NCBI GenBank assembly: GCA_029262535.1 | Contig: JAJCZF010000083.1 | Coordinates: forward strand, 37,094-101,093 | DNA length: 64,000 nt | Direction of reading: 5' to 3' | Source of the DNA: Deltaproteobacteria bacterium | GTDB lineage: Bacteria; Desulfobacterota; GWC2-55-46; JAJCZF01 | Shown: one piece after another, positions 1-64,000 of the stretch | How the letters are laid out: each line of letters starts with the position of its first letter | How positions within the stretch are numbered: position 1 is the first letter of the stretch | Notes under the pieces: model-generated | Databases searched by the model: none | Seen by the model: only the letters and a program-made list of their open reading frames with translations | Told to the model about the DNA's origin: nothing | Position numbers and translations under genes: made by a program

Positions 1-109
1 TTTGAGACACTGGCAGCATTAGGCAAGGAAAAGACGCTAACAAGGTTAAAAAGGGCCGCCGAGGTCGCCCGCAACGCAGCGGAGTAAAATAAGGCATAGG
101 AGATATTTT

Positions 110-940
110 ATGAAAAAGAATATTATACTAATCATCATCGCCGGACTCATAGGGCTCGGCATCGGTTATTATAGCTGGGGCAAGGTCCATGTCAGAAAGA
201 CCGACGTAATGTCGCTCCTGGACGAGATGACCACGGAGATCAGAAATACGATCGAAGAGAGCGCGACACTAAAGACCGAAATCGAAGCGGCTAAGGGCGT
301 ACAGGCTGCATCGGATGCCGTAGCGGAAGAAAATCAACGGCTCACAGCAGAACTCGACGCGGCAAAGGCCGATAACGTTACCCTTAACGAATCCCTCTCT
401 ACCCTTCCCGAACTCGAATCGAGGGCCGCGGCCGGAGACGAGCTCGCCTCGTCCAATGCCGATCTGGAGATTCGCGTAGCCGAGCTTGAAGGAGAGCTTG
501 AGGCCTTAAGCGAGAGCGCAAACAAGATCAGCAACCTCACAACAGAAAATCAAAGACTCGCCGACGAACTCAACGCGGCGCGTGAAAAGAATAACGAACT
601 CGACAGCAAGATCTTCGACCTTAACGCAAAGGGACCCGCGCTGGAAGAGGCTGCAAAAAACAAGGCCGAAGCCGAGAGCCTTAGAGCGCGCGTAGCAGAA
701 CTCGAAGCCGCCAACGCAGAGCTGAGCACCACGCTAAAGGCCATAGGCAACCTAACAGGCGCCAAAGAAGAAGCGACGCCCGCCCCAACTCAGGTTGAAG
801 AACCCGCACCGGCTCCGGCTCAGATTGAAGAGCCCGCGCCTGTTATAGAGACCGCGCCAGAAGCCGCCGCGCCGTCAGAGACCCCGCCCGTTTCGGGCGG
901 GGTCTACATAGACAGCGCCGAAGAGGAGCATGCTGAGTAA
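110..940 (+). CDS. Membrane-anchored coiled-coil protein with Pro/Ala-rich tail (function unknown)
   Basis: 276-aa ORF with AGGAG RBS upstream of ATG. It has an N-terminal hydrophobic helix (IILIIIAGLIGLGIGYY), a long E/A/L-rich heptad-like region and C-terminal EEPAPAPAQ(V/I)EEPAP tandem repeats. No enzymatic motif seen. Confidence 0.6.
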   Translation: MKKNIILIIIAGLIGLGIGYYSWGKVHVRKTDVMSLLDEMTTEIRNTIEESATLKTEIEAAKGVQAASDAVAEENQRLTAELDAAKADNVTLNESLSTLPELESRAAAGDELASSNADLEIRVAELEGELEALSESANKISNLTTENQRLADELNAAREKNNELDSKIFDLNAKGPALEEAAKNKAEAESLRARVAELEAANAELSTTLKAIGNLTGAKEEATPAPTQVEEPAPAPAQIEEPAPVIETAPEAAAPSETPPVSGGVYIDSAEEEHAE

Positions 941-956
941 GGCAGGGACTTTAAAA

Positions 957-2078
957 CTAGCGCCGCTCGTCCATATAGGAACCGTGCCGCGCCTTCTTAG
1001 ATGTAGCCAGTTGATATTCGATAATCCGGGTTATCTTCTCAAGGCTCATAAGGTCGTAATCGTACGATTTCACTTTAAGGTCGTCCGGTCTCTCTGTCAG
1101 AATATTTAAGAAGACCGACATGAGGTCTCGATCCCAGAAACCCTTCTGACTCTCCTCGGACAAGAGCTTGAGGAGCTTTCTTCTGTTGATTGCCCTCTTG
1201 TAGGCGCGGTCGCTTGAGAGAGAATCGTATAGATCCACTATCTGAAAGACCCTGGCAAGGAAAGGTATCGAAACGCCCCTGAGTCCGTCGGGGTAGCCCG
1301 AGCCGTCGTATCTTTCATGGTGGTGGCGTATGATCTCCGCGACATCTTCCCTTCCCTTCAGCACACAGCTTAGGAGAGATCCGGCCTCGGGATGTTTTTT
1401 GACTATATCCATCTCTTGTTTACTGAGCTTGACAGGCTTGTTGAGTATCGCGTCAGGCACGGCTAGCTTGCCGATATCGTGCAAAAAGCTTGCGTAGGTA
1501 AGTGTCTTGATATCTTCGAAGGAAAGGCCCAGTTCCGTTGCGAAGACCTTGCATCCGTGAGCGAGCCTGTCGCAGTGACCATTCGAAAAGTTATCCTTGG
1601 CCTCTACCATCCGCGCGGTCGCAAATAGCGCCAGCTCCTCCACTCTCAGCCCGTCAAAGAGCCTTTTCTGCTCAACGGCAATATTTACGCGGTGCATCAT
1701 ATGAAGGCTATTGTAGGGTTTAATAACGAGTTCGTCGGCACCCACATCCATAGATTTTTTAATGAACGACCAGCTTGAATCGGAGGTAACTAACAGGACG
1801 GGCAGGTATTGGAGGTGGAGCTTGTTGCGTATAATGGAGCAGACTTCAAAGGCATCCATCTTCTCTCTATTGACGTCCAGAAGGACGATATCATACCGGT
1901 CCGGGCTGGTCGTGAGCTTCTCTACAACCTCTTCTCCGGAGGAGACGACCGTGGTGTCGAAGCGCGGAGGCAAGAAGGCGCACTGCATGGACCTTCTCTG
2001 ACTCTTCGAGTCGTCAAGTCCGAGAACCCTGTACGTGATGATCTCGTCAGACATTATTCCGTTCTTATTTTCTGTCAT
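957..2078 (-). CDS. Response regulator with receiver domain and HD-GYP domain (predicted c-di-GMP phosphodiesterase, RpfG-like)
   Basis: 373 aa. Receiver motifs LGLDDS, IVLLDVN and VIKPY; HD-GYP motifs HDIGK and HHERYDGSGYP. GGTGGAG RBS. Confidence 0.85.
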   Translation of the reverse strand: MTENKNGIMSDEIITYRVLGLDDSKSQRRSMQCAFLPPRFDTTVVSSGEEVVEKLTTSPDRYDIVLLDVNREKMDAFEVCSIIRNKLHLQYLPVLLVTSDSSWSFIKKSMDVGADELVIKPYNSLHMMHRVNIAVEQKRLFDGLRVEELALFATARMVEAKDNFSNGHCDRLAHGCKVFATELGLSFEDIKTLTYASFLHDIGKLAVPDAILNKPVKLSKQEMDIVKKHPEAGSLLSCVLKGREDVAEIIRHHHERYDGSGYPDGLRGVSIPFLARVFQIVDLYDSLSSDRAYKRAINRRKLLKLLSEESQKGFWDRDLMSVFLNILTERPDDLKVKSYDYDLMSLEKITRIIEYQLATSKKARHGSYMDERR

Positions 2079-2238
2079 ATCTCCACCAAGTAAAGATATT
2101 ATACCATATAGGCCTGCTAAATCATTAAAGTTCTTTCTGTAAAAAGAAATAAGGACGAGAGCTATATCCGTAAATTTCCGACCACTTCAGCCTATAACCC
2201 CAGGTCGGTAAAACACCCTAAAACCCTCTGTCCTCATA

Positions 2239-3072
2239 TCAATACGCGTAAAATTTGGATATCTCCGCTTCGCGTTTTTTTAGCTCTGCCTTGATCTTCT
2301 CATAGGCGCTATCGCTCAGGCAAAGCGACTGTAGTATCTCCTCGTGCATCTCGGATTCGATGATATCCATGGCGAACTTTTCTTTACCGCCGCTCACCAT
2401 GCAGTCGCCGATATAGACGACCGGCGTAAGGTTCATCTCCTCTTCCGGGTTCTGGAGCCATCTTTCAGGGGTGTGATGAAAGCGTATCGCCTTTATAGTA
2501 TCCTCGTGAAAATTATATGCCTCGCCGAACCACGCGCCGACACCCGGATGGGTAAAGCCGTATGCGTCGTACTCGCGCTCCTCCAGCCCGAAACTTCCCT
2601 TGATAGAGAGCGCGATATAGGCCGGACCGTAGGCCTGATATAATACGACCCGCCCGATGTCGTTTATGAGCCCTGCAAAGAAGGCGTCTTCTTTCTTGAC
2701 TATGCCGGCCTCCTCGGCGATAAGGCTGGAGGCCAGGGCAACCTCAAAGGAGTGGTGCCATAAGGCGTTTAGAAATAAACGGTCTCGCTCGTTCTTCGCC
2801 GTAAATAGCGATACGCTAACCGCTATATTCCTTACCATCTCGTATCCGAGTATGACGGCGGCCCTCTTGATAGACAAGACCTTTCCCCTCAGGCCGTAAA
2901 AGGCCGAATTGGCCATGCCGACAACACGCGTTGCCAGGGCCTGGTCGCTTTCTATTACCTTTACGAGATCGTCAAGCGAGAAATGTTCCTTACTTATTAC
3001 CTCGTTAACTCTCTTCAGAGTTACAGGTAAGGTCGATATATCGAGCAGGTGTTCAAGCTTCTTATAGGGCAT
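2239..3072 (-). CDS. HDOD-domain signalling protein
   Basis: 277 aa with HDOD-like signature (LPVTLKRVNEVI..., DQALATRVVGMANSAFYGL, HSFEVA, ND(I)G). AAGGAGG RBS. Confidence 0.75.
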   Translation of the reverse strand: MPYKKLEHLLDISTLPVTLKRVNEVISKEHFSLDDLVKVIESDQALATRVVGMANSAFYGLRGKVLSIKRAAVILGYEMVRNIAVSVSLFTAKNERDRLFLNALWHHSFEVALASSLIAEEAGIVKKEDAFFAGLINDIGRVVLYQAYGPAYIALSIKGSFGLEEREYDAYGFTHPGVGAWFGEAYNFHEDTIKAIRFHHTPERWLQNPEEEMNLTPVVYIGDCMVSGGKEKFAMDIIESEMHEEILQSLCLSDSAYEKIKAELKKREAEISKFYAY

Positions 3073-3245
3073 CTTAGCCTCCTTGCGAGCCTTTATTCGC
3101 TTCGCTTAAAGCCCTCCATACTTCTATTTTATACCCATTTCCGAGACCGGACAACTTGAATAGAACTATAAAGTCGGAATCGCTTATTAAAAAAGAATTG
3201 ACCACCTATATATCAGGTGCCATATTAAGTTCTAAATATTTTCTT

Positions 3246-3320
3246 TGATCAGAGCAAACCCGTCGAAAGGTGGGGACGCAGAGTCACGAGGCTACAGTGT
3301 GGTTACTATGCCCGTCGGAC
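3246..3320 (+). promoter_or_regulatory. c-di-GMP-I (GEMM-I) riboswitch aptamer candidate
   Basis: AGAGCAAACCCGUCGAAAGGUGGGGACGCAGAGUCACGAGGCU matches the remembered GEMM-I core (GCAAACC, GAAA-tetraloop hairpin, GGGACGCAAAGCC, CGG.CU). Hairpins can be drawn at 3259-3274 and 3286-3315. The 3' strand overlaps a terminator arm. Confidence 0.7.
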
Positions 3321-3353
3321 CGCCGAAGAGCAATTCTTCGGCGGTCTTTTTTT
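3318..3353 (+). terminator. Intrinsic terminator (riboswitch expression platform)
   Basis: Perfect 12-bp stem GACCGCCGAAGA/TCTTCGGCGGTC with a 5-nt loop, followed by T7. Confidence 0.8.
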
Positions 3354-3360
3354 ATCAGAT

Positions 3361-3909
3361 ATGGAGTTTTATAAAAAGATGAGATCTAAACGTTTACGCG
3401 CGCAGCGGCGCGGAGTGGAGCTTGTAAAAAAAGGGCACTATGAAGAGGCGAAAAGAGTTTTTAGCAATAAAGAGATAGAAAGAAGCACCCCGGTATCGAT
3501 AGCGGCCTACGCCCTGACGATGGCCGCCCTGGGCAAGGATGTCGAGATTGCTATCGAGTTATGCCAAAAAGCAAAGAAACGCGACAGCAATAACCCGATA
3601 ATAGGGCTCTGCCCCGGCAGGCTCTACATCTTATGCGGCGACAAGGGACGCGCATTCAAGACATTTATGGAAGGGCTGCACAGTAACGCCGGACACCGTG
3701 AGCTGACCGCGGAACTACGGGCCTTCAAAGAGAGAAGCCTTCCCCCTATCAGACTTCTAAATAGAAGCCACCCGCTTAACAGAGTGCTCGGCAAGAGCCG
3801 TACCCTCTTAAATAGCGACGTCAAAGAATTCCCCGATATGGCGCGCGCCGCCTACCTCTATGCAAGCCAAAAAGAGATTAAACTGCCGGGAAGAGCCTGC
3901 CTTGGTTAA
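3361..3909 (+). CDS. Hypothetical helical (TPR-like by eye) protein downstream of the riboswitch
   Basis: 182-aa ORF. There is no SD before the ATG at 3361; an alternative ATG at 3379 lies 12 nt after GGAG. No recognisable catalytic motif. Confidence 0.5.
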   Translation: MEFYKKMRSKRLRAQRRGVELVKKGHYEEAKRVFSNKEIERSTPVSIAAYALTMAALGKDVEIAIELCQKAKKRDSNNPIIGLCPGRLYILCGDKGRAFKTFMEGLHSNAGHRELTAELRAFKERSLPPIRLLNRSHPLNRVLGKSRTLLNSDVKEFPDMARAAYLYASQKEIKLPGRACLG

Positions 3910-3968
3910 AAGCCCGCCCCCCTTTCAAAAAGTAAAAGAGATTCTATTTATAAAATTAGAGTGCTATA

Positions 3969-4370
3969 ATGGCGAAAAACAGGAGCGAGTTATACTCATC
4001 GACTTTTCAACTTTTCACCGACCGGAGCCGCGGCGTGCCAGATCTCGACAGAGACGAAATCAAAAAGATGATAGAAGAGGAGATATCATCGGTCGAGCGC
4101 GAGATTCCTATAATAAAGGAACAGACGCGACCCGTGGCGCCCGATAACGCCATCGGCAGGCTTACGCGCATCGAGGCCATCAACTCCAAATCGATCAACG
4201 AAGCGGCGCTTCGCTCCATGCAGGCGCGCCTGTCCGGCCTTAAACGCGCCCTTGCCAATATAGACGACCCCGACTTCGGCCTCTGTACCGAATGCGGAGA
4301 AGAGATACCGGTAAAAAGAATCAAATTAGTGCCCGAAAGCACTCGCTGCGTCACCTGCGCCAACGGGTAA
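3969..4370 (+). CDS. DksA/TraR-family C4 zinc-finger protein
   Basis: 133 aa. The C-terminal CTECGEEIPVKRIKLVPESTRCVTC four-Cys finger, preceded by a coiled-coil region, is typical of the family. Confidence 0.8.
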   Translation: MAKNRSELYSSTFQLFTDRSRGVPDLDRDEIKKMIEEEISSVEREIPIIKEQTRPVAPDNAIGRLTRIEAINSKSINEAALRSMQARLSGLKRALANIDDPDFGLCTECGEEIPVKRIKLVPESTRCVTCANG

Positions 4371-4592
4371 GAGCCCCCTAACCCTCCAACCTTATCTTAC
4401 AAAAAAGCCCTCTTCATCATACGGCTCCATATACGCGAAATACGAGATCAGGACAGAGCTATCCGATTCTAATTGTTTTCTAATCTTTGTGGGATTATAA
4501 TAAAACCAATAGAGACCATGTCGGCCCTTATAGTCCGAATACTACAAGGATCATCATAAATATAGAGCTTGACCTATGAACGGGAGACAAAA

Positions 4593-5015
4593 ATGACTAT
4601 ATTAGTTAATACTCTGCTCAGAGAGCAGCAGATCATATTAGATAGATTTGAAGAGCTGAAGAAGATACACGGAGAACTAACGCCTGGAACGAGGCTCAAG
4701 GTAAAGGCCCTTAACCTGAGACTAAAGACTTTTTTCAAGAAAGAGGATAAATACCTCTACTCACCGCTCTTTCATGCGGCAAAAGAGGACGCGAGATTAA
4801 AGAGCAACCTGCAGGCCATCACCAGGGAGCCCGAAGCCGAAAGCCGGGATCTGCAACAACAACTCGAAGCCTACGAAAGCGGCGGAGATTACAACATCTT
4901 CAGCAGTGACATCAGCAGGCTGCAATCTACCTTCAAGGATAGGGCCAAGCGCGGTAAAGGGCTTTTTTACAGAGAGTTTGACAGGGTCGTACCGATATAT
5001 CTAAAGGCGGCTTAA
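4593..5015 (+). CDS. Hypothetical protein
   Basis: The ORF track starts at TTG 4569, but ATG 4593 has a GGGAGA RBS 5 nt upstream. Helical, no motif recognised. Confidence 0.45.
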   Translation: MTILVNTLLREQQIILDRFEELKKIHGELTPGTRLKVKALNLRLKTFFKKEDKYLYSPLFHAAKEDARLKSNLQAITREPEAESRDLQQQLEAYESGGDYNIFSSDISRLQSTFKDRAKRGKGLFYREFDRVVPIYLKAA

Positions 5016-5193
5016 GGACTTTTTCTAAAAAGCGGAGGGTGGCCGAAGAGTGCCGTCTCTATACGGAATAGATCTGGTTGCTCTCCGCTACCCGCCAAAG
5101 AGTCTTCTATATTAAGGAACGCTTTTACCGCTTTGGAAGGCGCCTAAAACCTTTCAGAGAGCTAAGAGTCAACCCATCGAAACCGGCGGCAAA

Positions 5194-7608
5194 CTAATCG
5201 GCGGCGCTCTCCGTCTCTATATCCACCTCTATCGTTGGCTCATCCGCGGCCTTAGACTTTTTGGATGTAGTTTTTCGGCTCTTCATTACCGTAGTCGCGG
5301 TTTCATCTTTTTGGGTCTTTTTAGCGGGTTTTCTGGTCCTGCGCCTCTCGGCGGCCTTGGCCTTTATCTCTGCCGCCAGCTCGTTGGCCTTGTCGTACTT
5401 CCACCTGACTACCTGGAAGTAGGGTATGATATTTGGAAGTTCGTCGAGCGCTATGATGCCGTTCTCGACCTTATAGAGGGCGTCTTTTATCATCGGTATA
5501 AGACCGTGATTCGTTGCGCTATCGTATAGCTCGTCAAAGGGGGCGTTTTGTATGATCAGTTTCTTACTCTCCACATCGACCAGCCATAACTCGAATACCG
5601 CAATCCTTCCCTTATGACCCATGAAGTTGCACTTCTCACAGCCCATGCCCTTTTTGAACTCGACATGCGAGGGTACTCCGTTGGGGTAGAATGAATCGAG
5701 TAGTTCCTTAGAGGGTTTGTGCGGGGCAAGGCAGTGGGGACAGTTTCTCTTTGCAAGTCTCTGGGCCAGTATCGAGACCATCTCCGCCGCTATTGTGCCC
5801 GAGACGAGGTCGAGGTCCATCAACCTCTGGATTGTCTCGACCGTATTGCTGACATGAAGGGTCGAGAATACAAGGTGCCCGGTCTGACTGGCGCGAAGGG
5901 CCTCCATCGCCGTCTCGCGGTCCCTTATCTCACCTACCAGTATGACATCGGGGTCCTCTCGCAGGAAGGCCCTGATCGCATCAGGGAAGCCGAAACCTAT
6001 CTCTTTCTTAACCTGCGACTGCTGAAGCCTCGTCACGGAATACTCAATCGGGTCCTCTATGGTCAGGACCTTCTTGGTTACGTCCTTACTGATAAGGCCG
6101 AGCGTCGAATAGAGGGTCGTCGTCTTTCCCGAACCGGTCGGGCCGACGATAAGGATCATGCCGGAAGGGTTTTGAATGACCTTACTGAAACGAGCCTCGA
6201 TATCGGGCATGAAACCGAGCTTTTCGAGCAGCATGGTGTTGGCCGATTGCTTAAGCAACCTTATGACGACATTCTCTCCGTGCAGCGTAGGCTGGGTCTG
6301 AACGCGAAAGTCGAATGTCATGTCGCCCATTCTGCGCCGAAAACGCCCTGCCTGGGGCAGACGGCGCTCGGCGATATTAATATCGGAGCTAATCTTTATA
6401 ACATTGACGACGCCGTTAATATTCTTTTTGGTTATGCGGATATCGTTATTATCATAGAGCGTGCCGTCGACGCGATATCTTATAAAAACATCTTTGTCGT
6501 ATGTCTCAAGATGTATATCCGAGGCCCCGGCCTTTATGGCCTGCACAAGCAGGGCGTTGGTGATCTTTTGATACTTCTTGGTCGTAACCTCGATAGACTC
6601 GATCTCGCCTTCGAATCCTTCGGTGATGGCCACATCCTCAAGAAAGTCGTCTGCTCCTTCCTCATCTTCCTGATCTTCTTCATCATGTTGAAGGCCTGAC
6701 GAGGCCTCGTCCACGAAGATATGCCTGAGTATCAGCGCTATATCTGAGTAAGTGGTGAGGTTGATATGCACGTGCGTGCAACCGAGCGCGGCCTTGAGGT
6801 CTTCGCTATCTATCGTCGGTTCGGCCGTTACGACGAAGATGGTGTCGCCCTCCCTCAAATAAGGCACGGTAGAGTTGTGTATACAAAAGGCCTTGGAGAG
6901 TTTTAGCGCAAGCTCTTTGTCGAGCATGGGCAGGAGGTCTTGTTGAGCGATAAGCGGGATGCGCCTCTGGGTGGAGAGCATCTTGAAGAAATCAACCTCG
7001 TTGACCTTGCCTGTCTCGATAAGGACCTTGCCGACCATACGCTGAGTCTTGCGACTCATGTAAAGGGCCTCTTCCATATCCTCATCGCTGACGTAACCGT
7101 CGCGGACGAGCACTTCTCCAATCCTCGCGCTTGAGACCCCCCTCTGCTGGAAGGTGGAATAACAGCGTTTTATTGAGGAATATACGTCCGGGTCTTCAAA
7201 GAGAAGGACATCTACCTTTCTCTTTACGAGCCCTGATAGCACTTCCAGCTCGTCGGGAGTAAGGTCGCTATTTGATGATACGAGCAGTATCTCGTCTCCA
7301 AGCGAGACGAGCGGCATAACAGCGTAACGCGTCGCAACCTCTTCGGTGATCCACGTAAGGACGCGCGGCTCGACCAGGTACTTGCCGGAGGGCAGGAAAT
7401 CGACATTATCCTTCTGTTCGCAGAGTATGCGAACAAGCGTCATAGTCTCGACAAAACCGCGCTTTACGAGGATCTTACCGAGCAGCTCGCCGGGGTTTAT
7501 ACTATATTCCTTATCCCCGTAAGACTGTATCTCAAGGGCAATACGCAGGTGATCCCTTGAGATATGCCCTTTTCTTATTAGAATTTCACCTAGCCTTGGC
7601 TTGGCCAT
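5194..7608 (-). CDS. GspE/PilB-family secretion ATPase with two N-terminal MshEN-like (T2SSE_N) modules and a Lys-rich C-terminal tail
   Basis: 804 aa. Walker A GPTGSGKTTT; Walker B/Asp box, His box and a tetracysteine (CPHC...CEKC) typical of the family. The N-terminus carries four copies of the 24-aa MshEN-type motif (RLGEILIRKGHISRDHLRIALEIQ, LLGKILVKRGFVETMTLVRILCEQ, RIGEVLVRDGYVSDEDMEEALYMS, MVGKVLIETGKVNEVDFFKMLSTQ). Confidence 0.85.
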   Translation of the reverse strand: MAKPRLGEILIRKGHISRDHLRIALEIQSYGDKEYSINPGELLGKILVKRGFVETMTLVRILCEQKDNVDFLPSGKYLVEPRVLTWITEEVATRYAVMPLVSLGDEILLVSSNSDLTPDELEVLSGLVKRKVDVLLFEDPDVYSSIKRCYSTFQQRGVSSARIGEVLVRDGYVSDEDMEEALYMSRKTQRMVGKVLIETGKVNEVDFFKMLSTQRRIPLIAQQDLLPMLDKELALKLSKAFCIHNSTVPYLREGDTIFVVTAEPTIDSEDLKAALGCTHVHINLTTYSDIALILRHIFVDEASSGLQHDEEDQEDEEGADDFLEDVAITEGFEGEIESIEVTTKKYQKITNALLVQAIKAGASDIHLETYDKDVFIRYRVDGTLYDNNDIRITKKNINGVVNVIKISSDINIAERRLPQAGRFRRRMGDMTFDFRVQTQPTLHGENVVIRLLKQSANTMLLEKLGFMPDIEARFSKVIQNPSGMILIVGPTGSGKTTTLYSTLGLISKDVTKKVLTIEDPIEYSVTRLQQSQVKKEIGFGFPDAIRAFLREDPDVILVGEIRDRETAMEALRASQTGHLVFSTLHVSNTVETIQRLMDLDLVSGTIAAEMVSILAQRLAKRNCPHCLAPHKPSKELLDSFYPNGVPSHVEFKKGMGCEKCNFMGHKGRIAVFELWLVDVESKKLIIQNAPFDELYDSATNHGLIPMIKDALYKVENGIIALDELPNIIPYFQVVRWKYDKANELAAEIKAKAAERRRTRKPAKKTQKDETATTVMKSRKTTSKKSKAADEPTIEVDIETESAAD

Positions 7609-7976
7609 GACCTCAATAACTCCCGGTTGAACGGACCAAAACGGTCCGCTTATGATACATCTAAAGCTTTTATCACGAAATCACTTGCTAAATCAAGAAC
7701 TTTTAAGAGATCAATAAAGGAGAATACGAAGGTTTGAGAAAGTCGGCTCTGCAACGTTGAATGGGCGAACTAAATACGGACGAGACGGCCTCCTGTAACT
7801 ATCAACTCATCGGCGAATAGGGAGCGTTTATGCGTCGAGAGCGTCCATGCGGACATCCTGCATTATTAGATTTATTTTTAAAGAGAGGGGTAGTAAGAAA
7901 TGTTTCTAAAAGCCTCTCAGCTTAGAAGAAAAACCGCTTCGCGTACTCTGGCCTTTCGCCCCAGACATAATTCCGT

Positions 7977-8008
7977 GCGCGAAATAAGAGCACACTTGTG
8001 TGCTTATT
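7977..8008. repeat. REP-like palindrome (CGCGAAATAAG-GCACAC-NN-GTGTGC-CTTATT family)
   Basis: gcgcgaaataagagcacacttgtgtgcttatt. The right arm overlaps the queH stop codon. Confidence 0.7.
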
Positions 8009-8558
8009 GGTTGATATTATAGCGTTCCATCCAGCTATAGATACAGCCGCAGTATTGCTGGCGGTAGAGTCCCATCTCTTTGCTCTCTTTTATTCCCTCC
8101 TGCCAGCCCTTTCTAAAGTCGCGGTAGAAGAACTCGACGTTGAACTCCGCGGCATATTTTTTGGCGAGAGCGCGCATCTGTTCGTGATCCTGGTATCTTG
8201 AATATAGTAGGGAGGAAGAGAACATATCAAAGCCGTTGTCGCGCGCGGCCTGGGCAACGGCGCGAAGGCGAATAGTATAACAGTGGCGGCAGCGGTCGTC
8301 CTTCGTGATCTCGCGTATGCGGTGACCGTCAGCGTCACGCACAAAAGCGGAGGCGTCGTAGTCGGGGCCGAAGATCACCTCGACATTCATCAGCTCCGAT
8401 AATTTCTTTACCGAGGCGAGCCGCTTGTCATGCTCTGCGCGAGGCTGTATATTAGGATTCCAGAAGAAACCGGCGACCTCGTATTCTCCCTTAAGCGCCT
8501 CCTTGAGCGGATATATCGAACACGGGCCGCAACAGATATGTACCAGTATCTTTTTCAT
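8004..8558 (-). CDS. queH: Epoxyqueuosine reductase QueH (DUF208 family)
   Basis: 184 aa. The N-terminal HICCGPCS motif and C-terminal YCGC Cys motif are characteristic of QueH. Confidence 0.8.
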   Translation of the reverse strand: MKKILVHICCGPCSIYPLKEALKGEYEVAGFFWNPNIQPRAEHDKRLASVKKLSELMNVEVIFGPDYDASAFVRDADGHRIREITKDDRCRHCYTIRLRAVAQAARDNGFDMFSSSLLYSRYQDHEQMRALAKKYAAEFNVEFFYRDFRKGWQEGIKESKEMGLYRQQYCGCIYSWMERYNINQ

Positions 8559-8621
8559 CTTTTATAAAGGTAGAGAAGTTGGAACGCGGACGAAAAACCA
8601 TCAGGCCTACAAAAGCTCCTT

Positions 8622-8676
8622 GCGCGAAAGTAAGACCACACCTGTGTGGCACACAGGTGTGCACTTATTTTCGCGG
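8622..8676. repeat. REP-like palindrome, double core
   Basis: gcgcgaaagtaagaCCACACCTGTGTGGCACACAGGTGTGcacttattttcgcgg, with two adjacent CACAC-NN-GTGTG cores flanked by inverted CGCGAAA/TTTCGCG. Confidence 0.75.
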
Positions 8677-8740
8677 AGAAAACTTTCAGATGGCTGGCAG
8701 TCTCCGGGCCGCGTCTTATGTACGTAGTAGTTTCCAAGAT

Positions 8741-9781
8741 TTAAAAGAGCTTATCCTGATCGTCGCCCTCACCTCTCTTTACAAAGGTGCGTCCGAGGTG
8801 CTCGTAGGCAATACGTGTTGCGACGCGCCCGCGCGGGGTGCGATGCAGGAACCCTTCTTGTATCAGATAGGGCTCGTAAAGGTCTTCTATCGCGTCGCGC
8901 TCTTCGTGCAGGGCGGCGGCGAGAGATTCGACACCCACGGGACCGCCGGAGAATTTATCAATAATCGTCAAAAGTATTCGGCGGTCCATCTTGTCAAAAC
9001 CTAAAGAGTCTATCTCTAACATATCGAGCGCCACGGCGGCTGTCTCTCCTGTGATGGTGCCGTCGCCCTTTACCTCGGCATAGTCTCTGACGCGTTTTAC
9101 AAGGCGGTTACAGATGCGCGGCGTGCCGCGCGAGCGCGCGCCTATCTCGGATGCGCCGTCAGAGCTTATCTCTGTATTAAGGATAGAGGCAGTGCGGTTT
9201 ACGATAGTCGTTATCTCGCTTGGGGAATAAAAATCGAGCCGCGCGATAAAACCGAAACGGTCGCGCAAGGGAGAGGTCAGGAGGCCAGCGCGGGTCGTCG
9301 CGCCTATTAGAGTAAAGCGCGGTATGTCGAGCCTGACCGAGCGGGCCGACGGCCCCTGCCCTATTATGATATCTATCTTAAAATCCTCCATCGCCGGATA
9401 TAGTATCTCTTCTATCGGGTTGGAGAGACGGTGTATCTCGTCTATAAAGAGGATATCGCCCTCTTCGAGATTGGTCAGTATGGCGGCGAGGTCGCCCTGT
9501 TTTTCAATGGCCGGGCCGGAGGTGCACTTTATATTCGCGCTCATCTCAAGGGCTATTATATTAGAGAGCGTCGTTTTGCCAAGCCCGGGAGGGCCGTATA
9601 GCAACGTATGGTCGAGCGGTTCGCCGCGCCCCTTTGCCGCCTCGATAAAGATTTCGAGATTCTCTTTGGTCTTCTCCTGCCCGATATATTCCGGCAGGGA
9701 ACGCGGACGAAGCGAGAGTTCAAAAGACTCGTCGCCAATCGCTTTTGCCGGCGTTATATTTTCATTCATGTCGGTCGTCAT
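8741..9781 (-). CDS. ruvB: Holliday junction branch-migration helicase RuvB
   Basis: 346 aa. [14 protein letters not shown], Walker [10 protein letters not shown], Walker B LFIDEIHR and a typical RuvB C-terminus. Confidence 0.95.
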
Positions 9782-9802
9782 CTTATCTCTGCTTATCTCT
9801 AA

Positions 9803-10408
9803 TCAGGCCTTACCCGATAAAATCTTTAGGGATTCTTTCAAAATGGTCTCAAAACCTGCGTCAGGATTATCCTTGGCAACCTTCCTGACCGCGTCGGTTG
9901 CGACATTCCTCTTGTAACCGAGATTCGATAAGGCGCTCAAGACGTCGTCGCAAAGCGCGTCGCCAAGGTTATCAGAGGAACTTCTGACCGCGCCCGATAG
10001 GGCGAGTTCGCCGACCTTTTCTTTCAATTCCAGAAGCAGCCTCTCGGCGGTCTTTTTACCGAGGCCGGGCACGCGCGTGAGCGTTGCGACATCACCATCG
10101 AGCACAGCCGCGGCAAAGTCCCCCACCGTAATGCCAGATAAGATGGAACAGCCAAGCTTCGGCCCTATTCCGGTGACGGTCGTAAGCAAGAGAAAGAGCC
10201 TCTTCTCGTCCACCGTATAAAAACCGTAGAGCTTAATGGAGTCTTCCTTTACCGCGGTATAGACCTTTAGAAAGACCTCCACGCCGGGCTCCGGCAGCGC
10301 ATAAAAGGTCGAGAGCGGCACGATGAGTTCGTATCCCACTCCATGAACGTCAACAATAATAGTGTCGGCGTTCTTCTCGGTCAGTATTCCTTTTAGAGTA
10401 GCTATCAT
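9803..10408 (-). CDS. ruvA: Holliday junction DNA-binding protein RuvA
   Basis: MIATLKGIL... is a typical RuvA N-terminus, with HhH motifs (GIGPK, GLGKKTAERL). ATG 10408 has an AGGA RBS. The GTG 10438 extension in the track runs into a REP palindrome. Confidence 0.9.
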   Translation of the reverse strand: MIATLKGILTEKNADTIIVDVHGVGYELIVPLSTFYALPEPGVEVFLKVYTAVKEDSIKLYGFYTVDEKRLFLLLTTVTGIGPKLGCSILSGITVGDFAAAVLDGDVATLTRVPGLGKKTAERLLLELKEKVGELALSGAVRSSSDNLGDALCDDVLSALSNLGYKRNVATDAVRKVAKDNPDAGFETILKESLKILSGKA

Positions 10409-10434
10409 CAGAGTATAATATCCTGTTATCGCCG

Positions 10435-10460
10435 CCACACAGGTGTGGTTTTATTTCGCG
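10435..10460. repeat. REP-like palindrome
   Basis: CCACACAGGTGTGGttttatttcgcg. Confidence 0.7.
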
Positions 10461-10527
10461 GTAAAAACCTTTTAGGAAACGGATGCTTTCTTACCCGCGC
10501 CCTAAAGACTTGTCAAAAACAGCTTTT

Positions 10528-11028
10528 CTACAATCTTCTATCCGTACCGCCCGCTAAGGCCAGGCGGTAGCTGTGGAGGTGGCATATGGCGGCGGCCAGA
10601 GAATCGGCCTCGTCCGCTCCGGGGGCCTTTTCTAACTTTAGGAGGCTCTTTACCATCTGCTGGACCTGCGCCTTTTCAGCCGAACCGTAACCGGTGACAG
10701 ACTGCTTGATCTCCTTGGGGCTATATTCGTATATTGAAAGACCGGCCTCGGCCCCCTTTAAGAGGACGACGCCGCGCACCTGGCTCATCACGACCATGCT
10801 CTTGACATTTTTGGAAAAAAATACGGACTCTATCGAGACGGCGTCGGGCCTGTGTGTTCTTATGACATCTTCGAGCGAGCGTGATATCTCAAGCAACTTT
10901 GACGAAAGACTGGCCTTTGCGCCGGGTTTTATCTCTCCGCTCGCTATGAGAGTAAGCCGCCCGCCGTCCTCATCGACAATACCATAACCTAAAACCCGCG
11001 AACCGGGGTCTATGCCGAGGACCTTCAT
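10528..11028 (-). CDS. ruvC: Crossover junction endodeoxyribonuclease RuvC
   Basis: 166 aa. MKVLGIDPGS..GYG N-terminus, with the catalytic acidic residues and overall pattern of RuvC. Confidence 0.9.
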   Translation of the reverse strand: MKVLGIDPGSRVLGYGIVDEDGGRLTLIASGEIKPGAKASLSSKLLEISRSLEDVIRTHRPDAVSIESVFFSKNVKSMVVMSQVRGVVLLKGAEAGLSIYEYSPKEIKQSVTGYGSAEKAQVQQMVKSLLKLEKAPGADEADSLAAAICHLHSYRLALAGGTDRRL

Positions 11029-11099
11029 CTATATAAAACGGTATCTTTTATTGTCATATACCTTGATTGAGTCACTATAGAAATAATTTAAAGATACTT

Positions 11100-11143
11100 G
11101 TTGGGTTTCGCTACGCTGCGCTTCACTCTACCCAACCTACACG
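11100..11143. repeat. GTTGGGT...ACCCAACCTAC hairpin repeat (second dispersed repeat family)
   Basis: gttgggtttcgctacgctgcgcttcactctacccaacctac. Related copies lie at 31905-31940 and, inverted, at 62677-62708. Confidence 0.65.
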
Positions 11144-11154
11144 ATCATATAAAA

Positions 11155-11168
11155 GCACACTTGTGTGG
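11155..11168. repeat. REP-like palindrome core
   Basis: GCACACTTGTGTGG immediately 3' of the yebC stop codon. Confidence 0.6.
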
Positions 11169-11918
11169 TTAGAGCGCTTCCATATCTTCTTCGCTCATAT
11201 CGAAGTTGGCGTAGACCGACTGTACGTCGTCGCAGTCTTCGAGCGCGTCTATGAGGCGCATGGTCTGGGCCGCGAGCTTGCCCTCTACCTTTATCGTATT
11301 TTTCGGTATCATCGTCGCCTCTGAGACATCGAGCGTAAAGCCGCCTTCGATCAGCGCGCTCTTTACGGCCATGTAGTCGCCGTACGCGCAGTAGATCTCA
11401 AAGATTCCGTCCTCGGGGCTCGCCACCACGTCGTCGGCTCCGGCCTCGATGGCGGCCTCCATCAGGGTATCCTCGTCGGTCGTATCCATGGGCACGGTAA
11501 AGAAACCCTTTGCCTCGAAGATCCAGCCTACCGATCCGTTCTCGCCGAGATTGCCGTTATTTTTGGCGAATGCGAAACGTACTTCGGAAGCGGTGCGGTT
11601 TTTATTGTCGGTCATATACGATACGAGCACGGCGACACCACCGGGGCCGTAACCCTCGTAGGTGCCTTCTTCATAATTTACGCCCTGCAACTCTCCCGCG
11701 CCTTTTTTAATGGCGCGTTCGATATTGTCGGCCGGAAGCGACATGCCCTTGGCCTTGTCAACGGAGGTGCGAAGGCGCGCGTTGGCCGACAGGTCGGGGC
11801 CGCCCATCTTGGCGGCGACCATGATCTCCTTTACGAGTTTACTAAAGAGCTTACCGCGTTTGGCGTCGGTACGGGCCTTTTTGTGTTTGATTGTAGACCA
11901 CTTGGAATGTCCTGACAT
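11169..11918 (-). CDS. yebC: YebC/PmpR-family DNA-binding transcriptional regulator
   Basis: 249 aa starting MSGHSKWSTIKHKKARTDAKRGK, the hallmark of the family. Confidence 0.9.
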   Translation of the reverse strand: MSGHSKWSTIKHKKARTDAKRGKLFSKLVKEIMVAAKMGGPDLSANARLRTSVDKAKGMSLPADNIERAIKKGAGELQGVNYEEGTYEGYGPGGVAVLVSYMTDNKNRTASEVRFAFAKNNGNLGENGSVGWIFEAKGFFTVPMDTTDEDTLMEAAIEAGADDVVASPEDGIFEIYCAYGDYMAVKSALIEGGFTLDVSEATMIPKNTIKVEGKLAAQTMRLIDALEDCDDVQSVYANFDMSEEDMEAL

Positions 11919-12133
11919 AGTGATTTAACCTCCTTAAAAACTCGAATAAAGAGTAAGGCCGTCGCAAAAAAACATATTTTGCAAAATTAAGAGAGACGAC
12001 CGCCTGCTTTAATATATTTGATATTTGGCCCGGAATATAACATTTGAAAGTTAACATAAAAACGGCATTCATGCAAATGGAGATTAGGTGAAAAAGGATA
12101 AACTTAAGAGGCAACGCGACGGACAAGGCCGCC

Positions 12134-13555
12134 TCATTCGGCGTTATCCGGGCCGGTGGCTCCGCCGCCATCTTTAGGCGGGATAAGGGCGTGCTCTCTC
12201 ATCTTATTAAGCAATGTATTTCTGTGTATCTTTAATTTATCGGCGGTGCGTTGCCTGTTCCAGCCGTGTTCTACAAGTGTTTTCTCTATGAAACCGCGTT
12301 CAAAGGCCTTAACCGATGCGTGAAAATCGTCGCTATTAAGAAGATTAAGATCGGTTTCTTTGCGGACCTTTGTCTCACCTGCCCGCCTGAATTCGGCTGG
12401 AATATCGGTTGTGCCTATGATCGAGTTATCCGGGATGGTCACGGCGAGACGTTCAATAAGGTTTTCAAGCTCTCGAATATTACCGGGCCATGAATAGTCC
12501 TTTAATATATCAAGGGTTCTCGAACTTACGCCACGAATATTTTTGCCGATTTCCTTACTATAACGCTCTATGAAATAAAAAACGAGAGGGCCTATATCCT
12601 CCACCCTCTCGCGTAGAGGCGGGATGCGAATGGGAACGACATTAAGCCGCCAATAGAGGTCGTCTCTGAAAGTGCCTTTATTTACCATCTCATAGAGATC
12701 GACATTCGTGGCGGCGATAACCCTGATATCCGATTCTATAGTTCTATTTCCTCCGACGCGTTGAAAGGACTGATCGTTCAGTACGCGAAGCAGTTTCACC
12801 TGAAGCTCCATTGAGAGTGTCGATATCTCATCAAGAAAGACCGTGCCGCCGTCGGCATATTCGAACTTACCGGCCTTCCTCTTCATTGCCCCGGTAAAGG
12901 CCCCCTTCTCGTGGCCGAAAAGCTCGCTCTCCATAAGGGCCGGGCTCACGGCGCCGCAGTTTATGGCGACAAAATGCTCTTTAGTTCTATTGCCACTTGC
13001 GTGAATGGCGCGGGCAACCAACTCCTTGCCGGTGCCGCTCTCTCCCGTGAGCAGGACACCGGCGCTCGTAACAGAGACCCTCTGAACCATTTCGAGCATG
13101 GCGGCCATAATACCGGACCTGTAGATAATACCTGCGAAGTGAGAGGAGAACAAGGGCTCCGCGGGAAGCGCCGGGGGCCGTTCTTTAAGAGCGGCTCCGC
13201 CCAGATACCTTTTAACTACCGTCAGGAGTTGTTCCTTGTCAAATGGAGCGGTTATATAGTCATAAGCGCCCATCTTCAGGGCCTTGACCGCATCTCGTGA
13301 ACCGCCCGCGCCGGTGATGGCGATAATACCCATATCGGGTTCCTGCTCACGAATCTTCTCTATTGCCCCGAACCCGACACCGTCGTGGCCCGAGAGCTCC
13401 ACAAGGGCAAGATCTACGGAGGCCCTGCGCAAAAGGTCGAGCGCCGAGCCGGCTCCATCGACAGAGACAACCCTAAACCCGCTGCTCTTTACAAGGTTGA
13501 CGGAGTTTTTCAACGCCGCGCCTGGTGCGACTATCATTACCAAGGTTTCTTTCAC
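12134..13555 (-). CDS. Sigma-54-dependent Fis-family transcriptional activator with degenerate receiver domain
   Basis: 473 aa. AAA+ sigma-54 interaction motifs [14 protein letters not shown] and [15 protein letters not shown], plus a C-terminal Fis-type HTH. The receiver lacks the acidic pocket (IVAPGA), the phospho-Asp position is Glu (LALVELSG) and the conserved Lys is Ala (ITAPF). Confidence 0.85.
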
Positions 13556-13666
13556 GATTCACCGGTTATTATCAAAAAACGTTCTACAATAAAGGAATGA
13601 CTATGTTATCATATTTACCATTCAGAGTTCAAAGACGATAGGTCTTCAACTATCAAGAGCGTGAGC

Positions 13667-13696
13667 TTGACACGGGGTTTTTGACTATAGTACAAT
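13667..13696 (+). promoter_or_regulatory. Candidate sigma-70 promoter for the NHL gene
   Basis: TTGACA (13667-13672), 18-bp spacer, TACAAT (13691-13696). Confidence 0.35.
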
Positions 13697-13750
13697 AAAG
13701 TATTGTGAGCGCAGCATAACAACCTAACATAAAATAATCGGACAGGGCTA

Positions 13751-14815
13751 ATGACAAACTATAAAAAACACCTCCTTCGGGCCGTAACGCTACTGGCAAT
13801 CGTCGCTATTTTTTCTGGATGTACACCTGTAGAACAACCAAAGCGCGTATGGCCAAGTCCACCAGACATACCGAGAATCAAATACACTACACGTTATACG
13901 GGACCGGCCGACCTTGAGAAAACATCCCTTATCTCCGACGTAGTCCTGGGCGGCAGGCCGGTTACAACAATAGTAAAACCGATGGGGGTCCATGTTGACA
14001 ACAATGACAAGTTATATATAGCCGACACGGCGCTTGCAACCGTCTTCGTGCTCGACCGCAAGAAGAAAAAGGCAGGAAAACTTGTCCGTTACGGAAGATC
14101 TCCATTTGGCAAACCTATGAATATTGTCACCGACGACTTCGGAAACGTCTATGTCACAGACCTGGCCGGTAGCGCCTTGCTTGTCTTTGACGCGGAAACC
14201 GGTCAATACAAGAGGCATGTAGCCGAAGGACAGAACATCTTTACTAAACCGGCAGGGCTCGCCATCGACAAGAAGAAGATGAGACTCTATGTATCTGACA
14301 CCAAAAACCACCAGATATACGTCTTTGATATAAAGAGCGACAAGCTAATACAAACCATTGGAAGCCGCGGTCCCGGCGCCGGTCAGTTTAACTTTCCCGG
14401 TCATATTACATTCGACCAAGGTAGCAGCCGTCTCATAGTGAGCGACACAATGAACGGGCGCGTCCAGGTCTTCGATAGCAAGGGACGTTTCTTGCTCAAG
14501 TTCGGCAAGTTCGGTGACGGGCCTGGTGATTTTGCGAGACCCAAGGGTATTGCCGTGGACTCGGAACATAATATCTACGTAGCCGACGCCGCATTCAACA
14601 ATATCCAGATTTTTAACGACGAGGGGCAGATACTTATGGCATTCGGAGGGTACGGCAGCAATGCCGGCGCATTGCTACTGCCCGCCGGGTTGTCCATTGA
14701 CAAGGACGACTATATCTACGCATCAGACTCATGGAATGAAAGAATTAATGTCTATGAATTTCTCGGAGATCAACATAAAGACAGAAAGAGCAGAGGAATA
14801 ATTCTGGAGAAATAA
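13751..14815 (+). CDS. NHL-repeat beta-propeller lipoprotein
   Basis: 354 aa. Lipobox IFSGC. Six repeats of the NHL pattern (P.G.A.D..GN.YV.D..N.R.(Q)VF). Confidence 0.8.
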   Translation: MTNYKKHLLRAVTLLAIVAIFSGCTPVEQPKRVWPSPPDIPRIKYTTRYTGPADLEKTSLISDVVLGGRPVTTIVKPMGVHVDNNDKLYIADTALATVFVLDRKKKKAGKLVRYGRSPFGKPMNIVTDDFGNVYVTDLAGSALLVFDAETGQYKRHVAEGQNIFTKPAGLAIDKKKMRLYVSDTKNHQIYVFDIKSDKLIQTIGSRGPGAGQFNFPGHITFDQGSSRLIVSDTMNGRVQVFDSKGRFLLKFGKFGDGPGDFARPKGIAVDSEHNIYVADAAFNNIQIFNDEGQILMAFGGYGSNAGALLLPAGLSIDKDDYIYASDSWNERINVYEFLGDQHKDRKSRGIILEK

Positions 14816-14844
14816 AGACAGATTAATTTAATTTAATTTTCTTC

Positions 14845-14873
14845 TTGACTTAAATTAATTATCGAGCTATAAT
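14845..14873 (+). promoter_or_regulatory. Near-consensus sigma-70 promoter
   Basis: TTGACT (14845-14850), exactly 17 bp, TATAAT (14868-14873). It lies about 260 nt upstream of the cytochrome ATG. Confidence 0.55.
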
Positions 14874-15136
14874 GACCTTAATCATGCTGCACAGATGCAA
14901 GGCTCACGACGGGCACTCATCGGCATGACTATATAATTTTAAGGATCGGTTCTCATGTTGGGTATCGAATCCTGTGGCGAAGACGCCGCAATGTTATCTA
15001 TGACAGATGACGTTGGAGGCTTTTTTTTATGCCTTCTACTAAGACCGATGGAGGTCTTATCACCTTAAGCCGCCGAATCATTTAGGACGGCGGACATTTT
15101 CTTGAGGTTCTTTTAACATTTGAAAGGAGCAGGTTA

Positions 15137-16036
15137 ATGAAAAAGTTTTTAGCTTTAGCCCTCGGCCTTGGCCTCGTATTTGCAGTAGCCAACACCTCCG
15201 AAGCGACTAATCCCTCAGATCTAGGCGACAACGCCATCGCCGGCGGTATTGTTGGCTCACGTCACAACCTTGGCGCATGGGGCGTCCACTTTGTAGCGGA
15301 TAACTCCGACTCCAACGGTGGAACTTCCGAAGTTTGTATCTGGTGTCACACCCCTCACCACGGCTCAACCACTGCGCCGTTGTGGAATAAGGGTACCCAG
15401 ACCAACACTGGTGATTACATCGGTTATGGTACGACCATTGCCGGAACCAGCGCCGACACCACACCGGGCGCTGCTTCCCTCGCTTGCTTGAGCTGTCATG
15501 ATGGTGTCAACACAATCGACACCCTCGTAAACGCTCCTGGTAAGGGTAACGACGGTTCCAACAACTCCACCAGAACCGACTTCAACTGGACATTCACCGA
15601 AGACGGTAACACCGTTAACGATAGCTTAGGTTCCACAAGATTGAACCTCGGTACTGATCTCAGCAATGATCACCCGATTTCGATCACCTACGTTGCCAAC
15701 AACGCTTCCCTGAGGGCAACATCCGTAGTAATCTCCACACTCGACATGTCCACGACGTCCATGACAGCTGGCGACGGTAGCGACGACCATTCCTCGACTA
15801 CGATCACCAACAGGTGGAGCGTAAAGGGTTACATCAACCCGGGCGCAACCATCTCCGATCTCCTCAGGAGCGGTAAGGTTGAGTGTTCTTCCTGTCACGA
15901 TCCGCACTTCTCCAACAAGACTTGGGATGAGACCGAGTCTGCTTGGGGCGGCGAGTCTGATTCCGATGGTCTCTTCCTCAGAAGAGTCGGCGGAAACTCC
16001 CTCTCCGGTGTATGTCGTACCTGTCACGATAAGTAA
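15137..16036 (+). CDS. Secreted tetrahaem c-type cytochrome (paired-CXXCH type)
   Basis: 299 aa with a signal peptide and AAGGAG RBS. Four CXXCH motifs (CIWCH, CLSCH, CSSCH, CRTCH). The SRHNL...C..CH.PH pattern resembles doubled-CXXCH domains. Confidence 0.8.
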   Translation: MKKFLALALGLGLVFAVANTSEATNPSDLGDNAIAGGIVGSRHNLGAWGVHFVADNSDSNGGTSEVCIWCHTPHHGSTTAPLWNKGTQTNTGDYIGYGTTIAGTSADTTPGAASLACLSCHDGVNTIDTLVNAPGKGNDGSNNSTRTDFNWTFTEDGNTVNDSLGSTRLNLGTDLSNDHPISITYVANNASLRATSVVISTLDMSTTSMTAGDGSDDHSSTTITNRWSVKGYINPGATISDLLRSGKVECSSCHDPHFSNKTWDETESAWGGESDSDGLFLRRVGGNSLSGVCRTCHDK

Positions 16037-16085
16037 GCGTGACACGACAGTGTTGAGGGTGTAAACCCAAGACCGAAGATCGAAA

Positions 16086-16120
16086 AGAGGCGGGCCAGCA
16101 ATGGCCCGCCTCTTTTTTTT
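16086..16120 (+). terminator. Intrinsic terminator
   Basis: AGAGGCGGGCC-agcaat-GGCCCGCCTCT stem followed by T8. Confidence 0.85.
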
Positions 16121-16307
16121 ATTTCCACCTCCGCACCCTGCCTTTTAACACTATAAAAAAGAGAGAAATTATCATAGAACTCCTTTTTCATAGACCTCCA
16201 TAACTGAAAGCGCCGCCATAACCCAATGGACGCTAAAAAGAGATCAAACAGATATAGACCCTCCCGCTTATTGATTAAGTTCGATTTAACTGTTATTATT
16301 TTTAAAT

Positions 16308-18269
16308 ATGAATAGAGATGAAAACAAGAGCTACCTCGCCGGGAAAGGGATTGAAAGCTTTTACCCGTTAATTCCTTTTATCGCTTCCTTTCTATTATAT
16401 GCGAGAACGCTCGGACACGGCTTTGTATATGATGACGGGGAACAGGTACTTAATAACCCGTGGCTCTCTGGGCTAGAGTCGATACCAAAAATTTTCATCT
16501 CCGCCGCCTGGGACTTTTCGACATATATGGCAGGCTCTAATTACTACAGGCCGATTATGCATATCTCCTTTCTCCTTGAGAAGCTCGCATTCGGCCTTAC
16601 GCCATGGGCATTTCACATGGTCAATATACTGCTCCATTCCGTAAACTCTCTTCTGGTCTTTATAACGGCAAGGCTTATCTTTAAGGCCTTGCTAGAAGAA
16701 AGCGACCAGGAGAATTTCCGCCACAAGACCGGTCTCTCGCCCGCCTACCCACTACTTGCGGCCCTCATCTTTGCCCTTCACCCTATAAACTCTGAGGTGG
16801 CGAGCTGGGTCTCGGCCCTGCCTGAGCTTACTTTTACATTATTTGGCCTGATAGCCTTCATCATACATATAAAAGCCGGTTCAGAGAGCAATATTCCACT
16901 TAGAATCCTCTCAGCGGCCTTCTTCCTACTGGCTCTCCTGTCAAAAGAGACGGGCGCGGCATTTTTTCTGATAATATTGGCATTCGATTACTCGTTAAGG
17001 GGGCGCTACATCCTCAGGCGCTGGTCGCACTACCTCCCCTATATTGCGGCATTTTCTATCTATTTGACACTTCGTTTCTACGCCCTCTCCGGCCTTGCCG
17101 GAAAGAAGATGATCGAGATCACCCCCTGGGAGTCGATCATAAATGTCGCCCCGTTGCTTACATCCTACCTATGGAAACTGCTCGTTCCTGTAAACCTTAG
17201 TGTAATATACCCTTTCGAGCCGGCCTCATATATAACGGAAGCTCGCACATTAGGCTCGCTCTTAGTGCTTGCTCTATTCATAGCTCTAATCATATATTTT
17301 AGGAAGAGACGCACTCTCTTCTTCACACTACTTTGGATTGTCATTCCACTACTGCCCATACTATACCTTCCCGTTGTATCTGTCGGCGGTTTTGCCGACA
17401 GATACCTATACCTCCCTTCCGCCGCCTTTGCGATTCTAATCTCATATATATCGATAGAGGCAGGTTCCAAAACCTCTTTGAGCCAGAGAAAACGGTTTTT
17501 ACAGATATTCTTTCTCTGCCTTCTTACGCTCTACGCTCTCGGCTCGGTAAGTAGAGCCGGTGTCTGGAAAGATAACTTTACACTCTGGAGCGACACGGTA
17601 AAGAAGGCCCCGGAAAGCTCGCTGGTTCAAGCATCGCTCGCATCCGCCTACTATGACGCAGGCAAAACGGATCTCGCTTTAGTCCATTACACGAGGGCTA
17701 TCGAGCTTGAACCAGGCAACTTCCGCGCACACTATAACCTCGCGTTAATATACGAGAAATCAAGTAGCCTTCCCCTGGCTGTAAAACATTACCGCCTCTC
17801 TGTATACTCTAATCCACTCTTTGAAATGGCGCACTTCAACCTTGCTATAGTCTACAACAAGAGCGGGCAGAGGGCCTTGGCCATTAACTCTTACAAAGAG
17901 GTTATTAAGGTAAATCCAGCCAACTATCGCGCTTACTCCAACCTTGCATGGCTCTTTATGGAAGAGGCTGATTACTCGCGCGCAGTCGCCTCTTTTAAAA
18001 ATGTGCTAAGGTACGATCCGTCCAATTTACGCGCCACGGGCGGGCTCGCCATGGCCTATCACGGCCTTGGAGACTGGTCTCGCGCTACCCCGCTCTACAA
18101 GGCGACGATCCGGGCAAACCCGGACGATTTCGATGCCCGCTACAACCTTGCGACAATATACTCCGTAACCGGAAGAAATGGCGAGGCCATAGCCGAGCTT
18201 TCCGAATTACTTCGACTTTATCCCGCTCATTCAGAGGCGCGAATAAAGCTACGGCAACTCCAGCAGTGA
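16308..18269 (+). CDS. TMTC-like polytopic membrane protein with C-terminal TPR repeats (putative protein O-glycosyl/mannosyl-transferase family)
   Basis: 653 aa. N-terminal FVYDDGEQVLNNPWL motif, about 9-11 TM helices, then at least 6 TPR units (AHYNLALIY, AHFNLAIVY, AYSNLAWLF, ...). Confidence 0.75.
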   Translation: MNRDENKSYLAGKGIESFYPLIPFIASFLLYARTLGHGFVYDDGEQVLNNPWLSGLESIPKIFISAAWDFSTYMAGSNYYRPIMHISFLLEKLAFGLTPWAFHMVNILLHSVNSLLVFITARLIFKALLEESDQENFRHKTGLSPAYPLLAALIFALHPINSEVASWVSALPELTFTLFGLIAFIIHIKAGSESNIPLRILSAAFFLLALLSKETGAAFFLIILAFDYSLRGRYILRRWSHYLPYIAAFSIYLTLRFYALSGLAGKKMIEITPWESIINVAPLLTSYLWKLLVPVNLSVIYPFEPASYITEARTLGSLLVLALFIALIIYFRKRRTLFFTLLWIVIPLLPILYLPVVSVGGFADRYLYLPSAAFAILISYISIEAGSKTSLSQRKRFLQIFFLCLLTLYALGSVSRAGVWKDNFTLWSDTVKKAPESSLVQASLASAYYDAGKTDLALVHYTRAIELEPGNFRAHYNLALIYEKSSSLPLAVKHYRLSVYSNPLFEMAHFNLAIVYNKSGQRALAINSYKEVIKVNPANYRAYSNLAWLFMEEADYSRAVASFKNVLRYDPSNLRATGGLAMAYHGLGDWSRATPLYKATIRANPDDFDARYNLATIYSVTGRNGEAIAELSELLRLYPAHSEARIKLRQLQQ

Positions 18270-18521
18270 AGCGCCTTGTAACCTACAGTTACCTTTTCTT
18301 AGTTTCTCTCATCTATGGCAGAGCTGACGTGCGACAAAGCGCTTTTAATCAAACCAGGGAGATTAAAAACTTTTAATTGCTCTCTAATCGCGTTTTTAAT
18401 GGATAACGGTTAAAATAAGCTCTGATAATTAACATTGAATATTCTGAAGTTTTTTACGTTTCTCGATATACCGCCACCTTACCGGTCGGTAGATTGAGAA
18501 ACGTCTAGCGGGAGGCATAAA

Positions 18522-19544
18522 ATGAAGACTGTATTAACTACGATTCTATCGGCTTTCTTATTCATCTTTCTCACGATATTACCCGGCCCGGCCCACTCAG
18601 TCGAAGACGCCGACATAGGTCCAGACCCAAGGCTGAAGGTCGTTGTCAGCGTCGGAGATGTCGATATCACAGAAGAAAATCTTCAAATCCACATGCAAAG
18701 ACTAATCCCAAAGTTGGCCTTCCACTCATCGGTATCCGAACGCCGCATGAAGATAATAAGAGAAAAGGCGATAGAAGAGCTTATCAGCGACATTGTCATT
18801 CTGCGCGAGGCCAAAGAGCTTAATGTCACGGTCAAAGAGTCCGACGTTAAAAGGGCGGTCAACCAGATCAAGAAGAGAACCCCCAGAGGGCAATCGTTTA
18901 AGGATATTCTCAAAAACAGCAATATGACCATCAAAGATTTCAAGGACGAGCTCCGTGACGGTTTTATAAAGAGCAAGTTAAAAACCAATAAAAAAGAAGA
19001 GTTTGCCGCTATCGCTACGGAGACGGTGAATAAGGCTTATCTCAAGGACTATTATGAGAAGAACCTGCCCAAGTTCGTAGAGCCCGCCAGGTTGCGCGTA
19101 AGTGAGATACTTATAAAGGCAGACCCGTCCGGCGGCAATAAGGCATGGTCCGCGTCCTACAAAAAAAGTAAGTCCATATATGATATATTAATGGCTGGCG
19201 GCGACTATGTAGAACTTGCCAAAGAACACTCCGAAGACCAGTTCGCCGAAAAAGGCGGAGATCTCGGCTGGGTACACGAAGGCAGCCTTACCCCGGAGGT
19301 AGACAAGGCCCTGAGCATGATTAAGAAAGGAGAGATAACAACGCCGATAAGAACACTCTACGGCTTCCATGTCTTTAAGATAGTCGACAGGCAGGAAGCG
19401 CACCAAAAAGCCTTTGAGCACCTAAACCACGCAAATCTTACTAAGGAGCTGCACAAGAAAGAATCTGAAAGGCTCTGGAATGAATGGTTTGCCGCTATAA
19501 GCAAGAAGGTCAAAATAGTCAGGCACGACAATGAAGATAAATAG
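18522..19544 (+). CDS. Periplasmic parvulin-type peptidyl-prolyl isomerase (SurA/PpiD-like)
   Basis: 340 aa with a signal peptide. PpiC domain motifs (GGDLGWV..., YGFHVFKI). GGGAGG RBS. Confidence 0.8.
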   Translation: MKTVLTTILSAFLFIFLTILPGPAHSVEDADIGPDPRLKVVVSVGDVDITEENLQIHMQRLIPKLAFHSSVSERRMKIIREKAIEELISDIVILREAKELNVTVKESDVKRAVNQIKKRTPRGQSFKDILKNSNMTIKDFKDELRDGFIKSKLKTNKKEEFAAIATETVNKAYLKDYYEKNLPKFVEPARLRVSEILIKADPSGGNKAWSASYKKSKSIYDILMAGGDYVELAKEHSEDQFAEKGGDLGWVHEGSLTPEVDKALSMIKKGEITTPIRTLYGFHVFKIVDRQEAHQKAFEHLNHANLTKELHKKESERLWNEWFAAISKKVKIVRHDNEDK

Positions 19545-19974
19545 AGGTTCCATAAAAAGAGCTCGATACTCGCTCGTATCGATAATAGCGTTCCTCTCTC
19601 TCTTTATTACCGCTGAGGCCGCCCTCTCGGCTGAGACCGGAAGACCCGCCGGCGACCCGGTAGCCGGAAAGCTGGTCTATGAAAAACATTGCCACTTCTG
19701 CCACGGCCGCACCGGGCGCGGAGACGGTCCGGTCGGAATCGCCGTCTCGCCCCACCCGGCAAACTTCGTCACAGATGCCAAAAGGATGAAAAAGAGCGAC
19801 AAAGAGCTCTTCGACTCCCTCTCGGACGGCATAGTAAAAGAGCTCGGCGGCGACGAAATGGCCATGCCCGCATGGAGGGGCATACTTACGCCTCAGGAGC
19901 GCTGGGACGTAATCTCTTACATTCGCCTTCTATCCTTGGAAGGCAAAGAAAAAGACCGCAAAAAGCTTCCATAA
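19531..19974 (+). CDS. Monohaem class I c-type cytochrome
   Basis: 147 aa with a signal peptide, CHFCH haem motif and distal MPAW Met. It overlaps the upstream gene by 14 nt. Confidence 0.8.
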   Translation: MKINRGSIKRARYSLVSIIAFLSLFITAEAALSAETGRPAGDPVAGKLVYEKHCHFCHGRTGRGDGPVGIAVSPHPANFVTDAKRMKKSDKELFDSLSDGIVKELGGDEMAMPAWRGILTPQERWDVISYIRLLSLEGKEKDRKKLP

Positions 19975-20000
19975 AATGAGTCTCCGAAAAAATGGCTTAA

Positions 20001-20040
20001 ATACCATATTTTGTTTGTCAAGTATTGACACTTATGGTAT
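20001..20040. promoter_or_regulatory. Nested palindrome / candidate operator overlapping promoter-like hexamers
   Basis: ATACCAT (20001-20007) pairs with ATGGTAT (20034-20040), enclosing TGTCAA-gta-TTGACA (20016-20030). It lies about 80 nt upstream of the haem-FGE gene. Confidence 0.35.
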
Positions 20041-20118
20041 TGTTTCTAATGAACTTTCCTATATAAATTATTTTTCCATTTTTATGTCTCGGAAGATTAA
20101 CGCTGAGAGAGGTGCATT

Positions 20119-21156
20119 ATGGGACAAAGACTTTTTATAAAAGCTAATTTACTGGCAATTATTCTCTTCCTGATTATCATTCTACCCGTCCCTTCATGGG
20201 CGGACATAGACGACTACGACGCCGTCACAGGCGAGCCGAAATGCATGAAATGCCACACTCCCGACAGGCGTTTTTCCATCGACTATAGCAGGGACGAAAC
20301 CTGCGCCGAATGTCACGGGCCAGCCCTAAGTGATGAATATCTAGAGATAAATTCACGCTTCCGTCAGGGCGAATCATTCTCCGGGACCCATCCCCCAATA
20401 GGGGCGCCAGGGCCCGTTATGGTGGCCGCTGCCACAAACGAAAAACTCAAACCCAAATCAAAGAGCACGGACGCGGCCCCGGACGGCATGGTTCTGGTCC
20501 CTGGTGGAGAGTATACCATGGGCTCCAACGACTGGTGGCCCAAGAGCCAGCCCGAACACCTGAGAACTCTAAACGACTTTTATATCGACAAGTACGAAGT
20601 AACAAACCTCCAGTACAAGGCCTTTGTCGAAGGGGCGGGTTACAAGAGACCCAAACACTGGAAGGGCGGTATTATACCCCAAGGCAAGGAGAGCCACCCG
20701 GTCGTCTTCGTAAACTGGTTCGACGCGGACAACTACTGTCGCTGGAAGGGGCTTCACCTGCCTAGCGAACCTGAATGGGAAAAGGCGACCCGTGGCACAG
20801 ACAAGCGCACCTTCCCCTGGGGTGATAAGTTTGATAAGGCTAAGGGCAATACCCCGCAGTACGGCAACGAAGACACGATGGAGGTCGGCTCCTTCCCGCA
20901 GGGTGTGAGCCCTTACGGAATCCACGACCTGGCCGGAAATGTATTCGAGTGGACATCGGACTGGTTCACGCCCTATCCGGGCAACAATCACCCGGACGAA
21001 AACTATGGCGAACGATACAAGGTAGTACGCGGAGGATCGTGGTACGACTGCACATATTATAAGTGCGGCATAAGCGCGCCGGCATACAACCGGATATTCT
21101 TCAACCCCTATACCAAGAATAATAACTTCGGCTTCAGGTGCGCCGGGAGCAAATAA
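20119..21156 (+). CDS. FGE/SUMF1-domain protein with N-terminal dihaem (2x CXXCH) region
   Basis: 345 aa with a signal anchor. CMKCH and CAECH motifs, then FGE-sulfatase-family motifs (MVLVPGGEYTMGS, YEVTN.QY, HPVV.V.W.DA..YC.W.G..LP.E.EWE.A.RG, RGGSW). Confidence 0.8.
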   Translation: MGQRLFIKANLLAIILFLIIILPVPSWADIDDYDAVTGEPKCMKCHTPDRRFSIDYSRDETCAECHGPALSDEYLEINSRFRQGESFSGTHPPIGAPGPVMVAAATNEKLKPKSKSTDAAPDGMVLVPGGEYTMGSNDWWPKSQPEHLRTLNDFYIDKYEVTNLQYKAFVEGAGYKRPKHWKGGIIPQGKESHPVVFVNWFDADNYCRWKGLHLPSEPEWEKATRGTDKRTFPWGDKFDKAKGNTPQYGNEDTMEVGSFPQGVSPYGIHDLAGNVFEWTSDWFTPYPGNNHPDENYGERYKVVRGGSWYDCTYYKCGISAPAYNRIFFNPYTKNNNFGFRCAGSK

Positions 21157-21158
21157 CC

Positions 21159-22748
21159 ATGGGTAGTGCCGGAGATTCACGCAGCTCTCTACAATCTTAT
21201 TTGGTCTTTACAGTCTTTATCACCGGCGGCGTCATCATGGTGGTCGAGCTTCTAGGCTCGCGCGTAATCGGGCCGTCCTTCGGCGTTAGCCTCTTCGTAT
21301 GGACTTCGCTCATCACTGTTACCCTCATCTCGCTATCGTTAGGTTACTGGCTCGGCGGACGACTTGCCGATATTAAAAATACTCCCGGAACCCTTTACGC
21401 CATTATCCTCGGGGCCGGCCTCTACCTGGTACTAATCCCCTACATCAAAGGGTTTGTGCTGGCCTGGGCCATCGGACTCGGCATACGCACGGGCGCGCTT
21501 GTTAGTTCTATAATTCTATTTGGCCCCCCCCTCTACCTTTTGGGAATGGTAACGCCCTTTATCGTAAAGCTCAAGCTTACCGGAGATGTAGGCGTAGGGG
21601 CTACGGTTGGCAGGTTGTACGCAATCAGCACGGCAGGAAGCGTAATTGGAACGATCATCACCGGTTTTATACTGATACCTGCTTTAGGAGTTGATAAGAT
21701 TATATTTATCTCCTCCCTGGCGCTCATAATACTTACCGCTATTTACTGGATTATCTCGCGAACAAGAAGTATCGCCTTTGCTTCTATTGTCTTTTTGCCC
21801 GTTATACTCATGTCCACCGAAAGAGACGACATGAAGCCGATCGTCAGAGAGGACGGAACAAAGGTAACGATGGTCTCAAACCAGGAGAGTGTCTACGGGC
21901 AGGTTAAGGTCGTTGATTATACCTATGAAGGCATACACCTTCGTGAACTGCTTCTGGACAATATCATACAGGGCGGCGTGGACCTCAACAAGGGACTCTC
22001 GCTATTTAAATACCAGTACTACCTCGAACGCCTCGCGCATGCATATAACAAAGACGCGAAGAAGGCCCTTGTAATAGGGCTCGGTCCGGGCATAGTCCCG
22101 GCCAGACTATCCAAGTACTATGGCATGACGACCGACGTGGTCGAGATAGACCCGGTTGTGCTGGAAACGGCAAAAAACTACTTCAACTACGATCCGGGCC
22201 TTGGCAAGGTCTACCTGGAGGACGGGCGCTACTACCTGAGAAGGACCCCGACGACCTACGACGTAATGGTGCTAGACGCCTTCTCCGGCGACATAGCGCC
22301 GAGCCACCTTATGAGCATGGAGGCCTTTGAACTGATGGAAGGAAAACTCTCCGAGGACGGCGTGCTTCTGATAAACTTCCTTGGCAGTTTTGAAGAGACG
22401 AGCGCATTTGTGCTCTACTCCCTTAACAGGACGCTCAAAAACACCTTTGCTCATGTTGACGTCTACACATACGAAGGGCACAACAAGAAGAACACTAACC
22501 CGGCAAACTTTATCTTTGTAGCATATAACAAAGAGAGGTCGCTTGAACGCTCAATCGTAAAGGCTCCCGTTCACCCCCCGGTAAGCAAGGACGTAGACGG
22601 CTTGCTCGACAGGAAGATGAACTTTACACAGGAGACAATGCTCCTGACCGACGACTACAACCCGATAGACTATTACGACGTTCTCTTCAGGGAGAAGTTC
22701 AGACTCGATACCATACGGTCGACCGATAGGGCGATCATAATAAACTAA
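21159..22748 (+). CDS. Membrane-fused spermidine-synthase-like (SAM-dependent aminopropyl/methyl-transferase fold) protein
   Basis: ATG 21159 lies 2 nt after the upstream stop, with a GGGAG RBS. About 7 N-terminal TM helices, then ALVIGLGPGIVP (GxGxG) and DVMVLDAFSGD motifs of the spermidine synthase family. Confidence 0.75.
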   Translation: MGSAGDSRSSLQSYLVFTVFITGGVIMVVELLGSRVIGPSFGVSLFVWTSLITVTLISLSLGYWLGGRLADIKNTPGTLYAIILGAGLYLVLIPYIKGFVLAWAIGLGIRTGALVSSIILFGPPLYLLGMVTPFIVKLKLTGDVGVGATVGRLYAISTAGSVIGTIITGFILIPALGVDKIIFISSLALIILTAIYWIISRTRSIAFASIVFLPVILMSTERDDMKPIVREDGTKVTMVSNQESVYGQVKVVDYTYEGIHLRELLLDNIIQGGVDLNKGLSLFKYQYYLERLAHAYNKDAKKALVIGLGPGIVPARLSKYYGMTTDVVEIDPVVLETAKNYFNYDPGLGKVYLEDGRYYLRRTPTTYDVMVLDAFSGDIAPSHLMSMEAFELMEGKLSEDGVLLINFLGSFEETSAFVLYSLNRTLKNTFAHVDVYTYEGHNKKNTNPANFIFVAYNKERSLERSIVKAPVHPPVSKDVDGLLDRKMNFTQETMLLTDDYNPIDYYDVLFREKFRLDTIRSTDRAIIIN

Positions 22749-22786
22749 AGCACCGAATACATATTTTACGGAGGTCCTAAAGAGCT

Positions 22787-23599
22787 ATGATTGGTTTAAA
22801 CTTAAAAGAAAAAAAGATGCCGGCTATAATACTGGCCGCATTCATAACACTCTCCCTGTCGTCTTGCTCAAGCTCGCCGCCCGAGGGCACGGTAAAGGTC
22901 CCTGCCGGTGAGTTCACAATGGGTTCTAACGAGATGGACACGGAAGGCAAGGCCATCCAGTACGGAGCCAACATGCCGTGGTTCTTAAACGAGCACCCCG
23001 CTCACAAGGTCACGGTAGAAGAGTTCTATATCAGCAAGACCGAGATCACAAATAAAGAGTACGCTAAATTCATAAAGAAGACAGGACAGAGCGCGCCCGC
23101 ACACTGGGAGGGAGGCTCCTATGAAGAGGAACTAGCCGACCACCCCGTGGTATATGTCTCATGGTTCGATGCCAAGGCTTACTGTGAAGACGCGGGAGCG
23201 GGCCTTCCTACGGAAGCCCAGTGGGAAAAGGCAGCCAGGGGGACAGACGGACGAAAGTTTCCATGGGGCAATGAATTCGACGATAAGAAACTAAATACAT
23301 TCGGCGATTTCGGTTCGACGACACCGGTCGGTAAGTTCCCTGCCGGAGCGAGCCCTTACGGCGCGCTCGACATGTCAGGCAACGCTCAGGAATGGGTTCA
23401 GGATTCATATAAGGCTTATCCCGGCAACGACTATAAAGATAAAAACTTCGGGGACAGGTCGAAGGTCGTTCGCGGCGGCGGCTGGGGCGGACTGGGCCAC
23501 TATGCATCGCAAGTATATGTACGCACTGCAAACAGGGTTTCGTCACCCCCTGGCGGCAAGTACGACGATGTCGGTTTCAGGTGTGTCTGGAAGCCTTGA
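22787..23599 (+). CDS. FGE/SUMF1-domain lipoprotein
   Basis: 270 aa. Lipobox LSLSSC. Same FGE-family motif set as 20119-21156 (VKVPAGEFTMGS, HPVVYVSWFDAKAYC, RGGGW). Confidence 0.8.
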   Translation: MIGLNLKEKKMPAIILAAFITLSLSSCSSSPPEGTVKVPAGEFTMGSNEMDTEGKAIQYGANMPWFLNEHPAHKVTVEEFYISKTEITNKEYAKFIKKTGQSAPAHWEGGSYEEELADHPVVYVSWFDAKAYCEDAGAGLPTEAQWEKAARGTDGRKFPWGNEFDDKKLNTFGDFGSTTPVGKFPAGASPYGALDMSGNAQEWVQDSYKAYPGNDYKDKNFGDRSKVVRGGGWGGLGHYASQVYVRTANRVSSPPGGKYDDVGFRCVWKP

Positions 23600-23639
23600 C
23601 ACTAGATTGGGTTAACTGAGAAGGAAAATCTTTTTTTGT

Positions 23640-25673
23640 ATGTATAAGGCGAAGACGAATAATAAAATCAAGAGTCCATTGTCCGCAATAGAACTCTTAG
23701 AAAGCAGGGTTGCGTCTATAACGGCGTTATGGGCCGTCTTGGTTCCGGCCATCCTCTTGCTCTCTACCCTCGCCCTGACATCGCAGGTAAATGCCGCGCT
23801 TCCCCCTATCGACTCAAGAGACGTATATATTCACAAAAGACTCTACCTGCGGCTTGATTATGAGACTGAAAATATAAAGAACACGTACGAGAATAATAAT
23901 GATACCAATTCCTACACCTCGACCAACTTCACACAGACATACGATTTTAACTTTTCAGGCAACGCATGGGACCCGCGGTTTATTGTATACGATGCAAAAA
24001 TTATATATAGAAACCGCAATTTCTCATACGACAATAATGATAGTGCCAATAATAGCTGGTTCTACTCCTTCAGGACGGTCTTGCTCAGGAAGTTCAGATA
24101 CCCGCTAACACTGCTTGTGGAAAAGTCTATCGACAAAAACGAAAGTTCCACAAAGTCTACCGAGTATATAAGAAACCGGTACATGTTACGCTGGTTTCTT
24201 CGTTTCAGGACCCTGCCTGTCACCAAAATCACCATTCAGAGGGTCACAAATATATATGGCCCAAATACCGTTACAAGTATGACATACGACTTATATATGA
24301 CAAAAGACTACGGACCCACAAAAAATAGTTTTTCCCTGTCGCATTCCACTGGAGAATCTAACAAGGCTACGACTGTTTCATTCACAAATGTGACTAAGAT
24401 TTCACATAGAACCTCGTTCTCCATGAATGCGGTAAAATCATATAGCTTTAGAGGCTCAGAGAAAGATCATGATGGTACAGGTCTTTCTCTGGACCTGAAT
24501 TCTAAACCCAGCAGATTTTTCGGTCAATCCCATTATTACAGTTTTTATAGAGCCGTTGATGAGTACGGTACTACTACAGGCAATAACTATAGCGGTTCCC
24601 TCTCTTATACACCGTCCGAGAGGTACACTCTATCCACTACACTGAACTATTTCGAGGACAGCACACGCTCATCCACAAACAACTCAGAAGACGAGAGGCT
24701 TTCATCAGGCACTTTCTTTAATTATACCATCTCGGAGGATCTGGTTTTTTTCCAAAACATCAACCTAAGCACCTCACAGTCAAGACAACTTCAATCTGCC
24801 AGCAATGAAAACAAGTTTACTTCTTTTAATACAGACAGCGGACTGAACTATCGAAAACGACTTGGTTGGGCAAGCTTTAGCTCTTCATACGGTATGGGCT
24901 ACTTTTTCACAAAGTCCTCTCCCAGCGAACTTACATACTCAGGAATAAGTAACAGACTTAACCTCTCTCTCGGAGGGATAAACGCAAGGCTTTTTAATAT
25001 TTCCACCGGGCTTGGGATGAGTCGCCAGGACAGCCTCTCCATTGCCGGATGGAGCCAAAACGTCAACGCTAATATAAGCGCCAATAGCCGCTTTCTCAGA
25101 AAATATCTTTCTCTTGGCACTGGCTACTCTACTTCAAGAACTTGGGATTTCAACCCGGCACGGGACAGTCATAGCCAAGGCTACAGCATCATATTGTCAA
25201 CAAATATCATTAAAAGAGGCACTCTTTCATCATCATATAAACGGATCGATTCGTGGGACTTTATCAGTGGTGACAAGCGCAGTGAAAACTTTGCTGTCAC
25301 TGCCAGCTACAATGCAGTAATACTACAAGGAAAACTCACTCTACGTGCCAGAATGCGAAACACTAAACACACATTCAAAGGCGGTAATACAGACTACCTT
25401 AATTACAATATAAACGCCAAGTACAGGCGCCCTCTTCCTCTCGGCCTGAAGTGGACTACCACAGCCGCATATGGTAAAGGAGAAGACCTCGTTAACTCAT
25501 ACTCAAACAGCAACGCCACGTTAACCAATAATCTTTACTACCAGCTTCGCGCATGGGGCCTCACCGCCGAACACCGCTATCGCTTACAGACGCTCACCAA
25601 CGGGATAACACAGAGCGAAAGCAGGATAATGTTTAAGGCCACACGCACCATCTTTCGTCAATTCTACCGATAA
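23640..25673 (+). CDS. Putative outer-membrane beta-barrel protein (N/S/T/Y-rich, unknown family)
   Basis: 677 aa with an N-terminal signal-like segment ending QVNA. It has pervasive alternating hydrophobic/polar short strands rich in Y, S, T, N. The gene is visibly more AT-rich than its neighbours. Confidence 0.5.
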   Translation: MYKAKTNNKIKSPLSAIELLESRVASITALWAVLVPAILLLSTLALTSQVNAALPPIDSRDVYIHKRLYLRLDYETENIKNTYENNNDTNSYTSTNFTQTYDFNFSGNAWDPRFIVYDAKIIYRNRNFSYDNNDSANNSWFYSFRTVLLRKFRYPLTLLVEKSIDKNESSTKSTEYIRNRYMLRWFLRFRTLPVTKITIQRVTNIYGPNTVTSMTYDLYMTKDYGPTKNSFSLSHSTGESNKATTVSFTNVTKISHRTSFSMNAVKSYSFRGSEKDHDGTGLSLDLNSKPSRFFGQSHYYSFYRAVDEYGTTTGNNYSGSLSYTPSERYTLSTTLNYFEDSTRSSTNNSEDERLSSGTFFNYTISEDLVFFQNINLSTSQSRQLQSASNENKFTSFNTDSGLNYRKRLGWASFSSSYGMGYFFTKSSPSELTYSGISNRLNLSLGGINARLFNISTGLGMSRQDSLSIAGWSQNVNANISANSRFLRKYLSLGTGYSTSRTWDFNPARDSHSQGYSIILSTNIIKRGTLSSSYKRIDSWDFISGDKRSENFAVTASYNAVILQGKLTLRARMRNTKHTFKGGNTDYLNYNINAKYRRPLPLGLKWTTTAAYGKGEDLVNSYSNSNATLTNNLYYQLRAWGLTAEHRYRLQTLTNGITQSESRIMFKATRTIFRQFYR

Positions 25674-25727
25674 GCACAGCTGACCATCGGCTTAAAAGGC
25701 CGTATAACCTACCCCCCCCCTTTTCCC

Positions 25728-27920
25728 CTAACGTATTTCGAGGCTTTGCAACAGATTTTTTGCGTCAGGATAACCGGGCAATATGACAAGAGCCTTATTC
25801 AGTTCACTTGCGGCGGCGGACCTGTCGCCTGCCTCTATATATACAAGCGCCAGATTATAATGCGTTTCAGCAATCATCGGGTCTGCGGCAATAGCGCTTA
25901 AGTATGCGGATATCGCTTCTTCGACCCTTCCGGTGGAGTGATATAACCATGCAAGATTAAAACTGTAATCGTGATTTTCCGGGGCGATCCTTGCAGCCTC
26001 GGCAAAGTGGCTTATAGCGCCTTCAACGTCACCGTTCTCATTATAGATCAAGGCCAACTTAGAGTGCGCAGGGGCATGGCCGGGGAAAGAGATTAAGAGC
26101 TTTTTATATTGAGCGATTGCCCTGGCGGTCTCGCCCGAGACCGCCAGAACCTGAGCAAGCGCGAAGCTGGCTTCGACATGATCCGGGTCGATACGAAGCG
26201 CCTCTTCAAAACCGGATATGGCCCGCCCGTAGTGCTTTAATTCAAAACTTAAAGAAGCGAGATTATAGGTTATCTCTAAACTACCGGGTTTTAATCTGAC
26301 TGCCTCGGCAAGGTGTATGGAGGCCTTTTGAAGCTCACCGCTCTGCATGTAGATATTGGCCAGGTTGTTATGGGCCTCTGCCTTCTCCGGATTGAAAGAT
26401 AGCGCCGCCATGTAATTCTCCATTGCCGCCCTTCTATCTCCGCCTATATAATATGCCCTGCCTAGATTAACATAAGCGGAGCTGTAGTTGGTTTTCAAGC
26501 TCAGGGCCTCTTTATAATGATCTATCGCCGCGTTGATATTTGCTTCCGCCTCATAGGCCAGGCCAAGATTATTATGGGCCTCGGCAAGGGCCGGCGACTT
26601 ACGAGCCGTATCACTCCATAGGGCAAGCTCGGAGCTCCATATCTCGTTCCTTTTATAAGAAGATAGAGCCAACACAATAAGCACAGAGAAGAAAACGACC
26701 CATGCGAGACGCACTCTCTTCTCATTGCCAAGATAGACCACAAGCGCGCTAAAGGCGGCCCCGACCGCTATAAACGGGCCGACACTCGGCAGGTATAACC
26801 TGTGCTCGAATATCACATGCTTTATCGGTATGACCGAACTCTCCACCCCAAGGGTCACAAAGAACCAGAAGACTCCAAAGGCGACAAGCTGACCGTATGG
26901 TCCGTATAGCTCACGACTCACCCTTGAACGTATGAAAAGATATAACGCGCTTGCGGCAATAGAGAGAAGAAAGACGAGAGAGAGTAGCGGCCCCGCCGCG
27001 GCAAGCGACTTATAGTGCGGATAGTCGTAGAGCAGGTTCTGTCCGGACGGCCATACCAGCAGCCTTAGGTAAGTCACAATCACGCGAAACTGAGTAAAGA
27101 GATACTCGGAACTAGAGAGCGTAAGCAGCTCGTCCATCTGCGCCTTCTTTACGACAAGGGCCGCGCCGCTTATACCGGCTCCGGCCCCACTACCCGCCAC
27201 CCCCGCTCCGCTTTCCGCCAATAGCGTAAGCGGTATTATCAGGAGAGATAATAGAAAAGGTATAACCCGGACCGCCGACCCTTTAAAACTTCCTTCGGCT
27301 CGAATAAAGGCGAACTCGATAAAGAGAATAAGTATTGGCAGGGTAAAGGCTATCTCCTTAGTCTTCTGTGCCAGTAGACAGCTTATAAGAGATAAAACGT
27401 AAAAAAACCACTCGCGGCCAGTGGACCGCGTAAGGCGAGCCTTCAAATATAGAACAATCGAGAGGAGGTAAAAGAAGGCCGCAAGGGAGGTAAAACGCTG
27501 CGTAATATAATTTACGGCCTGCGTCTCCACAGGGTGGGCTATAAAGAGCAACGCCACAACAAAGGCCGCGCCATGCCGGGTCCTCGTGGAGAGCTCTTGA
27601 TTTTCTGCAAAGAGCGAAGTCCTGAAAAGGAGCAACACTAGAGAGTATATAAGGGCTGCGTTTAAGAGATGAATCGTTAGGTTAGTAAGCTTAAAGGCTA
27701 AAGGGTCGTAACCAAAGGCAGCATAGTTGAGCGCAAAGCTCAAGAGGCCCAGGTACCTTGTGCCCGAGATATCAATAAAGTTAGAAAGATCCCTAATGGG
27801 CGGGTTATCCAATATATAGAGGGTGTCGTCAAAGACAAAGGGGCCTCCCGTGGCCCCGGCGTATATGGCGATACCGAGCCCGAAGAGGATGAGCAGGTGA
27901 ATATAGGAGGTTTTAGACAT
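25728..27920 (-). CDS. TMTC-like polytopic membrane protein with C-terminal TPR repeats (paralogue of 16308-18269)
   Basis: 730 aa. FVFDDTLYILDNPPIRDL motif, multiple TM helices, and at least 8 TPR units (AHNNLGLAY, AYVNLGRAY, AHNNLANIY, ...). Confidence 0.75.
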   Translation of the reverse strand: MSKTSYIHLLILFGLGIAIYAGATGGPFVFDDTLYILDNPPIRDLSNFIDISGTRYLGLLSFALNYAAFGYDPLAFKLTNLTIHLLNAALIYSLVLLLFRTSLFAENQELSTRTRHGAAFVVALLFIAHPVETQAVNYITQRFTSLAAFFYLLSIVLYLKARLTRSTGREWFFYVLSLISCLLAQKTKEIAFTLPILILFIEFAFIRAEGSFKGSAVRVIPFLLSLLIIPLTLLAESGAGVAGSGAGAGISGAALVVKKAQMDELLTLSSSEYLFTQFRVIVTYLRLLVWPSGQNLLYDYPHYKSLAAAGPLLSLVFLLSIAASALYLFIRSRVSRELYGPYGQLVAFGVFWFFVTLGVESSVIPIKHVIFEHRLYLPSVGPFIAVGAAFSALVVYLGNEKRVRLAWVVFFSVLIVLALSSYKRNEIWSSELALWSDTARKSPALAEAHNNLGLAYEAEANINAAIDHYKEALSLKTNYSSAYVNLGRAYYIGGDRRAAMENYMAALSFNPEKAEAHNNLANIYMQSGELQKASIHLAEAVRLKPGSLEITYNLASLSFELKHYGRAISGFEEALRIDPDHVEASFALAQVLAVSGETARAIAQYKKLLISFPGHAPAHSKLALIYNENGDVEGAISHFAEAARIAPENHDYSFNLAWLYHSTGRVEEAISAYLSAIAADPMIAETHYNLALVYIEAGDRSAAASELNKALVILPGYPDAKNLLQSLEIR

Positions 27921-28242
27921 TACGAGATAATTATGCCTCTTTATCGGCTTTGAAAAAACCTTTATAGCCGGTGAGTTTTCATAAGAAGCGCAGGGTCAAA
28001 AGGGCGCGCCGTATAAGACTAAAATTTATCATAAAATTCCAAACCTGTCTGCATTCAATATGTGTTAGAGGCGTAAGTTACAGCTGTAGCTCACGGCTAC
28101 AGACGAAAAAAGGCGGCCTTGCTCACGCCATTCACACTATAGAATCTTTTAGATCATCCACTGAGAGCAAGAAGCAGAGATTTAGGCGATTTTAAGAAAG
28201 CATCTTCTTGATTTATAATGCATTTTACTATAAGCTTATAAG

Positions 28243-30978
28243 ATGCTCGATGGCTATGGAAAAGAAAGGCTCGCCCTCTTCGGCCCTCTTCTACGGAAGC
28301 GACCGCTGCTTCTAAGCGGTAACCCGTGGACGGTGGAGCCGGCAAAGTTTCGCTTTAAGCTCGGCGAGACATTTGCCGAACTAAAGGTCCCCTACCACCT
28401 TGGCAAAGAGGACGAGCAGTGTATCGAACGCGCCATACAGGGCCTATTAGGCCTTCTCAAGGAACGCCACGAAAAGGCCGTCGGCGCGTCCATGCTCGAC
28501 CAGCAAGACGACCAGCAGCCAGACTTCCAGAAGAAGCCGACACTCTCCTTAAAAGGACCCGGCGCAAAGACCGAATCCGAAAACGAGCCGCTGCCGGAGC
28601 GCACCTATCGCACCAATATCTTTCCCGAAGGTTCCGCGGAGAAGTTGCTCGTTACGAAGATGATCACGACGACCCCGCTCATCGATACTTCCATACTTAA
28701 GATCTGGCTCGACCCTAACGGCTCCGGCAAGAAGTTCTTCGACTGGGTTTTGAAGCTGATGGAAAAGGCCCTTGTCGAAGAGGCCACACACGGCGAAGGA
28801 GAGATGACGGCCTATCTCGCGCTCATGGCCATACTGAACTCGATCAAGAAAAAGAAGGAGTGCATAAAGGGCTTTTGGATAAAGGGTGTTTCATACGAAC
28901 GTCTTGACATATCAACCGGTTACGCCCTGCACCAGACCGTAAAGACAGCCATAGAGACCTTATTTACGCAGATCAAGGCGCAAAGCGGCATAAAGACCGC
29001 CCCGGCAACCGAGACCCTCTTAAAGTCAGCCATCGCGCCCCATGCCTTTCTCCTCATTCCATCCAACCTGCTATCGAGTTCGCTCAATCCATACTGGCTT
29101 AGAAACGATGTCTCCGAGATCCTCTCGCCCATTCTCGGAGAAGTAACAAGCTGGCCGGACGACCTCAAAGCCCTTAATAGAAAAGTTTCCGACGCGGTTA
29201 ATTCGAATGCGGAGTTACGCGACAGACTCGAATCGATGTACTTCGCAAACGGACTGCGCGAACGCATAATAGAATACCTCATGGAGTTCGATGTAACGGG
29301 AGGGGCCGACTACACGACCTTCTACAACCTCTATAAAGAAGACCGCCAGAGACACCTCAAGGACGGACGCGCCATTACCTCGCTGATGGATCAGGTCAAT
29401 ACACTACTTAAGAGGTTCGAGCGCGACCCGAAGAGAACGGAGAAGCTCAAAGAGCTTCTATCCTTTATAAACTCTTTAAAGGGCTGCCTGGTAGAAAAAA
29501 AAGTAGATAGCAGTCGGTTTATAGAGGCATCTATTCCGCGAATCGTTGAGAGTTTCATAACCCTAAAGCTCGACGCTCATGTAGATCGTTTTGTAAACGC
29601 GTCGAGTGGTACTATGCTCGACCGCCGACTCAAGTACTCGGCCGACCTGCTCGTGGACGAGTTCAAAAACGGTCGCCTTTATCGCTTTGCCACCGACTCG
29701 CGTCCCATACTAAAGGCCCTTGCCATCGAAAAAGAGGGTCAGCTCATGGTGGACATGAAGGACTTTACAAAAAAGACTCTCAAGTTCAAAGAGATCGCAA
29801 TGTCCGAGTTTATGAAGGACCATTACTACGACCCCATTCTCGTCGCCGCGAAAAAGTTCAGCGCCGCGGCCGGCCTGCACGGGGGCGGTCAGGGCATCAC
29901 CTTAAAGAACCTGCCGGGCGACGCCGCCATATTCTCAGGCGGCACGACCAACCTCATTGAACTCGCAAAAGAGATTCGTCTCATCACGCGACGCTACCGT
30001 GAAGAGATCAAGAAAAAGTTCGTGCCCATGCTCGATAAACATATAGAGAACTTTCGCAAAAAATACCAGGTAGAAAAAGACCGCCAATCAAAAGACGCGC
30101 CCGACCTCGAAGAAAGTCTCATCGCGCTCTCGGACGAGGAGGATCTCATCACCTCGGTTTCGCGCGACGAGCTTGAGGCCGATATCACCGAAGACCTTGA
30201 GTGCGGCCTCTTTATCTCATACGGCACAAAGGCCGAGACGATGATCATCGACGCCAAGGAAGGTTTCTCAAACGATATTAAGGTCGCAATCGGAGAAAAA
30301 ATTAATGAAGCCGCGCGCGGCACGGCGCGTAACGCGGCAATCTTCGCCAAGATCGAAAACCGTTACGAACGCGAACGCGCGGCACGAAGGACAAAGGAAC
30401 TCAAATATCCCTTCGATGTATATATCGACAAGATCTATACCATAAAGATACCGCTAGGGCTTGAAGAGTCGGTTGAAGAAGAGATCGACGACCGCGCAAA
30501 GGCCGACCACTCAGACATAGTGCGCACCGTTAGCGAAGAATACCAGAACGACCTTGAGAAATTACGTCTCGGCATGCCGGTATCTTCTTTAAAGGTGCTC
30601 GACGTCACCACCGATATATACAACCGCGGCGAGGCCATAAGCCATGATGCCTTTAACGCATATATGATCGAGACCAAGGCCCGCAAGATCTATTTTAAGA
30701 AAAATATAATGGCCAAGGAACTGCACGAATCGATAAGAGAGAACTACTTCCTGCCGAGCGATACCATAGAGTTATGGATCGGAGCCGAACTAAAAGAAGG
30801 CTCGCGCCAGATAGAGATATTCCACCGCGCCGGCGAGATATCCTTCAAAGGCTTCGAGGCCTCCCCCCCGACCGTAGTATATGAGATACTGGACCCCGAA
30901 GGCGACTTCTTCAAAGACCTCATAAAACACCACTACACCGCGTGGATCGAAGACGCCAGGAGAGAGCAGGGGCACTAA
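28243..30978 (+). CDS. Large orphan protein with central class III nucleotidyl-cyclase-like motifs
   Basis: 911-aa uninterrupted ORF with no SD. Motifs LMVDMKDFT (aa 501-509), LPGDAAIF (aa 557-564), GLFISYG and VAIGEKINEAAR (aa 681-692) follow the order and spacing of cyclase-homology-domain signatures. The rest is unrecognised. Confidence 0.6.
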   Translation: MLDGYGKERLALFGPLLRKRPLLLSGNPWTVEPAKFRFKLGETFAELKVPYHLGKEDEQCIERAIQGLLGLLKERHEKAVGASMLDQQDDQQPDFQKKPTLSLKGPGAKTESENEPLPERTYRTNIFPEGSAEKLLVTKMITTTPLIDTSILKIWLDPNGSGKKFFDWVLKLMEKALVEEATHGEGEMTAYLALMAILNSIKKKKECIKGFWIKGVSYERLDISTGYALHQTVKTAIETLFTQIKAQSGIKTAPATETLLKSAIAPHAFLLIPSNLLSSSLNPYWLRNDVSEILSPILGEVTSWPDDLKALNRKVSDAVNSNAELRDRLESMYFANGLRERIIEYLMEFDVTGGADYTTFYNLYKEDRQRHLKDGRAITSLMDQVNTLLKRFERDPKRTEKLKELLSFINSLKGCLVEKKVDSSRFIEASIPRIVESFITLKLDAHVDRFVNASSGTMLDRRLKYSADLLVDEFKNGRLYRFATDSRPILKALAIEKEGQLMVDMKDFTKKTLKFKEIAMSEFMKDHYYDPILVAAKKFSAAAGLHGGGQGITLKNLPGDAAIFSGGTTNLIELAKEIRLITRRYREEIKKKFVPMLDKHIENFRKKYQVEKDRQSKDAPDLEESLIALSDEEDLITSVSRDELEADITEDLECGLFISYGTKAETMIIDAKEGFSNDIKVAIGEKINEAARGTARNAAIFAKIENRYERERAARRTKELKYPFDVYIDKIYTIKIPLGLEESVEEEIDDRAKADHSDIVRTVSEEYQNDLEKLRLGMPVSSLKVLDVTTDIYNRGEAISHDAFNAYMIETKARKIYFKKNIMAKELHESIRENYFLPSDTIELWIGAELKEGSRQIEIFHRAGEISFKGFEASPPTVVYEILDPEGDFFKDLIKHHYTAWIEDARREQGH

Positions 30979-31121
30979 GTTTTATTAGCACTCGCCCTGC
31001 GGCCTGACGGACATGCCACCATACCCTAAAGAATCAAAGCATCCTTGACCACCAAAAGAACGTTGGTCTCCCCTTCGACACCTTAATGTATTTTTTTCTT
31101 TTTCATTTTTAATATTATGAG

Positions 31122-31138
31122 TGTGTGCTACGCACACA
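31122..31138. repeat. Palindrome related to REP core (inverted order)
   Basis: TGTGTGC-tac-GCACACA. Confidence 0.5.
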
Positions 31139-31213
31139 ACTTCCTTAATGTGGCCCTCTAAAATATTTTCCGACTACTTCCATATTCACGTTGTGCAGAC
31201 ATCTAGCTATTAA

Positions 31214-31718
31214 CCGGGCTTCGCCGTAGTAAGGTTTTACAGATACGCCTGTTTTCTCTTGCCGTTTACCGGCGCTTTGTGAGGGGGTTACGCTCTCTGT
31301 TCCGTCGCAAAAGACCGCTCCTCCTTTTAAGGTCCGCTACACCCCCTCACGGGGTTGTTTTTTTCTGTAAGGATGAAGTCAATTATATAGAAGAAGATGC
31401 ACGATGCATTGGCTCCGCCCTCCTCCCTCACGTCCCGCGCCATTCCCCAGCGGTCGCTGGTCTCTTAGCCGGACACTGGTTAATTAAGATATTAGTGACA
31501 CTAAGCTTTGCGCCCCTAAAAAAGAAGCGCATAAAATCGGACCTGTCCGGCGCACCGCTCCTATTGAAACGGTCGGGATGCTCATAAACGCAAATGGCAC
31601 GCAACGCGGCACACAGGTGTGCTTTTATTTCGCGCAGAAGTTATATCGTAGACGGCTGGTTAGGCGTAACGCGACGAAATATCCTCCTTCTTCCTCAAGG
31701 TAAAAAGCATTTTAAAAA
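31214..31718 (+). repeat. Non-coding element, copy A (~505 nt, includes a 104-nt insertion and a REP unit)
   Basis: Aligns by eye block-for-block with 62829-63226. Shared blocks include ccgggcttcgccgt, gttacgctctctg.ttccgtcgcaaaag, a C-rich terminator hairpin, tgtaaggatga, atgcacgatgcattggctccgccctc, caccgctcctattg.aacggtcgggatgctca, a REP-like palindrome and cttcctcaaggt. Confidence 0.8.
31339..31365 (+). terminator. Terminator-like hairpin inside element copy A
   Basis: ACACCCCCTCACGGGGTTGT followed by T7. Confidence 0.5.
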
Positions 31719-31815
31719 AAAGCCGGTTCAAGGTTGTACCTTGAACCGGAACGTTAAAAGAGTATAGCGGTAAAGCATTTATTCTGAAGCATGGAGAAAT
31801 TGGAAACAACCGTTG

Positions 31816-31902
31816 TCATTCTGAGCAAAGCGAAGAATCTCAGGCTTACGAGTAATGCTATAGCTTGACAACCTGAGACCCTTCGCTTCGCTCAGGGTGA
31901 CA
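31816..31902. repeat. Long imperfect inverted repeat
   Basis: gtcattctgagcaaagcgaagaatctcagg ... cctgagacccttcgcttcgctcagggtgac. The arms are about 30 nt with a loop of about 27 nt. Confidence 0.7.
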
Positions 31903-31904
31903 AT

Positions 31905-31940
31905 TGTTAGGTTTCACTACGCTCTACCCAACCTACGAGG
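31905..31940. repeat. GTTGGGT/ACCCAACCTAC-family repeat
   Basis: ttgttaggtttcactacgctctacccaacctacgagg. Confidence 0.6.
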
Positions 31941-32023
31941 ACTAGTTTTTCATTGAAGTTTCTCTCAGAACCCTGACATAGGAACGTTCTGCCCCTATAT
32001 TTAAAGTATAATAATTAAGGAGA

Positions 32024-32251
32024 ATGAAAATGCCATATAATTTAGAAATTGATTGCAAAAAGCCAGGTAAGAATGACTTACCCGGACCTACATAGACTCA
32101 AATCTTCTCAAAAACCTGGACATCAGGCGAAACAGATGGGAGGAGATACATAACCCCGGAGTGTGCATTTCTACCTGAATTTAAATATGAAATTAAACGC
32201 CTAAAAAAGGAGTTAGACGACATATTAAGCAAAGCAAAGAAGCTCTACTAA
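32024..32251 (+). pseudogene. Small ORF interrupted by a single in-frame TAG (probable pseudogene)
   Basis: A TAAGGAGA RBS is followed by ATG at 32024/32030. The frame reads MKMPYNLEIDCKKPGKNDLPGPT-TAG(32093-32095)-TQIFSKTWTSGETDGRRYITPECAFLPEFKYEIKRLKKELDDILSKAKKLY-TAA(32249-32251). Confidence 0.4.
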
Positions 32252-32352
32252 CCGCAGTAGTTTCATATAATCCTACCTCTTCGACTGGCAGGATCAGTAC
32301 ATATTGACTTATCCTCCCCAATCCATTAGAATTTATCTAAGGGAGACTTATT

Positions 32353-32574
32353 ATGACACGAAAGTATACCGCAGTTATTACTCAGGAAGATAGATGGTAC
32401 GTAGCTCATTGCGTTGAGCTTGGGGTTGTTAGCCAGGGGCTAACACTCGAAAAGGCGCAGGCCAATCTTAAGGAAGCGGTTGAGCTATACATGGAAAGCT
32501 TCGACGTTGAAGACATGCCGGCTTCCACAGGCGAAGTACTCCTCTACCCGCTAGAGGTTGCCGCAGGTGGCTAG
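32353..32574 (+). CDS. hicB: HicB-family antitoxin
   Basis: 73 aa. YTAVITQEDRWYVAHCVELGVVSQG.TLEKA..NLKEA fits the HicB/UPF0150 fold signature. GGGAG RBS. It overlaps hicA. Confidence 0.8.
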   Translation: MTRKYTAVITQEDRWYVAHCVELGVVSQGLTLEKAQANLKEAVELYMESFDVEDMPASTGEVLLYPLEVAAGG

Positions 32575-32788
32575 ACTGCCCGTCCTCTCAGGGCAAAAGC
32601 TCGTAAAGGTTCTCATTAAAGAAGGTTTTGCAAAAGTTCGCCAGAAGGGCAGCCATGTCAGCCTCGAAAAAGGCCCTTTCAAAACGGTAGTCCCCTTACA
32701 CGACGAACTAGCCAAAGGAACCCTGATCGCCATACTAAAACAATGCGGCCTTGATAAGGAAGAACTGGAGAGGCTGATTAATCGGTAG
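32558..32788 (+). CDS. hicA: HicA-family mRNA interferase toxin
   Basis: LSGQKLVKVLIKEGFAKVRQKGSHVSL is the HicA signature. The true start may be GTG 32567 rather than TTG 32558. Confidence 0.8.
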   Translation: MPQVARLPVLSGQKLVKVLIKEGFAKVRQKGSHVSLEKGPFKTVVPLHDELAKGTLIAILKQCGLDKEELERLINR

Positions 32789-32790
32789 TC

Positions 32791-33642
32791 CTACAACACC
32801 TCATTCATAGCCCCCGACCTATACCCCTCAAGGTCCAAAGCAACATAAACAAAACCGCACTCTTTAACCCCTTTAACTACCGTCTCCCGCACCGTTTTAT
32901 CCAGGAACTTCTCTATCTCCTCCGCACCGACCTCTATTCGTGCTATGTCTCCGTGAAAGCGGACGCGGAGGTCGCGGAAGCCTAGCTCTCTTAGTAGCTT
33001 TTCGGCGCGGGCGATCTTGTCTACTCTCTCTTCAGTGATGCGGGTTCCGTAGGGGAATCTGGATGAGAGGCAGGCCATCTGCGGTTTGTCCCATGTAGGC
33101 AGACCCATTGAGCGCGATAGCTCACGTATCTCGGCCTTGGTCAGTTCGGCTTCGATTAACGGGCTGCGCACGCCAAGCTCTTTTGCCGCGGCGCTACCGG
33201 GGCGGTAGTCCTTTGTGTCGTCTAGGTTCGAGCCGTCGAGCACGTAGGCCGCGCCAACCTTCGCGGCCTCTTTCAGGCAGAGGGTGAAAAGCTCTTCCTT
33301 GCAATAGAAGCAACGCTTGTCGCTATTTTCCGCAAAGTTCTCTATCAAGAGTTCGTTAGAATCTATTATGATATGGGAGACAGAAAGTGAGGCGGCGAGC
33401 GCCTTTGCGCCTTCGAGTTCGCTTTCGAGGTAGGTCGGGCTTGTGGCGGTCAGGGCCGTAGCGCGTTCGCCCAGAGTATCGGCGGCGACCTTTAATAAAA
33501 AGCTTGAATCGACGCCGCCCGAAAAGGCCACGAGCACACTGCCCATATCTGCGAGTATAGACTTAAGGCTTTCAAGTTTTTTCAGGATTTCCTCAGAGGG
33601 GGTCTCCGTTGCCGTGCCCTCGCCTTTAGCGGCCCCTAACAC
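32791..33642 (-). CDS. larE: LarE-family PP-loop ATP-dependent sulfur transferase
   Basis: 283 aa. PP-loop AFSGGVDSS and the conserved Cys context MACLSSRFPYG. GTG start overlaps the upstream gene by 7 nt. Confidence 0.7.
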   Translation of the reverse strand: MLGAAKGEGTATETPSEEILKKLESLKSILADMGSVLVAFSGGVDSSFLLKVAADTLGERATALTATSPTYLESELEGAKALAASLSVSHIIIDSNELLIENFAENSDKRCFYCKEELFTLCLKEAAKVGAAYVLDGSNLDDTKDYRPGSAAAKELGVRSPLIEAELTKAEIRELSRSMGLPTWDKPQMACLSSRFPYGTRITEERVDKIARAEKLLRELGFRDLRVRFHGDIARIEVGAEEIEKFLDKTVRETVVKGVKECGFVYVALDLEGYRSGAMNEVL

Positions 33643-34661
33643 AGATTGTACTTCTTAAGCTCTTCTTCCGAGACGGTCTCGCTAACTGTAAAGTCGGCCT
33701 CGACGCCGTCGGTCGTGGAGCGGAGCGTGCCGCTCTCGCCGCCCTTTCCGGCTGAGTAACGCAAGAGAAGGCGACCTGCAAAGTCTGCGATGCCATTACC
33801 GGCGACATCATCATGTTGGCATACAATAGCCGACGGCCCGGTAAAGTCGAGCGGCTCGATAAGGCTATCGCCCGGCTGGATAAGTGTGCACAGGCGGTTG
33901 TTTTCAGTCTCGTCTCTGCCGACGACGACCTTTACGTCATTAAAACGGAAGTGGCGGCCCGTCTTTAAGAGCGCGAGATCCTTATTCGATACCTTTTCCT
34001 TATGCTCAAGCAGATCGCGGACCTTCTTTGAAAAGATCTTGTCGGTCAATAAACAACCGCCCGATGGACAGGGATAGTCGTTTAATTCCAGCTCTTCGGC
34101 GAGCGCGATCTGCGGCTTTCTGGAGCGGCCTTCTATGCTAAGCAGTTTCTCCCTGTCTACGAGCCCTTCTTTCTCGGCTATGGTCGGCTCAAGAATTTGT
34201 GCGCAGAGGGGACGAAGTATCAGCCCCTTGAGGCCGCTCTCTTCCTCTACGATGCGCATGGAGCGCGTGAGCTGGCTCATCGGCCTTTGCCCAAGCACCT
34301 CACCCGTTATAACGAATGACGCGCCGATCTCTTCCATATATTTCTTCGCCTCTTTGAACATAAATATACGGCAGTCCACGCAAGGGTTCATGCCCTTGCC
34401 GTGACCGAACTTCGGATTACGCACGAGGTCCATATATTCAGGCCCTTTTACGATCACCTTTATCGGGATGTCGTAATCCTCGGCAACGGCTGCCGCGGCG
34501 CCCTTACATCCCGCTCCGCCTTTATTCTTAGAACCGGCGTTACATGTACAAAAGGCCGAGGTGAAGTTAAGAGCTATCACCTCAATGCCCTGATCTATTA
34601 TCATCTTTACGGCCAGTGTCGAGTCTAGCCCGCCCGACAGAAGCGCTACTGCCTTAGTCAT
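33636..34661 (-). CDS. ThiI-like PP-loop ATP pyrophosphatase without THUMP domain (putative tRNA/cofactor thiolation enzyme)
   Basis: 341 aa. PP-loop LLSGGLDST, CVDCRIFMFK and TGEVLGQRPMSQ resemble the ThiI catalytic module. Extra Cys clusters are present. GGAGGA RBS. Confidence 0.65.
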   Translation of the reverse strand: MTKAVALLSGGLDSTLAVKMIIDQGIEVIALNFTSAFCTCNAGSKNKGGAGCKGAAAAVAEDYDIPIKVIVKGPEYMDLVRNPKFGHGKGMNPCVDCRIFMFKEAKKYMEEIGASFVITGEVLGQRPMSQLTRSMRIVEEESGLKGLILRPLCAQILEPTIAEKEGLVDREKLLSIEGRSRKPQIALAEELELNDYPCPSGGCLLTDKIFSKKVRDLLEHKEKVSNKDLALLKTGRHFRFNDVKVVVGRDETENNRLCTLIQPGDSLIEPLDFTGPSAIVCQHDDVAGNGIADFAGRLLLRYSAGKGGESGTLRSTTDGVEADFTVSETVSEEELKKYNLC

Positions 34662-34882
34662 CTACTCATTCCTCCAAAAATATTAGATTATCTAATTTAT
34701 TATTATACTTCGTTCGATGCTATAAATCAATAAAGCAGAGCGGTTGACAGTACCGATTTGCTCGTTCAAGCCTTCCACCGTCGCCTGAGCTAAAGATTAA
34801 GAGTGATAGAAGCCCGCCTTTTCTGTATAATATAAAGATAGGTTTACCCATGACATATTAACCACCCGGAACGGACTTTCTT

Positions 34883-35752
34883 ATGTACGAAGAAGATATT
34901 ATAAATGAGCAAAAAACAAAGATGCTGCTTCCCCTCGTTCTCTTTATCCTTACGATAGGCACGACAATGGCCTCCGGCGCGCTCTTTGAGGGGGTGAACC
35001 CTCTTAAGAACCCGTATGGAATAGTAAAGGGCATACCATTTTCCGTTGCGCTGCTCTTGATACTCGGCCTGCACGAACTAGGCCACTACTTCGCCTCGCG
35101 CATTAACGGCGTGGCAACTACACTGCCCAACTTTATCCCCGGCCCCCCTCTACCGCCGATGGTCGGGACATTCGGCGCGATCATAAAGATAAAATCTCCG
35201 ATAACGACCAAAAAAGCGCTTGTTCAGATAGGCGCGTCCGGCCCTCTGGCCGGTTTTATCGTCGCCCTGGCCGTAACGATCATCGGCCTCAGGCTTTCGT
35301 GGTATATACCGAACTTTCCGACATATACGACACTCGTTCCGGGCGACTCCATACTATTTAAAGTACTCAGAGAACTCTTTCTCGGCCCCCGCCCGGCCGG
35401 TCATATCCTCTTTGTGCACCCGGTGCTCTACGCCGGCTGGTTCGGGCTACTCTTAACATGTCTGAATCTCTTGCCGGTGGGACAGCTCGACGGCGGACAT
35501 ATCCTCTATGCTCTTAACAGCAGAAACCACCACATTGTATCTATATGCTGCGTTCTTTTTCTCTTTGTCATGGGTTTTTTTACATGGTACGGATGGATAT
35601 TCTGGGCCGTTCTTGTATCTATAATAGGGCTTCGCCACCCGCCGACGATGGACGCCCATATACCGCTCGACAGGAGCGCGTCGCTTACGGCTCTGGCCTC
35701 GCTCGTGGTATTTATATTGACTTTTACCCCCACGCCGTTCTATATTAATTGA
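34883..35752 (+). CDS. Site-2 protease family (M50) membrane metalloprotease
   Basis: 289 aa. HELGHY zinc motif and NLLPVGQLDGGH second motif, with multiple TM helices. Confidence 0.8.
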   Translation: MYEEDIINEQKTKMLLPLVLFILTIGTTMASGALFEGVNPLKNPYGIVKGIPFSVALLLILGLHELGHYFASRINGVATTLPNFIPGPPLPPMVGTFGAIIKIKSPITTKKALVQIGASGPLAGFIVALAVTIIGLRLSWYIPNFPTYTTLVPGDSILFKVLRELFLGPRPAGHILFVHPVLYAGWFGLLLTCLNLLPVGQLDGGHILYALNSRNHHIVSICCVLFLFVMGFFTWYGWIFWAVLVSIIGLRHPPTMDAHIPLDRSASLTALASLVVFILTFTPTPFYIN

Positions 35753-35756
35753 TATT

Positions 35757-35990
35757 ATGAAGACATTTAATGAAGACGAACTAAGAGAATTCGACGGCAG
35801 CGACCCGGAAAAGCCGGTCTATATCGCCTTTAACGGCAAGGTTTACGACGTGAGCGATCACCCGCTCTTCATAGACGGCCTGCACTTTGAGCACTCGGCC
35901 GGCATGGATCTTACCGAAGATATGGACGACGCTCCTCACACCGACGAGGTAATGGGCGAACTTACCGTGGTCGGGGACTACTCGGACTGA
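35757..35990 (+). CDS. Cytochrome b5-like haem/steroid-binding domain protein
   Basis: 77 aa. FNEDELREFDGSDPEKPVYIAFNGKVYDVS...H..GMDLT matches the family pattern. Confidence 0.65.
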   Translation: MKTFNEDELREFDGSDPEKPVYIAFNGKVYDVSDHPLFIDGLHFEHSAGMDLTEDMDDAPHTDEVMGELTVVGDYSD

Positions 35991-35998
35991 CAATAGCT

Positions 35999-36796
35999 AT
36001 GAGACTCACCTTCCTTGGCTGCGGCACTTCAACCGGTGTTCCGGTTATAGGATGTGACTGCCCTGTTTGTACCTCTACCGACCCTAAGAACGCGCGCACG
36101 CGCAGTTCCCTGCTCGTATCGATAGATTCTAAAGATCCCAGTCGTAATATCCCGCGTAATATTCTAATAGACACATCACCCGACTTTCGCACGCAGGCCA
36201 TCAGAGAAGGGTTGCGCCGCGTGGATGCCGTCCTATATACCCACTATCACGCAGACCACGTGCACGGCATAGACGACCTGCGTAGCTTCAACCGTATTCA
36301 AAACGAAGAGCCTATACCGTGTTACGGCACGACCGAGACCATGGACTCCATCACCTCCGCATTCGCTTATATATTCAGCACACCCGGAGCGAGAAACCAA
36401 CAACTCGGATGGAAACCCAACCTCACGGCAAATACCTTTGACTGCCCATTTGAGCTATTCGGTACGGATATAATCCCGGTTGAGATAAAACACGGACGCG
36501 CTACCGTCACGGGCTTTCGTATCGGTAATGGAGCATATCTCACCGACTGTAGCTCCATACCGGACGAATCTAAAGAGCTGCTTCACGGCCTCGACCTGCT
36601 CATACTAGGCGCCCTACGCAATAACCCGCACCCGGCCCACCTCTCCATACCCGAGGCCGTGGAGATCTCTGGGGAATTAAAGCCCAAACGAACTATACTT
36701 ACCCACATCGGACACAGTGTGGACAGCGCCAATCAAAGCCCTGTGCTACCGGAGGGCGTAGAGTACGCTTACGACGGACTTTCAATCGAACTCTAA
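35999..36796 (+). CDS. MBL-fold metallo-hydrolase (PhnP-like)
   Basis: 265 aa. N-terminal CxxC pair and HYHADHVHG (HxHxDH) motif. Confidence 0.8.
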   Translation: MRLTFLGCGTSTGVPVIGCDCPVCTSTDPKNARTRSSLLVSIDSKDPSRNIPRNILIDTSPDFRTQAIREGLRRVDAVLYTHYHADHVHGIDDLRSFNRIQNEEPIPCYGTTETMDSITSAFAYIFSTPGARNQQLGWKPNLTANTFDCPFELFGTDIIPVEIKHGRATVTGFRIGNGAYLTDCSSIPDESKELLHGLDLLILGALRNNPHPAHLSIPEAVEISGELKPKRTILTHIGHSVDSANQSPVLPEGVEYAYDGLSIEL

Positions 36797-36892
36797 CTAA
36801 GCGTTGATCCATTCGTGAAGTCAGAGCTTCCCTAACTAATCACTTGCCTATATTTTCATAGACTGATAAAATGCCTATAAATTAGGCAAAAT

Positions 36893-37990
36893 ATGAAAAA
36901 GGCCCACCCCACATATGAAGATATCATTGAGAACCTGACCGAGGGAGTGATTTCGATCTCACCTTCCATGACCATTACCGTCTTCAATCAGGCGGCGGAA
37001 AAGATCTTTGATATATCAAGACAGCAAGCGCTCGGCAGGAAACTCTCCGACCTCATAAAGAGGGACCCGTGGTTTGTCGCGCTCATGGAGACGGCGCTCG
37101 ACCGTGGCAAGCTCTATAGCGACCACGAAGAAAGGCTGCACCGTTCCTTTTCAGGCGCGTTAGAGGTAGGTGTTTCGACCTACCGTGTCTTTGATAACGA
37201 CGGCTTGCTTGCCGGAGCCTCTGCCCTTATAAGAGATCTTTCCGGTTTTAAGAAGATAGAACTTGAAGAAAAACGAAAAGACCGCCTCTCCTACATAGGA
37301 ACCTTTGTCGCAAGCCTCGCTCACGAGGTCAGGAATCCGCTGGCCGGCATTCGCGGCGCGGCACAGCTCGCCGAGCGTAGAAGCGATAACGATAAGGTCA
37401 AGAAATGCACCGAAATAATAATAAAAGAATCGGACCGCCTGAACTCGCTGGTGACAGGCATACTCGACTTCAGCCGCCCAAGAGAATTATTAAAGATATC
37501 TATAAATATTCATAAACTGATGGACCGGGTCGGGTCGCTTGCAGGTGAAGATAAGAAGTCGCTGCTCATCAAAGAGTACGATCCAAGCCTGCCGCCTGTC
37601 CTTGGCGACGAGGGGCAGCTTACACAGGTATTTTTGAACCTCTTAAAGAACGCTCGCGAGGCCTCGGGTAAAGACGGTTTAATAAAAGTACGATCAAGGA
37701 TAGTGACAGACTTTCATATGTCCTCAGGCGAGGAGGGGGGGCAGAGTAAGTTCGTAGCCATAGAGATAGTTGACAACGGACCGGGTATCGAACCGAAAGA
37801 TCTTGAGAATATTTTCACGCCGTTCTTCACAACAAAGAGCAAGGGCAGCGGCCTCGGACTGCCCATTTCCTTTCAGATAGTAAAAGAGCACGGCGGATTT
37901 TTAAAGATCGACAACAGGCCGGATGAAGGAACGCAAGTGCTCGTATACCTGCCCACGGCGGAACCGGAAAGAGACAAAAATGAAGACTAA
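36893..37990 (+). CDS. PAS-domain sensor histidine kinase (NtrB-like)
   Basis: 365 aa. PAS region, H-box SLAHEVRNPL, N box LLKNAREA, G1 DNGPGI and G2 GSGLGL. Confidence 0.85.
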   Translation: MKKAHPTYEDIIENLTEGVISISPSMTITVFNQAAEKIFDISRQQALGRKLSDLIKRDPWFVALMETALDRGKLYSDHEERLHRSFSGALEVGVSTYRVFDNDGLLAGASALIRDLSGFKKIELEEKRKDRLSYIGTFVASLAHEVRNPLAGIRGAAQLAERRSDNDKVKKCTEIIIKESDRLNSLVTGILDFSRPRELLKISINIHKLMDRVGSLAGEDKKSLLIKEYDPSLPPVLGDEGQLTQVFLNLLKNAREASGKDGLIKVRSRIVTDFHMSSGEEGGQSKFVAIEIVDNGPGIEPKDLENIFTPFFTTKSKGSGLGLPISFQIVKEHGGFLKIDNRPDEGTQVLVYLPTAEPERDKNED

Positions 37991-39416
37991 GATACTGATA
38001 GTTGACGACGATATTTCGATACTAACAGTCCTTGAAACACTGTTGGAGGACAAGGGTATTGAGATAACTACCGCGCAAGACGGAAAGAGCGCCCTGAAAT
38101 ACCTGCTAAGCGGAGAGTACTCCATTGCGCTGCTCGATATAAATGTCCCGAAGATGGATGGATTAACAGTGCTCAAAGAGGCGGTAGCGGCCGGTATCGA
38201 AACATCGATTGTCATAATGACCGCCGAGTCTACCATGACCAACACCCTTGAAGCGATGAAGAGCGGCGCCTACGACTACGTCTCAAAACCATTCGACCTC
38301 GAAGAGATCGAGATTCTGATCGAACGCGCCCTGACCAATCTCAAGATGAAACGCGAACTATCGTCCCTGAAAGAGAGGGTCAAGGAAGAACAGACGAAAG
38401 AGACGGCATTCATCGGCAGGAGCCGCCGCATCCAGTCTATATTTAAGGATGTAGGGCGCGTCGCTCCGCAGGATGTCACAGTCCTCATAACCGGCGAGAG
38501 CGGCACGGGCAAGGAGCTTTTGGCGCGTCTCATTCATAGCAATAGCCGAAGGAGCGAGGGGCCGTTCATAGCCGTAAATACCGCAGCAGTACCGGCAAAC
38601 CTCATGGAGTCCGAACTATTCGGCCATGAAAAAGGCGCATTTACCGGCGCAGAGGGACGCGCCAAGGGCAAGTTCGAACTCGCAAGCGGCGGCACGCTCT
38701 TTCTTGATGAGATCGGCGACACTACGCTCGACCTGCAGGCCCGCCTGCTTCGCGCCCTGCAGGAAAGCGAGTTCTATCGCGTAGGCGGAAGAGAGCCTGT
38801 GCGCGTAGACGTGCGCATAGTGGCCGCCACCAACCAGGACCTTGAAAAGGCGGTCGAAGAAAAACGCTTCCGCGAAGATCTCTACTACCGCTTGAATGTC
38901 GTAAAGATGGCGCTGCCGCCCCTTCGAGAAAGAAAGGGCGATATAATATTACTCTCTGAATTCTTCCTGGAGAAATTCGCCGATGAGATGGGGCTTGAAA
39001 AAACACTCTCCAAGTCGGCCCGAAAAGATATGGAGGCCTACCACTGGCCCGGTAATATACGCGAACTGGAAAACCTCTTAAGGCGCGCCGTGCTTCTATC
39101 GTCAGGCGTGATGCTCGGCCCCGCCGAGCTGATGCTTCCGAAACGCAGGGGCGACAAGGGCCTTTCTCTATCCGATATTATTACGGAGCGCTTGACCGAG
39201 TTTGTCGAGAAGACCCCATCGACCGGCAAACAGGAGCTATACGATACCATCATGCCATTGATGGAAAGACCGCTCATCTCACTAGTACTCAAAAAGACGA
39301 ACGGCAATCAAGTCCACGCCGCCGAGCTACTGGGCATAAACCGTAATACCCTGCGCAAAAAGGTTAAGGAGCTGAAGATCGATCTCTCGGAACTGAAGAA
39401 CGGCGGTCTCTCCTGA
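37980..39416 (+). CDS. Sigma-54-dependent response regulator (NtrC family)
   Basis: Start [11 protein letters not shown] at ATG 37980, overlapping the kinase stop by 11 nt. Canonical receiver ([18 protein letters not shown]), [14 protein letters not shown] and a Fis HTH. Confidence 0.9.
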
Positions 39417-39418
39417 CT

Positions 39419-40066
39419 ATGCAAAAAACCCCGGTAAGCGGACTCTACCCGATAATAGATACAAGTATCGTTCCTAAAGATAAAATAACTACGGTCGCTA
39501 AAGCGATCATCTCCGGAGGCGCGCGCATTCTGCAGCTTCGCGCTAAGGAGCTGCAGGTGCGCGACCTCATGGAGGTATCCCTCTGCGTCAAGGAGGTAAC
39601 GCAGAGGGCCGCAGTAACTTTTATAATAAACGACCGGGTGGACGTGGCCCTCCTAACAGGGGCCGACGGAGTTCACCTCGGACAAGAGGACATACCCCTG
39701 AAGGACGCGCGTTCGCTGCTCGGGCCGGACGCCATAATCGGCGTCTCTACGCATAACCCTGAAGAAGCGATAGAGGCGGCTCTCGCAGGGGCCGACTATA
39801 TCTCGCTTGGCCCTCTCTTTCCTACAAAGACAAAAGAAGATGCGCACCCTGTACGCGGACTCGCTATCTTACGCGCAGTGGCAAAGGCTGTAAAAGAGGC
39901 CGCACCTGGAAAAGATATCCCTATCGTAGCCATTGGAGGCATCACCGAAGAAACCGCTCCGGAAGCCATCGCCTCCGGAGCGGCGGCATGCGCCGTTATC
40001 TCCGATATACTAGAAGCCAACGATATTGGCGCAAAGGTCGCATCCCTGATAAAGAAGACCGCTTAG
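39419..40066 (+). CDS. thiE: Thiamine-phosphate synthase
   Basis: 215 aa. LYPIID, LQLRAK, GADGVHLGQED, IGVSTH and GADYISLGPLFPT motifs. Confidence 0.85.
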   Translation: MQKTPVSGLYPIIDTSIVPKDKITTVAKAIISGGARILQLRAKELQVRDLMEVSLCVKEVTQRAAVTFIINDRVDVALLTGADGVHLGQEDIPLKDARSLLGPDAIIGVSTHNPEEAIEAALAGADYISLGPLFPTKTKEDAHPVRGLAILRAVAKAVKEAAPGKDIPIVAIGGITEETAPEAIASGAAACAVISDILEANDIGAKVASLIKKTA

Positions 40067-41352
40067 AAGAGGTTATAACCTCTCTCGCCGTGCTCCGATA
40101 CGTCCAGTCCCATGACCTCTTCCTCTTCTGTAACGCGAAGCCCTACTACGGCCTTGACTATCATCAGTATCACAAAGGTCCCGACAGCGGCGAGCACGAT
40201 GGTCGCAACTACACTTACTATCTGAATCCAGAGCTGACCTACATTACCGAAGAAGGCGCCCTCGGCCCCGACAGATGCGAATAGGCCGGTCGCTATCGCG
40301 CCCCACATGCCGCCAATGCCGTGTATGCCGAATACGTCGAGCGAGTCGTCGTAGCCAAGCTTGGGTTTAAGGTAACTTACGGCAAAGTAACATATTCCGC
40401 CGCCTATCAGGCCCATGATAAGAGCCGATACCGGGCCGACGAAACCGGCAGCCGGGGTGATCGTCACAAGACCCGCAACCGCGCCGGATAAGGCGCCAAG
40501 CAGTGTTGGTTTGCCCCTGTGTATCCACTCGATGAATGTCCATGAGAGACCTGCCGCCGCCGCAGCGGTATTGGTCGTTACGAATGCGAGCGCCGCCGTG
40601 CCGTCTGCTGCAAGTGCGCTGCCCGCGTTGAAGCCGAACCAGCCGAACCATAGAAGGGCCGTTCCGAGCAGAGTGAGCGTCAGGTTATGCGGCTGCATGG
40701 CGTCTTTCGGGTAACCCTTGCGCTTGCCTATAACGATACAGGCGACGAGCGCCGATACGCCTGAGCTGATATGAACGACCGTGCCGCCTGCGAAATCCAG
40801 CGCGCCCATAGCCCCGATCCAGCCGCCGCCCCATACCCAGTGGCAGAGCGGATCGTATACAACAGTAGCCCAGAGGACCGAGAAGATTACAAATGCCGAA
40901 AACTTAATCCTCTCCGCGAAGGCGCCTGTTATGAGCGCGACCGTTATGATTGCGAACATGCCCTGAAACATCATAAAGATATAATGCGGTATTGTGCCGC
41001 TTGCTTCCATGCCCACACCGGTAAGGCCCACAAACGACAGGTTGCCTACGATACCACCGCCCGCGTCAGGGCCGAAAGCGAGCGAATAACCCCAGAGGAT
41101 CCACTGCACGCCGATTAGGCAGAGAATGAAAAAGCTATGCATCATCGTAGCCAGAACATTCTTACTCCTCGCCATGCCTGCGTAAAAGATACCGAGCCCC
41201 GGTATCATCAACATAACAAGGGCCGCGCAGATAAGGATAAATGCCGTATCGCCCGTATCTATGACCGCCTCTGCCTCAGCCGCCGACGCGATCCCAGTAA
41301 AGACAAATAATATAAGCGCAAAAAGCGCGCCGATAAATCCATATTTCTTCAT
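40063..41352 (-). CDS. amtB: Ammonium transporter (Amt family), copy 1
   Basis: DTGDTAFIL..ALVMLM.PGLG.FY.G and AGG.VVH motifs with 11 TM helices. ATG 41352 has an AGGAGA RBS; the track start at 41412 is an extension. Confidence 0.9.
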   Translation of the reverse strand: MKKYGFIGALFALILFVFTGIASAAEAEAVIDTGDTAFILICAALVMLMIPGLGIFYAGMARSKNVLATMMHSFFILCLIGVQWILWGYSLAFGPDAGGGIVGNLSFVGLTGVGMEASGTIPHYIFMMFQGMFAIITVALITGAFAERIKFSAFVIFSVLWATVVYDPLCHWVWGGGWIGAMGALDFAGGTVVHISSGVSALVACIVIGKRKGYPKDAMQPHNLTLTLLGTALLWFGWFGFNAGSALAADGTAALAFVTTNTAAAAAGLSWTFIEWIHRGKPTLLGALSGAVAGLVTITPAAGFVGPVSALIMGLIGGGICYFAVSYLKPKLGYDDSLDVFGIHGIGGMWGAIATGLFASVGAEGAFFGNVGQLWIQIVSVVATIVLAAVGTFVILMIVKAVVGLRVTEEEEVMGLDVSEHGERGYNLF

Positions 41353-41541
41353 AAGTAGTTCTCCTTTTATCAAAAGTCTTTTTGTATTTTTTATTTTTAA
41401 AAAAGCCTTCAATTCGGACTAAGAATTAGAGATTTTTTTCTAGTTCAAGGCGGGGCGGAAAATAGAAAGCGAGGCGTACGCATGTACGTTGAAGCTTTAT
41501 ATTTTTCGTCCCAACGCGGAAATAGGAAAAAAGATCAATTC

Positions 41542-41892
<351 letters not shown>

Positions 41893-41907
41893 CTATTACT
41901 TATCCAA

Positions 41908-41947
41908 CAAAAAAAGGCGCCTCTCCACAGTGTGGAAAGGCGCCTTT
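41908..41947 (-). terminator. Intrinsic terminator/attenuator between amt copy 2 and glnK
   Basis: The minus strand reads AAAGGCGCC-tttCCACACTGTGGaga-GGCGCCTTT followed by a T run. The loop contains a CCACA..TGTGG REP-like core. Confidence 0.6.
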
Positions 41948-42010
41948 GCCTTTACGTCTATATCAGGTCGGATACTCCGTTGTATCCTTTTATTCGGTTT
42001 TAAGTCTTGG

Positions 42011-43354
42011 CTAAAAGAGCTGGTAGCCGTTCTCTCCGTGTTGCGTGAGGTCGAGGCCGAGCACTTCGTCTTCTTCCGTCACTCTCAGTCCTACCAGAGC
42101 GTTTACTATCTTTAGTATTATATAGGTTCCAACCGCCGAAAAAACTATGGTCACGGCGACGGCTATGAACTGCTTCCATAGCTGTGACGGATCGCCGGTG
42201 AAGAGCCCCTTTGCGCCTATCGATGCAAAGAGCCCAATGGATAACGAGCCGATTATGCCGCCGATACCGTGTATGCCGAATACGTCGAGAGAGTCGTCAT
42301 ACTTGAGGTACGGTTTTAGGATCGTCACGGCGAAGTAACATACAAAGCCGCCGAGGAATCCTATTAGTATAGCCACGCCAGGCGTTACGAAACCGGATGC
42401 CGGGGTAATGGTTCCGAGCCCCGCGACCGCTCCCGATATCGCGCCGAGCACTGTCGGCTTGCCCCTGTGTTTCCACTCTATAAAGACCCAGGTAAGAGTG
42501 CCTACGGCAGCCGCGGTATTTGTCGTTACGAGCGCCATCGCCGCGTTTCCGTTCGCGCCGAGCGCGCTGCCCGCGTTAAAGCCGAACCACCCGAACCAGA
42601 GAAGCCCCATGCCTATTACGGTGAGGCCGAGGTTATGAGGCGGCATCGCAACCTTTGGAAATCCTCTTCTGCCTCCAACGACTATGGCCGCCACGAGGGC
42701 CGATACGCCGCATGAAATATGAACGACTATGCCGCCGGCAAAGTCTAAGGCGCCGAGCTTTCCGAGCCAGCCTCCTCCCCACACCCAGTGGCAGAGCGGG
42801 TCGTATATAAAAGTCGCCCAGAGAACGGCGAATATTACGACGGCTGAGAACTTAACCCTTTCGGCGATGGCCCCGGTAATGAGCGCTACCGTTATGATAG
42901 CGAACATACCCTGAAACATCATAAAGAGTATATGCGGTATGGTTCCGTACGGCTCTGTGCCCACGCCGCGAAGCCCTATGTAGTCGAGGCCTCCTATTAT
43001 ACCGCCGACATCCGAACCGAACGAAAGCGTATATCCGAAGAGTATCCACTGTACGCTTATGAGACATAATATAAAGAAGCTGTGCATCATGGTGCCGAGT
43101 ACATTCTTTTTTCTGGCCATACCCGCGTAAAAGATACCGAGCCCCGGAGTCATCAACATGACGAGCGCGGTAGATACGAGTATCCATGCCGTGTCGCCGG
43201 TGTCTATCGTCCCTCCATCGGAGGCAAGTGCCATACCCGACCTGCCAAGTGTAAATAATAGGACGATACCTACCGCTATAAAAAATCTGCGGGTCAGGCT
43301 GTGAGAAAAAAGGTCGTACTTATTAAGTCGAAGACCAAACGCGCCAAACTTCAT
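42011..43354 (-). CDS. amtB: Ammonium transporter (Amt family), copy 2
   Basis: 447 aa, a close paralogue of copy 1 (DTGDTAWIL..., shared C-terminus RVTEE.EV.GLD...HGE.GY.LF). AAGGAG RBS. Confidence 0.9.
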   Translation of the reverse strand: MKFGAFGLRLNKYDLFSHSLTRRFFIAVGIVLLFTLGRSGMALASDGGTIDTGDTAWILVSTALVMLMTPGLGIFYAGMARKKNVLGTMMHSFFILCLISVQWILFGYTLSFGSDVGGIIGGLDYIGLRGVGTEPYGTIPHILFMMFQGMFAIITVALITGAIAERVKFSAVVIFAVLWATFIYDPLCHWVWGGGWLGKLGALDFAGGIVVHISCGVSALVAAIVVGGRRGFPKVAMPPHNLGLTVIGMGLLWFGWFGFNAGSALGANGNAAMALVTTNTAAAVGTLTWVFIEWKHRGKPTVLGAISGAVAGLGTITPASGFVTPGVAILIGFLGGFVCYFAVTILKPYLKYDDSLDVFGIHGIGGIIGSLSIGLFASIGAKGLFTGDPSQLWKQFIAVAVTIVFSAVGTYIILKIVNALVGLRVTEEDEVLGLDLTQHGENGYQLF

Positions 43355-43530
43355 TGTCCAGCTCCTTTATAAAATGTTCGGGCCTCGTCGCCCGGTCTTA
43401 AAGTTAAAGATTTAAGAGAGGCCTTTGCCTCACGGTTCTTTCTATATCAATATAGACCAAGCCAGCGCGGACAATAAAAAAACAACTATCTAAAAAACCC
43501 TCCGCGAAATTGGCCCCGCACCCGGTGCGG

Positions 43531-44289
43531 TTAGAAAGAGATAGAGATGCCTACGCCGCCGTAGAATATCGATGAATCGTTATCAATGCTAAGGCCGCTA
43601 TTGCCGTTGGCCGTTGTTCCCTCGAATGTATCTTTCGCGTCGCTTGAGAGCGGGAATGTATATGCCGCCTTCGGCTCTATCGTTACATTTTCAAATACCG
43701 GTATGGCGATAGAGGCAGTTACCTCGCCATTATAGAGGGCCACGTCGTCGAGATTTCCGTCGCCGTCGGTATCGTTCATCATAAGGTCGTTATCAAAGTT
43801 GACAGATGCCGACGCGCCGAGACTGAGCTCATAATCGCCTACCGGCACGCTATGTCCAACCGACAGAACGAGAAAAGCGCCGTCGCCCTCGTCGTAGTCG
43901 TAATAGAGTGTCGCCGACGGGCTAAGAGGCGCGTCGTAAGAGAGCGAGAGGTATAGTTCCTGTGTATCCTCAAGTCCGTCGAGCGCGTAATATATAAAAC
44001 CGGCCTCATAGGATAGTTTATCCATTGAACGCGAATAGCTCAGAGTAAGGTCTGTCTCGTTATGTTCGTTCGTATCCATATCGTAGTTTGCCCAGAGATT
44101 GGCTCCGAAAGCGCCCGATGTAATACCGACAGAGGGCTGTATCACGCCCTGATCGTCTGAGAGCTTTAGCCCCCTCCATACATAGTTGGACAGAATATCG
44201 GCCGACGCGCTGCCTGAAGTCTCTGCTGCCAGGGCCGAGACCGGCAGGGTTAGTACTATTGCCAAGATTAACGAGTAGATAAGTTTCAT
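43531..44289 (-). CDS. Outer-membrane beta-barrel protein of the Gcw_chp/TIGR02001-like family
   Basis: Signal peptide ending ALA-AE. ADILSNYVWRGLKLSDDQGVIQPSVGIT...ANLWANYD pattern, C-terminal ...ISISF. ATG 44289 is preferred over GTG 44301. Confidence 0.6.
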   Translation of the reverse strand: MKLIYSLILAIVLTLPVSALAAETSGSASADILSNYVWRGLKLSDDQGVIQPSVGITSGAFGANLWANYDMDTNEHNETDLTLSYSRSMDKLSYEAGFIYYALDGLEDTQELYLSLSYDAPLSPSATLYYDYDEGDGAFLVLSVGHSVPVGDYELSLGASASVNFDNDLMMNDTDGDGNLDDVALYNGEVTASIAIPVFENVTIEPKAAYTFPLSSDAKDTFEGTTANGNSGLSIDNDSSIFYGGVGISISF

Positions 44290-44457
44290 TTTTATTTGCA
44301 CCTTCCGTATTCAAGCTTTATTTAAAATTAAGAAACCCGGCAGGCTCCTTTGCCCGTTTATAGTCGCGTATTATAATATTATTAACGTCCGAAGCTACCG
44401 CTTCGTTGCGGAAGGTCCATCTGAAATAGAACGCAAGAATATTATTGGCATGTTATA

Positions 44458-44474
44458 TTGCAACATCCATGCCA
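44458..44474 (-). promoter_or_regulatory. Sigma-54 (-24/-12) promoter candidate for the porin-amt-glnK-amt operon
   Basis: The minus strand reads 5'-TGGCATGGATGTTGCAA-3', which matches TGGCAC-N5-TTGCW with correct GG/GC spacing. It lies about 170 nt upstream of ATG 44289. Confidence 0.55.
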
Positions 44475-44551
44475 TAATAAATAGTCTTGTTTTACAGGTA
44501 GTTAGGGAAAGGGGTTCTTACGGGTGCACTAATTTTAAGCAGTCCTGCACG

Positions 44552-45259
44552 TTATTCAACCAGCGAAAAGAAGGCATCTAAGAAGCGACGGCCATGCTCG
44601 TTTAGTTCCTCTATATATTTTGGGATGTCGTTCAGTATGGCGTCCGGATCGATGGCGCCTTTAAGTTCGGCCAGTTCTTCCGCTCCGGCCTCTATAAAGG
44701 AGCGTATCATCGGCTCGTCAACTTCAAGGTGAAACTGCATGGCGTAGGCGTGTCCGACGACCCTTAAGAGTTGATTCGGAAAGAGATCGGAGGTGGCCAG
44801 CCGGGTCGCCCCGACCGGCATATCGAATGTCTCGCCGTGCCACTGAAAGACCTTTAAGGTGTCCGGCATGGAGCCGAAGAGCGGGTCTCTTTTGCCGGAC
44901 GGCGTAAGCGATATATCGTACCAGCCTATCTCTTTCTCTTTGCCCTTGTAAACGGTCGCGCCCGCCGCCTTAGCAATGAGCTGCGCCCCGAGACAGATAC
45001 CGAGTATAGAGGTGCCGAACCTGAATGCGTCCTGAATGAGCCTGATTTCGTCTTTTATATATGGGTGATTTTCGACGTCGTTAACAGACATCGGACCGCC
45101 AAGTATTATGAGCGCCGCCACGCGGTCTATCGATTCGGGCACTTCGTCGCCCTCGTAGAGCTTTACAAATTGCGGTATAAGATCCCGTTTTGCCAGTATC
45201 GGCTCGATTATGCCAAGCCCCTCGTTCGCAACGTGTTGTAAAACTATTACCTTGCCCAT
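44552..45259 (-). CDS. Class I glutamine amidotransferase-like protein
   Basis: 235 aa. Nucleophile elbow GICLGAQL and QFHLE His-Glu motif. GGAGGA RBS. Confidence 0.8.
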   Translation of the reverse strand: MGKVIVLQHVANEGLGIIEPILAKRDLIPQFVKLYEGDEVPESIDRVAALIILGGPMSVNDVENHPYIKDEIRLIQDAFRFGTSILGICLGAQLIAKAAGATVYKGKEKEIGWYDISLTPSGKRDPLFGSMPDTLKVFQWHGETFDMPVGATRLATSDLFPNQLLRVVGHAYAMQFHLEVDEPMIRSFIEAGAEELAELKGAIDPDAILNDIPKYIEELNEHGRRFLDAFFSLVE

Positions 45260-45268
45260 ATATAAAAT

Positions 45269-45838
45269 CTATCCTCCAAATAGCGCGATTACGACCTCCG
45301 AGATATCCTTCAGGGTCTTTCTCCGGTCCATGCTGAGCTTTCTCAACCTCTTAAAGGCCTCTTCCTCCGAAAGCTTTTCCTTGCGCATCAAGAGCCCCTT
45401 TGCCTTCTCGACGATCTTTCTCGTCTCGATCGTATGCCTGAGGTCCTGATTCTCCGATTCGAGAGATTTTACCTCAAAGAACCTCTTCTTTGCAAGCACA
45501 ATGGCAGGTTGGATATCTTCCATCTTCGCGGGCTTTACCAGATAACCCATCACCCCGGCCTCCACAGCCCTCGTTATGGTATCGTTATCCTCAAGAGCGG
45601 TGAGTAAAATGACCGGCGTCGGGCACTCATCCCTTATGCGGGCCGCCGCCTCTATTCCGTCAGCGCCGGGCATGGATACGTCCATCAGCACGACCTCAGG
45701 ACTAAACGCCTTACAGATAGTAAGGGCCTCGGCCGCGCTTGCGCCCTCGGCAACGACCTTATGGCCGAGATCGGTAAGAAGCTCCCTGAGCAGGCCGCGC
45801 TGTAGTTCTTCGTCGTCTATAAGTGCAATCGTGTACAT
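45269..45838 (-). CDS. ANTAR-domain response regulator (RNA-binding antiterminator)
   Basis: 189 aa. Canonical receiver (IDDE, VLMDVSMPGADG, VKP) plus an ANTAR helix bundle (RKIVEKAKGLLMRKEKLSEEEAFKRLRKLSMDRRKTL). Confidence 0.85.
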   Translation of the reverse strand: MYTIALIDDEELQRGLLRELLTDLGHKVVAEGASAAEALTICKAFSPEVVLMDVSMPGADGIEAAARIRDECPTPVILLTALEDNDTITRAVEAGVMGYLVKPAKMEDIQPAIVLAKKRFFEVKSLESENQDLRHTIETRKIVEKAKGLLMRKEKLSEEEAFKRLRKLSMDRRKTLKDISEVVIALFGG

Positions 45839-45942
45839 GGTAGTATAAATTGCAATTATAATGCCAAGAAGATAAGTGTATGTATTTATTATACTTATAA
45901 AGAATCAGATAGAAAGGAAGGCGAATAATTAGGCCTGGATGA

Positions 45943-47400
45943 CTACTTTTTGTGCAGCAACTCCTCCAATTTCTCATAAAGCGACAAATATTTCCTGGCC
46001 GATGCCTGCCAGGAGTGGTCATCCGACATGGCCCTCTTAACGAGCGCGGCCCAGGCGGGTTTATTACTATAAAAGATCACGGCCTCGGCAAGTTTGTCTA
46101 CAAGCTTTTTTCCATTAAGCCCTTTAAACTTAAAGCCGTTTGCATCCGGCTCTCTTATATCGCGTATGGAGTCGTTGAGCCCTCCCGTGGCATGCACAAC
46201 GGGTATGGTGCCGTAACGCAGGCTATACATCTGATTAAGGCCGCACGGCTCGAAACGAGAGGGCATGAGGAATATATCGGCCCCGGCCTCTATCCTGTGC
46301 GCAAGCGCCTCGTCATAACCGATCTTTACGCCCACTCGTCCGGGATAAGCGGTAACGAGTCCTCTGAAAAAGTCCTCGTATCTCTTCTCACCCGAGCCGA
46401 GCAGCACTATGGAAATACCGAGCGACATAATATCGTCAATCGACTTTCGTATAAGGTCAAAACCTTTCTGATCCACAAGGCGGGAGATCATTCCGACAAG
46501 AGGCGCACGCGTCTTCTTCATGGAGAATTCATTTAAGAGGGCGGCCTTACAGGACTTTTTTCCCGATACCTTATCGGCGCTATAGTTAAAGGGCAAGGCC
46601 TTATCAGAGGCCGGGTCCCATACCGTCTGGTCCACGCCGTTCAGGATGCCGTGCAGTTCGTCTTTTCTAAACTTTAAGATACCGTCGTGTCCGAAACCCA
46701 ACCTCTTCGTTCGTATCTCTTTGGCATAGGTCGGGCTGACGGTCGTAATGGCGTCCGAGTAGGCAAGCCCCGCCTTTAAGAGACATATCTGGTCAAAGAA
46801 CTCAAGCCCGGCCAGGCCGAAGTGCCTCCTTGGCAGGTTCAAAACGTGATATAAGGAGGCGTCGAAGATGCCCTGATATGCGAGATTATGTACGGTAAAG
46901 ACGGACGAGGTCTTTGAAAAAACCGGGTCCTTCCCGTATGTATCCTTCAGATAAGGAGAGACAAGCCCGGTCTGCCAGTCGTTGGAATGTATAATATCGG
47001 GAGAGATCTTTAGCGCTTTGGCAGCCTCGAAGATACCGCGTGAGAAAAAAGTATAACGTTCGAGATTGTCGAAATAATCACCCGACGAGGCAGTGCCGTA
47101 TAGTTCGCTCCGGTCGAAATACTCGTCGCGCTTCAGGAAATAGACATCTACTCCACCGGAATCGGTGCGAAATAGCTCACACTCTATAATGCGCCTTCCG
47201 ACCGGAACCTCGAATTTGATACCGGTAGGCTCTACGACTTCACCGCTCTCGGCCACGGCCCGGTAATAGGGCAAAAGTAGGGTTACCTCTGCTCCGAGTG
47301 AGGTAAGTGCCTGCGGCAACGCTCCGGCGACATCGGCAAGCCCCCCGGTCTTACAAAATGGCGCGGCCTCGGAGGCAGCGAATATGACTTTAATAGACAT
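45943..47400 (-). CDS. glgA: Glycogen synthase (ADP-glucose type)
   Basis: 485 aa. N-terminal IFAASEAAPFCKTGGLADV; C-terminal PSRFEPCGL..MY..RYGT.P.V..TGGL. Confidence 0.9.
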   Translation of the reverse strand: MSIKVIFAASEAAPFCKTGGLADVAGALPQALTSLGAEVTLLLPYYRAVAESGEVVEPTGIKFEVPVGRRIIECELFRTDSGGVDVYFLKRDEYFDRSELYGTASSGDYFDNLERYTFFSRGIFEAAKALKISPDIIHSNDWQTGLVSPYLKDTYGKDPVFSKTSSVFTVHNLAYQGIFDASLYHVLNLPRRHFGLAGLEFFDQICLLKAGLAYSDAITTVSPTYAKEIRTKRLGFGHDGILKFRKDELHGILNGVDQTVWDPASDKALPFNYSADKVSGKKSCKAALLNEFSMKKTRAPLVGMISRLVDQKGFDLIRKSIDDIMSLGISIVLLGSGEKRYEDFFRGLVTAYPGRVGVKIGYDEALAHRIEAGADIFLMPSRFEPCGLNQMYSLRYGTIPVVHATGGLNDSIRDIREPDANGFKFKGLNGKKLVDKLAEAVIFYSNKPAWAALVKRAMSDDHSWQASARKYLSLYEKLEELLHKK

Positions 47401-47560
47401 CTAATGATAGTATCAGTAATATGAAAGCCTTTCAAGAGGGAGCTTGCAAAGCCATACGGCCTATATAAAACTGGCTAATGCGTGATAATGGTGGCATAAT
47501 GAAAAGATAGATTTTTCATAAAATACTTTTCCAAATACTTTTATCGACAAGGAGATCTTT

Positions 47561-48265
47561 ATGATACGCACCAGGATAATAACCGGCCTCGCGGCCATAC
47601 TCTTGATAACCGCATCTTATTCATTCGCGCTGGCGGACTCCATGCACAGAGCAACCGTGCTTGAGGCCGACACTGGCGGTGGTTATACATATGTCCATGT
47701 TGACGAGGGCGGAAAGAAGTTCTGGATCGCTGGGCCTGCGACAGATGTCAAAAAGGGCTCTACCGTTATATTCGACGAACAGATCTGGATGACCAACTTT
47801 AAGAGCAAGGGACTTAACCGCACTTTCGACCGCCTGCTCTTCGTAGGCGGCATTCAGCCAGCCGACGCGGCAAGCGCTGCAAAGCCGGCAGTCGCCGCAA
47901 GGCCCAAGACCCCTTCTAAACCAGCCGCTCCCGCCTCACCCGGAGTACCGTCCTACTTAAGCGCGGGCGGTAAGCAGACAGTCGCCGACCTCTTCGCCAA
48001 TAAGAACGCCCTGGCCGGCAAAAATGTCGAGGTCCACGGCACGGTCGTAAAGGTATCGAAGAATATAATGGGCCGCACATGGGTCCACATCGAAGACGGC
48101 AGCTCCTTTGAAGGAGCGGTAGCCAAGATAGTATTTCGCACAACCGGCGGCGCGCCCCCGGTCGGCGAAGTGGTAAATGCCAAAGGCAGGTTAGAAACAG
48201 ACGTAGACTTCGGCGCGGGATACTTCTACGCGGTCATCATCGAGGATTCGAGCTTTTACAAATAA
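47561..48265 (+). CDS. Secreted protein of unknown function (two related domains joined by a Pro/Ala linker)
   Basis: 234 aa with AAGGAG RBS and a signal peptide. The pattern GGYTYVHVDEGGKKFWIAG...KG recurs as GRTWVHIEDGS...AKG. Confidence 0.6.
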   Translation: MIRTRIITGLAAILLITASYSFALADSMHRATVLEADTGGGYTYVHVDEGGKKFWIAGPATDVKKGSTVIFDEQIWMTNFKSKGLNRTFDRLLFVGGIQPADAASAAKPAVAARPKTPSKPAAPASPGVPSYLSAGGKQTVADLFANKNALAGKNVEVHGTVVKVSKNIMGRTWVHIEDGSSFEGAVAKIVFRTTGGAPPVGEVVNAKGRLETDVDFGAGYFYAVIIEDSSFYK

Positions 48266-48287
48266 AGAGACTCCACAGAGACAAAAT

Positions 48288-48326
48288 AAAGAGCGGCCCC
48301 GGACGAAGTCCGGGGCCGCTCTTTTT
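48288..48326. terminator. Bidirectional intrinsic terminator between convergent genes
   Basis: GAGCGGCCCCGG-acgaagt-CCGGGGCCGCTC with T runs on both strands. Confidence 0.8.
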
Positions 48327-48357
48327 AGTTGATCTATCTTTTCTTTCCCATCTCTCT

Positions 48358-50622
48358 TTAGTCGTCTATCTTCGATACGAAAGCGTCCTGGCCTCCGCCG
48401 TAACTCGACTGGTAGGCGTAGGTCGACTGAGGGTACTTGTCACTGTTACTAGAATCTGTGTTGCCACTGATATAGACCGTGCCGTCAACCGAACCTGTGT
48501 CGCAGGAGCCTATCGTAGCCAGCGTAATTTCATTGGCCCAATCGGTGCCGTCTCCGCCGAGGTATATGGAGTACTCAAGCGTAATAGTACCTATATCATA
48601 GTCGTCGTTAAATTTTGTTACGAAGGCGTCGACGCCTGTCTGGTCTCCAAAATTTGTCGAATCGGTATTTGGGAAATTGCTCGAAGCAGTCTTGCCGGTT
48701 ATATAGAACTCGTCGGTCGAGTCCACGGCAATACCGTAGGCATAGTCATCGTCCGTGCCGCCTATCAGGGTAGAGTAAACGAGGCTGTCCGAGCCCGACT
48801 CGCTCGTATCGAAGATTGAGACTAGCGCGTCAAGTCCACCCTGGTTTGAGCTATGGTATGCCCCGGTCGTCGTCGGATAGTCGTCAGTCGTACTGTCCTC
48901 ACTATATCCGGATACATAAATAAGACCGTCCGAGCCGAGCGTTAAGTCATATGACCATTCTTCTTCACTTCCCCCTATATATGTAGAGTAGAGCAGACCC
49001 GGAAGGCCGGCAGTACCCGTGTCAAACTTGGCCAAGTATATATCGCGATCTCCATAAAGCGAAGTATCATAAGCGTTTGTCGTTGTCGGGAAGTCACTGG
49101 ACTTGGTAGGGCCGCTCACATATGCGATCGATCCCTTTACGGCCACTCCTTGTGCAACATCACCGCCGGCGCCGCCAATATAACTGGTATATATAATACA
49201 GGAGTTATCAGAGGTATCGTATGTGCCGTCACAGTCGGACTTAACCTTAATGACAAAACCCTCCCAAATGGCGTAAGTTGAGCTATAGCTGGTATCAAAA
49301 CCCTTTCCGCTATTGAACATGGTATGCGAAGCCGTCAGGTAGCCGACGACATAGGCATTACCGTCATCGTCGAAATCAATGCCGCGGGCACTGCTTTCGT
49401 CACCCAAATCCATGCCATAGAGATAGATCAGCTCGCTACCGTCGTCATTGAGCTTTAAGACCGTAGCGTTAAAGGTATAATCCTGGGGATCATATGTGTC
49501 GTTAAGGTCGGCAAAGTTGTTGGAGCTGTTTTGTCCTATCGCGTAGACATTGCCGTCGCTGTCGACCTTCAGGTCGTATAGTGTGTCACTGCCGTCGCCG
49601 CCGATGTAGGTTGAATACTCGAGAGTAGCTGTGGCGTTAGTGAATATCTTCATCTTCGTTACGAACCAGTCGCATGTGCCGGCATTACTTTCCTGGTAGG
49701 CCCCGGTAGTAGTGGTGAAGCCGGTCCAGCTACAGGATGGCCCGCCGAGATAGATATAATCGTAGGTTCCGTCGTTATCCGAGGCGATGCCGTAGCCAAA
49801 CTCCCACGAATTTCCACCAAAATATGTCGAATAGTCAAGCGTCGGATCGATTATAAGCGGAAAATCTTTATCATATGACGCAACGACAAAGCCGTAGGCA
49901 TTGCCCTCTTTGCCCGCGCTCTCTACGAGCCTGAAAGCGCTTTCTATCTCAACCCTCTCGCCGTCTATTACCTGATAGGTAAAGGGCTTGTTATGGAGGT
50001 ACTTGCCTTTTTTCATCGATACTTCAAGCGCTCCACTCTCGGTAATAGATAACCCCTTGATGCCTTCATAAGATAGCACTACCGTGGCCGGGTCCGCGCC
50101 GGGTTTAACTATGACGTCGTACTCGACCGTATCTCCCTTACCGTAGAAGTGCATGTCCACGTCCTCGTAGACGCCCTTGTAGGTAATGCCCTCATAGGTC
50201 GGAATATTTTTATCCTTAAAGGAAGTCGTTATATAATTGATCTTGCCTTCTAGTTGTGTGCCGGGGGAGAGTGCTTTCATCGACATTGCACCGACAGGCA
50301 CGAGCTTTACCGTCGTGACCTCTACGTCTCCCTCAAGGGCCTTCATGGGATCGTTCATCGGGTTTGAGGCCGGTCCGTTCTTTAGCCTGAAAAAGCTCTG
50401 AAATATACCCTCTTCGGTAAAATATACGGACTTGTCATTCATCTTTGCATAGAATTTTACCGCCTTGTCCACCTGCCCCCTATTCTCGACGAAATATGTA
50501 GGGATTTTTCCGAGTTCACTTGCCGCGTCAGGGGCGCCCTTCTTCGCAAGCGCGTCCGTAGATGTAAAAGCAACGAGGGACGCAAGCACGGCAAGGGCCG
50601 TTACTACCAGTGATCTTTTCAT
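48358..50622 (-). CDS. Secreted SBBP-type beta-propeller repeat protein
   Basis: 754 aa with a signal peptide. At least 7 repeats of YSTYIGG.G.D....(I/V)..D..GN.Y..G.T.S.(D/N)FP.T..A. Confidence 0.7.
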   Translation of the reverse strand: MKRSLVVTALAVLASLVAFTSTDALAKKGAPDAASELGKIPTYFVENRGQVDKAVKFYAKMNDKSVYFTEEGIFQSFFRLKNGPASNPMNDPMKALEGDVEVTTVKLVPVGAMSMKALSPGTQLEGKINYITTSFKDKNIPTYEGITYKGVYEDVDMHFYGKGDTVEYDVIVKPGADPATVVLSYEGIKGLSITESGALEVSMKKGKYLHNKPFTYQVIDGERVEIESAFRLVESAGKEGNAYGFVVASYDKDFPLIIDPTLDYSTYFGGNSWEFGYGIASDNDGTYDYIYLGGPSCSWTGFTTTTGAYQESNAGTCDWFVTKMKIFTNATATLEYSTYIGGDGSDTLYDLKVDSDGNVYAIGQNSSNNFADLNDTYDPQDYTFNATVLKLNDDGSELIYLYGMDLGDESSARGIDFDDDGNAYVVGYLTASHTMFNSGKGFDTSYSSTYAIWEGFVIKVKSDCDGTYDTSDNSCIIYTSYIGGAGGDVAQGVAVKGSIAYVSGPTKSSDFPTTTNAYDTSLYGDRDIYLAKFDTGTAGLPGLLYSTYIGGSEEEWSYDLTLGSDGLIYVSGYSEDSTTDDYPTTTGAYHSSNQGGLDALVSIFDTSESGSDSLVYSTLIGGTDDDYAYGIAVDSTDEFYITGKTASSNFPNTDSTNFGDQTGVDAFVTKFNDDYDIGTITLEYSIYLGGDGTDWANEITLATIGSCDTGSVDGTVYISGNTDSSNSDKYPQSTYAYQSSYGGGQDAFVSKIDD

Positions 50623-50914
50623 AAAACACCTCTTCTTTTAAGGGGTTACACCCTCCAGCAGGTTTAACCGGAGGGTCTTCTCTGAACGTAAAAACGCCAA
50701 GAAAAAGCATCCTACGTCACGAATTCATACCACTTTTCAAGAGAAAACATATCGAGGTGTCGCTGTGGCATCAGCTACAAAGCCGATACTTTTTAAGATA
50801 TACAATTCAGCGGAAACTGTCAATACTTCATCCACTAAAACGTCAAAATCACACGAAGTTATTTAATTTAAAGAAAAACATATTAACAAGAAAGGGTTGC
50901 GAGATCACGACTCT

Positions 50915-52213
50915 CTAGCGTTCAGTCACTTGTGCCTCTCTCAATACCGTCGCCGTCGCTCCGTGGCGGCTTAGGGTGGCGGCTTTTTGGGCGGTTAGTC
51001 CGTCTTTTGTCGTGGCGGTGATATCCGCGCCCAACTCTATCAGGTACTTTACTACCTCGCTATGTCCGCCGATGGCGGCGACGATCAGGGGGGTGGCGTA
51101 GTTGCGTTTTTCGCGAGGCTCCAGCTCCGCGCCCGACTTAACCAGTAGCTTTACGGTATCGAGCGCCCCGGTCTGGGCGGCTATCAAGATGGGTGTCGCA
51201 CCGCTAGCGGCCCTGTGGTTCAGATCCGCCCCGGCCTCTAATAATAAAGTCACGACCTCTATGCCCGCATCGCTTTGAGCCGCAAGTATAAGCGCGGTCG
51301 CGCCGTTCAGGGCTTCGGCTGAGTGATCGGCTCCGGCATTGAGCAGCAATCTAACCGTATCGCTATGAGCGCCAAGCGCCGCTACCATCAGGGCGGTGAC
51401 ATTGCTGGTCGATTTTTTATTCACATCCGCGCCGCGCTCCAGGAGCAGCTTTACTAAATCCGAATAACCGCCGGACGAGGTCAGTATCAGGATCGTCTCG
51501 CCAGTATCGGCGCGTGCCGTTATATCGGCCCCGGCCTTAATGAGCAACCGGACGCATTCGGCTCGGTCGTTCTGCGCCGCCAGTACGAGGGCCGTATCGT
51601 TATTTAAGGATTTAAGATCAAGCTCCGCGCCCTTTTCTATAAGAAGAGAAAGAACGCCTTCATGACCGTTTTGAGCGGCGACCATCAGCGGGGTCGCGCC
51701 GTTTGTCAGGCGAGGATTAAGCTCTGCGCCCGCATCGACAAGCGCCCTTACTATTGGATCAAAGCCGTTTTGCGAAGCCATGAAGAGCGGTGTCGTTCCC
51801 TTAAGAGAGGCGATATTCAGATCCGCGCCCGACTTGATAAGCAGCTTTACTATCTCCTTGTGACCGCTCTCAGCGGCCAGCGTCAGAGGCGTAATACCTT
51901 TAAAGGTCTTTATATCGACATCGGCCCCGGCCTCAAGCAGAAGCCTTACGATCTCAAGATGACCGCTCTGCGCGGCGATAACGAGCGGGTTCACGCCGCC
52001 CTCGTCCACGACATTAAGATCAACACCCGACTCTATAAGCGAGCGCGCCTCGTCGGTATCAGCCAGGGCAACGGCCCTGATGAGCGGATTGGTCAAGAGA
52101 TCACCGCCCTCTGCGGCAGGCTCTGACGAGCATGAAGAGATCAGAAGTGAGAGAACGCAGAGTAAGGCTGCTACCCGCCGGATTGACGGCGTCAATATTT
52201 TATAAGATTGCAT
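50915..52213 (-). CDS. Ankyrin-repeat lipoprotein (about 12 ANK repeats)
   Basis: 432 aa. Lipobox LLISSC. It has regular 33-aa repeats G.TPL..AA..GH.E.V.LL...GAD.N. Confidence 0.85.
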   Translation of the reverse strand: MQSYKILTPSIRRVAALLCVLSLLISSCSSEPAAEGGDLLTNPLIRAVALADTDEARSLIESGVDLNVVDEGGVNPLVIAAQSGHLEIVRLLLEAGADVDIKTFKGITPLTLAAESGHKEIVKLLIKSGADLNIASLKGTTPLFMASQNGFDPIVRALVDAGAELNPRLTNGATPLMVAAQNGHEGVLSLLIEKGAELDLKSLNNDTALVLAAQNDRAECVRLLIKAGADITARADTGETILILTSSGGYSDLVKLLLERGADVNKKSTSNVTALMVAALGAHSDTVRLLLNAGADHSAEALNGATALILAAQSDAGIEVVTLLLEAGADLNHRAASGATPILIAAQTGALDTVKLLVKSGAELEPREKRNYATPLIVAAIGGHSEVVKYLIELGADITATTKDGLTAQKAATLSRHGATATVLREAQVTER

Positions 52214-52364
52214 ACTGGCAATATATAACAGCGCACGCCCTTTGGCAAATAATTAAAAAGCAACTCTACAGACGGCCCTAACATTGCCCCTTAAGGCAGA
52301 CTATATTCATGTCGTCCCGCATCTCCGGGGCCGCTCATACGAAAGCTCCGTGCCGGACGTTATA

Positions 52365-53066
52365 CTACCACTCGTCATCCTCATCCTCTGGGGACTCGTC
52401 GCCGGGGCTGGAGATAGTTGGCCTGATGCGCTTGGGGACATCGCCGCTCATATCATATTTTACAAAGAACGTCTTTCCGTTCTCGACATTTCTTAGCCCC
52501 ACGCTCATAGAGTAACCTTCAAGCGTTTCAAGACTCGCATCAATGGGGAAGAAGAGAAAACCCTCGCTCACTGCGCCGGGCACGAGATTTCCGTCCTCAA
52601 GAATGCGTGACTCGTAATCGGCCTGGACCTTCTTGTTCGTCTTATGTACGTTATAGGCTGATATACCTAAGCCGACCGCACCGAAGGCTACGCCCCAGCC
52701 GCCGCTTCTAAGGTAGCTCTTCTTGGCCTTGCGTATGACCTCGTCTATGGAGAGCGGCTGGCACTCCTTTCCGTCAGGGTCGATCATCATGATCGACTGT
52801 CTGTCTATGACCAGTGTCTCGTCCGACTTATTGGAGAGTACCACCTGCATCGGAAGTATCTTGTGCCATATGAGATCTTCTCCAAAGTACTGCTTCACCT
52901 CATCCACGCCAACGTATGTCGTGCAGAAAAAGTCCACGCCATCCTTGGAGACCTTTTTCTCATAGGCGGAAGGAGAAGTTATTAGAGAAGCTGGTTTTAC
53001 GACGTTATGCGACGCGCAACCGGCGACCAACAGGGTAGCGATTAATAAAAATAGATACTTTTTCAC
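52365..53066 (-). CDS. Lipoprotein of unknown function with acidic C-terminal tail
   Basis: GTG 53066 lies 5 nt after GGAGG. Signal (M)KKYLFLLIATLLVAGC. C-terminus PGDESPEDEDDEW. Confidence 0.6.
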   Translation of the reverse strand: MKKYLFLLIATLLVAGCASHNVVKPASLITSPSAYEKKVSKDGVDFFCTTYVGVDEVKQYFGEDLIWHKILPMQVVLSNKSDETLVIDRQSIMMIDPDGKECQPLSIDEVIRKAKKSYLRSGGWGVAFGAVGLGISAYNVHKTNKKVQADYESRILEDGNLVPGAVSEGFLFFPIDASLETLEGYSMSVGLRNVENGKTFFVKYDMSGDVPKRIRPTISSPGDESPEDEDDEW

Positions 53067-53296
53067 ACAGACCTCCACGGGATTGGGGATTGAGTTGAAT
53101 AGAGCTACGCCGAAAGGGCGAACTTTTCCATATTTGTCACAAAGTTTGCCCGGAAGACTTAGAGAGTTCTTCGTGTGAAAGATAAATGTCGGGGTGAGTT
53201 GAAAGTAATGCCGGAGCTTTTAGATATTACAATATGGATAGGGGCATGTGCAAGTTAAAAATGAAGGAGAAATGCTCTGGAGTCTTGCGTGAGATA

Positions 53297-53322
53297 GAAA
53301 AAGAACCGGGCCTTTCGGCCCG
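53297..53322 (-). terminator. Intrinsic terminator downstream of flagellin 1
   Basis: The minus strand reads CGGGCC-gaaa-GGCCCG followed by GTTCTTTTT. Confidence 0.6.
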
Positions 53323-53359
53323 ACTCTTTGAAAAAGGTCTGACATTCTAAACGAGCTTC

Positions 53360-54187
53360 TTATCCCAACAACTTCAACGCCGACTGCGGCTGGAGGTTGG
53401 CCTGCGCCTGTATGGCGATGGAGGCCTGTTCCAGGATGGAGTTGCGTGTAAGGTTGGCGGTCTCGGAGGCGTAGTCGAGGTCGCGAATTCTCGATTCGGC
53501 GGCCTGATAATTTACATTTGCGGCGTTCAGGTTCTCTACAACCACGCCTATCCTGTTAGAGATCGCGCCGAATGATGTCCGGGCTTCGTTGACCTTGCTT
53601 ATGGCGGCGTCGATATCGTCTATGGCCGACTGCGCAAGCTCCTGAGTGCCGATACCGGCGGCGAGACCGCCCGATAGAGTGCCGCTCGAAAGGTCTGAGA
53701 ACTCGACATCGAGCTTGTCGCCAAGGCCTGAGTTAAAGCCGACCTGAAGCGATATCGTCGGTGTTGAGCCGTCTAATAGCTTCTTGCCGTCGAACTCGGT
53801 CGTTCCGGCGATACGGTCAAGCTCCTCGCGCAATTGGCCGAACTCGGCATCTATGGCCGCCCTGCCCTCGTCGCTGACAAGCCCGTTTGCGCCGCTTATT
53901 GCCAGTTCTTTCATGCGCGCAAGGATATCACCTATCTGAGACGCGCCGGAATCGGCCACCTCAAGGGCGCTCGTTCCGTCATTCGTATTTCTTAGAGCGG
54001 ACTGAATGCCACGGCTCTGGGCGCTCAATTGATTGGCGCGCGCAAGGCCCGCAGCGTCGTCTGCCGCGCTATTTACCCTCAACCCGGTCGAGAGCCTCGT
54101 GAGATTGACCTTGAGCTGGTTATTTACATTTTTTATATTACTGCCCGCTATAAGCGCGTTGAGATTGGTATTGATATTGATAGCCAT
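53360..54187 (-). CDS. fliC: Flagellin, copy 1
   Basis: MAININTNLNAL start at ATG 54187 (GGGGGAGA RBS). Conserved N-terminal (RLSTGLRVNSAADDAAGL) and C-terminal (...ILEQASIAIQAQANLQPQSALKLLG) flagellin domains. Confidence 0.9.
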   Translation of the reverse strand: MAININTNLNALIAGSNIKNVNNQLKVNLTRLSTGLRVNSAADDAAGLARANQLSAQSRGIQSALRNTNDGTSALEVADSGASQIGDILARMKELAISGANGLVSDEGRAAIDAEFGQLREELDRIAGTTEFDGKKLLDGSTPTISLQVGFNSGLGDKLDVEFSDLSSGTLSGGLAAGIGTQELAQSAIDDIDAAISKVNEARTSFGAISNRIGVVVENLNAANVNYQAAESRIRDLDYASETANLTRNSILEQASIAIQAQANLQPQSALKLLG

Positions 54188-54310
54188 GGTATTTCTCCCC
54201 CGATGGTTGTGGTGGTAGGGACTGCGCAAGATGCGCAGAGTCTATACCTTATTATCCCAGCTTCTAATTATTCTGTCAAACTTACCCGGCGCGGTTGACC
54301 GCGCCCTTCA

Positions 54311-55114
54311 CTATGGACGCTCGGTTGACTTTTGGGCACCGGGCATCGACTCGCGCGCCTGTCTCGAAGCGGCCTCATCGAGCTTCTTATCTATAGCGTC
54401 CGAACTCTTCCCTGTCGTAGAATAGGAGTGAGGCACGGAATTGTTATTCTTCATCGTCATATCTTGCCCGCTCACATCTGTGCGAAGCCCCCCGTACGTA
54501 TTTACACTATGGAGTTCACGCTCCGCCGGGTTGCGCGCGACCTTAAGCTGGTCGGCCTCCGGCAACGAACCCGCGTCAAAACCCTTAAAGGCCTTCTGCT
54601 TCGCATTGCCGAACTTTCTCAGTCCTTCATAAGAGGTAATATCGACCCCTTTGGACTCTGCGCGTTCAGCCTGAAAACCCTTACGCTGCGCGTCACGTTC
54701 GATATCGTCAAGGCGCTCCATAGCCTTATCATTGCCATTGCCAGCGAGATTCTCAACCCTACCGGACTTTAAGGAAGAGGCGATTAGCGAGGCCTTCTCA
54801 TCAACGGTTGATATGACCTTTGAGACAAAGCCGATATCCGCAATCTTCGTTGATCTCTTGCCCGATGAGCCGCCGGCCTTTAGTTCGGTCAGGTTTGCCG
54901 GTCCTTCGGGTTTCTTCTTTATAGACCTGCTATCTTCAAGGGACCTTAAGGCCTCGGTCGATATTTTGACCTTGTCGGACATGGTCGCCTTGTAACCCTT
55001 CGGGTTACCGGTACTAAGCCCCCTCTTGGAGAGATTTGTCCTGTCGAAGGTCTCAACCTTGGACGCAAGCTCTCCGAGCCTTGAGCCGTTATCTACAGGC
55101 GAACTTATTGCCAT
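54311..55114 (-). CDS. Hypothetical Ser/Gly/Lys-rich protein in the flagellin locus
   Basis: 267 aa with a strong AGGAGG RBS, preceded by a sigma-28-type promoter. No motif recognised. Confidence 0.55.
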   Translation of the reverse strand: MAISSPVDNGSRLGELASKVETFDRTNLSKRGLSTGNPKGYKATMSDKVKISTEALRSLEDSRSIKKKPEGPANLTELKAGGSSGKRSTKIADIGFVSKVISTVDEKASLIASSLKSGRVENLAGNGNDKAMERLDDIERDAQRKGFQAERAESKGVDITSYEGLRKFGNAKQKAFKGFDAGSLPEADQLKVARNPAERELHSVNTYGGLRTDVSGQDMTMKNNNSVPHSYSTTGKSSDAIDKKLDEAASRQARESMPGAQKSTERP

Positions 55115-55239
55115 TAAAAAAAGCCTCCTAACATTCTGTCAAATACCGGTAAAGTATAATTAAATCAAGCTGTTGCCACCTTGAAGGCGTGGCGGCCTGC
55201 ATTATATAGGGGTCATCCCGTAAATTACCCCTAAATGCT

Positions 55240-55266
55240 TTATCGGACTCATAAAAAATAACTTTA
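55240..55266 (-). promoter_or_regulatory. Sigma-28 (FliA) promoter candidate
   Basis: The minus strand reads TAAAGTTA-N11-TCCGATAA against the consensus TAAAGTTT-N11-GCCGATAA (7/8 + 7/8, exact spacing). Confidence 0.55.
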
Positions 55267-55319
55267 GCGCTTTTTTAGATTTTTTATCTTTTTTTTTCAA
55301 AAACCCTCTAACTAACGGT

Positions 55320-56183
55320 TCAGTCCTTATTACCGTTGGACGTAGCGGGCGAGACCACGCCCTCAAGAAGGCCGAGCGCGACCCTGGGCTGTATATTTGC
55401 CTGCGCAAGCACCGATATGCCGGCGCTGAGAAGTATATTATTCTTGGTATAACGTACTGTTTCTTCGGCGAAATCTACGTCGCGTATGCGTGACTCGGCC
55501 CTAAGAAAGCCTGTTCTTGTAGATCCGAGATTATCGACTGCGGCCTTCAGGCGATTTGTCGCGGTGCCGAATGTCACCCGTGCGCTACCGACCGTGCTTA
55601 TTGCGCTATCAATTAAACTCAAGGCCGCGGCGGCCCCGGTCTGTGTAGATATCTGACCCGCGGCGAGGCTCAAGACATTGGCGCCTATATCAACGAGATC
55701 GATGCCTATCCTGTCGGCTGAGCTGCCGGCGTAACCGACCTGAAGACTGATCACCCCGCCGGCGGTCGAAAGCAGTTTATTGCCGTCGAACTCTGTGACC
55801 TGCGCTATCCTCTCCACCTCTCCCCTTAGCTCGTCCCACTCCGTGCTATATGCGCTCCGGGCCGAGGCGCTTATCGTGCCCGTAGCGGAACTCACGGCGA
55901 GCTCGTTCATCCTCGTAAGCAGTTCCGATATCTTTTCCGCGCTCTTGTCGGCTATCTCAAGCGCGCTTATACCGTCGTTCGTATTACGCAGGGCCGCCTG
56001 AATGCCGCGCGACTTGAGCCTCAGATGGTCTGCCCTGCCAAGCCCCGCCGGATCGTCCGAAGAGTCGTTAATCCTATAGCCGCTCGAAAGCTTGCGCGCG
56101 CTATCGGTCAGGCGAGAGAGCGTTGAAACAACATTATCAGACGCAATGAGAGCGGGGATATTGGTATTTATGGTCAAACTCAT
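55320..56183 (-). CDS. fliC: Flagellin, copy 2
   Basis: MSLTINTNIPAL start at ATG 56183 (AAGGTG RBS). Conserved flagellin N and C domains (KLSSGYRINDSSDDPAGL; ...LLSAGISVLAQANIQPRVALGLL). Confidence 0.9.
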   Translation of the reverse strand: MSLTINTNIPALIASDNVVSTLSRLTDSARKLSSGYRINDSSDDPAGLGRADHLRLKSRGIQAALRNTNDGISALEIADKSAEKISELLTRMNELAVSSATGTISASARSAYSTEWDELRGEVERIAQVTEFDGNKLLSTAGGVISLQVGYAGSSADRIGIDLVDIGANVLSLAAGQISTQTGAAAALSLIDSAISTVGSARVTFGTATNRLKAAVDNLGSTRTGFLRAESRIRDVDFAEETVRYTKNNILLSAGISVLAQANIQPRVALGLLEGVVSPATSNGNKD

Positions 56184-56454
56184 CTTAAAACACCTTAAAA
56201 CGTACAACTATATAAGTTGAACGAAGACGTGGACCGAAACCAAAGCTCAGACAAAGAATATCTATATAAAAAAACTTTTTTATTAGCGGGTTATTACCGG
56301 ATGAGACAAATTAAGTATTCCATAAAATGAGGGTTTTGTCTAGTGCTTACGGGTATGGAATGACTACCTGATATTATTGATTAAAGATGTTGCGGTAAGG
56401 GTTTGTCAAGCCGCACGTATATGTGTTAGAGTAGAGGTTCTCATTTACAAGCTA

Positions 56455-56483
56455 TTTAAATAGCAATATATATATGCTATAAT
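56455..56483 (+). promoter_or_regulatory. Candidate sigma-70 promoter of the five-gene cassette
   Basis: TTTAAA (56455-56460), 17 bp, TATAAT (56478-56483), within a 300-nt AT-rich intergenic region. Confidence 0.4.
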
Positions 56484-56509
56484 ATATTAGTTAGGAAGAT
56501 AGGAAAACT

Positions 56510-58651
56510 ATGAATACTAAAGACTTCGTAAAAGAGATAAAGCTTCATATAGAGGCCAGGTATCCGGTCCTTTGGCTCGTAAGCTTTGAAGAGCGACGCG
56601 TTGAAAAGGTCGTTGAAGAGCTTTGCAACAAGAGCGATACGCACTACTGGTCCTGGTCGGTCTCGCGCGGCCTTCGTAGCGGTAAGGACAGAAAGAAGGT
56701 CGAAAAGGTTGGACGCGAAAAGATCCTCACGACCATAGAAGAGAAGATAACAAAGAACGAAAATGTCAATAATCTCTTCGTCTTAAAGGATATCGCAACC
56801 TACTTCCACTCGCACGAGTTCCTGCGCAAGTTCCGCGATATACCGGAAATAACCGAAGAAAATCGCGCGCTTAATACCGTATGCATCCTTAGCCCGACGC
56901 TTAGCGAGATCCCGCCGGAGCTTGAAGAGGATATCGTCATAATCGAGCTGTCTCTGCCCGAATATGAAGAGATAGAAGAGCTAGTCCTAAAGACCTTTGG
57001 ACATATGATACCGAAAGAGTGGCACGATTCGACGCGCTCGGTCCTCTATAAGTCGCTTCAGGGCCTTTCTATGGATAATATCCGACGTGTTGTCAGAAAA
57101 GCGGTTAGCATCAACGATAATGTGCTAGACGAAAACTGCATCCAGTTCATACAGGACGAGAAACAACAGATAATAAAGAAGCAGCAGATACTCGACTACT
57201 ACCCGCACCGCGAGTCGATGGAGCATATCGGCGGCCTAGACGAGATAAAGAAGTGGTTCAACGAGCGTGAGCACGTATTTCGCCTCTCGAACGAGCGGAT
57301 CAACGGACTCGGCCTCGACATACCAAAAGGCCTGCTTCTCATAGGCGTACCCGGTTCGGGTAAATCTCTCTGCTGTAAGGCGCTTTCGGGCATATGGAAC
57401 CTTCCGCTCTTACGCATGGATGTCGGGCGTATATTCGGCTCTACCGTTGGTGAGTCGGAGAAGAATATACGCCGCTGCATCCAGCTGGCCGAGGCCGTAA
57501 GCCCGTGTATCCTCTGGATAGACGAGATAGACAAGGCATTTGGCGGCATACAGGGCTTTCAGGGCGACTCGGGCACGCAGCTGCGAGTATTCGGCACATT
57601 CATCACATGGCTTCAGGAGAAGGAAAAACCTGTCTTCGTCATCGCCACGGCGAACGAACCAAAGAACCTTCCGCCCGAACTATGGCGTAAGGGGCGTTAC
57701 GACGAGGTATTCTTTGTGGACCTGCCGAGCGCCGACGAGCGCGAGGATATCTTTAGGATACACCTCGAACGCAAAAACCAGGAGGTATCGCGCCTGAACC
57801 TTACCGACTTTGCCCAAAATAGCCAGGGCTATACCGGGGCCGAGATCGAACAGGCCGTAAAGGACGCCATCGTCGCCAACTTCAACAAGGTTCACGATGG
57901 CAGGAACTTCGAAGAGGCCGAAGACTTCATCAACGATATGGATACGATTGCCGTATCGCAGGACGAGATACTTGAGTCACTCAGGAATATCACGCCTCTA
58001 TCGGCCCTCAAGAAGGAAGAGATAGACGAGCTGCGCAAGTGGTCGCACCAGCGCGCACGCCCCGCCTCTCGCTCGCTCTTTCATCAGAGGGCGGAGTCAC
58101 TCAGCCCCGAAGAGCGTCGCAACCTCTCCATACACGAGGCGGGTCACACCATAACCATGTGGTATCATTTCAAAAAAGGTCCGGCATTCATGTCGATCGA
58201 TACCTACAAGGAATACGGCTCCTACCTGCCGATGGACGAGTCTTCCATGAAATCCTCCACAAAACGGGACCTTGAGAGGGAGATCGGCATAATACTCGGC
58301 GGCATGGTCGCAGAAGACGAGATGGGCGGGCTCGACTCGCGCACGGTCGGGGCCTCGCACGACCTCTCACAGGCCACGTCGCGCGCCAAGCAGATGGTCG
58401 TTGAATACGGTTTTGGCGATAATATCAGAAATACCAGCCTCATGGAGGTGCAGGACTACGCCCTCATATCGGGCCGCGAGATTTTGGAAGATATACAGAA
58501 GATAATAGATACGGCAAGGGAAGAGACCGAGGAGATAATAAACGAGAACAAAGAGGTCTTGGAAGCTCTCGTTCTATTACTCATCGAAAGCGTGCTCTTG
58601 AATCACGATGATATAGTACGCTTCTTTGCAAAACACCCTCTAAAGGACTGA
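56510..58651 (+). CDS. Soluble AAA+ ATPase (Ycf46-like N-terminus) fused to an FtsH-type M41 peptidase-like domain
   Basis: 713 aa with no TM segment. N-terminal IEARYPVLWLVSFEERRVE; Walker A GVPGSGKS (57344-57367); Walker B ILWIDEID; KGRYDEVFFVDLP; C-terminal HEAGH (58133-58147) and VGASHDLSQAT, as in FtsH. Confidence 0.85.
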   Translation: MNTKDFVKEIKLHIEARYPVLWLVSFEERRVEKVVEELCNKSDTHYWSWSVSRGLRSGKDRKKVEKVGREKILTTIEEKITKNENVNNLFVLKDIATYFHSHEFLRKFRDIPEITEENRALNTVCILSPTLSEIPPELEEDIVIIELSLPEYEEIEELVLKTFGHMIPKEWHDSTRSVLYKSLQGLSMDNIRRVVRKAVSINDNVLDENCIQFIQDEKQQIIKKQQILDYYPHRESMEHIGGLDEIKKWFNEREHVFRLSNERINGLGLDIPKGLLLIGVPGSGKSLCCKALSGIWNLPLLRMDVGRIFGSTVGESEKNIRRCIQLAEAVSPCILWIDEIDKAFGGIQGFQGDSGTQLRVFGTFITWLQEKEKPVFVIATANEPKNLPPELWRKGRYDEVFFVDLPSADEREDIFRIHLERKNQEVSRLNLTDFAQNSQGYTGAEIEQAVKDAIVANFNKVHDGRNFEEAEDFINDMDTIAVSQDEILESLRNITPLSALKKEEIDELRKWSHQRARPASRSLFHQRAESLSPEERRNLSIHEAGHTITMWYHFKKGPAFMSIDTYKEYGSYLPMDESSMKSSTKRDLEREIGIILGGMVAEDEMGGLDSRTVGASHDLSQATSRAKQMVVEYGFGDNIRNTSLMEVQDYALISGREILEDIQKIIDTAREETEEIINENKEVLEALVLLLIESVLLNHDDIVRFFAKHPLKD

Positions 58652-58659
58652 GGTGAGCC

Positions 58660-58998
58660 ATGTCATTTTTCACGGTTCTTAAGACCGAAATATCGAATAA
58701 GGATAATATGATCCTCGCCCTAAGATCTCTTGAAGAGTCGGGCGAGATACAGCGCCTCACCATCAACGAGGCAAAAGAGTCCATCGAAGTCGACCGCGAC
58801 GGCGACATCATGACGATTGAGAAGGAAAAGACCGGCACATACAATGTCGCAGGCAACAATACCGCCGTCGAACCCTTTTCAAAGAGACTCAAACAGATCT
58901 ACGCCTTGCAGACGATAAAGGAAAACCTGCCGCTCGACTTCGAGATATCGGAAGAGAGCGAGATAGCCGGAGAGATTCGGATTCTCCTAAAGGGATAA
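58660..58998 (+). CDS. DUF1257 (Ycf35)-like small protein
   Basis: 112 aa with GAGGTGAG RBS 8 nt after the upstream stop. The N-terminus MSFFTVLKTEISNKDNMILALRSLE resembles the remembered DUF1257 start MSHFTTIKT.I.D...L..AL.DLG. Confidence 0.65.
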   Translation: MSFFTVLKTEISNKDNMILALRSLEESGEIQRLTINEAKESIEVDRDGDIMTIEKEKTGTYNVAGNNTAVEPFSKRLKQIYALQTIKENLPLDFEISEESEIAGEIRILLKG

Positions 58999-58999
58999 T

Positions 59000-59200
59000 A
59001 TGGATAGAGAGATAAATATACGCATACTGCCGGACGGCAAGGTCGAAATCGACTCGACCGTCTTTAACGACTGCACAGAAGTCGCAAACCACCTCTCGAA
59101 ACATATCGGACAGGTCGAGTCCTTTCGGGTCAAAGAGGAACACGACCACTCCGACTCGAAGCTCGACAAGGGGGTAAAGGTGGATAAAAGCGATGGCTGA
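59000..59200 (+). CDS. DUF2997-like small protein
   Basis: 66 aa starting 1 nt after the upstream stop. INIRILPDGKVEIDS..F.DCTEV...L...IG resembles the remembered DUF2997 pattern. Confidence 0.55.
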   Translation: MDREINIRILPDGKVEIDSTVFNDCTEVANHLSKHIGQVESFRVKEEHDHSDSKLDKGVKVDKSDG

Positions 59201-59774
59201 CCAAGATAACGATATACGCATCAAGGCCCATGCCGTGCTCATGTCGAGCGACGTAAACGGGCCGGGAAGGCGCGCCGTTATATTCTTTCAGGGCTGCCCC
59301 TTCGACTGTGACGGCTGCTTCAACCCGGAGACACACTCCGAGTCGGACGGATATATGGTCAGCCCCAAAGAGATACTCGACGGCCTGCGTACCGACGAGA
59401 TAGAGGGTATCACCGTTAGCGGCGGCGACCCCTTTATGCAACCCGGCCCTCTTACCGAACTTCTGCGCCTTGCGCGCGACGAGTACGGGCTATCGACCGT
59501 CGTCTATACAGGTTACACGATAGAGCTCTTAAGAAAGAAAGCCGAGCTTGCAAGGCCGCTCGAATATATAGACGTTCTCATAGACGGCGGATTCGTGAGC
59601 CACCTGATGGAGCCCACGCTGCTTGCGCGCGGCTCGACCAACCAGCGCTTTCACTTTCTGACCGACTATTATGAGATAGGCGACTTCTACATGCCCTCAA
59701 AGGCCGAGATCGTAATACGGCCGGACGGCACCATTACCGGCACCGGCTTTAGAGAGACCCTTGGTCACCATTAA
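59193..59774 (+). CDS. NrdG/PflA-type radical-SAM activating enzyme
   Basis: 193 aa overlapping the upstream gene by 8 nt. NGPGRRAVIFFQGCPFDCDGCFNPETH carries CX3CX2C (59295-59318), and GITVSGGDPF is the SAM-binding GGE-like motif. Confidence 0.8.
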   Translation: MADQDNDIRIKAHAVLMSSDVNGPGRRAVIFFQGCPFDCDGCFNPETHSESDGYMVSPKEILDGLRTDEIEGITVSGGDPFMQPGPLTELLRLARDEYGLSTVVYTGYTIELLRKKAELARPLEYIDVLIDGGFVSHLMEPTLLARGSTNQRFHFLTDYYEIGDFYMPSKAEIVIRPDGTITGTGFRETLGHH

Positions 59775-59814
59775 AGTAGCCGGATTTCAAATTGAAAAAT
59801 TAAAGCGGCTCTAG

Positions 59815-59834
59815 GGAGTACTACGGAGTACTAC
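59815..59834 (+). repeat. Tandem 10-mer (GGAGTACTAC)x2
   Basis: Exact direct duplication 24 nt upstream of the Hsp70-like ATG. Each unit contains the palindrome AGTACT. Confidence 0.8.
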
Positions 59835-59857
59835 CCAGGCAACGCCGATAGCTAAAA

Positions 59858-62659
59858 ATGACCGAAGCTACCCCTGACGAGACATTTGAAGATATAAAGG
59901 CCATCTCCGACACCAAGGAGCGGAAGCTCGCCATGTTGCGCCTGCTCAAAGAGCTGGACGACTCCCCTTCAAACGCGCCTATATATGCCGGAGCCAAGGA
60001 GATCTTTTGTGCCCTTCCAGAGGAGGACGAGAAACGCGCGGCCCTGCACGAACTCATAATCTCGCTACCGATGGAGTCCTACTTTCTCGATATCTATCAC
60101 GACATCATATTCATCCTGCTCGACTCTGCCGAAAGGATCGAAGGCCAGAGATACCGTAAGTCTCAGCTCCTGCGTATCGCCAGCGAGATTCCTCTGGAGC
60201 CTGAATTTTTTCCTCTATTTAAAGACGCCATTAATCGCACCATCACGGCCTCTAACGCCTGCGACGAACTATTCGTAAGAAGGTACGCCCTCTTTAATAT
60301 AGCCGAACGCCTGCCCCTGGACGAAGAGTTTACCGAGATGCGCTACCGCGCCCTCTCGCTCGCGCTCGGCCTCTCAGACGAAGCACCGGAGCGCAGAGAC
60401 TCATGGGAGCTACTTGCATTTGAGCTACCCAAGGTATGCGACTATACTTTTTTCGTAGATAATACATTTCTGGGCATTGCCATCAGGATGCCCAAGACCG
60501 GTGTCTTTCGCCCCCTCTATATGCAGGCCATTGAGATTGCGCTTGAGGCCTCCGACCATATGGAGGAGCCCTATTTTAAAAAATACGCCCTGCTATACAT
60601 AGCGAAATCCCTTCCTAAGGAAGAGGTCTTCGAACCTCTCTACAGAAGGGCGCTCGAAAAGACCTGTGAAGCGGCAATGGATATCCGCGATCCTTTCATC
60701 AACCACATCACAGTGCTTGAGATACTCGAAGTATTACCAAAGACAGAGGCCTATTACCCGCTGATACTAACGCTCATAGAAAAGGTCCTGCCATTTTACT
60801 CGGTTAAGAGCAGGATAGACGACGTGGCGCTCCTGGACGTAATAGACTACATCATCATCGCCGAAGAACGCAAGATCGGCGAATCCAAAAAGAATCGCTA
60901 TACGCGCGAATCATACGCCAGAACATTTGCAAAAGTCCTGCTCTCCTTCGGTCTCGACCTGACCGACGTGCGCTTTATCGAACCTCTAAAACCCTATACG
61001 CATGTATGGATAAAACCCCCGGAACTTCGCGAAGCGGCCAGCAAGGTCGTCAACCACCTCGAAGGGCTAAAGACCCTCTACCACGGCGCAGAGCTACTGC
61101 GTCCCTTAATGGTATCGGAGAAACATCGCGGCGAAGAAGGCTTGTACCGGGGTATGAAAGAGGACGCCACGATGCGCGAGGCGAGCGACACAATCGTCAT
61201 CGACATCGGCGCGTCAAATACCATCATCATGAAAAAACGCCTCAAAGGGCGCGCAAACTATGTAGAGTTCAACGAGATATCGAGACGTTTCGGAGATGTC
61301 GTCACCATCCCTACCGTCTACAACGAACGCACCGACACCATCGGCACGGCGGCCTTAGAAGACGACGCCTCCCGTAAAGGTGTTAACATAAAAAAACTGC
61401 TTATCGGCGGCAACCCGCGCGGACGCGACCAGATGGCCCATTTCTTTAACCTCTTATTCGAGCGCATAAAGGAAGAACTCCAGCCGCGCGGCTGGAGAAA
61501 GATCATCTCAAGCGCACCGAGTGAGACATTTTATATAACCGTGCCGGTCGGCCTCACCGACTACAAAAACCGCCTCAAGGATATCATCACCGCCGAGGCA
61601 AAGGGCATACAGGCCGAGTTTATCGAAGAGCCGCTGGCCGCCGCCATAGGTTATCAGGTCGCCGAAGAGAGCGAAAAGCTTGTTATGCTGATGGACTTCG
61701 GCGGCTGTACGCTCGACGTCATGGCGCTTCGCATCTCGAGCGGGACCGTTCATGTCGTAGCCAAACCGGATCGCTCACAGCTCGTCGGCGGTCAGGATAT
61801 CGATTACTGGTTGGCCGAATACCTTGGCGAACGCGCCGAGCTGTCGGTCATCGGCAGCGAGCCGCACGCGGCCCTCATCAAAAAGGCGGAAGCGCTGAAG
61901 ATCGCTCTCTCGTCTCACCATGAAGTCCCCTTCGTATGGGAAGGTAGTGAACTCTTCAAGGTAACGCTACAGGATTTTGAAGAGCTACTTCAGGACCGCG
62001 ACTTCTACCGCACCGTGGACCGCGCCGCCTCCTTCGTGCTGGCAAAGTGCGCCAAGGTCGGCATCAAGACCGAGAACTTCGAGGCCGTGCTCCTAACGGG
62101 CGGCTCTAGCCAGATACCGTCCTTCAAGGAGAAGGTCGGCCATCTCTTCCCCGCGCTAAGGCGGACAAACGCGATATACGACCACAGCCCGCTATCTGCC
62201 GTCGCAACCGGCGCGGCCTACTACGGCACGCGCGACGTGGTAGACCGCCACCTCGCAATCGCATATGCCGTAAAATATGTAACCGGCGAAAAGAAGATCG
62301 CTCACGAACTGATACTGGAAAAAGGCGAACCCCTGCCCTTCGAACGCACCTTCCGCGCAGACCCCGCCCAAACACTCGGAGAACAGAACCAGATCTCAAT
62401 TGAACTATACGAGATCCCCGACGCCCTGATAACGAGACGCTGGGAGCTGACCGGCGGATTCGAATATATAAAACAGGTAATAAAAGAGTCCGAAGATACC
62501 GAAGATATAGAACTAAAACCGCTAAAGATAATCACCCTGCCCTACAACCGCGAGATCACCGGCGAAGAGGAGGTAACCTTCGTACTCGACGAAACCGGCC
62601 GCCTCAAGATCAAATACGATAAAGGTAAAGAAGTCGATTCGGGGATAAGGCTGCAGTAA
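59858..62659 (+). CDS. Helical-repeat domain fused to an Hsp70/DnaK-like ATPase with lidless beta substrate-binding-like domain
   Basis: 933 aa. Hsp70 motifs IVIDIGASNT, FYITVPVG, EEPLAAAIGY, MLMDFGGCTLDV, GGQDID, VLLTGGSSQIPSF and PLSAVATGAAYYG. The N-terminal 430 aa contain about 8 repeats of a ~40-aa unit. Confidence 0.8.
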   Translation: MTEATPDETFEDIKAISDTKERKLAMLRLLKELDDSPSNAPIYAGAKEIFCALPEEDEKRAALHELIISLPMESYFLDIYHDIIFILLDSAERIEGQRYRKSQLLRIASEIPLEPEFFPLFKDAINRTITASNACDELFVRRYALFNIAERLPLDEEFTEMRYRALSLALGLSDEAPERRDSWELLAFELPKVCDYTFFVDNTFLGIAIRMPKTGVFRPLYMQAIEIALEASDHMEEPYFKKYALLYIAKSLPKEEVFEPLYRRALEKTCEAAMDIRDPFINHITVLEILEVLPKTEAYYPLILTLIEKVLPFYSVKSRIDDVALLDVIDYIIIAEERKIGESKKNRYTRESYARTFAKVLLSFGLDLTDVRFIEPLKPYTHVWIKPPELREAASKVVNHLEGLKTLYHGAELLRPLMVSEKHRGEEGLYRGMKEDATMREASDTIVIDIGASNTIIMKKRLKGRANYVEFNEISRRFGDVVTIPTVYNERTDTIGTAALEDDASRKGVNIKKLLIGGNPRGRDQMAHFFNLLFERIKEELQPRGWRKIISSAPSETFYITVPVGLTDYKNRLKDIITAEAKGIQAEFIEEPLAAAIGYQVAEESEKLVMLMDFGGCTLDVMALRISSGTVHVVAKPDRSQLVGGQDIDYWLAEYLGERAELSVIGSEPHAALIKKAEALKIALSSHHEVPFVWEGSELFKVTLQDFEELLQDRDFYRTVDRAASFVLAKCAKVGIKTENFEAVLLTGGSSQIPSFKEKVGHLFPALRRTNAIYDHSPLSAVATGAAYYGTRDVVDRHLAIAYAVKYVTGEKKIAHELILEKGEPLPFERTFRADPAQTLGEQNQISIELYEIPDALITRRWELTGGFEYIKQVIKESEDTEDIELKPLKIITLPYNREITGEEEVTFVLDETGRLKIKYDKGKEVDSGIRLQ

Positions 62660-62676
62660 AGACGCGACCAAACCCC

Positions 62677-62708
62677 CGTAGGTTGGGTTACGTCTTTCAA
62701 CCCAACAT
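62677..62708. repeat. GTAGGTTGGGT...ACCCAAC-family repeat (inverted orientation)
   Basis: cgtaggttgggttacgtctttcaacccaacat. Confidence 0.6.
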
Positions 62709-62828
62709 ATAGCCGTATGCTAGTCAGTGCCCACCGCCTTTCATATAATAATAAAGACTGGCCTTGCCAGTTCAGGTTTGTAACCTGAACCGAAACTTTA
62801 AAAAGATGTAGCTGCTACAAAATCTCAG

Positions 62829-63226
62829 CCGGGCTTCGCCGTGCGGGTCTGTGAAGACTGGTATTTTTTGTCTTGCTTCGCGCTTTGTGGGGGGAGTTAC
62901 GCTCTCTGATTCCGTCGCAAAAGCGCTCCTCCCTTTATGTTCGCTCCACCCCCCACGGGGGTGTTTTTTTTTTGTAAGGATGAGGACGATTAGATAGAGA
63001 CAAATGCACGATGCATTGGCTCCGCCCTCTTCCCTCACGGCGCGCGCCATTCCCTTTCGCACCGCTCCTATTGGAACGGTCGGGATGCTCAAAAACGTGA
63101 ATAGCACCCGCCGTAGCACGCAATGCGTGCGTTAATTTCGCGCAACCACCACCGAGTAGTTTGCAAATCCTTCCAAGCGCGAAATAACCGGCCCTCTTCC
63201 TCAAGGTTAAAAACATTGTTTTAAAA
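62829..63226 (+). repeat. Non-coding element, copy B (~400 nt)
   Basis: Collinear with 31214-31718 apart from a 104-nt indel and scattered substitutions. Confidence 0.8.
62947..62973 (+). terminator. Intrinsic terminator inside element copy B
   Basis: CACCCCC-cac-GGGGGTG followed by T10. Confidence 0.6.
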
Positions 63227-63286
63227 TCAATAACTCTTAATAAAGTGGGCTGTGCGAACATAGTATTCGCACAACCCACACATTAA

Positions 63287-63460
63287 CTATTTTTCCTTTC
63301 TTACCCCCTTAAAAGGGCTATCATCTGCCTTCTGGTCCATAAACCTACCAGTCTCTGTATCTCTCTTGACCCATTTGTCTGTCTTGGGATTATGAGTTTG
63401 ACTCCTGCCTTTTACTGCACCTACACGCTTGTTATCACCATAAGGTTTGTTTCTTGCCAC
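63287..63460 (-). CDS. Small basic protein (57 aa) of unknown function
   Basis: GTG 63460 lies 4 nt after AAGGAGAA. Sequence VARNKPYGDNKRVGAVKGRSQTHNPKTDKWVKRDTETGRFMDQKADDSPFKGVRKEK. The 87-aa track ORF extends through a terminator hairpin. Confidence 0.5.
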   Translation of the reverse strand: MARNKPYGDNKRVGAVKGRSQTHNPKTDKWVKRDTETGRFMDQKADDSPFKGVRKEK

Positions 63461-63494
63461 GATATTCTCCTTTAATAGTTTTAGATTAAAAAAA

Positions 63495-63520
63495 GGGAGA
63501 GGCGCAAACGCGCCTCTCCC
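63495..63520. terminator. Hairpin between two small genes
   Basis: GGGAGAGGCGC-aaac-GCGCCTCTCCC flanked by A/T runs. Confidence 0.55.
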
Positions 63521-63525
63521 TTTAA

Positions 63526-63642
63526 TTAGGCTTTCACCCATATTGCCCACGCTTTCAAACCAAAATCCTTGGCATATACACGCTTGCCATTTTTGGTAAT
63601 CCAGGCGCGAAAAATGAGTCGCCTTCTAGCTTTCTTAGCCAT
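63526..63642 (-). CDS. Tiny basic protein (38 aa), absent from the ORF track
   Basis: ATG 63642 lies 8 nt after GGAGG. Sequence MAKKARRRLIFRAWITKNGKRVYAKDFGLKAWAIWVKA. Confidence 0.45.
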   Translation of the reverse strand: MAKKARRRLIFRAWITKNGKRVYAKDFGLKAWAIWVKA

Positions 63643-63794
63643 AATAGTCTACCTCCTCTCCGGAAAGAGACAGATCTTGACTAAAAGCATTCTTTATTAT
63701 AAAATAAAGCTTCGCCTTGACGCTTATAGTCAAGATCCCAATTTCCTATATTTGGGAAAAATTCCCACTAGCCCGCAAAGCTAGTGGGTTTTTT

Positions 63795-64000
63795 TTATTT
63801 CAATGCAATAATTAGCATATCATCTTCGACACTCCACACAGGCTTATAAGAAGTCGTCTTCTCTGGCCTTATTTCATAAAAGTCCATAAAGGATTTTGCG
63901 GGGACATATGCGTCAAACTCTTTAACATGCAATTTAAGAGTATTGCTTTTTATCTCGTTAGTCAGACGCACCCCCACTCTGCGTTCATCCTTATCATAAA
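63795..64000 (-). CDS. Hypothetical protein, 5'-truncated by window edge
   Basis: The frame stays open to position 64000 (...YDKDERRVGVRLTNEIK...MLIIALK*). No motif recognised. Confidence 0.3.
   Translation of the reverse strand, partial: YDKDERRVGVRLTNEIKSNTLKLHVKEFDAYVPAKSFMDFYEIRPEKTTSYKPVWSVEDDMLIIALK

Follow-up and report, generated by a model that had tools for sequence, protein, structure and literature searches.

The question raised by this locus is which second messenger is sensed by a riboswitch whose family name, c-di-GMP-I, already assigns it one, and which gene is placed under its control. The window, the whole 64-kb stretch of DNA that was analysed, was searched with cmscan against Rfam 15, and RF01051 (c-di-GMP-I) was the sole family above its gathering score. 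The match extends from 3243 to 3327 on the forward strand, covers positions 1–87 of the 87-position model and scores 62.2 bits against a gathering score of 35 (E 9.3e-10). This search was the check proposed with the original prediction of a GEMM-I element, and the element passed it: the conserved nucleotides quoted there are found at 3251–3297 within a full-length match, and both hairpins described, one closed by a GAAA tetraloop and a second at 3283–3320, are present. On folding, the leader is more stable than 200 of 200 dinucleotide shuffles (z = −3.3). The reading that we favor, and hold to be reasonably probable, is that positions 3233–3353 form the leader of a small transcription unit and contain an A20 (GEMM-Ib) aptamer that acts as a cGAMP-responsive ON switch. 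The features of the locus are collected in Table 1.

The boundaries of the aptamer parts were set by applying the topology of Gs1761, with P1 formed by G1–G8/C76–G84, J1/2 by A9–A14 and J1/3 by G74–C75 (PMC6274999), to the window element. P1 comprises 3243–3247 paired with 3324–3328, can be extended to 3241–3247 with 3324–3330, and is present in the minimum-energy fold of the nascent transcript. A register adjoining the pocket (3248–3252/3324–3328) was dropped, since the chosen one gives the 6-nt J1/2 and the 2-nt J1/3 of Gs1761 and shows compensatory changes. At the base of P3, A3282 and C3321 form an A·C mismatch.

Table 1. Features of the riboswitch locus in window coordinates.
Feature	Start	End	Strand	Details
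Sigma-70-like promoter	3198	3226	+	TTGACC 3198–3203, 17-nt spacer, TG-extended CATATT 3221–3226; consensus scan
P1 5' strand, UUCUUUG	3241	3247	+	core CUUUG 3243–3247; partner 3324–3330; register from Gs1761 topology
J1/2, AUCAGA	3248	3253	+	ends in specificity base A3253
P2 hairpin	3254	3279	+	GAAA tetraloop 3265–3268; cmscan and folding; 6/6 inner pairs with compensatory changes
J2/3, AGA	3280	3282	+	A3280 equivalent to Vc2 A47; cmscan alignment
P3 hairpin	3283	3320	+	tetraloop-receptor-like CUA...UAUG; cmscan, covariation
J1/3, GC	3322	3323	+	C3323 equivalent to Vc2 C92 / Gs1761 C75
P1 3' strand, CGAAGAG	3324	3330	+	wholly within terminator 5' arm
Intrinsic terminator	3317	3353	+	5' arm 3317–3330, loop 3331–3333, 3' arm 3334–3347, U-tract 3347–3353
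Regulated gene, 176-aa cytoplasmic three-repeat TPR protein	3379	3909	+	public gene call; alternative start 3361 gives 182 aa
DksA/TraR-type zinc-finger ORF	3969	4370	+	downstream of TPR gene

Both the aptamer and the terminator are supported by comparative alignments. In an alignment of 12 A-type leaders taken from seven of the order's genomes, 91% of the cells of the aptamer fold are paired and 12 pairs show compensatory changes, and the terminator helix is paired in 98.6% of cells with compensatory changes in 5 of 12 pairs. For most measures none of the shuffled controls for these leaders was as high, the maximum being 4 of 500 for any one measure, and sliding the register lowers the pairing to 31–55%. 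Alignment columns 82–83 covary with the P3 5' strand and also with the terminator 3' arm, which is what two alternative pairings should produce. From the 12 leaders a covariance model was built, and it aligned 33 matches in the order and 27 more across the phylum. Over the 12-leader and the phylum alignments, 91–94% of the cells of the aptamer fold are paired, 12–21 pairs are compensatory, 0–1 of 500 shuffles score as high and register shifts lower the pairing to about 30–48%. In the phylum set P1 shows compensatory changes in 4 of 5 pairs, in an alignment that was fitted to the model and is biased toward its structure.

Three bases of the GEMM-I pocket contact the ligand. In Vc2, G20 reads the Hoogsteen edge of one c-di-GMP guanine, A47 is intercalated between the two ligand bases, and C92, like C75 of Gs1761, is the Watson-Crick partner of the ligand guanine. 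In the cmscan alignment of the window element, A3253 stands opposite the consensus G at model position 11, the equivalent of Vc2 G20 and Gs1761 A14. The G that is the mark of a canonical c-di-GMP aptamer is absent at this position, and an A is found in the window copy as well as in both paralogs. Adenine in place of G20 (A14 in Gs1761) defines the cGAMP-binding GEMM-Ib class (PMC6140456, PMC5888326), and the further features of this class, the C at the C92/C75 position (C3323) and the intercalating A in J2/3 (A3280), are kept. The ligand had been taken to be c-di-GMP by analogy to Vc2, which is probably wrong in view of A3253 and of the Hypr-GGDEF and Rxx(Q/N) HD-GYP signatures described below. 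Judged from the sequence, the messenger is probably 3',3'-cGAMP instead.

The window genome (2.2 Mb, 87 contigs) contains three GEMM-I matches, all three of the A-type and all three with the same terminator design, and the specificity position is an A in 24 of 24 scaffold-1 A-type relatives in the order. The A-type scaffold, CUUUG-CUCAG-A-GCAAAC ... GCAGAG ... CCGCCAAAG, is followed by a terminator of the form CUUUGGCGG-U6-8 and is spread over at least four families. The specificity A is accompanied by a G in place of the consensus A in J2/3 (G3281 in the window) and by the A·C mismatch at the P3 base in 34 of 34 A-type sequences versus 2 of 26 G-type ones; the G-type aptamers carry GCAAAG with an A-U pair instead, the two exceptions coming from one genus. 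The co-variation of these three pocket-adjacent nucleotides is better explained by an adapted binding site than by drift.

The sequence does not tell cGAMP and c-di-GMP apart as ligands, because some A20 aptamers bind both. All A20 aptamers bind cGAMP, with a discrimination that ranges from ~1200-fold, as in the pgcA leader (PMC6456294), to none or reversed. The engineered Vc2-G20A mutant binds the two about equally (53 nM for c-di-GMP and 120 nM for cGAMP), the natural Cbe 1-2 aptamer binds c-di-GMP at 30 nM versus 463 nM for cGAMP, and Vc2 itself discriminates against cGAMP with a KD of about 10 µM. The strongest competing explanation, although an unlikely one, is accordingly worded in terms of dual binding: the aptamer would bind 3',3'-cGAMP and c-di-GMP with similar affinity, the latter via protonated A3253, and act as an OR gate for the TPR gene. 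Bispecificity of the kind displayed by Vc2-G20A and Cbe 1-2 is described as widespread in the class. The J1/2 of the window element (AUCAG-A, and CUCAG-A in its relatives) is nearer to that of Vc2 (CACAG-G) than to that of Gs1761 with its adenines 9, 11, 12 and 14, and it is Vc2-like save for the G-to-A change; this likeness keeps the dual-binding explanation alive. The neighborhood is also rich in c-di-GMP components, namely a Rec-HD-GYP protein with a canonical RAYK motif, an HDOD protein and an MshEN ATPase.

What dual binding has difficulty explaining, besides the nucleotides that co-vary with the A, is that A- and G-type switches coexist within single genomes and control separate targets. 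In 41 genomes of the order there are 35 GEMM-I matches, 14 of which lie directly upstream of a member of the TPR family, at a distance of 34–109 nt in 13 cases and of 877 nt in the other; every one of the 14 is A-type. The other A-type targets are a PilX-like minor pilin gene, which belongs to the window genome, along with Fe-S/FAD oxidoreductases and membrane proteins. The G-type (scaffold-2) switches lie ahead of genes for Fn3/PKD surface proteins and for large exported proteins without an assigned family. One genome (G010) has two A-type switches before TPR genes and three G-type switches before exported proteins. This partition of targets supports distinct inputs, and it parallels that in Geobacter, where GEMM-I and GEMM-Ib have separate regulons. 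For the window element we infer cGAMP as the ligand, together with the selectivity of the aptamer for it.

The enzymes encoded in the genome were examined for a source and a sink of such a ligand. The Hypr GGDEF signature consists of Ser348 nine residues past Asn339 and never occurs with GGEEF (PMC6456294). Here a domain was counted if, nine residues past the substrate Asn, it had Ser or Thr in place of Asp, and if its motif was GGD(E)F, GGEEF being excluded. Among the 22 GGDEF domains of the genome, the substrate-selectivity residue is the canonical Asp in 19 and a Ser, with GGDEF, in three. The motifs of these three, of the form NDxxGHxxG-S, are NDKYGHICGS, NDRYGHVYGS and NDAHGHLAGS, each with GGDEF (C15, C66 and C87 of G000), and all three proteins have a GAF-GGDEF architecture. 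For one of them, the best match to a solved structure is the Hypr domain of G. metallireducens GacA (6d9m, 153 bits, versus 112 bits for PleD), with the Gly-Ser aligned with that of 6d9m. A Hypr-GGDEF ortholog is found in ~39 of the 41 genomes of the order, and the Ser and the GGDEF motif are kept in 20 of 20 sampled orthologs. GacB is a cAMP-activated GAF-type cGAMP synthase (10.1101/600031). By its sequence the candidate synthase resembles GacB (MXAN_2643, Myxococcus xanthus) in the GAF-GGDEF architecture, the Ser at the substrate-selectivity position and the GGDEF motif, and would thus differ from the Rec-GGDEF enzyme GacA of Geobacter. We know of no report from M. xanthus in which GacB is paired with riboswitch readers.

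On the degradation side, 2 of 22 HD-GYP domains carry RxxN (C34) or RxxQ (C56) rather than Rxx(K/R), at a position located by sequence pattern, and Rxx(Q/N) is the HD-GYP motif proposed for cGAMP-specific phosphodiesterases (10.1101/600031). The adjacent Rec-HD-GYP protein (957–2078) was rejected for this role, as its motif is the canonical RAYK. A CD-NTase/SMODS-type enzyme was likewise rejected as an alternative cGAMP synthase, no such domain being found in the genome. Candidate writer, eraser and reader signatures of Hypr-type cGAMP signaling occur together in this genome. Since almost all genomes of the order encode the Hypr enzyme, those lacking any GEMM element among them, its co-occurrence with A-type switches is non-discriminating.

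More doubtful than dual binding is a canonical c-di-GMP riboswitch in which the A at position 20 is a tolerated variant. RF01051 is the best Rfam family, some natural A20 aptamers favor c-di-GMP, and c-di-GMP should be abundant given the 19 canonical GGDEF domains; c-di-GMP is, moreover, among the in vitro products of Hypr GGDEF enzymes. This explanation has to set aside a conserved Hoogsteen-edge contact of G20 and a published cGAMP determinant in the A (PMC6140456, PMC5888326). It also meets an A that is fixed in 34 of 34 scaffold-1 sequences from at least four families, in an order where the window genome encodes candidate cGAMP writer and eraser signatures.

Fainter again is the prospect, to which we give little credence, that the A-type scaffold is a specificity subclass of its own and that its main output, the TPR-plus-tail family, is a hitherto unrecognized protein effector arm of an order-universal cGAMP pathway; such a subclass may be a true cGAMP/c-di-GMP dual sensor, for example, or a sensor of another Hypr-GGDEF product. 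Very improbable, and the weakest of the explanations, is a different ligand (c-di-AMP, a linear dinucleotide or another Hypr-GGDEF product) or a ligand-free constitutive attenuator: the combination of A20, the J2/3 G and the P3-base A·C is, as far as we checked, not tied to a measured specificity, and Hypr GGDEFs are promiscuous in vitro (PMC6456294, 10.1101/600031), but C3323, the guanine partner, and A3280 are kept, and the strongly conserved junction and the helices that covary over many genomes point to a functional ligand-binding fold. Recognition of c-di-AMP in the GEMM-I fold reportedly needed a U at the position of C92 (Smith et al. 2010).

Taking the leader as a cGAMP-responsive ON switch, the arrangement of the promoter, aptamer and terminator suggests how it would operate. 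Transcription is predicted to start at ~3233–3236, a few nucleotides ahead of P1. The promoters of the two paralogous switches (TTGACA-17-TATAAT and TTGACA-17-TATATT) lie at an equal distance upstream and are better than that of the window copy. The terminator stem (3317–3347) contains 14 pairs, 12 Watson-Crick pairs and two flanking G·U pairs, with 8 G-C pairs among them, and is followed after its CAA-looped hairpin by T7; the U-tract ends 7 nt before the ATG at 3361. The description of a 12-bp/U7 terminator was correct in this respect (12 Watson-Crick pairs, T7 at 3347–3353), and the proposed terminator-based expression platform is borne out by a terminator directly 3' of the aptamer that overlaps the 3' strands of P3 and P1. 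Its 5' arm (3317–3330) takes up the last four nucleotides of P3, J1/3 including C3323, and all of the P1 3' strand, and in the computed terminator fold C3323 is paired with G3341. Because the terminator 5' arm shares these strands and C3323 with the aptamer, the two structures are mutually exclusive, and this exclusion predicts an ON switch like that of Geobacter pilM.

Nascent-transcript folds were computed with ViennaRNA without homology input. The three-helix aptamer is the minimum-energy structure for 3' ends at 3330–3338, invasion of P1 by the terminator begins with a 3' end of 3342, and at 3347 the whole terminator has formed. With an energy of −37.9 to −42.3 kcal/mol, the terminator fold lies ~14–18 kcal/mol below the unliganded aptamer at −23.6 kcal/mol. 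This order of folding and the stability of the terminator suggest termination by default and read-through with ligand, with a decision window of ~17 nt, so that the model predicts ligand-dependent antitermination. During transcription of the leader the P1/P2/P3 aptamer would form first, and 3',3'-cGAMP bound at the junction would hold P1 and the P3 base, with the ligand adenine pairing with A3253, the ligand guanine pairing with C3323 and A3280 stacking between them. The terminator 5' arm would then be unavailable and RNA polymerase would continue into the TPR gene (ON). If no ligand is bound, the terminator hairpin would displace P1 and capture C3323, and transcription would end at the U7 tract (OFF). 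The ligand would most likely be supplied by the lineage's conserved GAF-domain Hypr-GGDEF enzymes. In the pilM cGAMP ON switch, which has been dissected experimentally, the terminator captures the ligand-pairing C (PMC9262584), and deletion of gacA in Geobacter causes all GEMM-Ib-controlled genes to fall (PMC6456294). The ON polarity that we expect in the cell is consistent with this drop of the Geobacter targets.

The closest known systems are the Geobacter GEMM-Ib riboswitches pilM and Gs1761, the latter being the pgcA leader (PDB 4YAZ). When the window element is compared with these, the three-helix fold, the A at G20, the C at C92 and the intercalating A are shared, as are the six-nucleotide J1/2 and the GC of J1/3 (for Gs1761 by its reported topology). 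The predicted control is likewise transcriptional and of the ON type, the P1 3' strand and the ligand-pairing C both being captured by the terminator. Both systems co-occur with Hypr GGDEF enzymes, assigned by signature here, belong to the same phylum and have at least one target associated with type IV pili, here the PilX-like gene of a paralogous copy. They differ in the sequence of J1/2, which is AUCAGA or CUCAGA here, in contrast to the adenines 9, 11, 12 and 14 of Gs1761, in the number of copies per genome (3 here versus 13–17 in Geobacter) and in the main regulon, a small TPR-plus-tail family here versus cytochromes and pilMNOP there. Vc2, the archetype of RF01051, belongs to the same Rfam family, has the GAAA tetraloop and its receptor and has a close junction (CACAG-G versus CUCAG-A), but has G20, discriminates against cGAMP and is believed to regulate translation, where the window element combines A20 with an intrinsic terminator. 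In Cd1 of Clostridioides difficile a GEMM-I aptamer also controls an intrinsic terminator, but the switch is of the OFF type, its platform is long, the antiterminator is a separate element, and aptamer and terminator can coexist (PMC9262584), whereas here the two are exclusive and the platform is ~17 nt.

The regulated gene encodes a small helical protein. The 182-aa ORF originally assigned to it (3361–3909) does exist, whereas the public call is 176 aa with its start at ATG 3379, which is probably the start of the gene. A GGAG at 3363–3366 lies 12 nt upstream of ATG 3379, so that the reported lack of a Shine-Dalgarno sequence arises from the choice of the start codon at 3361. The statement that the protein has no assignable function holds in that the domain libraries searched gave no function for the family, but the family itself can be placed as a lineage-wide three-repeat TPR family. 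TPR proteins are built of 34-residue helix-turn-helix units in tandem that wind into a superhelix. The window protein matches TPR models with an E of about 0.004, below Pfam cut-offs, and TPR models match 16 of 18 aligned family members. The AF2 model obtained with the family alignment has a pLDDT of 82.7 and is helical throughout, and its Foldseek neighbors, with TM values of 0.5–0.75 and E no better than 2.5e-3, are the three-repeat peptide-binding TPR domains of Hop, CHIP, RPAP3 and SGT. After the repeats, a C-terminal motif, LGxRRxPxIxFLxRxNxxNxxxG, is conserved in the family. When the 182-aa protein was used as query, a word-indexed homolog search returned that protein alone and a single-protein scan of the genome contigs gave no match; the family was recovered by genome search and HMM search. 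Of the 41 genomes of the order, 40 encode it, with 2–4 paralogs each, and a profile search yielded 66 cluster representatives at E ≤ 1e-30, mostly 145–180 aa in length. The DksA/TraR-type ORF downstream may be co-transcribed, since no terminator was seen between the genes; it was rejected as a conserved operon partner, being absent downstream of the TPR genes in relatives.

The lineage is in the phylum of Geobacter and is a distinct uncultured order with small genomes of 1.3–3.0 Mb. The Hypr-type cGAMP pathway has so far been characterized mainly in Geobacter, Myxococcus and Bdellovibrio. The specificity base together with the Hypr-GGDEF and Rxx(Q/N) HD-GYP signatures indicates that cGAMP signaling is a conserved core feature of this uncultured Desulfobacterota order, and the automated c-di-GMP-I label would probably attach the wrong second messenger to the element. 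The GEMM-Ib kind of aptamer and the ON-switch design are already known. New are the dominant regulon formed by the small TPR-plus-tail family, the three-nucleotide signature that accompanies the specificity A and, as assigned by motif, a GAF-type Hypr GGDEF as a core gene of the whole uncultured order. The TPR protein of ~150–180 aa with its C-terminal motif is a conserved output under A-type switches in many genomes, and provides a starting point for finding what cGAMP controls outside Geobacter. The RuvB protein encoded in the window is 67–73% identical to RuvB of groundwater and sediment MAGs labeled Deltaproteobacteria or Thermodesulfobacteriota.

The riboswitch lies in a dense cyclic-dinucleotide neighbourhood, the signaling and ATPase genes of which are listed in the table below. 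The Rec-HD-GYP and HDOD genes are located upstream of the riboswitch, with transcription directed away from it. Non-canonical versions of the HD-GYP Rxx(K/R) substrate motif, RVYN or RVYQ, occur in two of the 22 HD-GYP domains of the window's genome (G000), and a third domain (C9:40177) carries RVYG at the same motif. Asn or Gln at this position has been proposed as a signature of cGAMP-specific phosphodiesterases (10.1101/600031).

Genes and domains in the window and on other contigs of its genome
Feature	Location	Strand	Remark
Rec-HD-GYP response regulator	window 957-2078	-	canonical RAYK motif, GYP intact
HDOD protein	window 2239-3072	-	
ATPase with MshEN and T2SSE domains	window 5194-7608	-	
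Tandem TPR-family paralogs downstream of L003	G000:C33 2281-2685 and 2822-3259		
HD-GYP domain, RVYN	G000:C34:47859-48356	+	motif by sequence pattern
HD-GYP domain, RVYQ	G000:C56:18086-18568	-	motif by sequence pattern

The TPR family has expanded under riboswitch control inside this genome, since in G000:C33:2129-3259 a single A-type switch (L003) precedes two tandem paralogs. The window's TPR protein contains a conserved C-terminal motif, LGxRRxPxIxFLxRxNxxNxxxG (window 3730-3800, residues ~118-140, alignment A1), for which no known-motif match was found. The structure model confidently renders the motif as a coil (pLDDT 83-87 for this block), and there it adjoins a TPR domain of the peptide-binding type, into whose groove it may dock within the same protein.

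Three aptamers from family f7 (L033 in G015, L036 in G021, and L038 in G008) share one scaffold-1 backbone, in which P3 carries a long insert. The specificity position is G in L033 and L036, which belong to one genus, and A in L038, from a sister genus; judged by their sequences, these otherwise near-identical aptamers represent a natural G/A switch. Fn3/PKD surface proteins are encoded downstream of both G versions.

A second GEMM-I scaffold is seen at the aptamer 3' ends of L041, L049, L026 (G010), and L027 (G023:C5), and reads CACCGAUAAG-G-GCAAAC...GCAAAG...GGGGCUG-U-CGAAG. Position 20 is G, and U replaces the ligand-pairing C92; a pocket of this G20/A47/U92 type could differ in specificity. 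The best Rfam match, by a small margin, is c-di-GMP-I-GGC (60-61 bits, cut-off 59), the diagnostic G of which is missing from this scaffold. Large exported proteins are encoded downstream of these switches.

At the genome's third A-type locus (L002, G000:C45, minus strand, ~1385-1500), an apparent decayed second aptamer lies 3' of the aptamer and its terminator. Only the P3 3' half remains (CUAAAGACUACGCCUGCCGGGCCGCC), followed by a second terminator (GGCCGCC...GGCGGCC-U6) and then a PilX_N-domain gene, a layout similar to the tandem GEMM-Ib arrangements reported for Geobacter.

What the first reader, a model, noticed from the sequence alone, without database searches (positions are those of the whole stretch)
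13751..27920. 14-kb envelope cluster mixing cytochromes, NHL, TMTC/TPR, FGE-domain and spermidine-synthase-like proteins
Ten consecutive genes all encode exported or membrane proteins. They are an NHL lipoprotein, a tetrahaem paired-CXXCH cytochrome, a TMTC-like TPR membrane protein, a parvulin PPIase, a monohaem cytochrome, a dihaem-FGE fusion, a polytopic spermidine-synthase-like protein, an FGE lipoprotein, a 677-aa putative barrel, and a second TMTC-like TPR protein on the opposite strand. Several junctions are overlapping or tiny (19531/19544; 21156/21159; 23599/23640). From memory, cytochrome/NHL/PpiC combinations occur in Geobacter-type genomes with no assigned function. I do not know of a described pathway for the addition of two FGE-domain proteins with no sulfatase in sight, plus a membrane aminopropyl/methyl-transferase-like enzyme and glycosyltransferase-like TPR proteins. 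A redox-linked envelope protein or lipid modification system is a reasonable hypothesis.
Basis: partly seen in the sequence, partly recalled or inferred. Interest (0 to 1): 0.65.

Follow-up and report, generated by a model that had tools for sequence, protein, structure and literature searches.

The report
Variant OmcE-type cytochrome nanowire gene cluster
This 14-kb stretch is a lineage-specific version of the gene cluster bacteria use to build and export OmcE-type extracellular "nanowire" cytochromes. It carries an unexplained extra module (cytochrome-fused formylglycine-enzyme-like proteins and a membrane methyltransferase-like protein) and a previously uncatalogued regulatory RNA leader.

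Summary
In detail: all ten ORFs, their domain assignments and their export signals hold.

The cluster is not an orphan. The 299-aa tetrahaem cytochrome is a homologue of the OmcE nanowire subunit (profile vs PDB 7tfs, E 2e-23). It keeps all four CXXCH motifs and four further invariant histidines.

The NHL lipoprotein, the SurA-like parvulin and the 677-aa protein correspond to the beta-propeller lipoprotein, PPIase and large outer-membrane barrel of published omcE/Uet/osc clusters. The barrel match is by hhalign, 99.5%.

The two "TMTC-like" proteins have a GT-C glycosyltransferase fold plus TPRs (AF2 pLDDT 91; the top ~33 Foldseek hits include 32 GT-C enzymes).

What is new is a module that replaces the canonical second propeller and decahaem cytochrome. 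It consists of:
- a monohaem cytochrome c;
- a dihaem-FGE that keeps FGE's copper-binding Cys pair;
- an FGE-fold lipoprotein without that pair;
- in about 40% of clusters, a ~7-TM, spermidine-synthase-fold protein that lacks the aminopropyltransferase acidic residue, so it looks like a methyltransferase.

The gene order is conserved in about 45 loci from uncultured Thermodesulfobacteriota.

The tetrahaem gene has a conserved promoter, a covariation-supported leader RNA ending in a terminator (no Rfam match) and a strong downstream terminator.

Verdict: new variant of a known kind.

The parts
12134..13555 (-). Sigma-54-dependent response regulator (receiver + AAA+ + Fis HTH), divergent neighbour of the cluster
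   Evidence: Pfam. Homologues flank OmcE-type clusters in L061, L062, L066, L076, L112 and L117. No sigma-54 promoter was found in the window's cluster, so a regulatory link is not shown.
13751..14815 (+). NHL-repeat beta-propeller lipoprotein (counterpart of UetH/I and of the omcE-cluster propeller lipoproteins)
   Evidence: Pfam NHL/DUF5128. Lipobox FSGC. Found next to OmcE-like genes in nearly all loci with enough flank, across phyla. A promoter-like site lies at 13667-13696.
14845..14873 (+). Sigma-70-type promoter of the tetrahaem gene (TTGACT-17-TATAAT)
   Evidence: Matches 11/12 positions. The TTGAC..TATAAT boxes are conserved in the aligned upstream regions of orthologues.
14879..15030 (+). 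Structured 5' leader: a P1-P2 hairpin (present twice in this copy), a conserved linker, and a long terminator hairpin followed by a U-run
   Evidence: nhmmer finds it at 40 places, each beside an OmcE-like gene where one is annotated. CM R1 gives 37 hits, nearly all directly upstream on the gene's strand; the window hit is 14932-15030, 34.2 bits. In the model-fitted alignment 93% of cells are paired and 22/26 pairs show compensatory changes; covariation score 0.583 vs 0.212 for shuffles and 0.05-0.08 for slid controls. No Rfam 15 match.
15137..16036 (+). OmcE/UetA-family tetrahaem c-type cytochrome, the probable secreted (filament-forming) subunit
   Evidence: PDB 7tfs (OmcE filament) E 5e-12 for the single sequence and 2e-23 for the profile; 9yuq 1e-16. 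Four CXXCH motifs plus invariant H43, H74, H179 and H257. The family has 4317 representative clusters at E<=1e-3.
16082..16117 (+). Strong intrinsic terminator after the tetrahaem gene
   Evidence: 16-bp stem with 9 G-C pairs, followed by a T-run.
16308..18269 (+). GT-C-fold glycosyltransferase-like membrane domain (residues 1 to about 425) plus C-terminal TPRs
   Evidence: AF2 pLDDT 90.8. Of the top 33 Foldseek PDB hits, 32 are GT-C enzymes (STT3/AglB/PglB, Pmt4, ArnT, DPY19, AftB, Emb, ALG3), mostly prob ~1.0, TMq up to about 0.5. Invariant DD at 42-43. Some homologues carry PF13231/PF02366. TPRs by Pfam.
18522..19544 (+). Periplasmic SurA-N + parvulin PPIase (counterpart of UetB and OscH)
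   Evidence: Pfam. Follows the OmcE-like gene in both variant and canonical clusters.
19531..19974 (+). Monohaem class I cytochrome c with a signal peptide
   Evidence: Pfam Cytochrome_CBB3/Cytochrom_C. Lies immediately upstream of the dihaem-FGE gene in the close orthologous loci whose contig reaches that far.
20119..21156 (+). Dihaem cytochrome c fused to an FGE-fold domain that keeps both copper-binding cysteines (C311, C316)
   Evidence: Pfam. The Cys pair aligns with that of S. coelicolor FGE 6muj. It is invariant in the 10-11 orthologues aligned. A matching GGS..C-x4-C motif is present in 7 of 8 distant loci listed.
21138..22748 (+). Protein with about 7 TM segments plus a spermidine-synthase-fold domain, lacking the GxG(D/E)G acidic residue (methyltransferase-like); the alternative start is the ATG at 21159
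   Evidence: NF037959, 252 bits. Alignment to spermidine synthase structures and a hit to METTL13. The motif reads GLG[SPAN]G in 15/15 orthologues; hydrophobic segments span residues 17-228. Absent from about 60% of orthologous clusters.
22787..23599 (+). FGE-fold lipoprotein without the catalytic Cys pair (GGGWGGxGHY in its place)
   Evidence: Pfam. Orthologue alignment. Paired with the dihaem-FGE gene even outside OmcE-type clusters.
23640..25673 (+). Probable large outer-membrane beta-barrel (UetC-like)
   Evidence: No Pfam or NCBIfam hit. hhalign to the ~580-aa protein that follows the PPIase in canonical clusters: 99.5%, E 1.6e-22, 515 columns. That family matches the UetC-position proteins of Gallionellaceae at 97.7%. 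Beta-amphipathic periodicity z = +4.0, no TM helix, no Cys. One orthologue has a sub-threshold OMP_b-brl hit. The AF2 model failed.
25728..27920 (-). Second GT-C-like membrane domain + TPR protein, a paralogue of 16308-18269
   Evidence: BLASTP E 6e-45 over the full length, including the FVFDD motif. Pfam TPRs. A homologue sits in the same convergent position in L004, L008, L020, L085, L101, L105 and L107.

Best explanation
The region is a lineage-specific variant of the OmcE/UetA-type extracellular multihaem-cytochrome cluster.

The subunit gene. The 299-aa tetrahaem protein is the exported electron-carrying subunit and, by homology to OmcE, probably polymerises into a haem wire. It is transcribed on its own from a conserved strong promoter. 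The transcript passes through a structured leader that ends in an intrinsic terminator, so expression should depend on regulated read-through. A strong terminator follows the gene.

The core assembly genes. The SurA-like parvulin would hold or fold the largely coil subunit in the periplasm. The NHL propeller lipoprotein and the 677-aa outer-membrane barrel would form the outer-membrane station through which the subunit is passed or on which it is mounted, as proposed for Uet, omcE and osc clusters.

Glycosylation. The two GT-C/TPR enzymes would glycosylate exported protein on the periplasmic side from lipid-linked sugar. The Ser/Thr-rich variable loops of the subunit are the likeliest target.

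The accessory module. Where canonical clusters have a second propeller and a deca/undecahaem cytochrome, this variant has a monohaem c, a dihaem-FGE with an intact Cu(I) Cys pair, a Cys-less FGE-fold lipoprotein and, optionally, a ~7-TM methyltransferase-like protein. I infer that this module either feeds electrons into the base of the conduit or carries out a haem/copper-driven oxidative (and methyl) modification of an exported component.

Shown: homology, motifs, fold of the GT-C domain, synteny in both search directions, RNA covariation.
Inferred: polymerisation, export route, glycosylation target, and everything about the function of the FGE/SpdS-like module.
For: - OmcE homology: PDB 7tfs E 5e-12 for the sequence and 2e-23 for the profile; 9yuq 1e-16. 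Haem motifs 3 and 4 match collinearly, and the protein ends CXXCH-x-K as OmcE does.
- There are 4 CXXCH motifs plus 4 further invariant His, which is bis-His ligation for four haems with none spare, as described for OmcE homologues.
- Forward synteny: NHL-tetrahaem-PPIase-cyt c-cFGE-(SpdS)-FGE2-677aa in L002, L004, L005, L008, L016, L020, L049, L051 and L053, inverted in L046 and truncated in L013.
- More distant phyla have tetrahaem-NHL-PPIase-~580aa-NHL-decahaem. That matches the published minimal omcE cluster and uetA-B-C...H-I-J.
- The 677-aa family aligns to that ~580-aa family at 99.5%.
- Reverse synteny from cFGE: the 37 loci with 57% identity or more carry cluster genes wherever the contig extends.
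- In L117 the order is barrel-NHL-cyt c-cFGE-FGE2, which places the module where the decahaem normally sits.
- GT-C fold; GT-C/TPR genes accompany most variant clusters.
- Cu-site cysteines retained.
- Promoter, leader and terminators.
Against: - There is no experimental or structural evidence here that this tetrahaem polymerises or leaves the cell.
- The barrel fold of the 677-aa protein rests on remote homology and periodicity only; its AF2 model failed (pLDDT 27.6).
- The window lacks the two larger multihaem cytochromes and the second propeller that the omcE paper says are always present in minimal clusters.
- The cFGE-FGE2 pair also occurs in 43 metagenome loci with no OmcE-like or PPIase gene, and only one weak NHL hit, within 10 kb. 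Its function is therefore not specific to this system.
- The SpdS-like gene is missing from more than half of the orthologous clusters.
- Many paralogous tetrahaem genes stand alone elsewhere in the same MAGs.
- No expression data are available.
Confidence: 0.7

Rival explanations
1. It is a Uet/Mtr-like porin-cytochrome conduit without a polymer. [quoted passage not shown]
For: The core has the same gene set as uetA/B/C/H/I, for which a conduit model was proposed. The cyt c-cFGE-FGE2 module sits where the multihaem partner sits in L117. Class I cytochrome c is a typical periplasmic carrier.
Against: The closest solved relatives of the subunit are both filaments: 7tfs, and 9yuq with 16 chains. 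Three haems are few for a barrel family that normally accompanies a decahaem. A strong own promoter, own terminator and multiple paralogues fit an abundant structural subunit.
Confidence: 0.2
2. One reading: the cluster is mainly a redox-driven envelope modification pathway. The cytochromes, including the tetrahaem, feed electrons to the FGE-type oxidase. The oxidase, the methyl/aminopropyl-transferase-like protein and the GT-C enzymes together modify an envelope protein or lipid encoded elsewhere.
For: The FGE copper-site cysteines are strictly conserved. Haem domains are fused or adjacent to the FGE domain. cFGE-FGE2 exists as a stand-alone module. The GT-C fold is confirmed. The fungal 7-TM SpdS-fold NHMT does methylate secreted proteins (PMC10349129).
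Against: The tetrahaem, NHL, PPIase and barrel genes are conserved together in many phyla that have no FGE, SpdS-like or GT-C gene nearby. The core therefore does not exist to serve the FGE enzymes. No candidate substrate motif (CxPxR) occurs in the window.
Confidence: 0.08
3. The adjacency is fortuitous: unrelated envelope genes happen to lie next to each other.
For: The SpdS-like and GT-C/TPR genes are variably present. The likely transcription units are separate.
Against: The order is conserved at 46-70% protein identity in 11 genome loci and 37 metagenome loci that were found from two different genes.
Confidence: 0.02

Closest known systems
omcE cluster of Geobacter sulfurreducens / Desulfuromonas soudanensis (OmcE tetrahaem nanowire; PDB 7tfs, and probably 9yuq)
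   Same: The subunit is a homologous tetrahaem with the same 4 CXXCH + 4 His pattern and the same C-terminal end. It has a neighbouring beta-propeller lipoprotein and a large barrel. GT-C-type glycosyltransferase and TPR genes are attached, as in freshwater Geobacter clusters.
   Different: The subunit is about 70 residues longer, with Ser/Thr/Asn-rich insertions. There is only one propeller and no additional large multihaem cytochromes. The variant adds a monohaem c, a dihaem-FGE, an FGE lipoprotein and a 7-TM SpdS-like protein. It also has its own leader RNA. The host is an uncultured Thermodesulfobacteriota lineage.
uetABCDEFGHIJ cluster of 'Ca. Tenderia electrophaga' and Gallionella (bioRxiv 10.1101/2022.05.06.490989; PMC10734462)
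   Same: The tetrahaem (UetA), PPIase (UetB), large beta-barrel (UetC) and NHL protein (UetH/I) are present in the same relative order A-B-...-C. Loci L075-L081 link the two by homology.
   Different: There are no trihaem c7 proteins in the window, no cupredoxin UetF and no undecahaem UetJ. The FGE pair and cyt c stand between the PPIase and the barrel. Direct homology of the 677-aa protein to UetC-position proteins is only transitive (34% direct; 99.5% then 97.7% via the intermediate family).
osc (OmcS companion) operon of G. sulfurreducens (Shen et al. 2025, as summarised in PMC13194489)
   Same: The logic is the same: a nanowire subunit gene with a PPIase proposed for folding (OscH) and outer-membrane components proposed for secretion (OscEFG).
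   Different: The subunit there is the hexahaem OmcS, which is not homologous at the sequence level (profile E 0.35). I could not read the primary paper, so gene-by-gene homology was not tested.
Formylglycine-generating enzyme and its inactive paralogue (SUMF1/FGE and SUMF2/pFGE)
   Same: FGE fold. One member carries the two Cu(I)-binding cysteines in register with FGE, and a partner lacks them, which mirrors SUMF1/SUMF2 (PDB 1y4j is among the hits).
   Different: It is fused to a dihaem cytochrome c, exported to the periplasm of a probable anaerobe, and has no sulfatase or CxPxR substrate nearby. The partner is a lipoprotein. In that respect it resembles the structural FGE-fold lipoproteins PorK/GldK of type IX secretion, which are also among the hits.
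Fungal N-terminal histidine methyltransferase NHMT (7-TM + SpdS-fold; PMC10349129) and METTL13
   Same: It has an N-terminal multi-TM domain of about 230 residues (about 7 hydrophobic segments) followed by a spermidine-synthase-fold domain. The acidic residue of GxG(D/E)G is replaced in the same way (I in NHMT; S/P/A/N here). It is encoded among genes for secreted proteins.
   Different: No detectable homology of the TM domains was tested. It is bacterial. Its topology, cofactor access and substrate are unknown. It is optional in the cluster.
GT-C protein glycosyltransferases with TPR domains (eukaryotic TMTC1-4; PMT family)
   Same: GT-C fold membrane domain with an acidic DD motif in the first loop, followed by a C-terminal TPR array.
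   Different: The membrane domain has no Pfam match and no sequence match to the PDB. Only some homologues reach PF13231/PF02366. Donor and acceptor are unknown.

Membership tests
OmcE-family tetrahaem nanowire cytochrome | Four CXXCH haem-binding motifs | tested here: met
   C67/C70/H71, C117/C120/H121, C250/C253/H254, C293/C296/H297. The cysteines and the first three histidines are invariant and C296/H297 nearly so (one of 33 homologues is C-terminally truncated).
OmcE-family tetrahaem nanowire cytochrome | Four further conserved histidines as distal haem ligands (all haems bis-His) | tested here: met
   H43, H74, H179 and H257 are invariant. The RHNL, TPHH and NDHP motifs align with KHDL, TPHN and NDHP of OmcE. 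Actual ligation is not testable here.
OmcE-family tetrahaem nanowire cytochrome | Significant sequence similarity to OmcE of solved filaments | tested here: met
   7tfs_A E 5.4e-12 (sequence) and 2.1e-23 (profile); 9yuq_N 3.9e-10 and 9.8e-17.
OmcE-family tetrahaem nanowire cytochrome | Polymerisation into a filament, with a haem ligated by a His of the neighbouring subunit | not testable with these tools
   Needs cryo-EM or at least haem-aware multimer modelling.
Minimal omcE gene cluster (bioRxiv 10.1101/2025.10.22.684050) | Two multihaem cytochromes, two beta-propeller lipoproteins, the OmcE subunit and a large beta-barrel | tested here: not met
   The subunit, one propeller lipoprotein and a probable barrel are present. 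There is no second propeller, and no other ORF in the window has more than 2 CXXCH. Hence a variant, not a canonical member.
Uet cluster | UetA tetrahaem, UetB PPIase, UetC barrel, UetH/I NHL proteins | tested here: met
   Tetrahaem, PPIase and one NHL protein by Pfam and synteny. The barrel is linked only by transitive profile homology.
Uet cluster | UetD/E/G trihaem c7, UetF cupredoxin, UetJ undecahaem | tested here: not met
   None in the window. A 3-CXXCH protein precedes the NHL gene in related loci L002, L093 and L105.
Formylglycine-generating enzyme (SUMF1 type) | FGE-sulfatase fold | tested here: met
   PF03781 E 1.8e-55 (20119-21156) and 2.9e-56 (22787-23599).
Formylglycine-generating enzyme (SUMF1 type) | Two copper-binding/catalytic cysteines (C-x4-C after GGS) | tested here: met
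   Met for the dihaem-FGE: C311 and C316 align with the Cys pair of 6muj and are invariant in the orthologues aligned. Not met for the lipoprotein 22787-23599, which has GGGWGGLGHY.
Formylglycine-generating enzyme (SUMF1 type) | A sulfatase or other CxPxR substrate in the genomic context | tested here: not met
   No C-x-P-x-R motif in any window ORF of 90 aa or more. The genome outside the window was not examined.
Polyamine aminopropyltransferase (spermidine synthase) | Spermidine-synthase fold | tested here: met
   PF01564 E 4e-13; NF037959 252 bits; PDB spermidine synthases E 4e-10.
Polyamine aminopropyltransferase (spermidine synthase) | Acidic residue in GxG(D/E)G that binds decarboxylated SAM | tested here: not met
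   GLGPG in the window and GLG[SAN]G in 14 orthologues. Therefore not filed as a spermidine synthase. The criterion is the one used in PMC10349129.
GT-C glycosyltransferase with TPR domain (TMTC-like architecture) | GT-C membrane fold | tested here: met
   AF2 pLDDT 90.8, pTM 0.92. Of Foldseek ranks 1-33, 32 are GT-C enzymes.
GT-C glycosyltransferase with TPR domain (TMTC-like architecture) | Acidic motif in the first extracytoplasmic loop and a C-terminal TPR array | tested here: met
   Invariant D42-D43 within FV[YF]DD. TPR families by Pfam.
GT-C glycosyltransferase with TPR domain (TMTC-like architecture) | Sequence membership of the TMTC/PMT Pfam families | tested here: not met
   No Pfam family at E<=10 on either membrane domain. 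PF13231/PF02366 are seen only on some homologues.
Any Rfam family (for the leader RNA) | Match to a curated covariance model | tested here: not met
   No match at the leader in the window or in L015, L010 or L007 at E<=1.

The most novel reading that the evidence does not exclude
The cyt c / dihaem-FGE / Cys-less FGE lipoprotein / 7-TM SpdS-fold module is a previously unknown periplasmic maturation machine. In this reading a haem-fed copper oxidase and a membrane methyltransferase chemically modify the extracellular cytochrome subunit or its outer-membrane station, by oxidation and/or N-methylation, alongside GT-C glycosylation. In addition, the conserved leader would be a new riboswitch or attenuator class that switches nanowire-cytochrome genes on in response to a still unknown signal.
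Probability: 0.2. Interest if true: 0.8.

Novelty: new variant of a known kind. Interest (0 to 1): 0.6.

Why it matters
How cytochrome nanowires are folded, exported, anchored, supplied with electrons and regulated is an open question in extracellular electron transfer (PMC12307469, section 5.4).

This cluster shows that a large group of uncultured groundwater and sediment Thermodesulfobacteriota carry an OmcE-type system. In it the usual decahaem/propeller pair is exchanged for a haem-fused, copper-site-bearing FGE-like pair.

That gives concrete candidates for two things: a new electron-input or maturation step, and a physiological redox partner of an FGE-type enzyme.

The methyltransferase-like ~7-TM protein and the GT-C/TPR enzymes suggest specific modifications that mass spectrometry could look for.

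The conserved terminator-containing leader in front of about 40 OmcE-like genes is a directly testable handle on what controls nanowire production.

Tried and rejected
- AF2 of the 677-aa protein from a 2-sequence alignment gave pLDDT 27.6, which is unusable. The word-indexed homologue search for it returned only one relative because of its composition.
- Pfam at E<=10 and PDB sequence/profile searches on the GT-C membrane domains found nothing. The fold search was needed.
- Sigma-54 promoter searches, exact and with up to 3 mismatches, gave nothing above chance and nothing in the cluster's intergenic regions. I do not claim that the adjacent regulator controls the cluster.
- Known riboswitch in the tetrahaem leader (for example a c-di-GMP/cGAMP class): rejected.
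- RNAalifold on a plain MAFFT alignment recovered only the P2 hairpin and a short GGC/GCC helix. A covariance-model realignment was needed, which biases pair counts towards the model.
- Sulfatase-maturation reading of the FGE genes: no CxPxR motif in the window.
- Spermidine synthase reading: the defining acidic residue is absent.
- Contexts of distant cFGE-FGE2 pairs (YgiQ-type radical SAM, M14 peptidase, MprF, SecA, UbiA/UbiD) showed no common theme.
- The primary osc paper (Shen et al. 2025) is not in the library. Two literature searches on 'osc' terms returned mostly noise: none of use, only a paper already found.
- A leader peptide in the leader was rejected. The ATG in the P2 loop is not conserved (CAYGR).

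Full report
**1. Checking the observation**

Pfam and NCBIfam confirm every assignable family:
- an NHL/six-bladed propeller with an FSGC lipobox (13751-14815);
- a protein with four CXXCH motifs (15137-16036);
- two proteins with a ~430-residue polytopic N-terminal domain followed by TPRs (16308-18269, and 25728-27920 on the minus strand);
- a SurA-N + parvulin PPIase (18522-19544);
- a monohaem class I cytochrome c (19531-19974);
- a protein with two CXXCH motifs followed by an FGE-sulfatase domain (20119-21156);
- a member of NCBIfam NF037959 'fused MFS/spermidine synthase' (21138-22748);
- an FGE-sulfatase lipoprotein (22787-23599).

The 677-aa ORF (23640-25673) has no family match. Signal peptides, lipoboxes or hydrophobic segments are visible in all ten translations.

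The genes on either side are housekeeping or regulatory:
- Upstream are ruvABC, yebC, queH and a divergent sigma-54 response regulator.
- Downstream are a 911-aa soluble protein with no family match and tRNA-modification-type genes.

No ORF in the 64-kb window has a sulfatase-type C-x-P-x-R motif.

**2. What the tetrahaem cytochrome is**

Its only relatives among solved structures are 7tfs, the cryo-EM OmcE filament of Geobacter sulfurreducens (E 5e-12), and 9yuq, a 16-chain 'putative multiheme cytochrome c' entry. A profile of 33 homologues raises these to 2e-23 and 1e-16. The profile also matches haem motifs 3 and 4 collinearly, down to the shared C-terminal CXXCH-x-K end.

In the family alignment the four CXXCH motifs and exactly four other histidines (H43, H74, H179, H257) are conserved, nearly all of them invariantly. 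That is what four bis-His haems need. It is also the pattern reported for OmcE homologues across five phyla (bioRxiv 10.1101/2025.10.22.684050).

The family is large and almost entirely unnamed:
- 3599 clusters at 90% identity in the indexed search;
- 4317 representative clusters in the exhaustive search, of which 2865 have E<=1e-10.

**3. Synteny starting from the tetrahaem gene**

A scan of one genome per species with the tetrahaem alignment returned 80 loci. I translated all their ORFs and scored them against the window's proteins. Two patterns appear.

- Variant pattern. In uncultured 'Deltaproteobacteria'/Thermodesulfobacteriota MAGs, one tetrahaem copy per genome sits in the order NHL - tetrahaem - PPIase - cyt c - dihaem-FGE - (SpdS-like) - FGE lipoprotein - 677-aa homologue. 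This is seen in L002, L004, L005, L008, L016, L020, L049, L051 and L053, inverted in L046, and cut by contig ends in several others. A GT-C/TPR gene often lies convergent at the end, exactly as in the window. Further paralogous tetrahaem genes stand alone elsewhere in the same MAGs.
- Canonical pattern. In Campylobacterota, Nitrospirota, Aquificota, Nitrospinota, Methylomirabilia, Gallionellaceae and Rhodocyclaceae the order is tetrahaem - NHL - PPIase - ~560-780-aa protein without haem - NHL - deca/undecahaem cytochrome.

The canonical pattern is the composition published for minimal omcE clusters: two multihaem cytochromes, two beta-propeller lipoproteins, OmcE and a large beta-barrel. It also matches the uet cluster:
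- UetA: tetrahaem;
- UetB: PPIase;
- UetC: predicted 28-strand barrel;
- UetH/I: NHL proteins;
- UetJ: undecahaem.

Gallionella genomes are reported to carry uet genes.

**4. The 677-aa protein**

AF2 with only two sequences failed (pLDDT 27.6). Profile-profile comparison gave three results:
- Its 11-member family aligns with the ~580-aa family of the canonical clusters over 515 columns (probability 99.5%, E 1.6e-22).
- That family aligns with the proteins in the UetC position of Gallionellaceae/Rhodocyclaceae loci (97.7%).
- The direct comparison of the 677-aa family with those UetC-position proteins is weak (34%).

Other features also fit a barrel:
- The mature part has no Cys and no hydrophobic helix.
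- It is rich in Ser, Thr, Asn, Tyr and Arg.
- It shows beta-type (180 degree) hydrophobic periodicity 4 SD above shuffles, with no alpha-type signal.
- One orthologue has a sub-threshold hit to OMP_b-brl.

**5. The TPR membrane proteins**

The two are paralogues over their whole length. Their membrane domains match nothing in Pfam, even at E<=10, and nothing in the PDB by sequence or profile.

With 40 homologues, AF2 gave a confident model (pLDDT 90.8, pTM 0.92). Of the first 33 Foldseek matches in the PDB, 32 are GT-C glycosyltransferases: STT3/AglB/PglB, Pmt4, ArnT, DPY19, AftB, EmbA/B/C, ALG3 and Pmt1-Pmt2.

An FV[YF]DD motif with invariant DD lies in the first loop. A minority of homologues carry PF13231 or PF02366.

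So the architecture is that of TMTC/PMT-type protein glycosyltransferases, but sequence membership of those families is not shown.

The omcE paper notes three relevant points:
- Freshwater Geobacter clusters are followed by GT39-type and TPR genes.
- G. sulfurreducens OmcE shows extra densities.
- D. soudanensis OmcE shows no such densities.

The window's subunit has a Ser/Thr-rich variable stretch at residues ~200-225.

**6. The FGE pair**

The dihaem-FGE keeps both cysteines of the FGE copper site. HMMER aligns GGSWYDCTYYKC with GGSYL-CHDSYC of S. coelicolor FGE 6muj, Cys on Cys. These residues are invariant in all close orthologues, and a matching motif is present in distant relatives. The lipoprotein partner has GGGWGGxGHY instead and no such cysteines. 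The pair thus resembles SUMF1/SUMF2.

A reverse scan of metagenome contigs with the dihaem-FGE alignment gave two groups:
- The 37 loci with 57% identity or more carry only genes of the cluster set around the FGE gene wherever the contig extends (PPIase, cyt c, FGE2, SpdS-like, 677-aa, GT-C/TPR, OmcE-like, NHL).
- The 43 loci at 53% identity or less mostly keep only the dihaem-FGE/FGE2 pair, in unrelated surroundings (radical SAM YgiQ, M14 peptidase, MprF, SecA, UbiA/UbiD).

The pair is therefore a wider, self-contained module that this lineage has recruited.

In L112/L117 the order is sigma-54 regulator - pentahaem - NHL - tetrahaem - 596-aa protein - NHL - cyt c - dihaem-FGE - FGE2. There the module stands where the decahaem stands in canonical clusters. 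This is the best hint that it substitutes for that cytochrome functionally. The strict conservation of the copper-site cysteines argues that copper chemistry, and not only scaffolding, is involved.

**7. The spermidine-synthase-like protein**

It has about seven hydrophobic segments (residues ~17-228) followed by a spermidine-synthase fold.

The acidic residue of the GxG(D/E)G motif is what lets aminopropyltransferases bind decarboxylated SAM. Here it is Pro, and in 14 orthologues it is Ser, Ala or Asn. The domain also hits METTL13.

The same architecture and the same motif change define the fungal enzyme NHMT, which methylates the N-terminal histidine of secreted LPMOs (PMC10349129). I therefore do not file it as a spermidine synthase. 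A methyltransferase acting on exported substrates is the best analogy, but its topology and cofactor access are untested.

It is present in only about 40% of orthologous clusters. L008 retains a C-terminal remnant of it, fused upstream of the FGE2 ORF.

**8. Transcription signals**

The tetrahaem gene is set apart from its neighbours:
- A near-consensus promoter (TTGACT-17-TATAAT, 14845-14873) lies about 260 nt upstream of the gene.
- A 16-bp G+C-rich terminator (16082-16117) follows the gene.
- PPIase through the 677-aa gene are tightly packed and probably form one operon.

No sigma-54 promoter was found.

**9. The leader RNA (found while checking the promoter)**

Upstream regions of orthologues share the promoter and about 100-150 nt of leader. 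An nhmmer profile finds this element at 40 places, beside OmcE-like genes including lone paralogues.

Individual MFE folds agree on the following layout:
- a 5' hairpin made of a variable outer helix P1 and a conserved inner hairpin P2 (GGYUC, 5-nt loop, GGGYC);
- a conserved linker AGGCGAUGG;
- a long hairpin whose base is GAUGCC/GGCAU, followed by 6-9 U, which is an intrinsic terminator.

A covariance model seeded on three sequences finds 37 hits, nearly all directly upstream of the gene on its strand. It finds none in the canonical clusters of other phyla that were searched.

On the model-fitted alignment:
- 93% of cells pair;
- 22 of 26 pairs show compensatory changes;
- the covariation score is 0.583, against 0.212 +/- 0.013 for shuffles and 0.045-0.083 for slid registers.

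The fit to the model inflates these numbers somewhat. The four P1 pairs each show four to six pair types.

Rfam 15 has no match. The window and L004 carry a second P1-P2-like hairpin upstream.

This looks like an undescribed attenuator or riboswitch candidate that controls the subunit genes.

**10. Comparison with what is known, and verdict**

- What it works like: an OmcE/Uet/osc-type machinery for an extracellular multihaem cytochrome.
- Membership: the subunit passes every sequence-level test for the OmcE family. The cluster fails the 'two multihaem cytochromes + two propellers' criterion of the minimal omcE cluster. It also lacks UetD-G and UetJ. It is therefore a variant.
- What is not described: I found no paper that links FGE-domain proteins with multihaem/NHL/PPIase clusters.
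- Assessment: the main finding is a new variant of a known kind. Two parts remain unexplained or new: the haem-fused FGE pair, with or without the methyltransferase-like protein, and the leader RNA. Interest 0.6.

Noticed in passing
window 14845-15030 (+); also e.g. L015:5466-5562, L005:9816-9924, L010:3493-3596: A conserved promoter plus a structured leader RNA lies upstream of about 40 OmcE-like genes. The leader consists of a covarying P1, a conserved P2 hairpin, the linker AGGCGAUGG and a terminator hairpin with a U-run. It has no Rfam 15 match, so it is a candidate new riboswitch or attenuator. The window and L004 carry a tandem second P1-P2-like hairpin.
   Followed up: yes
window 3243-3327 (+): A c-di-GMP-I riboswitch (RF01051, 62 bits) lies upstream of a 182-aa ORF with no family match (3361-3909) and a DksA/TraR zinc-finger gene (3969-4370). 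Nearby are an HD-GYP-type response regulator (957-2078), an HDOD protein (2239-3072) and an MshE-like T2SSE ATPase with an MshEN domain (5194-7608).
   Followed up: partly
L120-L162 (e.g. L121:9968-12282, L144:9722-11812, L158:9117-11919, L142:6786-11868): The dihaem-FGE (with the Cys pair) and a second FGE-fold gene form a widespread stand-alone pair outside any OmcE-type cluster. In L142 and L158 the pair is directly preceded by UbiA (and UbiD) genes. In L121 and L124 the partner carries one CXXCH and is followed by an M14 peptidase.
   Followed up: partly
L117:1769-11730 and L112: A hybrid cluster has the order sigma-54 regulator, pentahaem, NHL, tetrahaem, 596-aa protein, NHL, then cyt c - dihaem-FGE - FGE2 in the position normally held by the decahaem cytochrome.
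   Followed up: partly
L008:10342-11520; L046:8078-10647: The SpdS-like gene appears to be decaying in some clusters. In L008 its C-terminal remnant (...DDYNPVDFEDL...) is read in frame upstream of the FGE2 ORF. In L046 only two weak fragments remain.
   Followed up: no
P0038, P0041, P0053 (alignment A1 columns ~240-262); L091, L093, L096, L117: Some OmcE-like paralogues have an insertion with a fifth CXXCH motif. Tandem pairs of a 4-haem and a 5-haem paralogue occur in several loci.
   Followed up: no
window 28243-30978 (+): A 911-aa soluble, highly charged protein has no Pfam family. A homologue (438 bits) lies in the same position, next to the convergent GT-C/TPR gene, in L105, and a weaker one in L049.
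   Followed up: no
L052:9729-9860: Tandem ~45-nt repeats (GGCGCTAATACCGGCTCACGCAGGTGGGCCAGATTACCGGCTCACGCAGGTGG...) lie between the leader terminator and the OmcE-like gene in this locus.
   Followed up: no

Follow-up and report, generated by a model that had tools for sequence, protein, structure and literature searches.

Introduction

Cyclic-nucleotide messengers are produced mainly by class III nucleotidyl cyclases, and the present catalogue of these enzymes rests on one Pfam model. Their canonical base-specifying residue pairs are Lys/Asp for ATP and Glu/Cys-Ser-Gly for GTP. The sequence signature of the class is stated in PMC4886424, which also describes the cyclase-like DUF2652 proteins of 180-385 aa from Actinobacteria, Bacteroidetes and Proteobacteria, with K/E or E/K as specificity residues. 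In the Pycsar systems a cyclase is encoded next to a cyclic-nucleotide receptor/effector, either PycTM or PycTIR, and the cyclase PycC carries the class III catalytic motifs and forms head-to-tail homodimers (PMC11224242).

The window analysed here is the whole stretch of 64,000 nucleotides, in which an original prediction from the DNA letters had noted a 911-aa orphan protein hiding a class III-like catalytic core and had ascribed to it a possible role in anti-phage conflict. The family to which this protein belongs shares with the bacterial class III cyclases (CyaB of P. aeruginosa, 3r5g; CyaC of Spirulina, 1wc0; Cya2 of Synechocystis, 2w01; PF00211) the fold and the order of its elements, the first metal-binding Asp within F-x-D-x-x-[GD]-F-T, the second within a G-D hairpin, the beta4 strand G-x-x-I-x-x-G, the helix G-x-x-[VI]-N-x-A-x-R and the terminal pattern [VF]-K-G-F...[VI]-Y-[EQ]-[VI]. 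In contrast to these enzymes, it escapes the Pfam model, two insertions (0-170 aa and about 120 aa) break up its fold, an Asn/Val pair replaces the Lys/Asp or Glu/Cys specificity pair, and a novel helical N-terminal module of 465 aa and a G-R-L-Y-R-F strand are added.

Results

The gene and its family

The ORF is complete and uninterrupted, as first described (Table 1), and its start codon is supported by the conservation of M1, Y5 and R9 among the homologues. The promoter candidate located 24 nt 5' of the ATG is a pattern match alone and carries no functional weight. Far from being an orphan, the protein belongs to a family of at least 212 cluster representatives (50% clustering), with 75 loci in species-representative genomes, nearly all from uncultured Thermodesulfobacteriota and some from Myxococcota. 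Members are about 800-1040 aa long, and the window protein is 37-47% identical to its full-length homologues. A search of a word-indexed database with a 71-sequence profile returned only 11 proteins, all of them already known.

Table 1. Positions of the features in the window (aa, residues of the 911-aa protein; nucleotide positions count from the first letter of the window).
Feature	Position	Strand	Basis or remark
Gene for TPR membrane protein, divergent, upstream	25728-27920	-	
Candidate sigma-70-like promoter, TTAAGA-16-TATAAT	28192..28219	+	Consensus scan, 10/12 matches
Complete ORF, 911 aa + stop	28243..30978	+	ORF list; unannotated family
N-terminal region, aa 1-465, mostly alpha-helical	28243..29637	+	AF2 pLDDT 80-93 over aa 120-460
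Family-specific strand G-R-L-Y-R-F, aa 477-482	29671..29688	+	Conservation; beta-strand in homologue domain model
Cyclase segment 1, aa 490-592, beta1-alpha1-alpha2-beta2-beta3-alpha3	29710..30018	+	Conservation, hhalign
Motif LMVDMKDFT	29743-29769	+	
Motif LPGDAAIF	29911-29934	+	
Insertion 1, aa 593-645, helical hairpin extending alpha3	30019..30177	+	AF2 model, composition
Cyclase segment 2, aa 646-735	30178..30447	+	Conservation; extended hhalign register
Motif GLFISYG	30205-30225	+	
Motif VAIGEKINEAAR	30283-30318	+	
Insertion 2, aa 736-855, alpha/beta subdomain	30448..30807	+	AF2 secondary structure, pLDDT about 80-89
Motif Y793-N794-x-G796-x-A-x-S800	30619-30642	+	Family-specific
Cyclase segment 3, aa 856-890, beta7-beta8 hairpin	30808..30912	+	hhalign splice test, conservation
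Motif F-K-G-F-E, aa 868-872	30844-30858	+	
C-terminal helix, aa 891-911	30913..30975	+	AF2 helix 888-910; conservation 0.30
hicB/hicA	32353-32788		1.4 kb downstream of the cyclase-like gene
Dispersed element, second occurrence	62890-63230		

Direct sequence searches gave no assignment. With HMMER, the window protein matched nothing in Pfam, NCBIfam, PADLOC or the PDB sequences, and in Pfam and NCBIfam there was no match even at E<=10, PF00211 included. None of 55 family members matched Pfam at E<=0.01 (0/55); seven domains with short inserts showed no cyclase match in Pfam, one of them giving a sub-threshold match to DUF5975. A 12-sequence family profile detected nothing in the PDB by HMMER, and a profile of the short-insert members reached CyaB only at E 0.85, ranked under spurious transaldolase matches. 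Membership in DUF2652 (PF10851) was rejected, since no Pfam match was found and the 911-aa protein differs from that family in size.

Domain organization and conservation of the proposed catalytic residues

The four motifs of the original prediction are present in the order that it gave. Conservation was counted over 71 members sharing 17-47% identity. Segment 1 carries the first metal Asp, D504 (within DMKDFT; 71/71), and the G559-D560 pair (within PGDAA), of which the second metal Asp, D560, is found in 66/71; the glycines G559 (68/71) and G566 (71/71) are conserved as well. Segment 2 comprises beta4 (GLFISYG), the beta5 arm, helix alpha4 with Asn688 and Arg692 (IGEKINEAARGT) and beta6 (PFDVYI). 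The transition-state pair, four residues apart on alpha4, is retained at N688 in 63/71 and at R692 in 64/71, together with G655 (70/71), G661 (70/71), G693 (71/71) and R696 (69/71). The G-R-L-Y-R-F strand, directly preceding beta1 of the catalytic domain, is nearly invariant at G477 (71/71) and Y480 (70/71). Conservation peaks in the three cyclase segments, with values of 0.49-0.52 against 0.25-0.34 in the rest of the protein; the N-terminal region stands at 0.28-0.30 and insertion 1 is lowest at 0.25.

The acidic insert of about 60 aa that was proposed to split the domain is present as 59 residues (592-650), of which the second half is strongly acidic. In the AF2 model insertion 1 is formed by two helices, 568-618 and 623-651, and its second arm contains 13 D/E against 1 K/R over residues 620-652. 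Its length varies widely among the members, from 0 to 170 aa, the domain region as a whole ranging from 213 to 384 aa.

The C-terminal part, described as about 215 residues matching nothing, is not a separate unknown domain, for residues 856-890 complete the cyclase fold with its beta7-beta8 strands. In this segment F-K-G-F-E is followed by V-Y-E-I-L, to be compared with 'GQIAVKGFSRPVQIYQVV' of CyaB, and the conservation is high at G864 (70/71), F868 (64/71), K/R869 (64/71), G870 (65/71) and E881 (70/71). With moderate confidence, as judged from the sequence, segment 3 can be taken as the canonical end of a class III domain with its putative phosphate-binding Lys. Between beta6 and this hairpin lies insertion 2, the motif of which is nearly invariant (N794, 69/71; G796, 71/71; S800, 65/71). 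Compared with cyclase domains by hhalign, insertion 2 shows no profile similarity (P 0.33), and the idea that the C-terminal part forms a second, degenerate cyclase domain, making an intramolecular pseudo-heterodimer, was rejected at the sequence level on this result. The N-terminal region, aa 1-465, gave no sequence match in Pfam, NCBIfam or the PDB and no significant fold match; it is presumed to be a regulatory or sensor module.

Profile and structure comparisons

Relationship to class III cyclases was examined with hhalign by aligning the family profile with real CyaB, Cya2 and CyaC sequences, the template profile consisting of 3-4 sequences only. The P value was 7.4e-4 with the insert included, 3.5e-5 after the insert was excised and 1.4e-5 with an improved template, while segment 1 alone gave 2.2e-5 against real class III domains. 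The real profile-profile score of 36.1 lies above those of all 200 column shuffles (12.6 +/- 2.2, maximum 19.9). The confident local alignment covers both Asp motifs and beta4, and in it the Asp residues align to those of CyaB, Cya2 and CyaC. The Asn/Arg helix comes into register with v-I-G-x-x-V-N-L-A-x-R only under greedy (low mact) alignment, under which this helix and the tail gain columns but not score. Only when residues 856-890 were spliced in did the alignment reach the last residue of CyaB, three control segments failing to do so; the tail alone matched CyaB 166-187 with P 0.004, the template here being 1-2 sequences.

Two AF2 models were compared with known structures, and the class III order of elements was seen in both. 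The full model of the window protein has pLDDT 37-86 in the catalytic region, and cyclases ranked top among its fold matches (e.g. 2w01, prob 1.00, TMt 0.45); against a viral structure library this model gave no significant match. The better fold evidence rests on the domain of P0104, a homologue with a short insert that shares about 22% identity with the window protein and was modelled from 8 aligned sequences only, with modest confidence (mean pLDDT 61). The first 43 fold matches of this domain in the PDB are all class III cyclases, 16 of them with E<1e-3, the best being CyaB 3r5g (E 2.3e-5, prob 1.00, TM about 0.45).

It is hardly credible that the motifs resemble those of cyclases by chance in a protein of another fold. 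Every HMMER search was negative and the confidence of the models is modest, as such a coincidence would have it, but the shuffle and spliced-segment controls, the 43 consecutive class III matches and the invariant catalytic residues all speak against it. The two observations on which the original prediction was to stand or fall, similarity to the cyclase fold by structure or profile and conservation of the metal Asp residues among homologues, were both made. The family thus has the class III fold with the motifs in order and register, and these motifs are strongly conserved over the 71 homologues and lie beyond chance. Conservation, profile-profile comparison and fold search, as three independent lines, support a class III catalytic core, very divergent and discontinuous (aa 490-592, 646-735 and 856-890), which retains the two metal Asp residues as well as the Asn/Arg pair and is split by the insert as predicted.

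Another palm-domain nucleotidyltransferase, such as a GGDEF-like dinucleotide cyclase or a maker of linear or oligomeric nucleotides, was weighed on the same data. The family shares with the GGDEF diguanylate cyclases (PleD, 5m3c) the palm superfold, a metal Asp ending beta1 and the D...GD hairpin, the family profile matches GGDEF domains weakly (hhalign P 0.015), and with such unusual specificity residues other chemistries may be considered. That match, however, is restricted to the beta1 region and is far inferior to the class III value of about 1e-5, which also surpasses that of class III against GGDEF (P 0.0017). The family lacks GG(D/E)EF, its hairpin reading L-[LP]-G-D-A; no GGDEF protein appears among the top 50 fold matches of the P0104 domain model; and both the Asn-x3-Arg helix and the K-G hairpin belong to the class III pattern. 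Such an enzyme is accordingly quite improbable.

Specificity residues and catalytic competence

The canonical base-specifying pair is absent. In the hhalign register Asn556 occupies the Lys/Glu position (N in 57/71, S in 8/71) and Val681 the position seven residues before the Asn (V in 59/71, I in 8/71). Asn556/Val681 is neither of the ATP nor of the GTP type, and the substrate nucleotide may be a non-canonical one. This pair defines the specificity and not the class membership; the pyrimidine cyclases deviate at these positions as well.

The same residues enter into the case for an inactive pseudo-cyclase, in which the domain would serve only for nucleotide binding or as a scaffold for dimerization or regulation, while the real function resides in the N-terminal module or insertion 2. 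The disruption of the fold by two large insertions and a divergence beyond the sight of the Pfam model fit such a protein, as does the near invariance of the N794-x-G796...S800 motif, which indicates that selection acts outside the canonical site too. In degenerate cyclase domains, however, for example mammalian C2 and the sGC subunits, part of the catalytic set is typically lost, whereas here all classes of catalytic residues (the two metal Asp, the Asn and Arg of alpha4 and the Lys/Arg of the tail) are retained at 17-47% identity. We therefore regard an inactive protein as unlikely.

Genomic context

The gene was described as lying between a divergent gene and a repeat-rich junk region, in an accessory-looking context with hicBA. 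The divergent upstream gene, for a TPR membrane protein, is there as described. Tandem repeats are absent from the downstream region and internal ones nearly so; what remains of the description is one copy of a dispersed element of about 440 nt, which recurs once more near the end of the window, and a palindrome present in 6 copies in the window. A 933-aa ORF beside the second copy of the element was examined as a possible paralogue and was rejected (BLASTP E 2.4), being an Hsp70/actin-fold protein. The hicB/hicA pair is also present, but it is not a property of the family, since it belongs to an insertion of 1.8 kb that only this genome carries.

Across the family the neighbourhood is conserved and of housekeeping type. 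The family gene is aligned tail-to-tail with larE in 39/54 loci, and genes for ThiI-like, M50 and MBL proteins are conserved nearby; the gene for the PhnP-like MBL-fold hydrolase is still linked in a relative of 29% identity. The MBL neighbour is labelled 'GPMC system' in NCBIfam, a term for which no literature was found. The family gene is stand-alone on its own strand, occurs once per genome in most of the clade and is similar in G+C content to its flanks. In the window and in about 60 related loci no receptor or effector gene was found, either adjacent or co-oriented. The gene is vertically inherited and chromosomal in uncultured Thermodesulfobacteriota and some Myxococcota.

These observations bear on the proposed conflict role, according to which the protein would belong with the Pycsar-type cyclases, or be a new relative, and would respond to phage infection by making a cyclic nucleotide that switches on an abortive-infection effector. 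Its attraction lies in the specificity residues of non-purine type, shared together with a class III-type core with PycC (7r65, 8jsz), in the nearby hicBA module, and in the presence of the Pycsar cUMP synthase 7r65 (rank 31) and the uridylate cyclase 8jsz (rank 42) among the fold matches of the P0104 domain. Canonical adenylyl and guanylyl cyclases, however, rank above both enzymes, and the family proteins differ from PycC in their size, roughly fourfold greater, and in their additional modules. No PADLOC family matched (0 families), no PycTM/PycTIR-type neighbour or co-oriented partner accompanies the gene in those loci, the synteny and the single-copy state are of the housekeeping kind, the G+C content is flank-like, and hicBA is a private insertion. 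An anti-phage role is thus very improbable, and the most likely task of the gene product is ordinary signalling in the cell and not phage defence.

Discussion

The reading that we prefer, with a probability of roughly 0.6, is that of a cytoplasmic multidomain enzyme with a split class III cyclase core and a helical N-terminal module, encoded by an ordinary chromosomal signalling gene. By analogy with other class III cyclases, such an enzyme would most likely work as a head-to-tail dimer, in which D504 and D560 would bind a pair of Mg2+/Mn2+ ions while N688, R692 and, from the beta7-beta8 hairpin, K869 would position the ribose and the triphosphate, so as to convert a nucleoside triphosphate into a 3',5'-cyclic nucleotide and pyrophosphate. 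The N-terminal module, the insertions or both would gate the predicted activity.

A more tentative proposal, possible but not probable, is that the family forms a deep, hitherto unrecognized class III branch making a messenger other than cAMP or cGMP for a core, non-defence signalling pathway of uncultured Thermodesulfobacteriota. Insertion 2, with its N794-x-G796...S800 motif, and Asn556/Val681 would then supply a novel pocket for the base or stand in for a portion of the partner protomer, and the PhnP-like MBL hydrolase might turn the messenger over.

For the class III cyclases in general, a family of at least 212 clusters, its gene nearly universal and single-copy in a lineage of uncultured relatives of sulfate reducers, has been missed entirely by the Pfam model although every catalytic residue is kept. 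The family also shows that two large insertions can be accommodated by the cyclase fold, the second of which separates beta6 from the beta7-beta8 hairpin. The locus also calls for caution, in that a divergent cyclase located beside a toxin-antitoxin pair is not by that fact a defence gene. If the proteins of the preferred reading are active, they would widen the known sequence space and architecture of class III and would provide a candidate signalling enzyme for environmental Thermodesulfobacteriota; given their Asn/Val specificity pair, they might also reveal a messenger distinct from cAMP and cGMP.

A conserved family with class III cyclase motifs

The open reading frame runs without interruption through 911 residues, as had been read from the sequence, and carries the four proposed cyclase motifs in the order LMVDMKDFT, LPGDAAIF, GLFISYG and VAIGEKINEAAR. 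The acidic insert said to split the domain is also present, 59 residues in length between motifs 2 and 3, with 13 D/E against 1 K/R in its second half (residues 620-652). The G+C content of the gene (0.51) is the same as that of its flanks. Since HMMER (E≤10) gave no match in Pfam, NCBIfam, PADLOC or the PDB sequences, the protein was unannotated. The description as an orphan was incorrect: a word-indexed search detected 11 full-length homologues with 37-47% identity, an exhaustive scan of cluster representatives gave 212 relatives at E≤0.001 (110 of them at E≤1e-30), mostly of 800-1040 aa, and 75 loci were located in species-representative genomes. Nearly all of these loci belong to uncultured Thermodesulfobacteriota/'Deltaproteobacteria' MAGs, together with a few Myxococcota and Oligoflexia; none of the 75 is from a cultured isolate. 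No published description of the family was found in a literature search of partial coverage. DUF2652, described in 2016, was considered and is not this family.

Relationship to class III cyclases

For profile-profile comparison, the true chain sequences of the Cya2 (2w01), CyaB (3r5g) and CyaC (1wc0) catalytic domains were retrieved from PDB via an approximate consensus. With this template profile of only 3-4 sequences, lacking a secondary-structure term, hhalign gave P 7.4e-4 with the insert kept, 3.5e-5 with the insert excised, and 1.4e-5 with an improved template. The alignment pairs D504 with the first metal Asp, G559-D560 with the second, and G-L-F-I-S-Y-G with β4. In the greedier alignment only, V-A-I-G-E-K-I-N-E-A-A-R lands on v-I-G-x-x-V-N-L-A-x-R, and α4 and the tail come into register, adding columns with no extra score. 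That such a resemblance arose by chance is extremely improbable, the real score of 36.1 being above the maximum of 19.9 among 200 column shuffles of the family alignment (12.6 ± 2.2); the reversed alignment scored 14.7. Against real GGDEF domains the family profile gave P 0.015, and class III against GGDEF domains gave P 0.0017. Because the GGDEF match is this weak and confined to β1, these profiles place the family with class III within the palm superfamily. A palm-type nucleotidyltransferase of another kind is highly unlikely.

The fold comparison points in the same direction. The full-length AF2 model (pLDDT 73) is poor in the catalytic region; its PDB search placed class III cyclases on top with E-values that are not significant (AC9, E 0.07; Cya2, prob 1.00, TMt 0.45). 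A domain-only model was built from P0104, a distant homologue with a short insert (213 aa, alignment of 8 sequences). Class III cyclases fill the first 43 places among its PDB matches, with E<1e-3 for 16 of them and CyaB 3r5g as the best (E 2.3e-5, prob 1.00, TM 0.43-0.46); a Pycsar cUMP synthase (7r65) and a uridylate cyclase (8jsz) are also in the list. GGDEF proteins are absent from the top 50, and a GGDEF identity of the domain was rejected. Both models are modest in confidence, and the stronger result is that of the homologue, not of the window protein. The original prediction depended on cyclase similarity in profile or fold, and both were found (P about 1e-5; 43 class III fold matches). 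We are highly confident in assigning the domain to class III cyclases by fold and homology.

Conserved residues and split architecture

In an alignment of 71 members with identity down to 17%, few positions are near-constant, and the proposed catalytic residues belong to these: D504, G566 and G693 (71/71 each), G655 and G661 (70/71 each), R696 (69/71), G559 (68/71), D560 (66/71), R692 (64/71) and N688 (63/71). Variation of the two metal Asp residues, named beforehand as a point against a cyclase, is thus absent for D504 and rare for D560. By the hhalign register, Asn556 (N 57/71, S 8/71) stands at the base-specifying Lys/Glu position and Val681 (V 59/71, I 8/71) at the second such position, seven residues upstream of the catalytic Asn. 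In this register the two are non-canonical, corresponding to neither the ATP nor the GTP pair; such an Asn/Val pair points to no particular substrate.

The C-terminal end of CyaB, KGQIAVKGFSRPVQIYQVVD, has a counterpart in the window protein, AGEISFKGFEASPPTVVYEILD (residues 863-884). Splicing residues 856-890 in behind residue 735 lengthened the hhalign alignment from about 125 to about 170 columns and kept it in register as far as the final CyaB residue; no extension came from any of three control segments placed there. The tail alone aligns exactly to CyaB 166-187 (P 0.004) and is itself conserved (G864 and E881 70/71 each, G870 65/71, F868 and K/R869 64/71 each). The roughly 215 C-terminal residues first taken as unrecognisable are therefore no separate unknown domain. 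Because the tail matches the CyaB end and is conserved, the cyclase fold is predicted to be discontinuous, in three segments separated by two insertions. The segments are the best conserved parts (mean commonest-residue fraction 0.49-0.52, against 0.25-0.34 in the N-terminal module and both insertions), and the domain region varies from 213 to 384 aa across the family. The motif of insertion 2 consists of Y793, N794 (69/71), G796 (71/71) and S800 (65/71). Insertion 2 plus the tail as a second, degenerate cyclase domain was unsupported (hhalign P 0.33).

Features of the window, the target protein and related loci
Feature	Position	Strand	Remark
677-aa ORF	23640-25673	+	between FGE-sulfatase-domain genes
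Target gene	28243-30978	+
Segment 1	residues 490-592		proposed cyclase fold
Insertion 1	residues 593-645		helical hairpin lengthening α3
Segment 2	residues 646-735		proposed cyclase fold
Insertion 2	residues 736-855		α/β subdomain, own near-invariant motif
Segment 3	residues 856-890		proposed cyclase fold
Stretch between target gene and larE	30979-32790		1.8 kb, non-coding DNA, hicB and hicA
Dispersed element, first copy	31281-31720		about 100 extra nt at 31448-31550
Terminator-like hairpin	31749-31723	-	strong
mir-960 match	31814-31901	+	32.5 bits, gathering score 100
hicB	32353-32574
hicA	32558-32788		HicA E 2.4e-16
larE and ThiI/MnmA-like gene	32791-34661	-	two-gene operon, 7-nt overlap
MBL-fold hydrolase	35999-36796	+	PhnP-like, E 7e-30
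Similar stretches, about 520 nt	40742-41262, 42690-43207	-	in 449-aa and 447-aa ORFs
ORF with repeats	50915-52213	-	repeats at 51020-52000
Three-gene run	56510-62659	+
Dispersed element, second copy	62890-63230
Palindrome CACACAGGTGTG	7991, 8637, 8650, 10436, 11156, 31610
MBL orthologue, L078	5154-5912	-
Peptidase_C11 protein, L082	11133-15110		same strand as target gene
Peptidase_C11 protein, L083	11397-14144		same strand as target gene

Gene neighbourhood

In the loci examined the target gene is always alone on its strand. Its commonest neighbours (58 loci) are a PP-loop ATPase gene lying tail-to-tail with it and, overlapping the ATPase gene, one of ThiI-like/NFACT-R_2 type. TIGR00268 identifies the ATPase as LarE (328 bits, cutoff 150), and its gene has this arrangement in 39 of the 54 loci that have sufficient flanking sequence. 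In the window, larE shares its operon with the gene of a PP-loop protein, ThiI/MnmA-like, that ends in an NFACT-R_2 RNA-binding domain; a lar operon context was not seen. Also recurrent nearby are genes for an M50 peptidase, for a TPR membrane protein (divergently oriented) and for a PhnP-like MBL-fold hydrolase, the last present in 27 of the 43 loci whose flanks are long enough. At L078, the locus of a 29%-identical relative, the tail-to-tail larE is retained, and the MBL gene sits immediately beside the target gene in divergent orientation. The hydrolase falls just under the NCBIfam model 'GPMC system MBL fold metallohydrolase' (342 bits against 360), a system for which no paper was found in the literature, and shows a faint similarity to a model of cyclic-nucleotide phosphodiesterases; it may serve to degrade the putative cyclic product. 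The distant short-insert branch (P0104 and P0094, loci L082 and L083) has other neighbours, again of housekeeping type, with a large clostripain-type protein downstream.

The 677-aa ORF, rich in N/S/T/Y and with a signal-like N-terminus, matched nothing in Pfam or NCBIfam; its conservation upstream of the target region extends to 15 loci, and it may encode an outer-membrane β-barrel.

A role in conflict with phages had been suggested, partly from the nearby hicBA and repeats. The spacing of target gene and larE falls between -46 and +332 nt in 36 of 39 loci and is widest in the window, at 1,813 nt, so the non-coding stretch and hicBA represent an insertion private to this genome, outside the context of the family. 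None of the loci examined showed a partner of defence type, whether cyclic-nucleotide-binding, TIR, transmembrane-effector or other, and PADLOC gave no hit. A defence cyclase is accordingly very improbable; unlike Pycsar, the target gene has no effector.

The label of repeat-rich junk holds only in part, as the stretch contains no tandem or meaningful internal repeats but does contain one copy of a dispersed element and a repeated palindrome. The element, about 440 nt and non-coding, occurs twice in the window with about 80% identity, each copy directly downstream of a large ORF; a terminator-like hairpin follows the first. No Rfam family matches it, and it may be a small RNA, a MITE-like element or a regulatory region. 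The palindrome occurs 6 times with at most 1 mismatch (0.07 expected), at apparently intergenic sites and often followed by TTATTTCGCG; a REP-like element and a binding site for a regulator are candidate identities. The sub-threshold match to mir-960, an animal microRNA precursor, almost certainly reflects nothing more than a stable hairpin within the inserted non-coding DNA.

Other observations in the window

Within one minus-strand ORF, several families of 31-37-nt repeats are spaced by multiples of 99 nt, corresponding to a 33-residue protein repeat, as long as an ankyrin repeat. Two neighbouring ORFs sharing 73-75% identity over about 520 nt are probably tandem paralogues. In the syntenic loci L001 and L004, a P-II gene is flanked by two ammonium-transporter genes. 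The three-gene run encodes an FtsH-like protease of the AAA/M41 type (713 aa), a 193-aa protein of radical-SAM activase type (Fer4_12) and a protein of 933 aa. In the last of these, an Hsp70/actin-fold ATPase domain occupies residues of about 550-790, after some 550 unassigned N-terminal residues.

Proposed function

What the comparisons show is a palm domain of class III type that keeps every class of catalytic residue, within a large protein that is cytoplasmic and vertically inherited. The protein would dimerise, hold two divalent cations by D504 and D560, position the ribose and triphosphate by N688, R692 and K869, and convert an NTP to a 3',5'-cNMP and pyrophosphate, regulated by the helical N-terminal module of 465 residues, by the insertions or by both. 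We give a probability of about 0.6 to this full reading, an active cyclase in ordinary signalling. A pseudo-cyclase, which would keep the fold and not the activity, is unlikely.

The protein is a distant homologue of the bacterial class III cyclases, which it resembles in fold and catalytic residues, and would work in a similar way. It differs in lacking the canonical specificity pair and in lying below the threshold of curated models, none of 55 members matching any Pfam family. We rate the family as a deep, unannotated class III branch whose catalytic domain is split, whose accessory modules are novel and whose specificity residues are unusual.
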